Source of the DNA: an uncultured Candidatus Peribacteria bacterium
GTDB taxonomy: Bacteria > Patescibacteriota > Gracilibacteria > Peribacterales > Peribacteraceae
Direction: 5' to 3'
Length of the DNA: 30,742 nt
NCBI GenBank assembly: GCA_964428105.1
Contig: CAYRWT010000001.1
Coordinates: 1-30,742, forward strand
The notes under the pieces were generated by a model. It saw only the letters and a list, made by a program, of their open reading frames with translations. It had not been told where the DNA came from and made no database searches. Both the position numbers and the translations under genes were made by a program. Positions 1 to 30,742 of the stretch are shown here, in pieces. The first letter of the stretch is position 1. Each line of letters opens with the position of its first letter.

Positions 1-600
1 GAAACGGTCGTTCTTACGCTTGGTGCAAATGTCACATTTGAACAAGCACAGAAGATTGTTGCAGCGAAGGCACTGCGCTATGACAAAACTGGCGAAGATC
101 ACTACGATACGGTCTCTGCATTCATCAAATCCATGCGTGGGAGTGACGCGGATGCCGCACTACTCTGGATGTGGAAGATGCTCAAAAGTGGAGAAGATCC
201 GCGGCTTGTCTTCCGTCGTATGATGATTTTTGCCAGTGAAGATATCGGTCCTGCTGACCTTCTTGCGTTGCAAATTGTCGTCGCTGCGTTTCAGGCGTAC
301 GAGATGGTGGGCTTACCAGAAGGAGAGTATTTCCTCGCGCATGCCTGTACGTATCTGAGTTCAGCAAAGAAAAGTAATGCAGTAAAGCGTGCGATGGAGT
401 CCTCGAAGGCAGCCATAGAATCTGCAGCGTCTCTCGAAGTGCCATACCATTTACGTAATGCGCCGGTTGCTGCCATGCGTGATCGACATGAATATGGCAA
501 AAATTACAAATACCCTCATGATTTTGCTGATGCCAAACTCGAGGAACATTACTTCCCAATTGGTGTTCAAAAGCCGAGTGAACCATTTTGGAATCCGTAA
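1..600 (+). CDS. rarA: Replication-associated recombination protein A (RarA/MgsA AAA+ ATPase), 3' part only; the gene starts before the window
   Basis: Frame 1 is open from base 1 (ETVVLTLGANVTFEQAQKIVAAKALRYDKTGEDHYDTVSAFIKSMRGSDADAA...GEDP...FASEDIG...GLPEG...KSN...VPYHLRNAP...YKYPHD), matching RarA C-terminal signatures. Stop TAA at 598-600. Confidence 0.93.
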   Translation, partial: ETVVLTLGANVTFEQAQKIVAAKALRYDKTGEDHYDTVSAFIKSMRGSDADAALLWMWKMLKSGEDPRLVFRRMMIFASEDIGPADLLALQIVVAAFQAYEMVGLPEGEYFLAHACTYLSSAKKSNAVKRAMESSKAAIESAASLEVPYHLRNAPVAAMRDRHEYGKNYKYPHDFADAKLEEHYFPIGVQKPSEPFWNP

Positions 601-653
601 ATACGGAAATCATCTCACGATATCTGCTCTTACTGATGTCAATTTTATGAATA

Positions 654-682
654 TTGCATAAATACTATAAATGTTATATAAT
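654..682 (+). promoter_or_regulatory. Sigma70-type promoter TTGCAT-N17-TATAAT for the gene at 721
   Basis: TTGCAT at 654-659, 17-nt spacer, TATAAT at 677-682, in an AT-rich intergenic region 38 nt before the ATG. Confidence 0.7.
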
Positions 683-720
683 AATACTACGTCAATTACT
701 CATACCCATATCAATCCCTT

Positions 721-1317
721 ATGCTTACTCTCTCTCGTGCTACCACTTGGCTGAAAGACATCGCTCGTGATCACGATGAAATCCCAGCATTTCATGCGAC
801 ATATTTAGTTCTTTCCTTCGTCGTTGCTGCGATTTTTAGCTTAGGGTATTTCGCTATTTTGATTGGTGTGCACATGGCACTCGACTTCGTAAAGTATCGT
901 GATGTGTACAAATACAATATGTCATTAACATTGAAAGGTGTTCTACTCGAAAGTCTCTTCGATATCGTGCTCTTTATGGTTGCCCTTGTTTTTGCTATTT
1001 ATTTCCATCACACGTTTGCACTGACAGCGGTGAGTGGTCTTGCAAGGGCGGAGCTGACGATGATTCGTGCATTTGGAACGATTGTCCCAAAAATCGAAAT
1101 TTTCCAGCATGTGTTCTGGGTTTTTGCACACTTAGATACCTATCTTCACAATAAGAGCGCATCGAATCTCGCTAAACCTTTTACTTCAGGGCAGCGTTGG
1201 TGTCTCTACATTATTGCTTCTTGCAGCGTACTTATCGCTCTAGCATTCGCAATTTCGTACCAGAATATTGGCTTGCTACTCGCAATTTTTAGCAAAGAGT
1301 TCTCACTCGCCCTCTAG
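721..1317 (+). CDS. Hypothetical integral membrane protein (198 aa, several hydrophobic helices)
   Basis: Long ORF with several hydrophobic segments and its own consensus promoter. No family recognised. Confidence 0.8.
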   Translation: MLTLSRATTWLKDIARDHDEIPAFHATYLVLSFVVAAIFSLGYFAILIGVHMALDFVKYRDVYKYNMSLTLKGVLLESLFDIVLFMVALVFAIYFHHTFALTAVSGLARAELTMIRAFGTIVPKIEIFQHVFWVFAHLDTYLHNKSASNLAKPFTSGQRWCLYIIASCSVLIALAFAISYQNIGLLLAIFSKEFSLAL

Positions 1318-2336
1318 AGCTTTGGTGTTCCGGTAGGGTATAGCTCTTGTTCGATGGTTTTCATTGCCGCATGCCATTGCTGAAAGAATTTCTTTGATGC
1401 TGCGTTATGTTCGTCGGAGCCATAGCGTTTCTCTATATCAGAAAAACGCTCCTCAAGACTCACTATTTTCTCAAATGTTACACGTTTGTCGCTATATGCT
1501 AAGAGTTTCTGTTCAGTTGTTAGAGGAAGTGGTGATGGCAAACCCTCTTTTGCGCCATGAGTTGCAATAATACTCCCGATCTCACTAAATCCTCGCTCTA
1601 TGAGAAACCGTTCCGCAGCAGTTTCGTGTGGTGTCCCGTATCTTTCCTTGAGCATTGACCATATTCTTTTTTGTTCTTTTGTTGGCTGTACATAGCGATC
1701 ATCATCGAAGGATTTGAAATCGACAAATCGTAGCAGATCATGGAGCTTTGCAGCGGCAATGAGTGCATTTTTCCTTACAATGATACCACGACTGATACAG
1801 TCATTTGCAAGAATACCTGCCACCATAGCGACTGTTTCTGCATGGCGCTGAATATGCGCAGGCAGAGATACTTCCTTGATCCATTCCTTGATTTTTTGTT
1901 CTTCTGGAATAGCAATATCGCGAAATTCAATTCGTATCTCTCGTTGAGATTTTTCTTGTATTGTTGGCTGTAAATGTACAAATATTCCCGGTTCAGAGAA
2001 GAGTTCAGGTGCACGTTCTGGCCACTCAATGATTGTGAAACAATTTCTATCCTCTAGCTGCTGTATGAATTTTTTCGCTTCTGTTTCTTGTAAACGATAG
2101 AGATCGATATGTCGTACATTGGGATATTCATTGCAGAGGGTAAATGTCGGACTTGGAATCAGTGTAGAAATGCCTATGGCATGAGCAAAACCCTGTGTAA
2201 ATGTTGTTTTCCCTGCCCCGAGTTCACCCTGGAGAAGTATGGTGGTATTTTTTCTATAGAGAGATAGCGCAAGAGAGGCAGCGATTTTGGCTGTTTCTTG
2301 AGGATTCCTGAGGGTAAATTGTAACATTTCGATCAT
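1314..2336 (-). CDS. tsaE: TsaE (YjeE) t6A-biosynthesis ATPase fused to a C-terminal HD-superfamily phosphohydrolase domain (start 2336 or 2327)
   Basis: N-half: LQGELGAGKTT (Walker A), SPTFTL, HIDLYRL, IEW. C-half: H(AETVA)...LHD...PH...THG...YSDKRV...SLEERF, an H-HD-H-H-D pattern. Confidence 0.88.
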   Translation of the reverse strand: MIEMLQFTLRNPQETAKIAASLALSLYRKNTTILLQGELGAGKTTFTQGFAHAIGISTLIPSPTFTLCNEYPNVRHIDLYRLQETEAKKFIQQLEDRNCFTIIEWPERAPELFSEPGIFVHLQPTIQEKSQREIRIEFRDIAIPEEQKIKEWIKEVSLPAHIQRHAETVAMVAGILANDCISRGIIVRKNALIAAAKLHDLLRFVDFKSFDDDRYVQPTKEQKRIWSMLKERYGTPHETAAERFLIERGFSEIGSIIATHGAKEGLPSPLPLTTEQKLLAYSDKRVTFEKIVSLEERFSDIEKRYGSDEHNAASKKFFQQWHAAMKTIEQELYPTGTPKL

Positions 2337-2364
2337 TGACTATTTTGATAAAAAGTAATATAAT
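2336..2364 (+). promoter_or_regulatory. Near-consensus sigma70 promoter TTGACT-N17-TATAAT for the M23 peptidase gene
   Basis: TTGACT at 2336-2341, 17-nt spacer, TATAAT at 2359-2364, in the AT-rich divergent intergenic region. Confidence 0.75.
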
Positions 2365-2430
2365 AATATTATTAACTAATAAATTAATAAAAAAGTCTAA
2401 AAATCTATATCCATTCTACATCCTTCGCTC

Positions 2431-3837
2431 ATGGCGCTCCAGCGCGCAAATTTCAGTAAGCGGCCCGTCTACAAACCACGACAAGTGAGCCCGATGGTGT
2501 TTGCGCGAGAACGTGTTTCTTTCATCATCGCTTCGTTTACGTTACTTTCTTTTGTTATCGGTAACATGGTAGGACAACATGGTGTGTATGCATTCTGGAG
2601 GTCTGTGATGGGGAAAGGTGATGACTCAGTAATTGTCTTCACTGGAACGGTATCTCCAATTGCCCTTGTTCCAGATTACAGTCGTTGGAGTGGTGTGGGG
2701 ATAAAAGATGCAACATTCCGTCAGGTCCCACGAGACTTACTTGTCGAGTTGCCACACTATGATGCGAAAGTACTTTCTCATCGTGAGAATCATCTTCGTG
2801 ATGTGTATTCCGTAGGAAATCTTGGCAGCTATGCAACTGGCGAAGATCATGGCGGTAGCCACATTGGAGTGGATATTCGTACTCCAATCGGCACACCAGT
2901 ACGCTCTATCGCAAATGGTGTAGTAGAGAAAGTTGTCTCTCAAGAACATGGGTATGGTAACTACGTCGTTATTCGTCATCCAAATATGCCGGATCCTTCT
3001 GTAGCTGGAAATACGACTACACTCTACTCTGCCTATGCTCACCTCGATGTATCGATTGTGAGTGTTGGACAAGTTGTTTCTCGTGGTGAGCAAATCGGTA
3101 CTTCGGGTAAGACAGGATTTGCAGCAGGTCCTCATCTTCATTTCCAGATCGACTTAGATACTGCTCCATTCCATCCATACTGGGCATTTACGAGTACAGA
3201 GATGCGCAGTGCTGGTTTGGACTTCGTTGGCGCGATCAATGCAGGACTTGGAAAAGAGCGTGGAGAAGTCTTTACAACAAGCCCACTTGTCTATGTACAG
3301 CAATATAAGGATTTTGTACCTTCGACACTTGTTGCTCAAAACAATAGTAGTGCTGCTTCTGATCGTGTTTCGGCAAGAAGTTCTTCTCGTGCATCCAGTC
3401 TTGCAGCGCGTCGTGAAAATGCAGTGGTCGCAAAAGTTGTAACAAGTAGCAGTGCATCTTCTTCATCTTCGTCCTCTTCTTCGTCTTCATCATCGGTAGC
3501 ATCGCTACAACAATTTCCGATCGTTGTGAGCGGGAGATCGGATGTCTCATCACTCAAAATTGAGTCCATAAGCAAAGTTGCACGTGGTTGGCAGAAACTT
3601 CGTATTACAGCACTCGATGCTGCTGGCTCTGTTGTTACGAATCCAACATTTGCAGGTCGTCTCTATGTTGTTTCTCAATTTGGCGATGCAGAAATTCGCC
3701 CTCGTGAACTCTCTGCGTTGGACTTCGTAGGAGGAGTCGCAACGGTCAACGTTCTTCCGAAGGGCAAGAAAACACTTCTTATTAGCACAAAGGGAGCGAT
3801 AGAGTCAGTCAGTGGTCCGATCGTTGTTCAGAAGTAG
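2431..3837 (+). CDS. Membrane-anchored M23-family zinc peptidase (peptidoglycan endopeptidase-like) with Ser-rich linker and C-terminal beta-rich domain
   Basis: N-terminal hydrophobic helix, HIGVD (HxxxD), GYGNYVVIRH, YAHL, GTSGKTG, GPHLHF (HxH), then a poly-Ser linker. Confidence 0.88.
   Translation: MALQRANFSKRPVYKPRQVSPMVFARERVSFIIASFTLLSFVIGNMVGQHGVYAFWRSVMGKGDDSVIVFTGTVSPIALVPDYSRWSGVGIKDATFRQVPRDLLVELPHYDAKVLSHRENHLRDVYSVGNLGSYATGEDHGGSHIGVDIRTPIGTPVRSIANGVVEKVVSQEHGYGNYVVIRHPNMPDPSVAGNTTTLYSAYAHLDVSIVSVGQVVSRGEQIGTSGKTGFAAGPHLHFQIDLDTAPFHPYWAFTSTEMRSAGLDFVGAINAGLGKERGEVFTTSPLVYVQQYKDFVPSTLVAQNNSSAASDRVSARSSSRASSLAARRENAVVAKVVTSSSASSSSSSSSSSSSSVASLQQFPIVVSGRSDVSSLKIESISKVARGWQKLRITALDAAGSVVTNPTFAGRLYVVSQFGDAEIRPRELSALDFVGGVATVNVLPKGKKTLLISTKGAIESVSGPIVVQK
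3457..3495 (+). repeat. Low-complexity TCN-codon tract encoding 13 consecutive serines
   Basis: tct tct tca tct tcg tcc tct tct tcg tct tca tca tcg, in frame within the M23 gene. Confidence 0.85.
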
Positions 3838-3842
3838 TAAAT

Positions 3843-4889
3843 TTATAGAGATTTTTTCATTCGCATCCTACTACGAACATATTGTAAGAATACGATTAGT
3901 ATAACTCCAAGAATCGCCTTTTCTAGTGTTGTTGCAAAGAGCGCAAGTGAGCCGAAAATTCCTCCGATTGTGACAGAGAAGAGCACGATCATTGTAGGGT
4001 GCCATCCGCGCGAACATAAAAGATCATGAAGGTGATCGTGCCTTCCTTTGAGAGGAGAATGACGATGGATGATTCGTTCGATGGTGACAAGGAGTGCATC
4101 GACGATTGGTACACCGAGAGCGAGGAAGACCGTTGCGACTTTTCCTCCTTGTAAGATCCCTAGGACGCCAAGCATGAGTCCAAAGAACATCGCACCAGTA
4201 TCACCAAGTAGTACACGTCGATAGGGGAGCTCAAAGAATATGCATGCAATCGCGCACGCTGCGAGGATAAATGCAATCATTGCAATGTCTGGTTGCTGAT
4301 TGCGTAGGAGGGCAAGTAATCCGATGAGAAGAAATCCAATAGAGGAAATAGCACTTGTATTTCCAGGAATGCCATCAGACCAATTCAACGCATTGATTGT
4401 CAGCAAGATCCATCCAATAGTAAAAAATGCACTGAGGAGTGGTAGTGGACCGATGCCTGGCAAGAGAAAATCTATGCTATCAAGTTTGAGAATACCTCCG
4501 AGTGGATTTGTAATTGTAAAAATATGTGTGCCACTAACGAAAATAATAAGGGCACTAAGAGTATGTAGAAAAAGCCGAAGCCAAGCGGGGAGGGGAGTGC
4601 GATCATCGATGAACGATGTGCATCCGAGAAGTAGTATCCCAAGAAGTAGGCCAAGAGTTTGTAGGTTGCTCGGAAGAATAATTCCTATGAATATACTTGC
4701 GACAATAAGGGGAATAATGCCAGTAGGGTAGGGGAGCCGAGGACGCGAGAGTCCATAGCGCTGCGGGAAATCGAGTAAATTCAACTTTGGAAATATTTTA
4801 CAGCTCATAGCGAGCAGAATGATCGTTGTGCTAAGCCCGAGAAGAGGGAGAAAGAGGAATTTCATTACTGGCAGAGAAGGTATCTCCAT
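3843..4889 (-). CDS. MraY-family (GT4) polyprenyl-phosphate HexNAc-1-phosphate transferase, WecA/TagO-like (start may be 4865)
   Basis: Polytopic membrane protein with IDD, NALNWSDG, LGDTGA and HDHLHDLL motifs. Confidence 0.85.
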   Translation of the reverse strand: MEIPSLPVMKFLFLPLLGLSTTIILLAMSCKIFPKLNLLDFPQRYGLSRPRLPYPTGIIPLIVASIFIGIILPSNLQTLGLLLGILLLGCTSFIDDRTPLPAWLRLFLHTLSALIIFVSGTHIFTITNPLGGILKLDSIDFLLPGIGPLPLLSAFFTIGWILLTINALNWSDGIPGNTSAISSIGFLLIGLLALLRNQQPDIAMIAFILAACAIACIFFELPYRRVLLGDTGAMFFGLMLGVLGILQGGKVATVFLALGVPIVDALLVTIERIIHRHSPLKGRHDHLHDLLCSRGWHPTMIVLFSVTIGGIFGSLALFATTLEKAILGVILIVFLQYVRSRMRMKKSL

Positions 4890-4903
4890 CGTAGGATAGG
4901 AAT

Positions 4904-5287
4904 GTGTTGGAGCGTACAGTCATCGGCTGCATCGGGACTCCAGATGACGGAGGACATCATACCTGTAGAAAGTTTTGGAATGCGATATTTTCTCAGCAGA
5001 ATATTTCTGCCACATTTGAAATTTACCCACTGACGTTAGCAAAAGATGTGCAATTGCGCCTTGCCGAGATGGAGCTCCATGCACGCCGAGCGTACATCCT
5101 CCATGGTACAGAATTACAGCGTTTAATCCTTCCATTCCTTGATCGGATTGATGCTCATGCTCAGCAAGAGCAGCGAGTTGATACTGTCCTCAATAATTCT
5201 GGGGTTCTTGTTGGCTACGCGTTAGAGACAAATGATGATCGCTATGCTGTTACTCCTCGTTTTGCACATTGGTTTCCTCGTAAGTGA
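4904..5287 (+). CDS. Stand-alone, degenerate shikimate-dehydrogenase (AroE) substrate-binding-domain-like protein (127 aa, GTG start)
   Basis: The layout IGCIGTP...NAIF...ATFEIY...LPFLDRIDAHAQQEQRVDTVLNNSGVLVGY parallels the AroE N-domain (LD.l...A..igAVNTi...g.l.GYNTD). Catalytic motifs and the Rossmann domain are absent. Confidence 0.6.
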   Translation: MLERTVIGCIGTPDDGGHHTCRKFWNAIFSQQNISATFEIYPLTLAKDVQLRLAEMELHARRAYILHGTELQRLILPFLDRIDAHAQQEQRVDTVLNNSGVLVGYALETNDDRYAVTPRFAHWFPRK

Positions 5288-5342
5288 TATTGCAAGATGA
5301 TCAACTTAGTTTGAAAGTGATTGCGCTTCTCTTTATCCTGCA

Positions 5343-5348
5343 TAGAAT
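5343..5348 (+). promoter_or_regulatory. -10 box TAGAAT 6 nt before the pgk ATG (putative leaderless promoter); TTGCGC at 5321-5326 is a possible -35
   Basis: TAGAAT-gattgt-ATG; the same geometry recurs at many genes in the window. Confidence 0.6.
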
Positions 5349-5354
5349 GATTGT

Positions 5355-6566
5355 ATGAAGAAGCTCTATCGCACGCTTGATTCTGCAAATTTCCAAGAAA
5401 AAAGAGTGTTTCTACGAGCGGGGTTTGATGTTCCAATCGAAGATGGCAAGGTTCTTGATCGTACGCGCATCGAAGCAATTATTCCTACGATGCGTGCAGT
5501 TCTCGATGCTGGAGGAATCTTGGTTCTTGCTGCACATCAAGGAAGGCCAAAAGACGCTCCAGATTCGGCATTTTCTCAGCAACCACTTGTTCCAGTGCTC
5601 AAGGAATTACTCGGATGTCCTGTGCATTTTGCCCATGACTGTATCGGTCCTGGAGCTGCAAAAGTTATCCAGCATGCAAAGCCAGGAGAAGTCGTACTGC
5701 TAGAAAATTTACGTTTCTATCCTGGCGAAAAAAAGAATGATACTTCGTTTGCAAAAGCATTAGCTTCTCTGGCTGATGTCTATGTGAATGATGCGTTTAC
5801 AAATTGCCATCGTGAACATGCAAGTATGGTAGGAGTTGCTAAGCTCCTTCCTGCGTTTATGGGGAAAAATCTTGAGCGTGAAATTCTTGAACTTGATCGC
5901 ATCGTGCATCATCCTGAGCATCCACTGACACTCATCGTTGCAGGATCGAAGATGGAGACAAAGGTGCCAGTGATTCAGCGTTTTCTAAAAAAAGGAGATC
6001 ATGTTCTCGTCGGAGGCTGCATCGCCAATACATTCATTGCCGCTCGAGGATTTTCTGTTGGTGATTCTAAATATGATGAAAACGAAGTTCCTCTTGCACA
6101 GAAGTTTATGTTGGAAAGCTCGAAAAATGGGAGAGCAAAAATTCATGTTCCTCCAGATGTTGTGTGTGCAGATGAGCTCAGTGAAACGGCACAGAAAGTT
6201 GATTTGCCGGTTGAGGATATCGAGGGCGATATGAAGATATTTGATATTGGAAAAGTAACAATCAAGAGATACTGCGAGATTATCGAAAGCTCAAAGATGA
6301 TTGTATGGAATGGTCCACTTGGCGTGTATGAATACAACCGTTTCTCTCACTCCTCGAAGCGCATTGCCGAGGCGATTGTGCGTGCGACCAGTGCAGGAGC
6401 TCGCAGTATCATCGGAGGAGGGGATACGATCGATTTCCACCTTCGATACAAATATCCGCTTTCGAAATACTCTTTCGTAAGTATGGGTGGTGGGGCGATG
6501 CTTGAGTACATCGCAGGGACACATTTCGCTGCGCTGAAAGTTTTAGAAGCAAAACATCGTCGTTAA
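5355..6566 (+). CDS. pgk: Phosphoglycerate kinase (divergent substrate-binding motifs)
   Basis: KRVFLRAGFDVP, HQGRP, LLENLRF, YVNDAF, WNGPLGVYE, GGGDT, SMGGGA; 403 aa. Confidence 0.93.
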   Translation: MKKLYRTLDSANFQEKRVFLRAGFDVPIEDGKVLDRTRIEAIIPTMRAVLDAGGILVLAAHQGRPKDAPDSAFSQQPLVPVLKELLGCPVHFAHDCIGPGAAKVIQHAKPGEVVLLENLRFYPGEKKNDTSFAKALASLADVYVNDAFTNCHREHASMVGVAKLLPAFMGKNLEREILELDRIVHHPEHPLTLIVAGSKMETKVPVIQRFLKKGDHVLVGGCIANTFIAARGFSVGDSKYDENEVPLAQKFMLESSKNGRAKIHVPPDVVCADELSETAQKVDLPVEDIEGDMKIFDIGKVTIKRYCEIIESSKMIVWNGPLGVYEYNRFSHSSKRIAEAIVRATSAGARSIIGGGDTIDFHLRYKYPLSKYSFVSMGGGAMLEYIAGTHFAALKVLEAKHRR

Positions 6567-6633
6567 AATATAGAACACCATTCATCATTCCATCCCTTCT
6601 GCTTCATCAAAAGATCGGGCATACTCTGCTTCC

Positions 6634-8250
6634 GTGGGATCTGCGCTACACTCCATCGTTGTTCTGCTTGTAGACAAGAGCAAAAAACTTGAGGAAATAG
6701 TGTCTGAAATTCGCTCTACAAGTGGCCCTCTCGTGCTTGTTGTGTCTCCAGAAGGATTTTCTGATACAGATGACAACGCTCTTCGAGAGGCGTTCAGTGG
6801 ACTACGATCTCTCAATCAAGATCGTCAACTATTCTTGGCAACGAAGCATCTCCCTCTCATTGCTATCGCTTCTGAAACTGGATGGCAAACGCTTCGTACT
6901 CTCAAAGATCTGAGGTTTGTATTACGAGGACATCCATTGTTATCCCAAGCATCACGAACCTTAAGTCCCTCTCTCTGGCGACAGGGAATTCGTTCGAAAT
7001 TACAAGCTGTTGGCGTTCTTTCTCTACCAAGGCTTCGTATTTGGTTATTATTCCTCGGAAGCTTCATTATCTTCTTCTTCGTTGTTTGGAGGATTTTACC
7101 ATCTGCACGCATCATCATTTGGCCGAAAATGGAGGTGGAAAGTTTTACCACAAATGTCTTCCTTGTTGCTTCTGGAAGTATCGTCCCTTCCTCTTCTGAG
7201 CGTGTAAGAGTTTTGCCGTTATATCCTCTCACGGTAGAGGTGGAACGCACACTGACCTTTGATCAGGTGAGTAAAACATTTACAGGGAAGAACGCTCAAA
7301 TGACACTGACAGTACAGAATGATAGTGATGAACCATATTCTTTTCGTAAAGGTACGAGATTTACAAACCAAGCTGGTATGCAGTTTCGTATAACAACAGA
7401 TGTGGTCATTGATCCAAAAACTTCCATAGATGTTCTGGCAATTGCAGATCCTCTTGATCAGTATGGAGAAGTAGTAGGGGAACGAGGAAATGTCCCTAAA
7501 GATATTCGTTGGGATATACCGGGGCTTTCTCTTCCAGAACGTCGTCTTGTGTATGCACGCAATAGTGCTCCAGCACAAGGGGGGACTACTGCGTATATGA
7601 ATGTACTCAAAGCGGAAGATATTGATTTGGCTCGTAAAAAACTTGAACAAGACCTTATTGTTGTTGCGCGTCAGTTATCGGATGAAGAACGCATCACCCG
7701 CAATGCGCTTTCTGGGAGTTTTCTTGTGGAACTGCAGTACGATGATTTGACAAAAATTCAATATCACGACATTGACCTCCCTACTTCATTCATCGGGAAA
7801 AATGTAAATTCTATACCGGTTCGTGGTGGCATAAAGTACACCGTCTTGCTCTACGATGACCAAAAACTGATGGATCTTATGATTGAAGAAATTCGTCATC
7901 GCATACCTCAGGGTAAACTCATCGTTGATTCCTCACTCAATCGCAATAATCTGCATCTTCACGTTATTCCCCCATGGGATGATGATTTTGCTTGGGTGAA
8001 AATTACTGCAGACTTCAACTATCAACAGCGTTTTGTTCTGAGTCCTATTACACCAGAAGGTGCTCTCTTCGCTCGTGAGATTCGTGAAAGCGTCATTGGG
8101 AAGACGGTACAGGATGCACTGCGTGTCGTTCGTAACCTTCCAGAAGTAGCACGTGCAGAAATTCGTCTTTGGCCTCCATGGTCCAATTCCGTTCCGGCAC
8201 TTCCCGAAAGTATTATCGTCACTGAGGTGACAGACGATACTAATGAATAG
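6634..8250 (+). CDS. Membrane-anchored baseplate-J/gp47-like protein (solo gene, CPR type)
   Basis: One TM helix (IWLLFLGSFIIFFFVVW), then A.MTLTVQN...GTRF...GMQF...V.A.A...G..GNV...GL...GG and a C-terminal IGKT...LPEV...I.LWP.W. Recalled pattern of baseplate-J-like proteins; needs HMM confirmation. Confidence 0.6.
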   Translation: MGSALHSIVVLLVDKSKKLEEIVSEIRSTSGPLVLVVSPEGFSDTDDNALREAFSGLRSLNQDRQLFLATKHLPLIAIASETGWQTLRTLKDLRFVLRGHPLLSQASRTLSPSLWRQGIRSKLQAVGVLSLPRLRIWLLFLGSFIIFFFVVWRILPSARIIIWPKMEVESFTTNVFLVASGSIVPSSSERVRVLPLYPLTVEVERTLTFDQVSKTFTGKNAQMTLTVQNDSDEPYSFRKGTRFTNQAGMQFRITTDVVIDPKTSIDVLAIADPLDQYGEVVGERGNVPKDIRWDIPGLSLPERRLVYARNSAPAQGGTTAYMNVLKAEDIDLARKKLEQDLIVVARQLSDEERITRNALSGSFLVELQYDDLTKIQYHDIDLPTSFIGKNVNSIPVRGGIKYTVLLYDDQKLMDLMIEEIRHRIPQGKLIVDSSLNRNNLHLHVIPPWDDDFAWVKITADFNYQQRFVLSPITPEGALFAREIRESVIGKTVQDALRVVRNLPEVARAEIRLWPPWSNSVPALPESIIVTEVTDDTNE

Positions 8251-8261
8251 AACTCATTCTA

Positions 8262-8293
8262 GAATGATGTACAAGATACATTGTGCATCATTC
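8262..8293 (+). terminator. 13-bp stem-loop after the baseplate-J-like gene (candidate terminator between convergent genes)
   Basis: GAATGATGTACAA-gataca-TTGTGCATCATTC: 12 Watson-Crick pairs and one G.U pair that forms only on the + strand. No strong U tail. Confidence 0.55.
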
Positions 8294-8300
8294 AATAAAC

Positions 8301-8320
8301 ACAGGGAAAGACTCCCCCGT
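8301..8320 (-). terminator. Candidate intrinsic terminator of tyrS
   Basis: Minus strand ACGGGGGA-GTCT-TTCCCTGT followed by GTTTATT; the G.U pairs form only on the tyrS strand. Confidence 0.55.
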
Positions 8321-8340
8321 TTCAATCTTCAGTATTCAAG

Positions 8341-9510
8341 CTACATCTGTATCTTGAGAAATTTTCTTTTTCCAACTTTGAGGATTCCTATTTCAACTTT
8401 TGCATCAATTGACGTTACAGCTTTTTCATTGAGCTTTATGCCACCTTGCTCGATAAGTCGACGTGCTTCCCCTTTTGAGGTGACAGTCTTGCTCGTGAGT
8501 AGGGCATCGATGAGTGACTCCCCTTTTTTCGCTGTGTACTCAGGCATGTTCTCTGGCACACCTTTGTTTTTAAAAACATTCTCAAATGCTTCTTCGGCAG
8601 ACTTCGCAGCATCAGCTGAGTGATACATCGTTACAATCTCACGTGCGAGGCGCATTTTGAGAGTCTTGGGATTGATAGATCCTTCCTTCAACGCTTTCTC
8701 GGCTGCTTGCACTTCCGCTACTACGAGATCTGTACAGCATTCCATGTAGATTGGAATCAGGTTATCCGGCATGGACATGAGGCGACCGTACATCTCATTT
8801 GGCACATCGGTGAGGTAAACACAGTTATTGTAGGTTTTACTCATCTTTCTGCCGTCTGTACCGGCGATCAGCTTTGTTGTTAGTACGAACTTGTCACGCT
8901 TTTTAAAAACTTGTTGCAGGGTTCTGCCGGCAAGCATATTGAAGAGCTGGTCATTTCCCCCTAGTTCCACGTCGACATCGAGCATCACGGAGTCGTACCC
9001 AACCATGAGTGGGTACATAAACTCTGTGACACTGATTGGAGTATCTTCACGCATGCGTTTTGCAAACATATCGCGCTTGAGCATTTGCTGAACTGTAAAA
9101 TTACTTGTGAGACTGAGGATTTCCTTGAATGATAGTTTTTCAAGCCACTCATGGTTATAGCGTATTTCTAGCTTACTTATATCAAGAATCAGCTTTGCTT
9201 GTTCGATATATGTCTCGAAATTCTTGCGCACGTCTTCAGCACTGAGTGGCTGGCGCATTTCATCTCTTCCACTTGGATCTCCAATCATTGCTGTAAAGCT
9301 TCCAATCAGTAAAATTACATGATGTCCTGCGTCTTGAAATTCTCGCATCTTTCGCAGTGGAACAGAGTGGCCGAGATGGAGTTTTGCACCAGTAGGGTCT
9401 ATGCCAAAATAGAGCCGGAGTTTCTTCCCTGATGCCAACTTTTCCTCAGCAACTTTCTGGGGTACAACTTCTTCGACTGCCCGTGTAAGGAGTTCACTAC
9501 GAGTTCCCAT
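8341..9510 (-). CDS. tyrS: Tyrosine--tRNA ligase (389 aa; likely start MGTRSELL at 9510, not 9690)
   Basis: LYFGIDPTGAKLHLGH (HIGH), YPLMVGYD, GGNDQLFN, KMSKT, C-terminal S4 domain (KGEARRLIEQGGIKLN...GKRKF). Confidence 0.96.
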   Translation of the reverse strand: MGTRSELLTRAVEEVVPQKVAEEKLASGKKLRLYFGIDPTGAKLHLGHSVPLRKMREFQDAGHHVILLIGSFTAMIGDPSGRDEMRQPLSAEDVRKNFETYIEQAKLILDISKLEIRYNHEWLEKLSFKEILSLTSNFTVQQMLKRDMFAKRMREDTPISVTEFMYPLMVGYDSVMLDVDVELGGNDQLFNMLAGRTLQQVFKKRDKFVLTTKLIAGTDGRKMSKTYNNCVYLTDVPNEMYGRLMSMPDNLIPIYMECCTDLVVAEVQAAEKALKEGSINPKTLKMRLAREIVTMYHSADAAKSAEEAFENVFKNKGVPENMPEYTAKKGESLIDALLTSKTVTSKGEARRLIEQGGIKLNEKAVTSIDAKVEIGILKVGKRKFLKIQM

Positions 9511-10486
9511 GCCTGCTAGCCTACGGCATACTCTCTCTATCGAGCAACTCCCTACCATCACCGGCGTCGTAAGCTCATCCTCTCGTCTTGATGCATACCT
9601 TGCAAGTCTTCCGGGAATCACAAGTCGCAATGCAGGGTCAAAACTTATCGAAGGTGGATACGTCACAGTGAATAGTAAAATTATCCTCAAACCATCTGCA
9701 AAAGTAACAGCAGGAGACTCTGTTATTGTGGGTACTCCTCCCCTCTCCTCCCCTTCAAAAAAAGATTCTCTTCCTTCCTCTCTTGCTATTCTCTTCGAAG
9801 ATCCATCGTGCTTTGTTATTTGTAAGCCTGCAGGAATGATTGTTCATCCTGGTGCTGGAGTGAAGAATGATGCAGTGACTGTACTTTCAGAAGCTCGCAA
9901 GCTCTTTGCTGCACGGGAAATTCCATACCATGCACATGCAGTCCTAGTGCATCGACTCGATAAGGATACGACTGGCTGTCTCTTGCTTGCAAAAACTCCA
10001 GCAGATCATCTGTTGTTTCAGAAACAGTTTGCAGATCGAAAGATTCAGAAAACATATCTTGCAATCGTCCATGGAGTACCGAAATTGGCGCATGCACGTA
10101 TCGATGCTCCGATTGGTCGTAGTCCCAGCGATCGAAGGGCAATGTCGGTCTTCTCGGGATCGAAGAGTCGTGAGGCGTTTACGACGTATCATGTTCTTGG
10201 TGTATCTAAAAATAGTGATTCATCGCTGCTTTCCGTGGATCTCCATACTGGTCGTACCCATCAAATTCGTGTGCATTTAGAATCCATTGGTCATCCTGTT
10301 CTGGGTGATTCGATGTACGGAAAATTGGCGAATAATGAATCTCTACCTTCAATTTGTCTCCATGCTTGGAAGCTTGCGTTTACACTACCAAATGGGAAGC
10401 AGCAACAAGTTATCGCTCCTCCTTCTACATCCTTTCTTTCTGCACTGAAAGAACGAGGAATTCCTCCTCCTAAGGACGGAAAATAA
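9509..10486 (+). CDS. RluA/RluD-family RNA pseudouridine synthase with N-terminal S4 domain (start uncertain)
   Basis: RLDAYLA S4 start, KPAGMIVHPG, VHRLDKDTTG (catalytic Asp), TGRTHQIRVHL...GHPVLGD..YG, LHAWKL. Confidence 0.92.
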   Translation: MPASLRHTLSIEQLPTITGVVSSSSRLDAYLASLPGITSRNAGSKLIEGGYVTVNSKIILKPSAKVTAGDSVIVGTPPLSSPSKKDSLPSSLAILFEDPSCFVICKPAGMIVHPGAGVKNDAVTVLSEARKLFAAREIPYHAHAVLVHRLDKDTTGCLLLAKTPADHLLFQKQFADRKIQKTYLAIVHGVPKLAHARIDAPIGRSPSDRRAMSVFSGSKSREAFTTYHVLGVSKNSDSSLLSVDLHTGRTHQIRVHLESIGHPVLGDSMYGKLANNESLPSICLHAWKLAFTLPNGKQQQVIAPPSTSFLSALKERGIPPPKDGK

Positions 10487-12155
10487 GTGTGTATTCGAGA
10501 ACATCGAGGACATCACCATGTGCATCACGACTTTCGATGCGATAGACATTGCGCCCTCTGTGCATGGTGGCAATCTTGACGCTTGCGATGTACGACCATG
10601 AAGTGCTGCCTGGAGTGTAGTACTGCAACATATAACCATTCACTGTAATCGAAGCAGTATTTTTTGATGTTGTACCATCGATACGCAGCTCTCGATCACT
10701 CGTCACATTTTCTTTTGGATTGATCACATCCAAGCTTCCCGATTCTTTTGGAGAGTTTTGTTTGAGTGGCAAAATATTTCCTGAGCTTGTCGAAGTTTCA
10801 GGTGCATACAATACCGTAATGGAAGTTGGTGCAGAACGATTGCCAAATTCATCGACTGCATACGCGCTGAAAATATTTTCTCCGAGTTTCAAATTTCCAA
10901 AATCGAGTGTTGCAATATAACTCCATGTCTTTGCTCCTGGCTTAAAGAGCTGCAATTTATAGTTATTCACAAAAATATTCACAGCTGCTGCTGGAGCGAG
11001 GCCTGTTATTTGTACTTCTGGAATCTTCGTAGTGAAAACTTGGCCAGAACTTGTAGGAGCGATAAACGTGACTGTTTCGGAGAATGGTTCAAATTTTGTC
11101 TCTACAGATCGCACTACTTCTGCAGTTTTCAGTCCCTGTGATGTAAATCCTTCAATGCGCAGTACGGTTGTTCCTTGGCGTTCTACTGCGACATCTGCAG
11201 AAAAATCACCGTATGGATTTGTTGTTACACTGTGACCGTTGACAGTCACTCTTGCAATTGTTTTCCCAGCCTTTCCGTCGACATGAATACTCCGCCCAGA
11301 AATACTCTCTCCCTCCTTTGGATTGAGAATCCGAATATCATCGAAGGTTGCGATGCTGCCAGACTGAGACGATATTTCCTGTTCCTTTGCGATCGTACCG
11401 ACCAAGTCCTCGCTCGTTGTAAGAAACTTTTCTGCCAAAATTATTGGTGTTATAGGATCGCGAAATGTATAAGGATTTTTCCCGTTTTCTATAGAAGTTC
11501 GTGCGGTGACATCAAGATTCAGGACTTGCCCTTCTCCAACAACGAGATTCTCCTCTGAAGCGTCAATATTCAATTCTACTGCAACTCCAATGTTCTCTGC
11601 TTTCAATACTACGATGCGTTCTGGTCGAATGAGAATCTCAGAATCTCCATTTATTGTTATGGAATAGTGTGGAGTTTCAATGGTAACAATCGAACTTCCA
11701 GAGCCTCGGTAGTGTGTTTTTACCCATAGCTCTCCTTGCGAAAATTCGATACCAAGATTCTTCATAGAATCTGTTTTCGACGCTTCGGTAATTTTTATTG
11801 TACTTCCATCATTACATCGCAACATCGTTCCATTGAAAAATTTTACATGAGCACGGCCATTCGTGTGTGTTGCAATGGTATCTCCTGGATAGAGTTTCAC
11901 TCCACTCTCTGCTCTCTGAAGATCTCCATCTTCTACAGATACTTGGACATTGGAAGCCCTATCTTCGACTGTGAGAATTCCACTACCGCTTGCAAGAGCA
12001 TCGAAGGAAAAAAACCCAACAATGCTTTGTCCGATGTTCCAGAGAAGAACAATGCTGAGTAAACCTACGAATATACGAATACGAGAGCCTTGGAATGAGC
12101 GCTCTCCATTCTGTGCGATTGGTAATGAACGACGATATCGTCGATAGTAATACAT
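10470..12155 (-). CDS. Single-pass membrane protein with a FecR-like domain and several Ig-like domains (likely start MYYYRR at 12155)
   Basis: Basic N-tail, TM helix, FecR-like LYPGDTIAT...AHVKFFNGTMLR...STIKI...GELWV...IETP, then repeated beta-sandwich units (I.G......i.VN.Y.lq...pG...WSYIA). Confidence 0.7.
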   Translation of the reverse strand: MYYYRRYRRSLPIAQNGERSFQGSRIRIFVGLLSIVLLWNIGQSIVGFFSFDALASGSGILTVEDRASNVQVSVEDGDLQRAESGVKLYPGDTIATHTNGRAHVKFFNGTMLRCNDGSTIKITEASKTDSMKNLGIEFSQGELWVKTHYRGSGSSIVTIETPHYSITINGDSEILIRPERIVVLKAENIGVAVELNIDASEENLVVGEGQVLNLDVTARTSIENGKNPYTFRDPITPIILAEKFLTTSEDLVGTIAKEQEISSQSGSIATFDDIRILNPKEGESISGRSIHVDGKAGKTIARVTVNGHSVTTNPYGDFSADVAVERQGTTVLRIEGFTSQGLKTAEVVRSVETKFEPFSETVTFIAPTSSGQVFTTKIPEVQITGLAPAAAVNIFVNNYKLQLFKPGAKTWSYIATLDFGNLKLGENIFSAYAVDEFGNRSAPTSITVLYAPETSTSSGNILPLKQNSPKESGSLDVINPKENVTSDRELRIDGTTSKNTASITVNGYMLQYYTPGSTSWSYIASVKIATMHRGRNVYRIESRDAHGDVLDVLEYTLIFRP

Positions 12156-12232
12156 AGTGTCATGCGATCGTACGTTTACTCGGCACATGAAAGCAAGATC
12201 TCTGAACTCAGGATGTATTCATCATCGAAGGA

Positions 12233-13345
12233 TCAATTCATCGTTACACGATACACCTCCTCTTTCGTTGTTACATTTGCTGTAATCATTTCTTCGCCCC
12301 ACTCAAGCATGTTCTTAAATCCTTCTTTTCGTGCGATTTCCTCGAGTTCGGCACTCGTGCTTTGCAAGAGAATTCCATTACGAATCGCAGGAGTAGCGAC
12401 GAGGAGTTCCGGTAAACAGCACTGGCTTGTATAGAAGTTTTTCTCATCTTCATTGTGCACGATTCCATCTTTTCGTAATTCTGGATTGATCGTACGAACA
12501 AGTCTTTGTGCAAGTACAGCGCGAAGCGATGGTGCAAAGGTATAAGTACTGACTCCCATCGAGAGTAGACGTGGGATCGCTTCGATTGAGGAATTCGTAT
12601 GGAGAGTAGCAAACACTAAGTGACCAGTGAGGGAAGCGTCGATTGCTGTTTGAGCTGTCTCTTGATCACGAATTTCACCGACGAGGATAATATCTGGATC
12701 ATGACGCAGAATTGCGCGTAAACCAGTAGCAAATGTATAGCCATGCTCTGGGTCTACTTGGCTTTGGATAATATTTGGTAGTTCATACTCGATTGGATCT
12801 TCGAGTGTGATGATATTGCGATCTTTCCCAGCAAGACGCGAGAGAAGTGCATAGAGTGTTGTGGTTTTTCCAGAGCCAGTTGGACCGGTGACAAGAACGA
12901 GACCGTGTGGTAGCTCTGAAATACGCATCAGTTCCTTCTCGATTGCCATCGGAAAACCAAGTTTTTCGAGCGGTGCGATACCGCGTTCAGGATCGAGAAA
13001 ACGTAGCGTAAATGCTTCGCCAAAGCGCGTTGGTAGTGTGGCAACACGTACGTTGATGAGTCTCCCTCCACATGGGAAGGTATATTGGCCATCTTGTGCT
13101 GTCGCTTCTACGTTGAGTTTGAGCTTCGATTTAAACTTAATTCTCCTGTCGATAACATGGAAAATATCTGGAGTGACATCGAAGAGTTTTTTGAGTACCC
13201 CTAGCTCTCTCCACTCGATACTGACAGAGCGTTTTCCGGGATTGATGTGAAGATCCGAAATATGGTTTTGTATAGCCTCTAGCTCCAGGTTTGAGAGGAG
13301 TTCTTCTCCTGGAAGAGCGGCGATGCGTTTGAGATCGAGAGCCAT
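12233..13345 (-). CDS. GspE/PilB-family secretion/pilus ATPase, short form (370 aa)
   Basis: SDLHINP, QDG, GPTGSGKTTT (Walker A), TLEDPIEY (Asp box), LRHDPDIILVGEIRD (Walker B), TGHLVFATLHTN (His box), LAQRLVR. Confidence 0.88.
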   Translation of the reverse strand: MALDLKRIAALPGEELLSNLELEAIQNHISDLHINPGKRSVSIEWRELGVLKKLFDVTPDIFHVIDRRIKFKSKLKLNVEATAQDGQYTFPCGGRLINVRVATLPTRFGEAFTLRFLDPERGIAPLEKLGFPMAIEKELMRISELPHGLVLVTGPTGSGKTTTLYALLSRLAGKDRNIITLEDPIEYELPNIIQSQVDPEHGYTFATGLRAILRHDPDIILVGEIRDQETAQTAIDASLTGHLVFATLHTNSSIEAIPRLLSMGVSTYTFAPSLRAVLAQRLVRTINPELRKDGIVHNEDEKNFYTSQCCLPELLVATPAIRNGILLQSTSAELEEIARKEGFKNMLEWGEEMITANVTTKEEVYRVTMN

Positions 13346-13351
13346 CCGAAT

Positions 13352-13360
13352 ATTATAGCA
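13352..13360 (-). promoter_or_regulatory. Perfect extended -10 TGCTATAAT 6 nt before the ATPase ATG
   Basis: Minus strand TGC-TATAAT-attcgg-ATG. Confidence 0.75.
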
Positions 13361-13386
13361 TATTTTTGGCTCTCTTAAAAGAGTTT

Positions 13387-14280
13387 TTACTTCTCCATTC
13401 TCTCTCCCCAGTGCAGTTTCTTTCGAAGGGTAGCGAAGAATGTGTCTTCTTTACGGCGAAGAAGTCGTGCTTTTCGCTTACTGATGACCACTCTTACAGT
13501 ATCTCCACCTTGCAAAGAGACGTATGTTTGTCCATCCAAAGTGAGACTTACCTGTGCATCCGAAAAACGGCTCTGTGTGGTCAGAATAGTGATTTCGATG
13601 ACGTGTTCCTCTGGTATTACTACTGGTTTCTGATTGAAGCTATGTGGATTGATTGGCGTGAGGATCGTCGCTCGTAACTGAGGATGAACAATCGGTCCTC
13701 CTGCAGCAAGAGAATATGCAGTGGAGCCAGTTGGTGTCGCAACGATGATGCCGTCGGCATGGAATACAGCAAGACGTTTGCCGTTGATGCGAGTTTCTAG
13801 GTCGATTAAGCGTGAAATCGCCCCTTGGGATACAACTGCTTCATTGAGAACTGTCCCCTCCCAAAGCACTTGTTTTCCTCGACGTGCAAGGACAGTAAAC
13901 ATACTGCGTTCGTCGATTACACTTCCCTTTCCTTGTAAAAGTTTTGGTAAGCATACGTGGAGGTCATCAATTGCCAATTCTGTAAGAAATCCAACAGTTC
14001 CTCGATGAACAGAGAGAATTGGTGTCGATGGGTTGTGGAGTTCTCGAATCGCTCGTAGTAATGTCCCATCACCACCTACGGTGATGAGTAAATCGATCGG
14101 AGTTTTTTTTGTTAATGCTGGAATGTGCCTCAATTTTTCTACTGAACAGCGTTCAGTATCGAGAAATACGGTTGCCTGTAGTGCTGTAAGAATTTTGATG
14201 ATTTCCTCGGTACAGCTCACACCTTCAGCAAAATCTGATCGTGTTGTTATGCCGATCCGACGGTACTTCAGTTTCTCCAT
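13387..14280 (-). CDS. nadK: NAD(+) kinase (start 14280 ATG or 14286 TTG)
   Basis: VGGDGTLL, LNEAV, ADGIIVATPTGSTAYSLAAGGPI, LTLDGQ. Confidence 0.95.
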   Translation of the reverse strand: MEKLKYRRIGITTRSDFAEGVSCTEEIIKILTALQATVFLDTERCSVEKLRHIPALTKKTPIDLLITVGGDGTLLRAIRELHNPSTPILSVHRGTVGFLTELAIDDLHVCLPKLLQGKGSVIDERSMFTVLARRGKQVLWEGTVLNEAVVSQGAISRLIDLETRINGKRLAVFHADGIIVATPTGSTAYSLAAGGPIVHPQLRATILTPINPHSFNQKPVVIPEEHVIEITILTTQSRFSDAQVSLTLDGQTYVSLQGGDTVRVVISKRKARLLRRKEDTFFATLRKKLHWGERMEK

Positions 14281-14327
14281 CTGCAAGCGCTATTTTATGC
14301 TCTTTTGTTCTGGTATGCTATGCCCTG

Positions 14328-14912
14328 ATGTTCGAGAAGCTTCGTCGCGGCATTGTTTCCATGGAGTTTGAGGATCAGCTCTATCATGTCGGCGTGATTC
14401 TTACGATGCTTGGAGTTGTACTTCCATGGTTTGAAGGTCGTCTGTATGGTCAAGCGCAGCAGCTATGGACTGGCTTCGGTTTCTATACAGGATATATCGG
14501 TCTTGCAGTATTCTTAGTTCAGATCTTCCTTCTTACGCTGACACTCTCGCCTATTCTTGGTGGACCATCATTCATTCGGCGTTCAAGAAAAACTCTTCTA
14601 CGACTCTGTTTGTCGTCCGCATCACTTCTAGCATTACTGTGTGCTTTTAGTTTTCTCCTTTCATTCTCATTAGAAGTCGCAGGAACAGATATGCGAATGG
14701 GTATTTCACTTTCGATTATTGGTACTTCCTTCTCAGTTCTGTATGCCGCATTGCGATTGCATCAACAACGTGTTCTTGAAACCCGTGAACTGTTTCATCA
14801 TCCTGATGATGCGTTGCAGGCTTCATTTCTAGAAGAAGAAGATGAGAAGAATAAAACTCCACCTCCCCCTCCCCCATCTCCTCCATCGCTCGAGGATCAT
14901 AATATTCGCTGA
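14328..14912 (+). CDS. Hypothetical membrane protein (about 4 TM) with acidic/Pro-rich C-tail; likely start MFEKLRR at 14328
   Basis: Four hydrophobic segments; extended -10 TGGTATGCT at 14311-14319, 8 nt before this ATG. The ORF-track start at 14241 would overlap nadK. Confidence 0.7.
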   Translation: MFEKLRRGIVSMEFEDQLYHVGVILTMLGVVLPWFEGRLYGQAQQLWTGFGFYTGYIGLAVFLVQIFLLTLTLSPILGGPSFIRRSRKTLLRLCLSSASLLALLCAFSFLLSFSLEVAGTDMRMGISLSIIGTSFSVLYAALRLHQQRVLETRELFHHPDDALQASFLEEEDEKNKTPPPPPPSPPSLEDHNIR

Positions 14913-14927
14913 TTTCTTTTTATATTT

Positions 14928-15275
14928 ATGGAACCAACTATCACTCCTACTCCACCAGCTTCTCCTGTACAAGATGTATCCATCGCTCCAGCACTTCCTC
15001 CAGAAGAGCTGCTCGACACGGATTTGGTGTACATTGACCCATCGACACGATCTGTTATCGCAAAAGTAGAGTGGAAAGGTGAAAAGCCAGTGTCGCTTCC
15101 TTACAAGCCTCAGCCAGGACAACGTGATGGACTTTGGAGGAAATTTTACCCTTGGGGAACACTCAAAAGTATGCGTCGTATTTATAAAGTTGGAGGAAAA
15201 GTACGAGAACAAGAACCAGATCAAACCCTTGATGAGGTTCTTCCAAAGGCACTGAGTAGCGCTTTTTGGGATTAA
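14928..15275 (+). CDS. Hypothetical 115-aa protein with Pro-rich N-terminus and one MORN-variant-like segment
   Basis: Fills the gap between the membrane gene and fbp. GQRDGLWRKFYPWGTLKS resembles a MORN-2 repeat unit. Confidence 0.65.
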   Translation: MEPTITPTPPASPVQDVSIAPALPPEELLDTDLVYIDPSTRSVIAKVEWKGEKPVSLPYKPQPGQRDGLWRKFYPWGTLKSMRRIYKVGGKVREQEPDQTLDEVLPKALSSAFWD

Positions 15276-16210
15276 GCTCCTTTCAGTGTCTGTACAACTC
15301 TTTCTACCTCGCTCTTTGCTCCGATAATGATAGGGGTACGCTGATCGATATCGTGTATTGTTACATCGAGAAGAGATTGTGTTCCATTTGAAGACGCTCC
15401 ACCAGCTTGCTCAACTAAATATGCAAATGGACCACATTCAAATAGGAGTCGTAGCTTCCCTTGCGGATATTTATTCCCTCCGATGTTTGTAAATATTCCT
15501 CCACCTTTGATGATGAGATGATGGATATCAGGCACCATTCCTCCGGAATACCGAAGTGTCACCCCTTCATCAAGCCAAATATTCATCATTTTCCTGTAGG
15601 ATGGTGTGTCACTTACAGCTCGAAGATTTCCTGGTGAATAGGTCTTCAATTCATCTTTCACTGTGAGCTTCTCTTTAAGGAGGATGAACTCCCCTACTTC
15701 ATTCAAGTAAAAAGCGTGCACTCCTTTTCCTGCGCTATAAACGAGGACAGTCCGAGGACCGTAGACGAGATAGAGTGCTGCTACTTGATCGCGTGGAGTG
15801 CGGCTGATGGGTGTTCCTTTTGGGTAGATACCGAAAATGGATCCAATCGCGAGATTGGCATCGAGAAGTGATGAACCATCGAGCGGATCAAAGACCACAG
15901 AGAATGGCGCTTCTTCATTTAATACTTCCAAATTTGCCTCTTCTTCGGAGGCGATACTTTCAACAAGTCTACTTTCGCAGAGTTGCTCAGAAATGATGTT
16001 GTTACTCAAGACATCCAACTTTAGCTGCTCTTCTCCAAAGGTGTTGCTTGATCCAGCGAGGCCTAAATCAGTTGTTCGAATAGCGTTGTGAACATACTTA
16101 CCAGCTTTTGCGATGTCATTAATCAGGTGACGCAACTGATCAGGAATTCCTGAACGAAACAGATGGTTATTGAGCGACGTGCGCGATGGGAGTTTGCAAG
16201 TAGCAGCCAT
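15272..16210 (-). CDS. fbp: Class I fructose-1,6-bisphosphatase (SBPase-like sequence type)
   Basis: [44 protein letters not shown], EQAGG. Confidence 0.92.
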   Translation of the reverse strand: [312 protein letters not shown]

Positions 16211-16219
16211 AGATTTATC

Positions 16220-17242
16220 CTAGCGGAGAAAGCTTCCCATGAGGAGTGTCATTTCTGTTACACGCATGGCATACCCCCACTCATTGTCATACCAACTGAT
16301 AATTTGTGCTGCATGTCCTCCGACTACTTTTGTGGACGGGGCGTCAATGATCGAAGAGTGAGGATCTGTCTGGAAATCAATCGAAACACACTGATCTCGA
16401 GAAATAGAGAGAATACTCTTCATCTTTGGTGTTTCACTCGCTTGTGTGAGGGCTGCAAGAATTTCCTCAGGGGTTGTAGATTTCTTGAGCGTAAATGACA
16501 TATATGCACAGCTCACTGTTGGCACAGGGACACGAAACGCCATTCCATCGATTTTTCCTTCGAGGTGAGGGAAAATTTTCACGCACGCTTTTACAGCTCC
16601 TGTCTTTGTTGGAATTACAGACATTGTTGCAGCACGCGAACGTCGAAGTTCTTCGCCACTCTCCCCTGATCGATTATCGAGAATGCTTTGCGATGCGGTA
16701 AATGCATGCACAGAACTGACAAGAAGGTACTCGATACCAAATGCTGCATCAATAACCTGAATTACCGGAGCAATACAGTTTGTTGTACAGGAGGCATTTG
16801 AAATGATATGCATGTCCGAAGTAAGTAGGTGCTCATTGATCCCCTTCACAAACATCGGTGTATCATCTTTCATGGGAGCTGTAACAATAACTTTCTTTGC
16901 TCCAGCAGCGATATGATGTGCAGCTAATTCTTTTGTCGTAAAATTGCCGGTGGATTCTATCACAATATCAATATTCTCTTCTTTCCATGGGCATTTTGCA
17001 GGGTCTCGTTCACGGACAACGCGGACCTTCTGCCCATCCACAATAAAATTCTCACCTTCAATACTGATTGGAAATGGTAGCGTTCCATGGAGTGAGTCAT
17101 ACTTTAGAAGGTATGCACGCTCTGGGGCTTGTGATGATGCGTTTACAGCGACGACTTGGACCTGATCTCTATACTTGGCGAGAAATTGACGATGTACATT
17201 GCGTCCAATTCTTCCATATCCATTGATAGCGATTCGTAACAT
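16220..17242 (-). CDS. gap: Type I glyceraldehyde-3-phosphate dehydrogenase, GapB-like (likely start MLRIAING at 17242)
   Basis: INGYGRIGR, YDSLHG, ESTG, SNASCTTNC (catalytic Cys), VHAFT, RVPVP, WYDNEWGY. Confidence 0.95.
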   Translation of the reverse strand: MLRIAINGYGRIGRNVHRQFLAKYRDQVQVVAVNASSQAPERAYLLKYDSLHGTLPFPISIEGENFIVDGQKVRVVRERDPAKCPWKEENIDIVIESTGNFTTKELAAHHIAAGAKKVIVTAPMKDDTPMFVKGINEHLLTSDMHIISNASCTTNCIAPVIQVIDAAFGIEYLLVSSVHAFTASQSILDNRSGESGEELRRSRAATMSVIPTKTGAVKACVKIFPHLEGKIDGMAFRVPVPTVSCAYMSFTLKKSTTPEEILAALTQASETPKMKSILSISRDQCVSIDFQTDPHSSIIDAPSTKVVGGHAAQIISWYDNEWGYAMRVTEMTLLMGSFLR

Positions 17243-17283
17243 AGCTTGAGAGTAATGAAATGAAGGAGGGTGATTCAATAGAT

Positions 17284-18351
17284 TTATCCGTACATCGCGA
17301 CGAGTACACCGAAGAATGTACTGAAAGCACCAATAATCCAAAAACGCATGGTTACCTTACTTTCACCCCAATTCAATGCTTCAAAGTGATGATGGAGAGG
17401 TGCAGCTTTCAAAACTTTCTGATGAAAAATTTTCTTACTACAGAGCTGGATGATCACTGAAAGCATTTCTATTACAAATACAAACCCGACAAGTGGAAGG
17501 ATGAGTATCTGATCAATCATACACGCGATCACTGCCAGTGTTCCTCCTAGCGCAAGTGCTCCAGTATCTCCCATGAAAAATTGTGCGGGAGGAACGTTGT
17601 GCCATAAGAATGCTGCAATAGCACCGATCACCACTCCGCAAAATCCTGAAAGTACAAAGAGTCCTTGAAGATATGCAATGATTCCAAAGGCACTGAAAGT
17701 AAGAACAAGAAGTCCACCAGCTAGTCCATCGAGTCCATCAGTAACATTCACTGCATTTGCAGTACCAATCACCACGAACATGAAGAGAGGAATGTAGAGG
17801 AGTCCTAGTTCAAGCTGCTCTGGTAGGTTGAGAAGCTCTGCAAATGGGATATGAATGCTGGAATATCCCAATCGGAAATAGAACCACCAAGCCGCAGCAC
17901 CGCTGATAATGAGAAGGATTAAGAGCTTGAAAATTGCACCCAGACCCTTATTTTTCCCGAGACCTTTGATATTCCAATAATCATCAATCGCCCCAAGGAT
18001 TCCCATCGAGAGAAGAATTGCCATTGGCACGTAGACTTGTCCACGTTGTAATAAGGAATGTTCGATACTACCGCTCAGCGAAAGAAAACGAGAGAGCAAG
18101 ACTGTGAGGGCAATGGATCCCCAGATGAGTATCCCTCCCATCGTTGGTACTCCTGCCTTATTTTGATGGTATGTGAGAAATGTGCTTGCTGTTCCTCCAT
18201 CGACAGCCTCAACTCGTAATTGCTTGCCGAGGCGATAATGATGCAAGAATCGTAAAAAAGGTTTTGTACAAATAAGAGCAATGATGAATGAGAGAAAGGA
18301 ATACCCCAAGATCTCTCCAAGCGAGAGCGGCGGTCGAACAAACTCAAGCAT
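17284..18351 (-). CDS. mraY: Phospho-N-acetylmuramoyl-pentapeptide transferase
   Basis: PTMGG, IDDY, NAVNVTDGLDGL, FMGDTG, APLHHHFE. Confidence 0.95.
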   Translation of the reverse strand: MLEFVRPPLSLGEILGYSFLSFIIALICTKPFLRFLHHYRLGKQLRVEAVDGGTASTFLTYHQNKAGVPTMGGILIWGSIALTVLLSRFLSLSGSIEHSLLQRGQVYVPMAILLSMGILGAIDDYWNIKGLGKNKGLGAIFKLLILLIISGAAAWWFYFRLGYSSIHIPFAELLNLPEQLELGLLYIPLFMFVVIGTANAVNVTDGLDGLAGGLLVLTFSAFGIIAYLQGLFVLSGFCGVVIGAIAAFLWHNVPPAQFFMGDTGALALGGTLAVIACMIDQILILPLVGFVFVIEMLSVIIQLCSKKIFHQKVLKAAPLHHHFEALNWGESKVTMRFWIIGAFSTFFGVLVAMYG

Positions 18352-18357
18352 GCAGGT

Positions 18358-18366
18358 ATTCTAGCA
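18358..18366 (-). promoter_or_regulatory. Extended -10 TGCTAGAAT 6 nt before the mraY ATG
   Basis: Minus strand TGC-TAGAAT-acctgc-ATG. Confidence 0.7.
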
Positions 18367-18375
18367 ACTTTCTTT

Positions 18376-19746
18376 CTATTCGTCGTCAAACTTTGCGCCA
18401 CTTCCTGAGGATGGCTTTTCCACGTCATAGAAGCGCATTTGCTCTCGCTTAAAGAGCAGCTCAACTCTTCCTGTTGGTCCATTGCGATGCTTGCGAACAT
18501 AGATATCGGTAATTCCTGGTCGATCAGAATCTTCTTCGTAATAATCTTCACGGTACATCATCAGCACAACGTCTGCATCTTGCTCAATTGAACCAGAATC
18601 ACGAAGATCAGAGAGCTGAGGGATATTTCCTGGGCGACTTTCTACCGCTCGCGAGAGCTGACTCAGGGCAACAATTGGGATTTTTAGTTCTCTTCCAAGC
18701 ATTTTTAGTGACCGGGAAATTTCGGATATTTCCTGTACACGATTCCCCATCATATTTGGTGCTCCTGTTGTCATGAGCTGCAAGAAGTCGATGATGATGA
18801 GGTCGAGACCATGCTCCATTTCAAGTCTCCTCGCTTTTGCGCGTAGTTCAGCGATAGAAGAGCCCATGGAATCATCGATGAAGATGTTTGCTTTATTGAG
18901 TTCATCCATAATCGGCCCCATGTTCTGGAAGTCTCGATCATCGAGTTTTCCCTTCTGTAGTTTCCATGAATCCACACCAAGCATCGAAGCGAAGAGACGA
19001 TCGACGAGCTGTTCTTTGCTCATTTCAAGAGAGAAAATACCAACGGTCTTATTGAACTTAATTGCTGCATTCTGTGCGATGTTCAGGGCAAGCGATGTTT
19101 TTCCCATACTTGGACGCGCAGCGATGATCACAAGGTCACTCGGCTGCAAACCGGAAAGTTTGAAATCCAGACTTGTAAATCCTGTTGGTACCCCCTTGAT
19201 GGGATTCGGATCTTTCGCTTCATGCATTTCAGCAAATCGCTCATACCTTGTGCTTAAAATATCTTTAATATGAACAAATTTTTCTTTGAGGAATGTTGTC
19301 GAAATAGTAAACACCGTTCGTTCCACTTCTTCTAAAAGTTCAGGAATGTCTTTATCTTCGTCATACCCTAATGCCTTAATTCTCTCTCCTGCGCCAATAA
19401 TACGTCGATGTACAGATTTTGCTTTCACAATTTGTGCGTATTTTGTGATGTGTGCTGATGTCGGAACGTGTGAAGCGAGTCCTGCAAGAAATGCACTTCC
19501 ACCAATGTCTTGGATCTTTCCGATATCTTGAAGTTTCGTTGCAACCGTAATGATGTCGATAGGCTGATGTGATTGATAGAGATCCATGACAGCCGCATAA
19601 ACGATGCGAAGTGTCGGATCATAAAAATCTTCAGGCTGCAAAAGATCAGAAACTTTTACAATCGCTTCAGGATCAATCAGGAGGGCTCCGAGCACTGTTC
19701 GCTCGGCTTCTATACTATTTGGCTGAACATCAAGTGTTGCTGACAT
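18376..19746 (-). CDS. dnaB: Replicative DNA helicase DnaB
   Basis: P.SIEAE..VLG, AARPSMGKT, FSLEMS, IIIDFLQLM, LSQLSR, LRDSGSIEQDAD, KHRNGPTG. No intein. Confidence 0.97.
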   Translation of the reverse strand: MSATLDVQPNSIEAERTVLGALLIDPEAIVKVSDLLQPEDFYDPTLRIVYAAVMDLYQSHQPIDIITVATKLQDIGKIQDIGGSAFLAGLASHVPTSAHITKYAQIVKAKSVHRRIIGAGERIKALGYDEDKDIPELLEEVERTVFTISTTFLKEKFVHIKDILSTRYERFAEMHEAKDPNPIKGVPTGFTSLDFKLSGLQPSDLVIIAARPSMGKTSLALNIAQNAAIKFNKTVGIFSLEMSKEQLVDRLFASMLGVDSWKLQKGKLDDRDFQNMGPIMDELNKANIFIDDSMGSSIAELRAKARRLEMEHGLDLIIIDFLQLMTTGAPNMMGNRVQEISEISRSLKMLGRELKIPIVALSQLSRAVESRPGNIPQLSDLRDSGSIEQDADVVLMMYREDYYEEDSDRPGITDIYVRKHRNGPTGRVELLFKREQMRFYDVEKPSSGSGAKFDDE

Positions 19747-19809
19747 GGAGAACGCGATTGTACCGAGACTTCTTCTTCGTTGCCACTGTCTTTCTGCGGC
19801 GATGATGTA

Positions 19810-20148
19810 TTAATTATTTTCTGGCTTACAGTCTCCCAGAAGAAGTTCAATAGCATCTTTGACAAGTGCACCAGCAACAACCACTCTCATTTCTTCATAT
19901 GATGGTCCTTTTCCTTTTACAAGACCCAGACGATCAAATCGATTTTCTTCTCTTGTTGTAAATGCAAGATTCCCACAATCATTGATTCTGCCTCTCATCT
20001 GGGAAATAAGTCCATCAATAGTTGTAATATGCGCTGTCTCCGTGAGAGCTATAAGTGCACCAGCTACGCCTTTCATTCCACTGCCTAACTTTTCATAGAC
20101 AATATTTTCTACACTCTTTCCAGCCTCATTTTTTGAAGAGGAAATCAT
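19810..20148 (-). CDS. Hypothetical 112-aa soluble protein
   Basis: ORF fills the recA-dnaB gap and has its own near-consensus promoter 8 nt upstream. No family recognised. Confidence 0.65.
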   Translation of the reverse strand: MISSSKNEAGKSVENIVYEKLGSGMKGVAGALIALTETAHITTIDGLISQMRGRINDCGNLAFTTREENRFDRLGLVKGKGPSYEEMRVVVAGALVKDAIELLLGDCKPENN

Positions 20149-20156
20149 GCAAAGTG

Positions 20157-20185
20157 ATAATAATCTAATTTTCTTAATTCGTCAA
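20157..20185 (-). promoter_or_regulatory. Promoter TTGACG-N17-TATTAT for the 112-aa gene
   Basis: Minus strand TTGACG (20185-20180), 17 nt, TATTAT (20162-20157), 8 nt, ATG. Confidence 0.7.
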
Positions 20186-20221
20186 TGCAGGAGAAGGTGT
20201 TGTGCGCATCCTCCCCCTGCA
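20186..20221 (-). terminator. GC-rich stem-loop downstream of recA
   Basis: Minus strand TGCAGGGGGAGG(A)TG-cgcacaa-CACCTTCTCCTGCA: 14 pairs including two G.U that form only on the recA strand. Only a short U tail. Confidence 0.6.
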
Positions 20222-20242
20222 GCGTGACTGTTTCTCGAAGGC

Positions 20243-21328
20243 TTATACTTGTGCCTCTTTGCGAATTTTCTCCTCGAGTTCTTTTGCAAGTTTTACATCT
20301 TTTCTTAGTGCCAGCCGTGCAGCTTCTCTCCCCTGTCCAAGAGTGAGCTCCCCCACCTTGAAGAATGCACCTGCTTTTTCGATAACACCGTATTTTACTC
20401 CGAGATCGAGAATATCGCCCTCTTTGGAAATTCCTTCTGCGTAGAGAATATCAAATTCTGCCTGGCGGAATGGTGGAGCAACTTTATTCTTTACTATTTT
20501 CACGCGTGTCCTGCTACCGACAATTTCCTGTTCGGATTCATTTTTCTCGGTAATTTTATCGATCCTGCGAACATCCATACGAATCGAAGCATAAAATTTT
20601 AAAGCGTTACCACCTGTTGTTGTTTCTGGATTTCCAAACATTACACCAATTTTCATACGCATTTGGTTGATGAAGATCACAGCGCAGTTCGTCTTACTAA
20701 CAATTGCTGTCAGTTTGCGTAACGCTTGGCTCATAAGACGTGCCTGAAGACCCATATGACTATCCCCCATCATTCCTTCAATTTCTGCCCTTGGCGTGAG
20801 TGCTGCGACAGAGTCGATCACAATGATGTCGATAGCGCCAGAACGTACGAGTTTCTCTGTGATTTCGAGTGCTTGCTCGCCATCATCTGGCTGTGAGACG
20901 AAGAGATGCTCTATATCTACGCCAATCTTCTTTGCATACTGAACATCGAGTGCGTGCTCTGCGTCGATGAACGCGGCTTTACCACCTTTTTTCTGCGCTT
21001 CTGCGATGGCATGAAGTGCAAGAGTTGTTTTACCAGAAGATTCTGGTCCAAAAATTTCGATAATTCTACTCTTTGGTATTCCTCCTCCAAGTGCGAGATC
21101 GAGGCTGAGTGATCCACTTGGGAACATTTCAATTTGAATGTGCTTTGAGTCCCCCATTTGCATGATGGCACCCGCACCAAACTGCTTCTCTATTTCAGAG
21201 AGTGCTGATGTAAGAGCTGCAGATTTTGCAGCATCCATCGCTTTTGTTGCATCGTCACGTACAGGATTATTTTGCTTCTGCGCACTTTGTGTCGCAGTTG
21301 TCGCCGTTGTTTGTTGAACCTTGGTCAT
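20243..21328 (-). CDS. recA: Recombinase RecA
   Basis: [87 protein letters not shown]. Confidence 0.98.
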
Positions 21329-21352
21329 AGGAGGATGTGGAAAGAAGTAAGG

Positions 21353-21370
21353 GTGTAAGAATGTACACCT
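21353..21370. promoter_or_regulatory. Palindromic operator copy 1, GTGTAA-GAAT-GTACAC-CT, just downstream of the recA -10 box
   Basis: Imperfect inverted repeat, 17/18 identical to the copy at 21431-21448; overlaps the expected transcription start. Confidence 0.7.
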
Positions 21371-21398
21371 ACTGTACCTTATGATGTTCGAGCGTCAA
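21371..21398 (-). promoter_or_regulatory. recA promoter TTGACG-N16-TACAGT
   Basis: Minus strand TTGACG (21398-21393), 16 nt, TACAGT (21376-21371). Confidence 0.6.
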
Positions 21399-21430
21399 CG
21401 AGTTTCACTTGCGGGTAAAGAAAAGTTATT

Positions 21431-21448
21431 GTGTACGAATGTACACCT
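21431..21448. promoter_or_regulatory. Palindromic operator copy 2, GTGTAC-GAAT-GTACAC-CT, upstream of the recA -35 box
   Basis: Perfect 6-4-6 inverted repeat; direct repeat of 21353-21370. Confidence 0.7.
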
Positions 21449-22266
21449 TACCTCGATCTACATCTCCCAATACGATTAGAAATGTCTTGTACTTCACAAA
21501 ATTCACCCTTCGGACAGAGAAGGCCAGCAGTACCTCCACACGGAGTATTGCTACCAGAAATCACGCCACTACCTGATGAAAACTTCGAAGAAAACATTGC
21601 AGAACTCGTACTATTACTTTTAGGAATTTCTCGAAATGTTGCAAGAATATTTTCCACTTCTTTTCGACGTTCTGCTCCCATTTTAATCTTTACTAAGCTT
21701 ATTGGTTGATCAGAATGTAGAAGAAGATATGTGCGAGGTGTTGTTGAAATTTCATAAGCAAGCAATGATCCAATATTCATTTTTTTTGCAGTAGGTAAAG
21801 GTTTCACTGTTGGCGATTCTAATGTTAGAAGATTCGAGCCACTGAACGCGAGTGAAATACTTCCATCTTTTTTTATGAGAGACCATTTTGGAGGTAGTGT
21901 TAGTGCAAGGCCGAACTCAGGAATAAGCGTTTCTTTTGTTTTGCTAAGTTCCTCGAGAGTTTCGACTACAAGAACCGGCAGCTCATTTGGCACAGAATTT
22001 TTTAGAAGAGTCCCATGCACCTTCACGGTGGTTCCGCTATACGCACTCAACGAAAATGTCGTGCTTTCGATGTAAAATACTACAGCATTTGTTGAGCGAA
22101 AGAGATGTGTTCCACGGCGAACGAGGGAAATAGGCGCAGAAGAAATCGTTCCTGTTGCTGTAAAAGGACCAAGTGGCAACGAAGTATTTTCCTCTATGGA
22201 AGTCCCACAACTCGCAAGGAAGAAAGCGAAAAAAATGATTGATGATCGAGTGAAAGAATAACGCAT
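21448..22266 (-). CDS. Putative lipoprotein with C-terminal four-Cys motif
   Basis: Signal peptide MRYSFTRSSIIFFAFFLAS-C (lipobox LASC); C-terminus CGGTAGLLCPKGEFC...GRC after a Ser/Gly linker. Confidence 0.75.
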   Translation of the reverse strand: MRYSFTRSSIIFFAFFLASCGTSIEENTSLPLGPFTATGTISSAPISLVRRGTHLFRSTNAVVFYIESTTFSLSAYSGTTVKVHGTLLKNSVPNELPVLVVETLEELSKTKETLIPEFGLALTLPPKWSLIKKDGSISLAFSGSNLLTLESPTVKPLPTAKKMNIGSLLAYEISTTPRTYLLLHSDQPISLVKIKMGAERRKEVENILATFREIPKSNSTSSAMFSSKFSSGSGVISGSNTPCGGTAGLLCPKGEFCEVQDISNRIGRCRSR

Positions 22267-22309
22267 AAAGAGAGACGGAGTAGAACACTGTCTATCTTAC
22301 ACGAAAAAT

Positions 22310-23419
22310 TTAAGCAGAAGCGCTATTCTTTAGGCTAGCGTCAAATGCATATACTGCGCGACCAACACGGACGAAGTACGGCATTTTCTGAAGGTTCAAA
22401 GAAATGGTTCCTATCTTTACTGTGCGCTGCTTATTGACTTCAGCGATGATCTCTTTTTTGCTGAGTGGTCCTTTCTTTATCAAAATATTTTCGATGACAT
22501 CAGCAACTGTTCCTGGTTCATACCCCCAATCTCGTAGAGCATAGAGACCACGGCCAACAAGGACGAATTGAGGATAGCGAATCAGTTCATTGTGCACAGC
22601 TTGTACAGTAACGTTTTTGTGATCGAAGGATGCTTCTTTGATACGGTTTGCAATTTCGAGGAAGTGGAGTGGTTTTCCTGTCTTTTTGAGGATGATCTCG
22701 ACCTTATCGCGGATAGAGCGTGGACGAACGAATCTCCATTCAGTAAGTCCCCAACCATCAGCAATTTCCTTTAAACGCTCATCGACGGAAAGACAGCTTA
22801 AGACTAGCTCTGTCGTTGGTGTCTTTGCTTCGAAGTTTGGCATTGCTTGTATCGAAGAGACGAGTTCCTGTGCCTTCATACAAGAGTGACGCTTGGAAAG
22901 AAATTTTACTGCGTGATCCACGATGACATTTACCTCTTCTGCTGCAACAGCGGAGAGGCGCCAGAATGACTTATAGCTAGGACGACCGCCTTCTGCAGTC
23001 ATCTCGTTATCAATACTGAAGGAGAGACGAAGGATCGAACCGTCGATGACATCGGTACCTGTTGGAAGACGTTTTAAGACTGCAGAGATAAGATCGCTTG
23101 CAAGCATGAGTCCACCGTGTGCACGAAGAATAGCTTTTCCTATTTCATTCACCTCATTCAAGCGTGTTGTGCGAACAGTGCGACGAAGCTTCGCGATAGC
23201 GATGTTCTCGATCTGACGGATGCGTTCGCGTGTGACATTGAAATGCTTGCCAATCTTCTCGAGTGTCTGCTTATTTCCATCGAGCAGAGCGAAACGTCGC
23301 TTCACTACCTCTACTTCCTTTGGTGTAAGTACAAGGAAAAGGTCTCCGAGAAGATCCTTGAGGTTAATTGCAAGTGGCTTCGTCTGTGTACCAGAGGTTT
23401 GAGCGGAAGCAGGGATCAT
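22310..23419 (-). CDS. Sigma70 region-4 HTH fused to tandem HARE-HTH/RNAP-delta-like winged helices
   Basis: LTPKEVEVVKRRFAL...TLEKIGKHFNVTRERIRQIENIAIAKLR (sigma r4). C-terminal repeats IL..TGKPLHF.EI...F.LVGRGLYAL..W and IL..KGPL...EII...F.RVGRAVY. No sigma region 2. Confidence 0.8.
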   Translation of the reverse strand: MIPASAQTSGTQTKPLAINLKDLLGDLFLVLTPKEVEVVKRRFALLDGNKQTLEKIGKHFNVTRERIRQIENIAIAKLRRTVRTTRLNEVNEIGKAILRAHGGLMLASDLISAVLKRLPTGTDVIDGSILRLSFSIDNEMTAEGGRPSYKSFWRLSAVAAEEVNVIVDHAVKFLSKRHSCMKAQELVSSIQAMPNFEAKTPTTELVLSCLSVDERLKEIADGWGLTEWRFVRPRSIRDKVEIILKKTGKPLHFLEIANRIKEASFDHKNVTVQAVHNELIRYPQFVLVGRGLYALRDWGYEPGTVADVIENILIKKGPLSKKEIIAEVNKQRTVKIGTISLNLQKMPYFVRVGRAVYAFDASLKNSASA

Positions 23420-23468
23420 AGAGATGGGCGGAGGAAGGGAACCACACCGTTATACAAGAATTTTGACA

Positions 23469-23499
23469 GAAAAGAAAGGTCTAGTTTTGAGAACCTTTC
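23469..23499 (-). terminator. Candidate intrinsic terminator after ruvX
   Basis: Minus strand GAAAGGT-tctcaaaactag-ACCTTTC followed by TTTTCT. Confidence 0.45.
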
Positions 23500-23587
23500 A
23501 CTCTGAGGGTGTGCCGATTTTTTTGCGAAGTGAAGCATAAGACTGAGATTCAGTGAATTGTCAAAATGGTGTATATCATATAATTTT

Positions 23588-23989
23588 TTATAAAGATGTC
23601 AATAGTTTCTTTCTTCGTGACATTTCAATCTCAAGAATTGTGCAAGCTGCACGCGCATCATCATCCGCTCCGGAGAAGCCCTCTTTTGAGGAAGTAAAGC
23701 GTTCATCGATGTATATGATCTCTATTGTTGGCACTTTCTTCTGTAATGCTTTGCCAACCTCACGCACGTATTCTGCCTGGCTTCCTTCCTCTCCTTGTGG
23801 AAGGCGTGGGAGGCCAAGGATCACTATGTTGCACTGATGTTTTTGGAGCATTGCAAGAATACCATCAACACACTCCCATATCGTACTATGACGCAGTGAG
23901 GATAAGGCGATAATGCAATCTGATGAAATATACCCAAGAGCACAACCCGTCTTGCGTTTCCCGATATCGAGGCTAAGGATGGTGTTCAC
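23588..23989 (-). CDS. ruvX: YqgF/RuvX-family nuclease (GTG start)
   Basis: LSLDIGKRKTGCA, VILGLP, IDERFTS, DDARAACTILE. Confidence 0.92.
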   Translation of the reverse strand: MNTILSLDIGKRKTGCALGYISSDCIIALSSLRHSTIWECVDGILAMLQKHQCNIVILGLPRLPQGEEGSQAEYVREVGKALQKKVPTIEIIYIDERFTSSKEGFSGADDDARAACTILEIEMSRRKKLLTSL

Positions 23990-23998
23990 AGGATCATC

Positions 23999-24262
23999 TT
24001 ACGCCTTTTTAGCTACAAGCTTTGAAAGGGCAGATTTTTTATGAGCAGCGTTCTTCCAGTGAATGAGATTCTTCTTTGCAGCAAGGTCAATCTTTTTGAA
24101 TGCATTGCTTAGAGCTTTTTGTGCTTCAGGAAGCTTCCCTTCCTTTGCAAGGTCTTGGATAGAACGAATCGCTGTCTTCATCGCAGTATTCATTGGGCGA
24201 CGACGCTCACGTCGAACTTCTGACTGACGTGCGTGCTTTACGGAGGCTTGTAGGACTGGCAT
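23999..24262 (-). CDS. rpsT: 30S ribosomal protein S20 (87 aa; likely start MPVLQAS at 24262)
   Basis: ASVKHARQSEVRRERRR...MKTAIR...IDLAAKKNLIHWKNAAHKKSAL. The ORF-track extension to 24388 is not supported. Confidence 0.93.
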   Translation of the reverse strand: MPVLQASVKHARQSEVRRERRRPMNTAMKTAIRSIQDLAKEGKLPEAQKALSNAFKKIDLAAKKNLIHWKNAAHKKSALSKLVAKKA

Positions 24263-24271
24263 AGCGGACGC

Positions 24272-24300
24272 AGGGTACGGGAGTAGAAAGCTGAAGTCAA
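24272..24300 (-). promoter_or_regulatory. rpsT promoter TTGACT-N17-TACCCT
   Basis: Minus strand TTGACT (24300-24295), 17 nt, TACCCT (24277-24272), 9 nt, ATG. Confidence 0.65.
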
Positions 24301-24387
24301 ATTCTCTGAAAAGAAAAATGAATGAGGTGTCTCGATTATCTATGCTACTATTTAGAGCGTACTTCTTTCGTTTTGATTTTCTCGTCA

Positions 24388-24393
24388 TAAAAT
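24388..24393 (+). promoter_or_regulatory. -10 box TAAAAT 6 nt before the glmS ATG
   Basis: TAAAAT-ctccct-ATG. Confidence 0.6.
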
Positions 24394-24399
24394 CTCCCT

Positions 24400-26172
24400 A
24401 TGTGTGGAATCTTCGGATACATCGGTACGCGAATTGATGCCGGCAAGATCGTATTGAATGGACTGAAAAATCTCGAGTATCGTGGCTATGATTCTTGGGG
24501 GGTAGCTATGCAAACAGAGAATAAACTTCGCATCACAAAAGATATTGGAAAGATTAGTGGTGTTGATGCGCAGCAATTCGAAGCTTCATCGAGCCTTGCG
24601 ATTGCACATTCCAGATGGGCAACCCATGGTGGAGTCACATCCCTCAATGCCCACCCTCACATAGATAGTTCTGGAGAGATTGCTGTTGTTCATAATGGGA
24701 TCATCGAAAATTATGAGGAATTGAAGCATGAATTAGAGTCACAAGGAGTGGCATTTGTTTCCCAGACAGATTCAGAAGTCATTCCCCATCTTCTCGCATC
24801 GTTTTTGCATCAGGGACTTTCCTTTGTCGATGCATTTCGCAAGACGTGTTTACGTTTACATGGCCGCTTTGCAATTTTGGCACTCCATCAAACAGAACAT
24901 TGTCTGATAGCAGCGCGTATCGGCTCCCCTCTCATCGTTGGTGTTGGAAAGAAGGAAATTTTTATCGCATCTGATATCCCAGCATTCCTCGAACACACAC
25001 GTACCGTGCAATATCTCGATGATGGCGAAATGGTCGTTGCTTCAATGGATGGCGTGACGTTTAGTGATATAGCGAGTGGTACAGAGCGTACAAAACGCAG
25101 TATCGAGATTGCATGGAAATCTGGAGACGCAACAAAAGGAGAATACCAACATTACATGCTCAAAGAGATCATGGAGCAAAAAGAAAGCATTATTCGTGCC
25201 GTGCACCAAGATGATGAGGAAATCGAAACGATTGCACACGCTATCGAACATTGTATGGGGTGCTTTCTCTCTGGTTGTGGAACCGCTGCAAAAGTCTGTA
25301 TGGCTGCTGAGTACTTTTTCTCGGTCGTCGCTCATCGCCATGTGAATGTCGTTGCTTCAAGTGAATTTAAGCTCTATCACCACTTTCTTCGCCCAGAGAG
25401 CTTACTCATCGTCGTAAGCCAAAGTGGAGAGACAGCAGATGTTCTCGAAGCAATGAGTGTTGCGAAGGCTGCGAAGTCCAAGGTTCTTGCAATTGTGAAT
25501 GCAGAAGGATCTTCTATCTATCGTGCTGCGAATTCTGCTCTTTTGATCAATGCAGGGCCTGAGCGCGCTGTTGCATCCACAAAAGCAGCAACAGGACAGA
25601 TGGCTGTACTTCTCCTTATCGCTCACGCTGTTGCAGGGAAATTGAAAGAAGGAAGGACTTTACTCTTAGAAACTGGCGGAAAAATCAATGATATGTTGAA
25701 TCCACGCTATATCGAGCACATCCGCTCGATCGCTGAGACCATCAAAGGACACGAGAACCTCTATATCATCGGAAAAGGTTGGAATTACCCTATGGCGCTC
25801 GAGAGTGCGATAAAGATCCAGGAAGTGAGCTATGTGCACGCGGAAGGTTTCGCTGCTGGTGAACTCAAGCACGGTCCTATTGCTTTGATAGAAAAAGGCA
25901 CACCGTGCCTTGCTCTCCTCGGTGAAGATGAAGTGAAGACAGATGTCCTCAGTAATATCCAGGAACTGAAAGCTCGTGGAGCAAATATCATCGCTATCGC
26001 ACCAGAGAAACATCCTTCGTTCGATCACTGGATAAAAGTGCCAGACAGCGGACCTGCTCAGCCAATCGTGAATGTTATCCCAGTGCAGATCCTCGCGTAC
26101 CTCCTCGCAGTGCTTCGAGGGAAAGATCCGGATATGCCAAGAAACTTAGCGAAGAGCGTGACGGTGAAGTGA
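24400..26172 (+). CDS. glmS: Glutamine--fructose-6-phosphate transaminase (isomerizing)
   Basis: MCGIFG, LEYRGYDSWG, HSRWATHG, NAHPH, VHNGIIEN, SQTDSEV, SQSGETAD, ELKHGP, PRNLAKSVTV. Confidence 0.98.
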   Translation: MCGIFGYIGTRIDAGKIVLNGLKNLEYRGYDSWGVAMQTENKLRITKDIGKISGVDAQQFEASSSLAIAHSRWATHGGVTSLNAHPHIDSSGEIAVVHNGIIENYEELKHELESQGVAFVSQTDSEVIPHLLASFLHQGLSFVDAFRKTCLRLHGRFAILALHQTEHCLIAARIGSPLIVGVGKKEIFIASDIPAFLEHTRTVQYLDDGEMVVASMDGVTFSDIASGTERTKRSIEIAWKSGDATKGEYQHYMLKEIMEQKESIIRAVHQDDEEIETIAHAIEHCMGCFLSGCGTAAKVCMAAEYFFSVVAHRHVNVVASSEFKLYHHFLRPESLLIVVSQSGETADVLEAMSVAKAAKSKVLAIVNAEGSSIYRAANSALLINAGPERAVASTKAATGQMAVLLLIAHAVAGKLKEGRTLLLETGGKINDMLNPRYIEHIRSIAETIKGHENLYIIGKGWNYPMALESAIKIQEVSYVHAEGFAAGELKHGPIALIEKGTPCLALLGEDEVKTDVLSNIQELKARGANIIAIAPEKHPSFDHWIKVPDSGPAQPIVNVIPVQILAYLLAVLRGKDPDMPRNLAKSVTVK

Positions 26173-26241
26173 TGGTATGAGTTTTCAACTATGCCGCCTT
26201 TAGTTTTTCGTGCTCTTTCAGTACATCAAATCCTATTTGAG

Positions 26242-26553
26242 TTAAGATGAATGCGTAAGAGCATACTTAACAACATCTGCGACTGTTTCAGTGGTGATGT
26301 TTTTTCTAATGCAATAACTAGAATTTAGCCAAAGTTTAAGTAGCTTTGCGCCCTTACTTGCATTACAAGAGCAACAACAAAGAGCAATATTGTTTGAATT
26401 AACAATACTAGCGTTGTTGATAATATGTTCCCAGGTTTGTATAGATTTTCGAGATTTATTGTTTTGGGTGAATTGGATACCGCAATAAATACAGGACTTA
26501 TCTCTGTTTCTCACCTCATTTTCTAGCCAGTCTGGAATATTCCATTTATTCAT
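26242..26553 (-). CDS. Small HNH-family endonuclease (103 aa, low GC)
   Basis: RDKSCIYCG...WEHII...NIALCCCSCNASKG: two CxxC motifs and an H-N-N pattern. Confidence 0.85.
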   Translation of the reverse strand: MNKWNIPDWLENEVRNRDKSCIYCGIQFTQNNKSRKSIQTWEHIINNASIVNSNNIALCCCSCNASKGAKLLKLWLNSSYCIRKNITTETVADVVKYALTHSS

Positions 26554-26600
26554 AACACACTGATTTTACACAACTATCAGTAACCATGCTTCGATTCTCC

Positions 26601-29177
26601 TCACCTCTTCTCATCTGGTGGTAGACCGTAATACTCGAAGAGGAAGGCGGCGATGTCCTTGAAGAGTGGAGCTGCGGATTTCGAACCGAAATCATCTTTC
26701 TTCGGGCGATCGAGCTTTACGAGAACAACGAACTTGGGATCATCGACTGGGGCAAACCCTGCGTAGGTCGCAATCGTCGAACCTGTTCCTGTTTCATATT
26801 TTCCTCCAGGACCAGCGATCTGACTTGTACCGGTCTTTCCTGCGATGCGGTGACCCTTCACCTTTCCTGCTTTCGCAAAACCATTTTCAGCGCTATTCGT
26901 AAGCATCGCAGTGATAGTCGCTGCTGTTTCTGGTTTTATCACCTGTGCAATTGGGGCTGGTTGTCTTTTTTCGACTGTGCCATCGGATTGGCGTAGTTCA
27001 TCGATAATTGTTGGTTTCATGAGCTTTCCTTGGTTTGCGAGTGCAGCAAATGTTGTCACCATTTGGATCGGAGTAACAGAAATACCTTGTCCATAGGACA
27101 TGGTAAGAACAAGAGCGTCATTCCAATCTCGCCAGCTCTTTAAATCCCCTGGAAGCTCACTATCCAACTCAATTCCTGTGATGTGGCCAAAGCCAAAGCT
27201 ATCGAGAGCTGAGTGAAAGAGTTTTCTGCCAAGTTTTTTACTGACACTCGTCATGCAGGTGTTGATAGAAAAATTGATGCAATCGACCATTGTCACTTTT
27301 CCATAGTATTTATTCAAAGCATTTTTAATCGTAAAGACATCCACTTTCACTGGGCCTTCATCATTGTAAATATCGCTTGGTACGACTTCCCCCTGATCAA
27401 TTGCTATAGCCATGGTAATTGCTTTCATGACAGAACCTGGTTCATAAATCTCTTGTACCGCTCTATTGATATACGATCCAACACCGATATTGTTTCTGTA
27501 TTTCAGCCAAATATGTGGTTCCTGAGTTTTAAATATTTCCCGACGGTTATTGTCTCCGATGTAGAGGTAGTACCTGGTAATTTTATGTAAGTCATAGAGT
27601 TTTTCGAGATCAGAAAGTTGCTGCTGTTTTTCTGGTGAGAGTAGAGATCGTCGTTCCTTTAAATCGGGGAGATAGCTCTTCAAAACACGTACATTGGTAG
27701 TAGGGTCATAGACTTCGATGACAACATTGTTTTCATATGTTTCATCGAGGTAAATTGGTTCACGTTCATAGACTGAGGCATAGCTATTTGAATCGAATAA
27801 TGGAGCATTTGCCATCGCGATAATACGTCCAGTTTTTGGTTCGATGATAACAACTTGCCCGCTCTCTGCATCTACTTTTTTTACCATGGCCTCTAGAAGT
27901 TCCTCCACCTTACTTTGTATAAATCGATCGATTGTCAGAACGATTGTTGCACCATCTTTTGGATCGATAAACGTCTGATCTGAAGAGAGAATTTGCCGAC
28001 CAAATGGATCACTAACAGAGGTAATAAGACCCTCCTGACCTTTCAGAAGTGTGTCATAGGCACGTTCGACGCCGTATTGTGGTTCTTCCAAGGTATTGAT
28101 GAACCCTACAACGTGAGAGGCAATACGTGTATCAGGATAAAATCTCCAGTGCTGTGCGATGAGAGCAACGGATCTGAAAGGATCTTCAAGTCCTGTTGTA
28201 GCTTGTGGTTTTCTTCCTGCGGCACGAGCTTCGGTAACAATACGTTCGCGTTCAGCAAGAGCTTTTTTTGCTTCCCGATCTTTCAATTGACGAATTTGTA
28301 GAGAAATTTTTGGTGGCAAACGTCCCATAATTGGAACATAGCGAAGTTTTCGTGTTTGTAGCTTGTTGATGATCACACTTGGATCGATTTGTAGTATTTT
28401 TGAGAGTGTTCCAGCGATTTCTTCACGTTCGTCTTGATCTACTTGCTCAGGGTTAGCAAATACGAGGCCATCGACAGCATTGACTGTAATCCCGGGGATA
28501 TGAAGATCGTTGACTGCTTGCTGCTGAAGTTTATTTGCACCATACAATAATGGCACGAATGTCATATGCGTTTGTCGAATCTTTTCTTCTATATCGCGAG
28601 AGAAATGACGACGAATTTCACCGATATTTTCTATGGATGTACTGTCTCGCAAGATTGTGCCAGTGTTTACAATTGGAATTTGTGAGCCACTTGATGCTGC
28701 AAACACAGCTGCGATTGGAAATCGTAGTGGATTGAATGCAGCTTGATAGTAGGTGATAAGTTCTGATGGGCAACCCGATAGGCCTTTTCTGCATATTGAA
28801 TCAATTTCATTTGTAATAAGAATATCACTTAACGCATCTGCAACTCTTCCATGATGCTCTCCAATTGTTAGTGGATCGATATAGAGGAGATCGAGTGTTG
28901 TATTCGTCGCAAGAATGCTCACATCATTTGTCTTACTATTGCGACTCAAAATTTCTCCACGTTTTGCAGGAAGAACCACACCTCCATATTGCTGTGCTTG
29001 TGCAATTTGGTGATAATTCTTTCCCTGTAGAATTTGTAGTTCGAGTAACCGAGCAATGACGATGAGACTCAATGTAAGGAGTCCCATATGGAGATAAAAG
29101 AGGCGTCGTTCGAATCTCCTCTTTCGTTGCGCGTCGGAGAGAGCTGCTCTCAAGTACACGGAACGAGAGTGTAGCAC
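26601..29177 (-). CDS. Class B penicillin-binding protein (FtsI/PBP2-like), 858 aa with large insertions (GTG start)
   Basis: TM anchor, PAKRGEI, RFYP, GVERAYD..L.G..G, LTID..IQ, EPGSVMK (SxxK), SIN (SxN), KTGT. Confidence 0.92.
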   Translation of the reverse strand: MLHSRSVYLRAALSDAQRKRRFERRLFYLHMGLLTLSLIVIARLLELQILQGKNYHQIAQAQQYGGVVLPAKRGEILSRNSKTNDVSILATNTTLDLLYIDPLTIGEHHGRVADALSDILITNEIDSICRKGLSGCPSELITYYQAAFNPLRFPIAAVFAASSGSQIPIVNTGTILRDSTSIENIGEIRRHFSRDIEEKIRQTHMTFVPLLYGANKLQQQAVNDLHIPGITVNAVDGLVFANPEQVDQDEREEIAGTLSKILQIDPSVIINKLQTRKLRYVPIMGRLPPKISLQIRQLKDREAKKALAERERIVTEARAAGRKPQATTGLEDPFRSVALIAQHWRFYPDTRIASHVVGFINTLEEPQYGVERAYDTLLKGQEGLITSVSDPFGRQILSSDQTFIDPKDGATIVLTIDRFIQSKVEELLEAMVKKVDAESGQVVIIEPKTGRIIAMANAPLFDSNSYASVYEREPIYLDETYENNVVIEVYDPTTNVRVLKSYLPDLKERRSLLSPEKQQQLSDLEKLYDLHKITRYYLYIGDNNRREIFKTQEPHIWLKYRNNIGVGSYINRAVQEIYEPGSVMKAITMAIAIDQGEVVPSDIYNDEGPVKVDVFTIKNALNKYYGKVTMVDCINFSINTCMTSVSKKLGRKLFHSALDSFGFGHITGIELDSELPGDLKSWRDWNDALVLTMSYGQGISVTPIQMVTTFAALANQGKLMKPTIIDELRQSDGTVEKRQPAPIAQVIKPETAATITAMLTNSAENGFAKAGKVKGHRIAGKTGTSQIAGPGGKYETGTGSTIATYAGFAPVDDPKFVVLVKLDRPKKDDFGSKSAAPLFKDIAAFLFEYYGLPPDEKR

Positions 29178-29186
29178 GATTCTTTT

Positions 29187-30422
29187 TTACCGTTCGATCA
29201 TATGAGCTCGCTCTGGCCCTGTTCCTATATACGCAAGAGGACAATGAATTTGGTCCTCTATTGTAGAGATAAATTCTTGAGCTTCTTTTGGCAATGCATC
29301 GATATTTGTACAATTTGCTGTGGACTGCGACCACCCCGGTATTTCTTTGGTAACAGGCTTTCCTTCCTTCATTGCTATACAGAGAGGAATCGATGGTTCT
29401 CCATCTAAAACATCAAGTTTTGTAAGGTTAATATGTGTTACTCCATTCATCGCGATACTGCGCTCGATATCTGGTAGTGAGAGCCATCCACAACGACGGG
29501 GACGACCAGTAACAGAGCCAAACTCCCCTCCTCTCTTGCGTAGGATATTTGCACGGTCTTCCTGTGCTTCCATCGGGAATGGTCCACTCCCAACACGTGT
29601 GCAGTAGGCCTTCATGACACCGATACAACTTGTGAGAGATTGGGGGGCAAGTCCTAAGTAATGCAATGCAGCTGTCATCGTCGTTGCGCTACTTGTAACA
29701 AATGGATACGTGCCATGATCGAGATCAAGAAGGGCTCCCTGAGCGCCTTCAAGAAGCATGCGGCGCTTTGCAGTAAGGGATGAATGCAGAAAGGTAACTG
29801 TGTCACGGATACATGGACAGAGTAATGAGAGGGATTTTTCTACCATTGCAATTTCTGTGTCTACATCGATCTTCACTCCATACATTTGTTCTATATCACT
29901 ACTTCTTTCGCAGAGTATTTTTCGTAGTTTTACAGTATCCTTTATATCTTCCATTCGAATACCAGTACGAGCAACTTTATCCCCGTACGCAGGACCTATT
30001 CCGCGACGAGTTGTTCCAATTGCACTACCTTTTTTTGCTTTTCGATCTTCCATTATTCCATCGATAGCTTTGTGAAACTCAAAAAGAACATGTGCATTAT
30101 TTGCTATGAAGAGACGCTCAACAATTGAAATCCCCACAGCTTTCAAAAGGTCAATTTCCTCGAGAAGCGTAGGAAGATGTATTACCATCCCGCCTCCCAG
30201 GACGATGGAAACATTTGGGTGGAGTGCTCCAGAGGGAAGAAGGCGAAAAACATGTTTCTTGCCATTTACAACGATGGTGTGCCCTGCGTTGGCTCCACCA
30301 GCTGCGCGAGCAATGATATCGAACTGACTACTCAGTATATCGATGATCTTTCCTTTCCCCTCATCTCCCCATTGTAAGCCAATAACACCACAGACATTGC
30401 CAAGTTTCGTAGGAGTACTCAT
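29187..30422 (-). CDS. purA: Adenylosuccinate synthetase (411 aa; likely start MSTPTK at 30422)
   Basis: GLQWGDEGKGK, GGANAGHT, GTTRRGIGPAY, EGAQG..LD.DHGTYPFVTSS, KAYCTRVGSGPF, GSVTGRPRRCGW, LTKLDVL. Confidence 0.96.
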   Translation of the reverse strand: MSTPTKLGNVCGVIGLQWGDEGKGKIIDILSSQFDIIARAAGGANAGHTIVVNGKKHVFRLLPSGALHPNVSIVLGGGMVIHLPTLLEEIDLLKAVGISIVERLFIANNAHVLFEFHKAIDGIMEDRKAKKGSAIGTTRRGIGPAYGDKVARTGIRMEDIKDTVKLRKILCERSSDIEQMYGVKIDVDTEIAMVEKSLSLLCPCIRDTVTFLHSSLTAKRRMLLEGAQGALLDLDHGTYPFVTSSATTMTAALHYLGLAPQSLTSCIGVMKAYCTRVGSGPFPMEAQEDRANILRKRGGEFGSVTGRPRRCGWLSLPDIERSIAMNGVTHINLTKLDVLDGEPSIPLCIAMKEGKPVTKEIPGWSQSTANCTNIDALPKEAQEFISTIEDQIHCPLAYIGTGPERAHMIER

Positions 30423-30428
30423 GACTGG

Positions 30429-30437
30429 AGCATACCA
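30429..30437 (-). promoter_or_regulatory. Extended -10 TGGTATGCT 6 nt before the purA ATG
   Basis: Minus strand TGG-TATGCT-ccagtc-ATG. Confidence 0.7.
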
Positions 30438-30444
30438 TGGAGGA

Positions 30445-30741
30445 TTACCGAGCCAAACTGCAACATTGATGCACAAGGTTTTTCTGATCCTCTCGACATT
30501 CGAGAATGATACCGACGCAATGTGTATTGTTCTTCGCTTGCATACAAAGATCTTCAATGATGTCAGTCCCCTCTTTTCCTGCAAATAACGCTTGATGCGG
30601 TTCGAAATTCACAACAGAGGGAGAGAGTGAATATTGAAGAGCCTCAGGAATGTATGGTGGATTACTTACAACGAGAAATGGCGTTTGTGGGAGCTCAATA
30701 GAAAGCAGGTCTCCTTGCTGAAATTGTATGCGATGTTCTAC
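30445..30741 (-). CDS. prmC: PrmC/HemK release-factor glutamine methyltransferase, 3' part only (not in the ORF track)
   Basis: Manual translation of the minus strand from 30741: VEHRIQFQQGDLLSIELPQTPFLVVSNPPYIPEALQYSLSPSVVNFEPHQALFAGKEGTDIIEDL...LECREDQ...LAR*. It contains GDL, SNPPY and FEP..ALFAG..G; TAA at 30447-30445. Confidence 0.9.
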   Translation of the reverse strand, partial: VEHRIQFQQGDLLSIELPQTPFLVVSNPPYIPEALQYSLSPSVVNFEPHQALFAGKEGTDIIEDLCMQAKNNTHCVGIILECREDQKNLVHQCCSLAR

Positions 30742-30742
30742 T

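Follow-up and report, generated by a model that had tools for sequence, protein, structure and literature searches.

The 30,742-nucleotide stretch of DNA analyzed here (the window), from an uncultured Candidatus Peribacteria bacterium, carries a gene, here called tsaE-HD, in which a complete TsaE domain continues directly into an HD domain. The fusion is conserved in related genomes, both of its domains are intact, the partner genes for t6A synthesis are present in the same genome, and the link between tsaE and the HD persists whether the two are encoded as one gene or as two. We have almost no doubt that TsaE-HD is a real conserved fusion. The architecture is already in public databases, annotated as TsaE only. 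Our literature searches turned up no description or test of it, and a 2022 review of t6A does not mention it, in agreement with an earlier note on this DNA, made from the sequence alone, whose author knew of no characterized TsaE-HD fusion. Of the steps in bacterial t6A synthesis, the resetting of TsaBD by ATP hydrolysis in TsaE is still understood least, and in these genomes a predicted second hydrolytic site is persistently joined to TsaE, as a fusion or an overlapping pair, across several families. The HD half belongs to an uncharacterized HD subfamily, which the present results define and provide with a clear, testable partner.

Gene anatomy and reality of the join

tsaE-HD is one uninterrupted open reading frame (ORF) of 340 amino acids (aa) with an ATG start, and residues 138 to 340 of its product make up the HD-fold half (Table 1). 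The divergent neighbor, a gene for an M23 peptidase, also adjoins the split tsaE and HD forms described below. A promoter scan returned no minus-strand promoter-like site upstream of tsaE-HD; the sites found in the intergenic region are all on the plus strand.

TABLE 1 Features of tsaE-HD and its surroundings (window coordinates)
Feature	Coordinates	Strand	Basis or remark
Whole tsaE-HD gene	1314..2336	-	340 codons plus stop at 1314-1316; ORF list, translation
TsaE domain, residues 1-137	1926..2336	-	Pfam TsaE, TIGR00150, Foldseek
Walker A (P-loop), G37-ELGAGK-T44	2205..2228	-	G37, G40, G42, K43, and T44 invariant (25 homologues)
Junction, residues 138-159, F-x-D140-I-x-x-P144 ... W152	1860..1925	-	tsaE stop and HD start of split forms
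HD domain, residues 138-338	1323..1925	-	HD-profile match, E 6e-84; model pLDDT 93.2; HD-fold matches
H165, first metal-ligand histidine	1842..1844	-	100% kept in 261 HD domains
H199-D200, HD dyad	1737..1742	-	100% kept; minus-strand codons cat gat
H237, second-metal ligand	1626..1628	-	100% kept (261 HD domains)
H260, second-metal ligand	1557..1559	-	100% kept (261 HD domains)
D283-K284-R285, last metal ligand and basic pair	1482..1490	-	D283 100%; K284 and R285 at least 93%
AT-rich divergent intergenic region between tsaE-HD and the M23 peptidase gene	2337..2430	.	Sequence
M23 peptidase gene, divergent neighbor of tsaE-HD	2431-3837	+	Kept in 79/80 related loci

A search for homologues returned 944 proteins, of which the best 120 are 287 to 384 aa long, cover 86 to 100% of the query (at least 93% in all except one) and, where they are named at all, bear the name TsaE only. 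With one genome scanned per species, relatives are encoded in 175 genomes; the best 80 of these match over nearly the full length, and 77 of the 80 are labeled Candidatus Peribacteria, Peribacterales, Peribacteraceae, or Peregrinibacteria. Within an alignment of 25 sequences, the junction residues D140 and P144 are invariant and W152 is nearly so. The earlier note had asked for a check of the junction for a lost stop or an indel, and contigs of three runs from three studies, comprising drinking-water and freshwater metagenomes, cross it without gaps (positions 1612-2403, 1604-2007, and 1697-2450), although one of these runs may be the window's own source sample. An assembly or sequencing artifact, in which a lost stop or an indel in a metagenome-assembled genome merged two genes, could draw on the existence of relatives that do encode two genes divided exactly at the junction, but we give it a negligible probability and exclude it for practical purposes because the best 120 homologues and the matches in the best 80 species genomes are full length or nearly so and the junction contigs are gap free; furthermore, each of the 22 other genomes sampled from this family has the HD within a TsaE-length frame, and the junction residues are conserved.

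TsaE half and the t6A pathway

The description of the N-terminal half as a complete TsaE holds. Residues 10 to 126 match Pfam TsaE (PF02367) with an E value of 2.5e-29 and 102.2 bits against a cut-off of 26.6, and the match to TIGR00150 reaches 85.2 bits against a cut-off of 60.1. Beyond the P-loop, the TsaE motifs SP62-63, H76-x-D78-L-Y80-R81, and I103-E104-W105 are invariant across the 25-sequence alignment. Structural searches with Foldseek matched YdiB, TmTsaE, and YjeE (E values of 5e-10 to 7e-8); for the targets 5np9, 6n9a_E, and 1htw, E values were 5e-10 to 2e-8 and TM scores by target 0.65 to 0.77. The solved TsaE structures that this half resembles comprise YdiB, Thermotoga maritima TsaE in TsaB2D2E2, HI0065, and YjeE.

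The window's genome (951 kb in 131 contigs, ~90% complete) holds a single TsaE above the cut-off, which is TsaE-HD itself; the second match, at 21 bits, lies below it. TsaD (240 bits), TsaB (47 bits), and Sua5/TsaC (151 bits) are all present. Altogether, the TsaE half is very probably functional in t6A synthesis. A predicted complex of TsaD, TsaB, and full-length TsaE-HD (score 0.01, mark 0.32) gave evidence in neither direction.

Active site and fold of the HD half

Taken alone, the C-terminal half scores 14.9 bits against Pfam HD (PF01966), below the gathering score of 22; among 25 close homologues, 15 match the same family at E<0.01, and many homologues carry precomputed PF01966 matches. 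The ligand set H..HD..H..H..D that had been read from the sequence proved intact: H165, H199-D200, H237, H260, and D283 are 99 to 100% kept over 261 HD domains of fused and stand-alone relatives, and H165, H199-D200, H237-E238, H260, and D283-K284-R285 are invariant in the 25-sequence alignment. The motifs quoted in the earlier note, RHAETV (H165), LHD, PHE (H237-E238), THG (H260), YSDKR (D283), and the insert FDDDRYV, are all found in this half. Such a six-ligand set is the pattern of two-metal HD hydrolases, and HD-domain oxygenases also have six-ligand HD sites. Four basic residues, K284, R285, R297, and R304, are each at least 93% kept among the 261 domains. With these residues in place, the HD half is likely to be catalytically active.

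An AlphaFold2 model of the full-length protein (pLDDT 92.7, pTM 0.92) gives the TsaE and HD domains a defined mutual arrangement, and a model of the HD half alone (pLDDT 93.2) adopts an all-alpha HD fold. Searched against the Protein Data Bank (PDB) with Foldseek, the HD-only model produced generic matches to HD-GYP, PgpH, and YqeK, all with E values above 3e-3, and PDB sequence searches with the HD half or with the HD profile returned no meaningful match. Similarly, VIA placed the HD half near many HD domains at Z scores of 8 to 12, with the HD domains of GlyRS-beta (12.1), BH1327 (11.0), GppA (10.8), and YqeK (9.9) effectively tied. These solved-structure matches are generic and offer no clue to the substrate. 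Closer likenesses came from predicted structures. The best cluster in the AlphaFold database (AFDB) is a 203-aa stand-alone HD protein (TM 0.79, 30% identity), and in Swiss-Prot the HD tails of Trm56 from Thermoplasmatales, together with MJ0778, match best, at TM scores of 0.63 to 0.65; cyclic-dinucleotide phosphodiesterases (HD-GYP) and YqeK match at a TM of ~0.45, clearly below these.

Distribution and remodeling of fused and split forms

We sampled 201 genomes of the class, in which TsaE is found in 187 and the TsaE-linked HD subfamily in 79. Open frames of at least 300 aa (TsaE-length) hold the HD in 62 of the 79 carriers, among them 23 of the 23 from the window's family (the window's genome counted) and most carriers of three additional families. 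Of the 17 carriers left, 13 have an HD match that begins 16 to 50 bases beyond where the same-strand TsaE match ends; of the final four, one carries its HD and its tsaE on separate contigs, and in three the arrangement was not readable. The HD is thus fused to tsaE or directly after it in at least 75 of the 79 carriers. Five stand-alone HD genes that we inspected each lie immediately downstream of a separate tsaE of 139 to 153 aa, four of the pairs overlapping by 11 to 35 bases and one being separated by an 8-base gap, and the division point in one split locus (L094) maps to residues 138 to 159 of TsaE-HD. The remaining 122 sampled genomes are without the HD, and families without it have plain TsaE frames of ~130 to 170 aa. 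With plain TsaE only in more than half of the class, t6A synthesis does not in itself depend on the HD.

In a maximum-likelihood tree built from 109 HD domains, fused forms are mixed among stand-alone ones, and well-supported branches force at least 13 changes of state, although some of the Peribacteria-clade rows counted as stand-alone are probably gene calls that were cut short. The pairing is therefore old and persistent and has been remodeled repeatedly between one gene and two. The earlier note had supposed a functional link between TsaE and the HD, and fusion in several families, touching tsaE-HD gene pairs in others, and the mixture of both states on the tree all speak for it; the pairing is a classic Rosetta-stone signal. 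Separate genes in relatives had been named there as a ground for refuting the fusion. Separate genes do occur in some lineages, but they overlap or abut, so that the split forms strengthen the link rather than refute it.

When 1.84 billion representatives were searched with an HD-only profile, 2834 relatives reached E<=1e-3 and 123 of them E<=1e-30. Beneath the Peribacteria tier, a second one consists of stand-alone proteins of ~200 aa and proteins of ~330 to 380 aa that Pfam confirms as TsaE plus HD; a search for longer proteins with this HD returned nothing but further TsaE fusions. An ESM Atlas cluster matching at a TM of 0.90 comprises 53 TsaE-plus-HD proteins from Peregrinibacteriota. Within the same HD subfamily, one clade has no tie to tsaE. 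It includes stand-alone copies of another Patescibacteria family, and its members adjoin or are fused with HAD_2 phosphatases, one member being fused to a MazG NTP pyrophosphohydrolase domain.

Possible functions of the HD domain

We propose that TsaE-HD is bifunctional. TsaE, a P-loop ATPase, docks on TsaB-TsaD and uses ATP hydrolysis to reset the complex for a new round of t6A37 formation (PMC6614819), and the N-terminal domain would do the same here. The C-terminal HD, a predicted competent phosphohydrolase with a six-ligand two-metal site and a basic pocket formed by K284, R285, R297, and R304, would stay physically attached to TsaE and cleave a phosphate ester or anhydride of an adenine nucleotide of the t6A cycle. 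Candidate substrates are ADP (from TsaE), AMP or decayed TC-AMP (from TsaD/TsaC), and a dinucleoside polyphosphate side product, and the HD would thereby clear or recycle a nucleotide in an organism dependent on nucleotide salvage. Such a role would connect tRNA modification with the clearance or salvage of nucleotides in genome-reduced Candidate Phyla Radiation (CPR) bacteria. That the HD is catalytic, that it acts on a nucleotide, and that it is coupled to t6A are inferences, and our confidence differs among the parts. That the HD acts on some small nucleotide seems slightly favored; that its substrate belongs specifically to the t6A cycle is possible and rather doubtful; and the statement as a whole, including a nucleotide-directed HD activity that works together with TsaE, is offered tentatively, as falling just short of an even balance. 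Several observations count against the proposal: the HD half of this protein scores below the Pfam HD gathering score, its solved-structure matches are generic, most sampled genomes of the class lack the HD, and HD-domain oxygenases also have six-ligand sites. The substrates put forward in the earlier note (TC-AMP, ApnA, and signaling nucleotides) were pure inference.

It is also possible, if unlikely, that the fusion is a passenger arrangement, in which the HD is a general enzyme of nucleotide house-cleaning or salvage whose gene came by chance to lie downstream of tsaE and which has no link to t6A. Neighboring genes can fuse repeatedly without any mechanistic link, and overlapping genes fuse and split easily through single frameshifts, as the many changes of state on the HD tree would then record. 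The occurrence of the same HD subfamily with unrelated MazG and HAD_2 partners, or alone and away from tsaE, in other Patescibacteria is consistent with this, as are the retention of TsaE without the HD in most of the class and the strong synteny that the entire neighborhood displays anyway. However, the HD stays next to or within tsaE in nearly every carrier of the class, and this linkage (at least 75 of 79), combined with the invariance of D140 and P144 and the confident placement of the domains (pTM 0.92), suggests a selected, fixed interface rather than a loose tether.

An alternative that keeps a role for the HD beside TsaE is that it acts on tRNA, either healing 2',3'-cyclic phosphate or 3'-phosphate ends or binding and handing over the tRNA that competes with TsaE on TsaBD, so that TsaE would merely bring the HD to the site of tRNA modification. 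One binding site on TsaBD serves both TsaE and tRNA (PMC6614819). The Swiss-Prot matches described above are HD tails of tRNA Cm56 methyltransferases and MJ0778, clusters in the AFDB join the same fold to Trm56 and to a fragment of TyrRS, the NCBIfam model PRK12703 (Trm56-HD) is matched by 5 of the 25 HD halves, and VIA ranks the HD domain of GlyRS-beta, which contacts tRNA, first. The fusions to Trm56 and to the TyrRS fragment point to tRNA, and since the Trm56-fused proteins are the closest reviewed structural relatives of the HD half, they count against our preferred explanation, as indicating tRNA rather than free nucleotides. Nevertheless, we consider a tRNA-directed HD improbable. The Trm56 and MJ0778 matches are distant (17 to 23% identity, with hidden Markov model [HMM] scores that fall far short of the family cut-offs), many generic HD matches tie with the GlyRS one, and the sister clades that lie nearer have small-molecule enzymes, MazG and HAD_2, as partners. 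MazG, HAD_2, and NTP-transferase partners handle nucleotides or phosphate esters and point to such chemistry for this HD, as the nucleotide-directed explanation supposes.

A wider claim would take in either substrate class: the HD may serve the bacterial t6A machinery of one CPR class as a dedicated fifth component, with its two-metal site acting on a t6A-cycle nucleotide or on tRNA. We regard this as unlikely, though worth stating; the nucleotide targets would be TC-AMP, its breakdown products, or ADP or AMP left on TsaE or TsaD. If it were true, the TsaE reset step would be chemically different in these CPR bacteria, and the Thermoplasmatales Trm56-HD proteins would mark a wider, unrecognized class of HD enzymes that serve tRNA modification.

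Comparison with known systems

Among characterized HD enzymes, the earlier note had pointed to the Ap4A hydrolase YqeK (TIGR00488; PDB 8wmy, 2o08, and 3ccg), which has the HD fold and the H..HD..H..H..D pattern in common with the HD half. Our results give that analogy no specific support. TIGR00488 is absent among the NCBIfam matches of TsaE-HD at E<=1, and a genome search with TIGR00488 misses tsaE-HD. The structural likeness (TM 0.47 to 0.49 by Foldseek and Z 9.9 for 8wmy; Z 11.0 for the uncharacterized 2o08) is generic, no better than that to the HD domains of HD-GYP, PgpH, and GppA proteins. We also rejected the idea that YqeK and the TsaE-linked HD complement each other across the class, as YqeK is present in 3 of 201 genomes and no complementary pattern was found.

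The best curated HMM match of all 25 HD halves is to the DVU_1551 family of NTP transferases (NF045665; best E value, 7.8e-22). This match is limited to the C-terminal profile positions 263 to 349 of 359 and reaches 60 bits against a cut-off of 315. In the DVU_1551 family, on which a literature search found nothing, the N-terminal partner is a nucleotidyltransferase, a domain to which TsaE-HD has no match. The MJ0778 type (TIGR00295) has a similar fold (TM 0.63), and the HD half scores 21 bits against its cut-off of 172; the two are thus related subfamilies, and the TsaE-linked HD is not a member of TIGR00295. The Thermoplasmatales tRNA (cytidine56-2'-O)-methyltransferases (Q6L171, Q9HJN6, and Q979R3) likewise combine an uncharacterized HD with a tRNA-modification enzyme, but they are archaeal, as is MJ0778, and the partner is an S-adenosylmethionine (SAM) methyltransferase rather than an ATPase. 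Searches for literature on Trm56 together with an HD domain found nothing relevant.

With E. coli YjeE, B. subtilis YdiB, and T. maritima TsaE, residues 1 to 137 have in common the family HMM, the P-loop, the SPT and HxDxYR/IEW motifs, and the fold. These characterized stand-alone proteins are single domains of ~150 aa, whereas TsaE-HD adds ~200 C-terminal residues that form the HD domain. Other known TsaE fusions, TsaE-acetyltransferase in Actinomycetota and TsaE-APH in Pseudomonadota, carry different partner domains and indicate that TsaE tolerates C-terminal partners. In the genomes sampled, the HD partner is confined to a single Patescibacteria class.

Variation in TsaE-linked HD domains

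In two full-length TsaE-HD relatives from outside the window, P0133 and P0218, the P-loop is degenerate as read, with REVEAETAA replacing GELGAGKTT in one example, although sequencing errors are possible. Despite this, the HD half of both proteins still scores strongly. Taken at face value, these sequences suggest that some lineages may have lost the TsaE ATPase while retaining the HD domain, unless the P-loop changes are sequencing errors.

In-frame TGA codons were found within the same class: G322 and G332, two genomes of family f144, carry 10 to 13 in their HD matches, while many TsaE matches in other families contain 1 to 7. This pattern is consistent with UGA-recoded (code 25-type) lineages inside the class that possess the tsaE-linked HD domain as well.

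The HD subfamily to which tsaE-HD belongs also has other partners: it is fused to MazG in one form (MazG-HD) and to HAD_2 in another (HD-HAD_2), and it is also encoded by HD genes that overlap or abut HAD_2 genes, placed between dnaK and dnaJ. These MazG- and HAD_2-linked forms are a module separate from TsaE-HD and are likewise uncharacterized.

Environmental distribution

Since sequence near-identical to window positions 1200 to 2450 was present in drinking-water, freshwater, and biofilter metagenome runs from seven studies, the organism seems to be widespread in both engineered and natural fresh waters.

Genomic neighborhood of tsaE-HD

Neighbors of tsaE-HD in the window and loci or proteins of related forms
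Feature	Position	Strand	Context or members
Predicted membrane protein, 198 aa	721-1317	+	convergent with tsaE-HD
M23 peptidase gene	2431-3837	+	divergent, upstream of tsaE-HD; relatives' loci L093, L094, L095, L098
127-aa ORF	4904-5287	+	between MraY-like gene and pgk
MazG-HD fusion			protein P0252
HD-HAD_2 fusion			protein P0240
HD/HAD_2 gene pair			relatives' loci L100, L101, L102

The membrane-protein gene, whose 3′ end overlaps that of tsaE-HD by 4 bases, is conserved on the downstream side of tsaE-HD in 66 of 80 related loci; the 127-aa ORF is conserved in 44 of 80. Upstream, the divergent arrangement with the M23 peptidase gene is retained in 79 of 80 Peribacteria loci, and other families of the class show it beside tsaE/HD pairs that are split. 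In the window, the peptidase gene encodes a long serine run (~17 residues) in its C-terminal half. In E. coli, tsaE is likewise adjoined by a cell-wall hydrolase gene, amiB.

Follow-up and report, generated by a model that had tools for sequence, protein, structure and literature searches.

Bacteria in which the promoter lies directly against the start codon are best described among the genomes classed as group C by GeneMarkS-2, including Mycobacterium tuberculosis, M. smegmatis, Corynebacterium, Streptomyces and Deinococcus deserti, which share a TANNNT hexamer ending 6-8 nt before ATG or GTG (PMC6028130, PMC3898074). In M. tuberculosis, mapped leaderless promoters carry TANNNT 7-12 bp upstream of a purine transcription start site (TSS) preceded by a pyrimidine at -1 (PMC3898074). 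Among bacteria scarce in Shine-Dalgarno (SD) sequences, Ca. Peribacter riflensis is listed with 7% SD and without CCUCC (PMC10783764), and CPR ribosomes are known to be reduced, with uL30 missing and bS21 and bL33 often missing in Peregrinibacteria (PMC9297842). A search of the literature on CPR, Patescibacteria, Saccharibacteria, Peregrinibacteria and Peribacteria, to which the GeneMarkS-2 supplementary tables and any group C CPR genome they may hold did not belong, returned no report of leaderless promoters.

The locus compared here with these systems is a window of 30,742 nt, the whole stretch of DNA analysed, from a Peribacteraceae genome (Peregrinibacteria, CPR/Patescibacteria), with boxes at positions 4892-30437. 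Distances are given throughout as the number of nucleotides between the end of the -10 hexamer and the start codon. A preliminary description had placed TANNNT 6 nt before ten start codons and 7-10 nt before six more, against a chance rate of about 2% per fixed position; all ten hexamers are present with that spacing, the six further boxes are confirmed (tyrS 7, 14328 8, 20148 8, rpsT 9, 26553 9, dnaB 10), and TANNNT measures ~2.4% upstream of starts. Ten of ~30 window genes at 6 nt corresponds to p ~1e-9, and with a box at 16 of ~30 genes the window is richer than the genome average of about one third. The sequencing runs found are DNA metagenomes from freshwater, drinking water and a biofilter, with no RNA run among them.

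Genome-wide, the positional histogram proposed with the preliminary description bears it out in the genome itself. Across 655 genes, with longest-ORF starts picked without motif information, TANNNT lies at 6 nt in 72-73, at 5 nt in 19, at 7 nt in 26 and further out in ~16 (73/655 against ~16 expected, p ~7e-27). The peak persists for TAYNNT, a motif incompatible with a stop codon (37 versus ~10 at 6 nt), and in the comparison of TARNNT with TARNNV (36 versus 17 at 6 nt). Gene starts came from a home-made caller and contain errors; a second set, of coding-potential starts in the same genome, gave 75, 44, 43, 43 and 33 boxes at 6, 7, 8, 9 and 10 nt, respectively. Furthermore, a motif-first test that makes gene calls unnecessary, in which TANAAT is followed by A/GTG opening at least 100 codons, returned 35, 21, 19, 21 and 21 occurrences at 6-10 nt and 4-11 at other distances. 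Plain TANNNT was dropped from this counting in favour of stricter motifs and first-start histograms, its counts being noisy because of in-frame internal ATGs.

Blind motif discovery by expectation-maximization (EM) from random starting points, controlled with shuffled upstream regions, recovered G-[C/G]-TA-[T/C]-A-[A/C]-T (in an alternative rendering, G-[C/G]-TA-n-A-[A/C]-T) 6-11 nt upstream of the start in a fraction pi = 0.33-0.36 of all genes, with 27% of hexamers at 6 nt, 17% at 7, 16% at 8, 17% at 9 and 11% at 10. The log-likelihood gain was 336 for real and 50 for shuffled upstream regions. Since shuffled sequences give a posterior baseline of ~12-14%, the net affected share is ~25-35%.

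Conservation was assessed across 80 Peribacteria species (1.37 Mb), where TANA[AC]T occurs 139 times at 6 nt versus 7-17 times at each of 0-5 nt. At pgk (5355-6566), whose TAGAAT stands 6 nt before its ATG (5343-5357, plus strand), the box is at 6 nt in 52 of the 80 species and at 6-9 nt in 73; all 52 have a pyrimidine at -1 and 23 have a -35 TTG at 16-17 bp. The extended -10 TGC-TATAAT, 6 nt before ATG 13345 of a T2SSE-family ATPase gene (12233-13345; box and start at 13343-13357, minus strand), is held at 6 nt in 17/17 orthologues, 11 of them with TGn. For tyrS (8341-9510), with TAGGCT 7 nt before ATG 9510 (9508-9523, minus), the spacing is 6-8 nt in 36/44 orthologues, and for the GAPDH gene gap (16220-17242), with TACTCT 6 nt before ATG 17242 (17240-17254, minus), it is 6 nt in 18 of 29 genera and 6-8 nt in 25, three further genera having CATGAT or AATCAT at 6 nt. 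The extended TGC-TAGAAT 6 nt before ATG 18351 of an mraY-like glycosyltransferase 4 gene (17284-18351; 18349-18363, minus) recurs at 6-9 nt in 20/25 orthologues. Two smaller ORFs were also compared: the 127-aa ORF 4904-5287, with TAGGAT 6 nt before GTG 4904 (4892-4906, plus), retains TANNNT at 6 nt in 16/47 orthologues and at 6-9 nt in 30/47, and the 194-aa ORF with TGG-TATGCT 8 nt before ATG 14328 (14314-14330, plus) has its box at 5-7 nt in 8/8.

Some other boxes vary more among relatives. TACTCT 6 nt before the GTG of ORF 6634-8250 (6622-6636, plus) is variable among 60 orthologues (5 nt in 13, 7 nt in 7, none in 31), and the TAAAAT box 6 nt before ATG 24400 of glmS (24388-24402, plus) is labile, lying among 20 relatives at 6 nt in 5, at 6-11 nt in 13 and ~20 nt upstream in others. 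At rpsT (S20), TACCCT stands 9 nt before ATG 24262 (24260-24277, minus); relatives share a conserved TTGAC -35 and a -10 resembling TACCCT, in most cases 11 nt from the ATG, which predicts a leader of 4-5 nt. A short-leader class is represented by dnaB, with TACAAT 10 nt before ATG 19746 (19744-19762, minus). Further boxes precede purA (TGG-TATGCT, 6 nt, ATG 30422; 30420-30437, minus), a 112-aa ORF (TATTAT, 8 nt, ATG 20148; 20146-20162, minus) and a 103-aa ORF (TAAAAT, 9 nt, ATG 26553; 26551-26568, minus) that had been called HNH and that gave no Pfam match at 1e-5. In addition, the extended TGC-TACACT 8 nt before GTG 29159 of a penicillin-binding protein gene (29157-29173, minus) is a candidate beyond those listed earlier. 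Orthologues of g133, g2431 and rluA are consistently box-free in the 80-species comparison, and the peak at 6 nt is absent from two sister-family genomes given the same treatment; the same signature occurs in one other CPR family.

The preliminary description had also proposed that several ORF-track starts be corrected, rightly so: Pfam or N-terminal motifs back the revised starts of gap (moved from 17341, the longest ORF, to 17242), purA (from 30584, the longest ORF, to 30422), tyrS and rpsT (from 24388 in the ORF track to 24262, where the S20 profile begins). Without use of the promoter motif, Pfam profile position 2 aligns with residue 3 in GAPDH and RuvX, and the N-termini of PurA and TyrRS are canonical. 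The glmS start is backed by a protein N-terminus of MCGI, with the obligatory Cys2 in place.

The character of these boxes points to transcription. Relative to control gaps, TGn shows a 2.5-fold enrichment and TTG as a -35 element (spacer of 16-17 bp) one of 3-5-fold, in the genome and in 80 related loci alike. In the set at 6 nt, 43% have G at -14 and 85% a pyrimidine at -1, and start codons comprise 59 ATG, 15 GTG and 0 TTG; in the high-posterior set they comprise 124 ATG, 14 GTG and 2 TTG. The TGn, the -35 TTG at 16-17 bp, the -1 pyrimidine and the near-absence of TTG starts argue that the boxes are sigma-70 promoters, with the qualification that the -1 pyrimidine is non-specific, being frequent at genes without the motif as well.

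Divergently oriented genes have a motif posterior of 46%, against 23% where an upstream gene on the same strand lies within 15 nt. The proposal that each gene inside an operon carries its own promoter, in a largely monocistronic system, was thus overstated, tightly linked genes lying near the shuffled baseline. In the dnaB-mraY-gap-fbp cluster, the mraY and gap boxes are conserved in related genera and the fbp box is not. TAGGAT 6 nt before ATG 16210 of fbp (16208-16222, minus) takes its TAG from the gap stop codon, and TAAGAT 6 nt before GTG 23989 of ruvX (23987-24001, minus) takes its TAA from that of rpsT; both had been flagged as weaker on this ground, and neither is conserved in related genera. 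TANNNT at 6-8 nt is found in 4/27 family orthologues of fbp, most of which have a C/U-rich junction after gap, and the fbp box is probably operon-internal. For ruvX, the box is at 6 nt in 5 of 28 orthologues, at 6-9 nt in 8 and absent in 18. Relatives usually have a C/U-rich junction or the upstream gene directly before these two genes, and such window cases may be due to chance.

On the side of the ribosome, the counts of GGAG, GAGG and AGGA show no rise ahead of starts in the genome, with no positional SD signal, and the bases between -15 and -1 are poor in G. The anti-SD sequence was taken from relatives' 16S, the assembly itself having no 16S: the CCUCC core is kept in 2/20 family genera and replaced by CUUCC, UCUCC or UUUCC in the other 18, in agreement with the published listing of Ca. 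Peribacter riflensis (PMC10783764). TGA recoding was called by a coverage criterion, an ORF-count ratio having given wrong calls. Loss of bS1 was considered as a correlate of leaderless translation and rejected, as all 31 genomes searched encode an S1 homologue of the four-domain type; with bS1 retained, the ribosome has no obvious leaderless-specific adaptation.

Leaderless or near-leaderless mRNAs, with start sites predicted from the promoter sequence, are likely to be the best account of these start-abutting -10 boxes. Of the initial claim of widespread leaderless mRNAs, the genome- and family-wide architecture, its sigma-70 features and the missing SD signal stand, the leaderless mode itself being a deduction from them. 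The promoters are of the sigma-70 type (TGn)TAnnnT, preceded at 16-17 bp by a weak -35 element, TTG. About one third of all genes, and nearly one half of those that must head a transcription unit, have the hexamer ending 6 nt (the mode) to ~10-11 nt before an ATG or GTG. RNA polymerase normally initiates ~7 nt past the -10 hexamer, so that transcripts from promoters at 6 nt should have the start codon's A or G as their first base, and those at 7-11 nt should carry 1-5 leader bases. A 5'-terminal AUG or GUG would be recognised by the ribosome together with initiator tRNA, in leaderless translation. The remaining leadered or operon-internal cistrons lie behind C/U-rich, G-poor leaders, in a lineage that makes no detectable use of SD pairing and whose 16S anti-SD core has drifted from CCUCC in most family genera. 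A -10 box 6-10 bases from the start in about one third of genes, together with the missing SD signal, makes it probable that many messages are leaderless.

The nearest competing explanation accepts the promoters and has most transcripts start 1-5 nt or more upstream of the start codon, giving very short SD-less leaders and leadered, SD-independent translation. Exactly 6 nt is seen in only ~27% of motif-bearing genes, ~70% lying at 7-11 nt, and messages of this latter group may have leaders of 1-5 nt and not be truly leaderless; the 11-nt spacing conserved in rpsT orthologues, a dnaB box at 10 nt whose expected TSS position is not a purine, and glmS promoters that slide from 6 to ~20 nt among relatives all fit such leaders. 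Against this explanation, the mode at exactly 6 nt is sharp, with an abrupt fall at 5; the spacing is held at 6 nt across genera in pgk, gap and the ATPase gene; TTG starts are missing from the 6-nt set; and M. tuberculosis messages with 5' UTRs of 0-5 nt count as leaderless and behave accordingly (PMC3898074). This explanation is unlikely.

Much less probable still is a role for TAnnnT in translation rather than as a promoter: on leadered mRNAs it would serve as a non-SD signal, for instance an A/U-rich site that binds the ribosome or S1, of the group B kind known from Bacteroidota-type genomes. The missing SD signal and the presence of a bS1 homologue would suit it, as would the non-SD motif that group B genomes carry at a similarly short distance from the start (PMC6028130); however, the conserved positions T-A-n-n-n-T are those of the sigma-70 -10 hexamer, TGn and -35 TTG accompany the boxes at canonical spacing, the upstream regions of leadered genes are C/U-rich and not TA-rich, and the motif is about twice as common at divergently oriented first genes as at closely linked internal genes, which the group B motif precedes too. 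An artefact of chance or annotation, arising from AT-rich intergenic DNA, in-frame stop codons (TAA/TAG) or motif-fitted starts, is a barely credible source of the peak and is rejected for most of the signal, although possible for fbp and ruvX, where the TA belongs to a stop codon: stop codons do inflate the in-frame distances of 0, 3, 6 and 9 nt at longest-ORF starts, and some earlier starts were chosen with the motif in mind, but TAYNNT still peaks at 6 nt, the motif-first test is independent of gene calls, shuffled regions gain far less, starts are confirmed by profiles, conservation of the geometry extends over 80 species, and two sister-family genomes show no peak.

Beyond the preferred reading of leaderless or near-leaderless messages, a wider proposal is offered tentatively, as possible and somewhat short of an even chance. 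Peribacteraceae would do without SD pairing altogether, the anti-SD core having drifted in ~90% of genera, covarying with a GGAG/GGAA spacer segment that could sequester the 16S tail, and would rely on two SD-free routes, namely leaderless mRNAs (one third to one half of transcription units, with genes of central glycolysis and the cell wall among them) and C/U-rich unstructured leaders. This combination, undescribed for any bacterial lineage, would be patchy in other Patescibacteria (e.g., genome G050), with both signals missing in sister families.

Several consequences would follow. Throughout the family, translation seems to start with no help from SD pairing and, we infer, largely on leaderless mRNAs. 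This gives the published loss of the anti-SD in Peribacter a concrete alternative route to go with it, and it opens to test how initiation mechanisms evolve in reduced ribosomes. Without a 5' UTR, control of the riboswitch, sRNA or attenuation type would be excluded for leaderless genes, and regulation would have to act at the promoter. In practical terms, gene callers that take the longest ORF or are trained on SD sites put starts in the wrong place in such genomes, and a -10 box at 6 nt is a usable start-site signal in Peribacteria and at least some other CPR lineages.

Judged by its predicted start sites, the genome is of the GeneMarkS-2 group C type, differing by the missing SD. As in group C, a Pribnow motif lies ~6-8 nt upstream of first-gene starts, here with a peak at 6 nt and a shoulder to 10; it is a promoter with sigma-70 partners and enriched at first genes; the predicted 5'-terminal codon is AUG or GUG; and a substantial share (~25-50%) of transcription units is affected. 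Group B genomes, by contrast, have the same non-promoter motif before all genes, operon-internal ones included, a pattern not seen here. Group C bacteria and Peribacteraceae further share a weak -35, a purine TSS (predicted here), a -1 pyrimidine, close-set divergent promoters and a motif that helps to correct annotated starts. They differ in that the group C type is defined by mapped TSSs that coincide with the start codon (5' UTR of 0-5 nt), whereas those of Peribacteraceae are predicted, and in that leadered genes of group C bacteria use SD-type sites with an intact anti-SD, whereas here the other genes show no SD signal and CCUCC is mutated in most genera. TGn accompanies ~20-40% of boxes in Peribacteria versus 7% in M. 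tuberculosis. The leaderless-type genes predicted here from sequence include the core housekeeping genes pgk, gap, tyrS and mraY; the M. tuberculosis leaderless set is depleted in energy-metabolism and ribosomal-protein genes, although it takes in half of the aminoacyl-tRNA synthetase genes that have a primary TSS.

The geometry had initially been likened to that of Actinobacteria, Deinococcus-Thermus and haloarchaea. Haloarchaeal transcription and translation machinery is unlike the bacterial, and haloarchaeal leadered transcripts, as here, make little or no use of SD. The likeness holds for mycobacteria and Deinococcus (PMC6028130, PMC3898074) but not for haloarchaea, archaeal leaderless genes having a promoter box ~26 nt upstream and not a -10 box (PMC6028130); what Haloferax volcanii and Halobacterium salinarum (cited in PMC6028130) have in common with Peribacteraceae is a high leaderless share. 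The SD-scarce bacteria without CCUCC, Flavobacteriia and others, among which Peribacteraceae are already listed, likewise have SD-free upstream regions and an altered 16S 3' tail (PMC10783764); that paper covers SD and anti-SD loss only, promoter-at-start geometry for Peribacter being absent from it. In Flavobacteriia the leaders are A-rich, as in GeneMarkS-2 group B, whereas in Peribacteraceae the dominant upstream signal is the promoter -10 box.

All sixteen TANNNT boxes named in the preliminary description of the window, ten at 6 nt and six at 7-10 nt before the start codon, lie at the positions claimed, and a further candidate precedes the penicillin-binding protein gene (GTG 29159, minus strand) at a gap of 8, the gap being the number of nucleotides between the 3' end of the box and the start codon. 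The TANNNT background upstream of starts is about 2.4% per fixed position, and gap 6 in ten of some 30 window genes corresponds to p ~1e-9. The starts that the description had shifted off the longest ORF gained independent support from Pfam profiles and N-termini: the GAPDH encoded by gap (ATG 17242, minus strand) begins with MLRIAINGYGRIGR at its corrected start, position 2 of Gp_dh_N falling on residue 3; the corrected starts of purA and tyrS give proteins with canonical N-termini; the S20 profile begins at the rpsT ATG at 24262; position 2 of the RuvX profile aligns to residue 3; and GlmS opens with MCGI, including the obligatory N-terminal cysteine. Most genomes of the family, including the window's own (G000:C44:3822-4820), also encode a second GAPDH paralogue with about 42% identity to the window gap gene.

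The window forms bases 1-30742 of contig 1 in a 951-kb genome (131 contigs, about 90% complete, 45% G+C) whose DNA is present in freshwater and drinking-water metagenomes; no RNA run was among the sequencing runs found to contain it. A genome-wide TANNNT peak, whose absence had been named beforehand as refuting, was found: among the longest-ORF starts of about 655 genes, 72-73 carry the motif at gap 6, against 19 at gap 5, 26 at gap 7 and about 16 at farther gaps (p ~7e-27). In-frame stop codons raise the counts at gaps 0, 3, 6 and 9 for such starts; the gap-6 peak persists when only TAYNNT is counted (37 vs ~10), and TARNNT outnumbers TARNNV at gap 6 (36 vs 17), the opposite of the base-composition expectation. 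In the genome-wide set of 723 genes encoding 80 aa or more, called by a periodic Markov model without any upstream information, coding-potential starts placed the motif at gaps 6-10 in 75, 44, 43, 43 and 33 genes. A gene-call-free count of TANAAT followed by an ATG or GTG opening at least 100 codons gave 35, 21, 19, 21 and 21 at the same gaps; all other gaps held 4-11, the counts dropping sharply at 5 and 11. Additionally, an EM motif search seeded at random converged on G-[C/G]-T-A-[T/C]-A-[A/C]-T (T 86%, A 91%, final T 92%) in 33-36% of genes, with the hexamer at gaps 6 (27%), 7 (17%), 8 (16%), 9 (17%), 10 (11%) and 11 (7%) and a log-likelihood gain of 336 for real vs 50 for shuffled upstream regions.

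The TAnnnT element belongs to a promoter rather than to a ribosome-binding site. The gap-6 set comprises 74 genes whose starts were picked without reference to the motif. In these, a TGn extended -10 shows up as 43% G at -14 and 38% T at -15, T occupies position -35 in 50%, and a pyrimidine stands at -1 in 85%; the start codons are ATG in 59, GTG in 15 and TTG in none, TTG making up 10% overall. Both in this genome and at related loci, TGn is enriched 2.5-fold and TTG with a spacer of 16-17 bp 3-5-fold over control gaps. On sequence and comparative evidence the leaderless reading is well supported and, in our judgement, likely to be correct, the start sites being predicted.

Conservation was assessed among 80 relatives of the window pgk (55-75% protein identity), all from Candidatus Peribacteria, Peribacteraceae or Peregrinibacteria records, which places the window's genome in the CPR/Patescibacteria. 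In 1.37 Mb from these 80 species, TANA[AC]T ahead of a long ORF occurs 139 times at gap 6, 7-17 times at each of gaps 0-5, and 65, 52, 49 and 26 times at gaps 7-10, the gap-6 peak being seen in all three identity bins. The pgk box lies at gap 6 in 52/80 species and at gap 6-9 in 73/80; in the gap-6 species, -1 is C or T in 52/52 and a -35 TTG stands at 16-17 bp in 23/52. Boxes also recur at gap 6 for the T2SSE ATPase gene (ATG 13345, minus strand; 17/17), at gap 6-8 for tyrS (36/44) and gap (25/29 genera, with three more showing CATGAT or AATCAT at gap 6), and at gap 6-9 for mraY (20/25), and ORF 133, ORF 2431 and the pseudouridine synthase gene rluA, boxless in the window, are likewise boxless in relatives. 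This gene-by-gene pattern of presence and absence indicates that promoter position relative to the start codon is conserved and gene-specific, while the surrounding sequence is not conserved.

Two divergent pairs merit mention. The starts of tyrS (minus strand, ATG 9510) and rluA (plus strand, ATG 9509) meet head-to-head in one CATG (9508-9511); the tyrS -10 box is conserved and rluA orthologues mostly have none (32/42). ORFs 3843-4889 and 4904-5287 are separated by 14 bp between annotated starts (4865-4904). Orthologues of the former, on the minus strand, carry TAtcAT 6-7 nt before GTG or ATG in 37/61 species, whereas in the window TATCCT lies just 3 nt before ATG 4889, so that its start or promoter seems, from this comparison, to have shifted.

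The further proposal of a largely monocistronic system proved overstated. The motif posterior is 46% at divergently oriented genes, which are necessarily first in their unit, 31-35% at same-strand genes at least 16 nt from the upstream neighbour and 23% at those within 15 nt, against a shuffled baseline of 12-14%, a gradient that also speaks for a promoter element. The boxes of fbp and ruvX, already flagged as weaker because their TA comes from a stop codon, are poorly conserved (gap 6-8 in only 4/27 relatives and gap 6-9 in only 8/28, respectively), and fbp mostly follows gap across a C/U-rich junction in relatives. Family rpsT-ruvX regions (window 24262-24310) share a strongly conserved TTGAC -35 and TACCCT-like -10, separated from the rpsT ATG by about 11 C/U-rich nt; among full sigma-70 promoters of the family this is one of the clearest, and its usual distance of 11 nt from the ATG implies a leader of 4-5 nt. 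Among genera, the promoter of glmS shifts from gap 6 to about 20 nt. Taken with the context statistics, these four genes show that operons exist, and what stands of the proposal is that mraY and gap have conserved promoters of their own directly downstream of dnaB and mraY, respectively.

A genome-wide search for Shine-Dalgarno (SD) signals found GGAG, GAGG and AGGA at no preferred distance ahead of starts, and G is underrepresented between -15 and -1. Boxless genes are C/U-rich and G-poor from -20 to -1, with T in 54% at -1 (window examples 721, 2431, 21328 recA, 22266 and 23419), and CCCCC, CCCTC, TCCCT and CCTCC are enriched 3-9-fold upstream of them. The genome encodes a bS1 homologue. Its own 16S is absent from the assembly, and the anti-SD was read from 20 genera of the family, whose 3' core is CCUCC in 2, CUUCC in 9, UCUCC in 7 and UUUCC in 2, in line with a published list in which Ca. 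Peribacter riflensis is classed among SD-scarce bacteria (7%) and lacks CCUCC (PMC10783764). Across Peribacteraceae 16S 3' ends, the altered core covaries with the spacer 7 nt downstream, with ..TTACCAGGGAG behind CTCC tails and ..TTACCAGGGAA behind TTCC tails; this covariation indicates a short hairpin between tail and trailing sequence, maintained by compensatory change, which could be a processing stem or sequester the tail.

In a survey of small samples with crude starts, -10 and SD peaks were both missing from two sister families in the window's class (300 kb each of G020 and G021). Another CPR class (G084) had an AGGAG motif of the classic type at gaps of 4-8, and several others were likewise SD-enriched, whereas a genome from another CPR family (G050, 280 kb) carried TGnTAaacT, at gap 6 in 54% of sites, with no SD. 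The signature is thus patchy in Patescibacteria and not unique to Peribacteraceae.

We found no paper reporting leaderless mRNAs in CPR, Patescibacteria, Peregrinibacteria or Saccharibacteria, and the main text of the GeneMarkS-2 study names no CPR lineage (PMC6028130); the mechanism is of a known kind, and the lineage is new for leaderless-type promoters. The motif properties match those of mapped leaderless promoters in M. tuberculosis, where TANNNT lies 7-12 bp upstream of the TSS, the TSS is a purine in 85%, a pyrimidine stands at -1 and 26% of genes are leaderless (PMC3898074), although the TSSs here are predicted. Box distance and share likewise match GeneMarkS-2 group C, in which the Pribnow box stands at 6-8 nt and the leaderless share is 25-50% (PMC6028130). 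The combination of leaderless-type promoters with complete SD absence and a drifting anti-SD sets this lineage apart from Actinobacteria and Deinococcus, whose leadered genes use SD.

Follow-up and report, generated by a model that had tools for sequence, protein, structure and literature searches.

LexA boxes with a 4-nt spacer are known from cyanobacteria and from Bacillus. The cyanobacterial box has been given as RGTACNNNDGTWCB, or AGTACWNWTGTACT (Mazon et al. and Li et al., as quoted in a passage of PMC3091678). Boxes of this type precede recA, lexA, and ssb and are bound by a canonical two-domain LexA. The DinR/LexA Cheo box of the Gram-positive Bacillus reads CGAAC-N4-GTTCG (PMC3091678). 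According to a passage in PMC9210283, the lexA promoter of E. coli holds two LexA operators. These boxes are adjacent and serve autoregulation, and other promoters with two SOS boxes are known. LexA binding motifs are known to be labile between lineages (PMC8565304).

The window analyzed here is a stretch of 30,742 nucleotides (contig C1) from an uncultured Candidatus Peribacteria bacterium of the family Peribacteraceae. The source genome has a size of 0.95 Mb (951 kb) in 131 contigs, with 44.8% GC and an estimated completeness of 90%. Its closest recA loci among public genomes all carry the labels Candidatus Peribacteria, Peribacteraceae, or Peregrinibacteria, which places it within the CPR (Patescibacteria). 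Sequencing runs that contain DNA of the source organism come from freshwater, groundwater, and drinking-water metagenomes, and no RNA run was seen among them. Two palindromes at the recA promoter in this window are, judging from sequence comparison, very probably LexA binding sites, which makes them a lineage-specific version of a known switch and not a new kind of regulator.

recA is encoded on the minus strand at 20243..21328 as a 361-aa open reading frame (ORF) (PF00154, E 5e-136, and PF21096). Its control region contains two 18-nt palindrome copies, GTGTAAGAATGTACACCT at 21353-21370 and GTGTACGAATGTACACCT at 21431-21448, which start 78 nt apart and are identical at 17/18 positions, including the 4-nt spacer. 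A promoter scan found a promoter-like element, TTGACG-16 nt-TACAGT, with 9/12 matches at 21371..21398 on the minus strand, and the TTGAC and the TAnnnT hexamer are kept at the equivalent place in the anchored recA promoter alignment of relatives. The proximal putative operator (21353..21370, GGTGTAC-ATTC-TTACACC on the recA strand) starts 1 nt after the -10 hexamer and lies over the expected recA transcription start. The distal putative operator (21431..21448, GGTGTAC-ATTC-GTACACA on the recA strand) is centered about 50 bp upstream of the recA -35 and overlaps the TAA stop codon (21448-21450) of an upstream co-directional ORF. With a matrix built from sites of other genomes, the two score 25.2 and 23.4 bits, respectively. 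Read along the recA strand, the elements are the upstream stop codon, the distal palindrome, about 30 nt, CAAG, TTGACG-16-TACAGT, the proximal palindrome, a 24-nt leader, and ATG. These positions confirm the initial annotation, which had reported two 18-nt copies flanking the recA promoter, one of them over the expected start site directly after the -10 box, here TACAGT. It had also noted no other full copy in the window, and TGTAC-N4-GTACA with at most one mismatch indeed gave just these 2 matches there, against 0.37 expected.

The recA leader (24 nt, 21329-21352) is C/U-rich and has no Shine-Dalgarno sequence. The recA leaders of relatives are likewise C/U-rich, with CCTCC-like runs and without a Shine-Dalgarno sequence. 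The CAAG element (21408..21411, minus strand) lies about 10 nt upstream of the recA -35 and is conserved across the family in anchored alignments. Some relatives (L081, L083, L116, L118, L119, L123, L124, L131, and L132) have a third site, GTGTAC-N4-GACAAG, which lies about 26 nt downstream from the distal operator; it is half-degenerate, and CAAG makes up its right half. The element may be the remnant of an operator, or it may be bound by another factor.

The gene upstream of recA (21448..22266, minus strand) encodes a predicted lipoprotein of 272 aa with a LASC lipobox and a Cys-rich C-terminus, and it belongs to no Pfam family. Its C-terminus contains a conserved Cys-rich motif, G.FC...D...N.IG.C. 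The gene is syntenic and co-directional upstream of recA in 56/76 Peribacteria loci, and in many of these recA loci its stop codon adjoins the distal site. Further upstream, a 369-aa protein (22310-23419, minus strand) has an unusual architecture, in which an N-terminal Sigma70 region 4 is combined with a HARE-HTH domain without sigma region 2.

The pattern GTGTAC-N4-GTACAC occurs genome-wide with 2 exact and 6 one-mismatch matches, compared with 0 and about 2 in shuffled sequences. A symmetrised matrix was built from 112 distinct sites upstream of recA in 76 other Peribacteria genomes, with the source genome excluded. The matrix was seeded with the pattern of the initial annotation, so the conservation at the seeded positions is inflated. 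Its consensus is GGTGTAC-N4-GTACACC, in which a G outside the seeding pattern is present in 85% of the sites. The frequencies in the outer arm are G 0.85, G 0.98, T 1.00, and G 0.96, and those of the inner positions are A 0.96 and C 0.70, followed by four variable bases, G 0.70 and T 0.96. The GGTG/CACC outer arms are the most conserved portion of the motif.

Scanning of the 951-kb source genome with this matrix gave 7 matches of at least 15.7 bits, all outside long ORFs, while the next best match (11.2 bits) lies inside an ORF and the weaker matches mostly fall within ORFs. Shuffled genomes gave 0-1 matches of at least 16 bits, and the reversed matrix gave 2, both within coding sequence. Two of the strong sites are the copies in the recA control region (21353..21370 and 21431..21448). 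The third (19.4 bits) is in the lexA promoter at the end of contig C35. The fourth (C30:6429) lies between the UPF0102/YraN gene and comM, 28 nt ahead of the comM ATG, and the fifth (C3:12828) lies 38 nt ahead of ssb, which encodes a protein with two OB folds. The sixth (C58:5319) adjoins the ATG of a GIY-YIG gene, and the seventh (C16:9465) lies between argS and a lipoprotein gene. The strong sites are therefore concentrated in promoters of DNA repair and recombination genes, with 6/7 at recA, lexA, ssb, comM/yraN, and GIY-YIG. No additional site of at least 12 bits was found in the assembly, and uvrA/B, ruvAB, recN, dinB, and rarA are not targets. A Y-family polymerase gene was not found in the source genome. 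A GIY-YIG homologue with a site directly upstream was found in just one relative (G008), and the gene is thus a variable member of the regulon.

The motif belongs to the class of palindromes with a 4-nt spacer and an AC-N4-GT center, although its flanks are not the published AGTAC...GTACT or CGAAC...GTTCG. It is like the cyanobacterial box in its GTAC-N4-GTAC core, in its 4-nt spacer, and in its placement upstream of recA, lexA, and ssb. In contrast, the cyanobacterial box has A/T outside GTAC, whereas the Peribacteraceae motif has GGTG...CACC, forms an 18-bp unit, and occurs in an unrelated CPR host. At the lexA sites of Peribacteraceae, unlike in the cyanobacterial box, the inner T/A of GTAC is under the weakest constraint of all arm positions (GTGNAC). 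With the Bacillus box, the motif shares the 4-nt-spacer palindrome and the AC-N4-GT center, and its core is one base per half-site away from it. Many proximal recA sites and lexA sites of Peribacteraceae still read GTGAAC in one half. The motif differs from the Bacillus box in having GTG/CAC at the outer bases, where Bacillus has CG/CG, and in preferring T over A as the inner base. The distinctive features here are the GGTG/CACC outer arms and the 18-bp length. The GTAC-N4-GTAC core is already known from cyanobacteria. A LexA motif and regulon of Patescibacteria were reportedly described by Sanchez-Osuna, Barbe, and Erill in 2017 (Environ Microbiol). That Patescibacteria SOS study is listed, in a passage of PMC7739468, among the cases of LexA direct-repeat motifs, whereas the Peribacteraceae motif is an inverted repeat. 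A search of the available literature for LexA in Peregrinibacteria or under other CPR names found nothing relevant, and the motif may already have been described in the 2017 study.

Conservation was examined in 30 relatives, of which 18 represent genera of the same family and 12 represent further families of the class. A gene was counted when a site of at least 12 bits was present within 300 nt upstream, and the reversed matrix served as the control. Within the family, sites were found at recA in 17/18 genomes, at lexA in 17/17, at comM in 16/17, and at ssb in 12/18, with a count of 0 in the reversed control for each gene. The other 12 families had a single site at lexA and none at recA, comM, or ssb. 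At least one site was present in 76/76 recA loci of Peribacteria and in 0/4 of Saccharibacteria. An unbiased pattern scan of five relatives gave 5-11 sites per genome versus 0-4 for the backwards control. The sister families have candidate boxes of their own at lexA or recA, which read GAAC-N4-GTTC in two families and GGTGAG-N6-CTCACC in one, and these differences fit the known lability of LexA motifs (PMC8565304).

The proposal of the initial annotation, a lineage-specific LexA-type operator of the 4-nt-spacer class, is borne out by the recurrence of the motif at lexA and ssb here and at recA, lexA, comM, and ssb family-wide; its suggested check on the promoters of relatives likewise recovered the motif ahead of the recA, lexA, comM, and ssb orthologues. 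The TGTAC-N4-GTACA unit that it had proposed recurs as a core, but the conserved unit is longer (GGTGTAC-N4-GTACACC). The genome scan that it had suggested yielded lexA, ssb, and other DNA-metabolism genes but failed to yield uvrA/B, ruvAB, recN, dinB, or rarA.

Several other genes in relatives carry the motif. In three genera, a strong site (L238, L251, and L252, in G011, G001, and G010) is directly followed by a conserved small ORF of roughly 80 aa, which carries the motif QSLGC.VT at the C-terminus and belongs to no Pfam family. In G001, two sites with a spacing of 95 bp accompany this ORF. In these three relatives the site is like that on C16, and the 80-aa ORF was not found in the source genome. 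Strong sites are also found at genes for a Rad52/Rad22-family protein, an IrrE-like M78 peptidase, and a cytosine-5 DNA methyltransferase (L243 and L254 in G011 and L255 in G010). Judging from these sites, the genes seem to belong to the regulon in a lineage-variable manner. lexA stands directly beside recA in members of other families of the class, in tandem in G025 and G029 and divergently in G028. G028 also reads TGA inside recA and comM, which is consistent with a recoded genetic code of the Gracilibacteria type.

The LexA of the family is canonical in sequence, with a winged-helix N-domain, an S24 domain, the cleavage site, and the Ser/Lys dyad. A 200-aa protein with PF01726 and PF00717 is encoded in 17/18 same-family genomes. 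The LexA of relatives aligns over its full length to the solved LexA structures 8s7g, 3k2z, and 1jhh, with the Ala-Gly of the cleavage site (IAAGFA), the dyad serine (GDSM), and the dyad lysine (TLKRL) all retained. In the lexA promoters of 17/17 family genomes, TTGACA is followed by an operator that fills the spacer, by the -10, and by a second operator directly after it. Two operators are thus present at lexA as in the E. coli lexA promoter described in PMC9210283.

In the source genome, a profile search gave no match to the LexA DNA-binding domain PF01726. A Peptidase_S24 match was found on contig C56, in the final 67 codons of an ORF cut off by the contig end, and this fragment was the only match in a tblastn search of the source genome with the LexA of a relative. 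It is 77% identical to the LexA of relatives and keeps TLKRL, the catalytic Lys motif. The final 40 nt of contig C35 read TTGACA-GTGTACAAACGTGCACC-TATTAT-GGTGAACGA and are followed by the contig break, and up to this break they match the lexA promoter design of relatives. Because the C35 end carries this promoter design and C56 carries the LexA C-terminus, the source genome very probably encodes a lexA that is split by an assembly gap between C35 and C56, with about 420 nt missing, including the N-terminal DNA-binding domain. Metagenome contigs from 3/4 runs (X2, X4, and X6) extend 0.1-6.4 kb beyond the C35 end, by 0.6 kb in X4 and by 6.4 kb in X6. The initial annotation had kept a fallback for a genome without lexA, namely another DNA-damage regulator such as the sigma-r4/winged-helix protein. 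This fallback is unneeded, since LexA is encoded in 17/18 family genomes and the source genome has both the lexA promoter and the C-terminal 67 residues.

lexA is located at or near contig ends in the family assemblies G000 (the source genome), G005, G009, and G016. The region around lexA seems liable to assembly breaks, and strain variation or variable DNA alongside may be the cause. Within C35:9200-9425 (L144:200-425), which lies between valS and the lexA promoter, two short stretches rich in GC have a contig depth 10-50x that of their flanks in four water metagenomes, which suggests that they are a repeated or widely shared element. No tRNA or Rfam family matched these stretches.

Two sites of at least 8 bits are present in 72/81 recA loci, and their spacing is 77-86 bp in 70 of them. 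The most frequent spacings are 83 bp (26 loci), 82 bp (14), 80 bp (11), and 81 bp (9), compared with 78 bp in the source genome. The distance between the operators varies by at most 6 bp in most loci, whereas the distance from the proximal site to the coding sequence varies by more than 150 bp. Therefore, the operator spacing is constrained. In each of the 70 recA promoters of Peribacteria that were aligned, the -10 hexamer is followed by the proximal site, and the anchored alignment of recA loci shows no conservation beyond the distal site on its upstream side. Of the two sites, the distal one fits better on average (24.8 versus 22.4 bits) and is the stronger in 48/69 loci. This layout resembles the main-plus-auxiliary operator pair O1/O3 of lac. 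To our knowledge, no LexA promoter with an operator pair about 80 bp apart has been described, and we know of no case in which LexA forms loops. The two boxes of the E. coli lexA promoter are adjacent, unlike the recA boxes of Peribacteraceae, which are about 80 bp apart. On these patterns, the distal site may be an auxiliary operator that aids LexA occupancy of the weaker proximal site through cooperativity or a short loop. Alternatively, it may be a roadblock to transcription that enters from the lipoprotein gene, which runs in the same direction. The cooperative binding or looping suggested in the initial annotation would fit the conserved spacing. At 83 bp, the modal spacing corresponds to about 8 helical turns, whereas 78 bp here corresponds to about 7.4 turns and is out of phase. 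The out-of-phase variants of 78-80 bp argue against a strict looping geometry.

A binder other than LexA would be a regulator of damage or recombination that also controls lexA, such as the Sigma70_r4/HARE-HTH protein (22310-23419) or another helix-turn-helix protein. The link between LexA and the motif is drawn from comparison of sequences, and the N-terminal domain of the LexA of the source genome falls in the assembly gap. In addition, lexA was not found in the family genome G003 (97% complete, 90 contigs), although sites at recA, ssb, and comM are present there. The G003 case is readily explained by assembly, and a gap is the simpler reading because lexA is at contig ends in several family assemblies. 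Against another binder, the two operators over the lexA promoter core in 17/17 genomes form the classical pattern of LexA autoregulation, the AC-N4-GT core matches the LexA boxes of Gram-positive bacteria and cyanobacteria (PMC3091678), and sister lineages carry GAAC-N4-GTTC at lexA and recA. A regulator of this kind is therefore improbable.

As another alternative, the palindromes could function as hairpins in RNA, in which case the distal copy would serve as an intrinsic terminator for the upstream gene and the proximal copy would form a stem-loop in the 5' leader. A terminator scan flags both sites, with 6-bp stems followed by T-rich tails, and the 142-nt region is more stably folded than shuffled versions of it (z -3.4). 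However, among 118 distinct sites, which were chosen by the matrix, 158 departures of the arms from the consensus were counted, of which 141 break a pair and only 2 are compensatory. The sequence is thus conserved and not the pairing. The same sequence is found at unrelated promoters, and at lexA it is inside the untranscribed spacer between -35 and -10. The tail after the distal site contains no conserved T-run (consensus CCAc.A.a.ttt), and Rfam gave no family match in 19500-24500. An RNA hairpin function is very unlikely on this evidence. An RNA element was rejected for the lack of an Rfam match and of covariation in the arms, and a terminator was rejected as the main function of the distal site, which the scan flags but whose tail is not conserved.

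Chance or a recent local duplication without function, for which the likeness of the copies even in the 4-nt spacer (17/18 identity) and the 3/100 shuffles of the window that reach two matches might speak, is scarcely credible because the pair is kept across about 70 genomes of many genera despite diverged intervening sequence.

The analysis shows the sites themselves, where they sit in the promoters, how they are conserved, the pattern of the regulon, and the occurrence of a canonical LexA in the family. From this we infer binding by LexA, repression from these sites, and a supporting role of the distal site. With considerable confidence, both palindromes can be regarded as LexA operators that repress recA, with the distal one as an auxiliary operator and with damage-induced derepression of recA together with lexA, ssb, comM/yraN, and the GIY-YIG gene. 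As long as the DNA is undamaged, a LexA dimer bound at the proximal site would block RNA polymerase at the recA promoter. Upon DNA damage, RecA filaments would trigger the self-cleavage of LexA at its Ala-Gly site through the Ser/Lys dyad. Cleavage of LexA would then derepress recA along with lexA, ssb, comM/yraN, and the GIY-YIG nuclease gene. The distal site, as an auxiliary operator, would either raise the LexA occupancy of the promoter or stop read-through transcription from the lipoprotein gene.

A broader reading of the regulon is more tentative and rather doubtful. It holds that the set is a minimal regulon for recombination and incoming DNA (recA, ssb, ComM, YraN, GIY-YIG, and Rad52 in a relative) and not for mutagenic repair, combined with an operator pair about 83 bp apart. 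If this is true, LexA would control recA by looping or cooperativity over about 83 bp or as a roadblock to read-through.

For Peribacteria, a widespread uncultured CPR lineage on whose regulation the literature search found no published data, the analysis provides a testable LexA-binding motif together with a small, well-supported SOS regulon. It also adds a further data point for the rapid divergence of LexA motifs, in which sister families of one class have different boxes. Two features are less ordinary. The first is the conserved operator pair about 80 bp apart at recA, and the second is that comM is under predicted LexA control in organisms that are thought to rely on DNA uptake.
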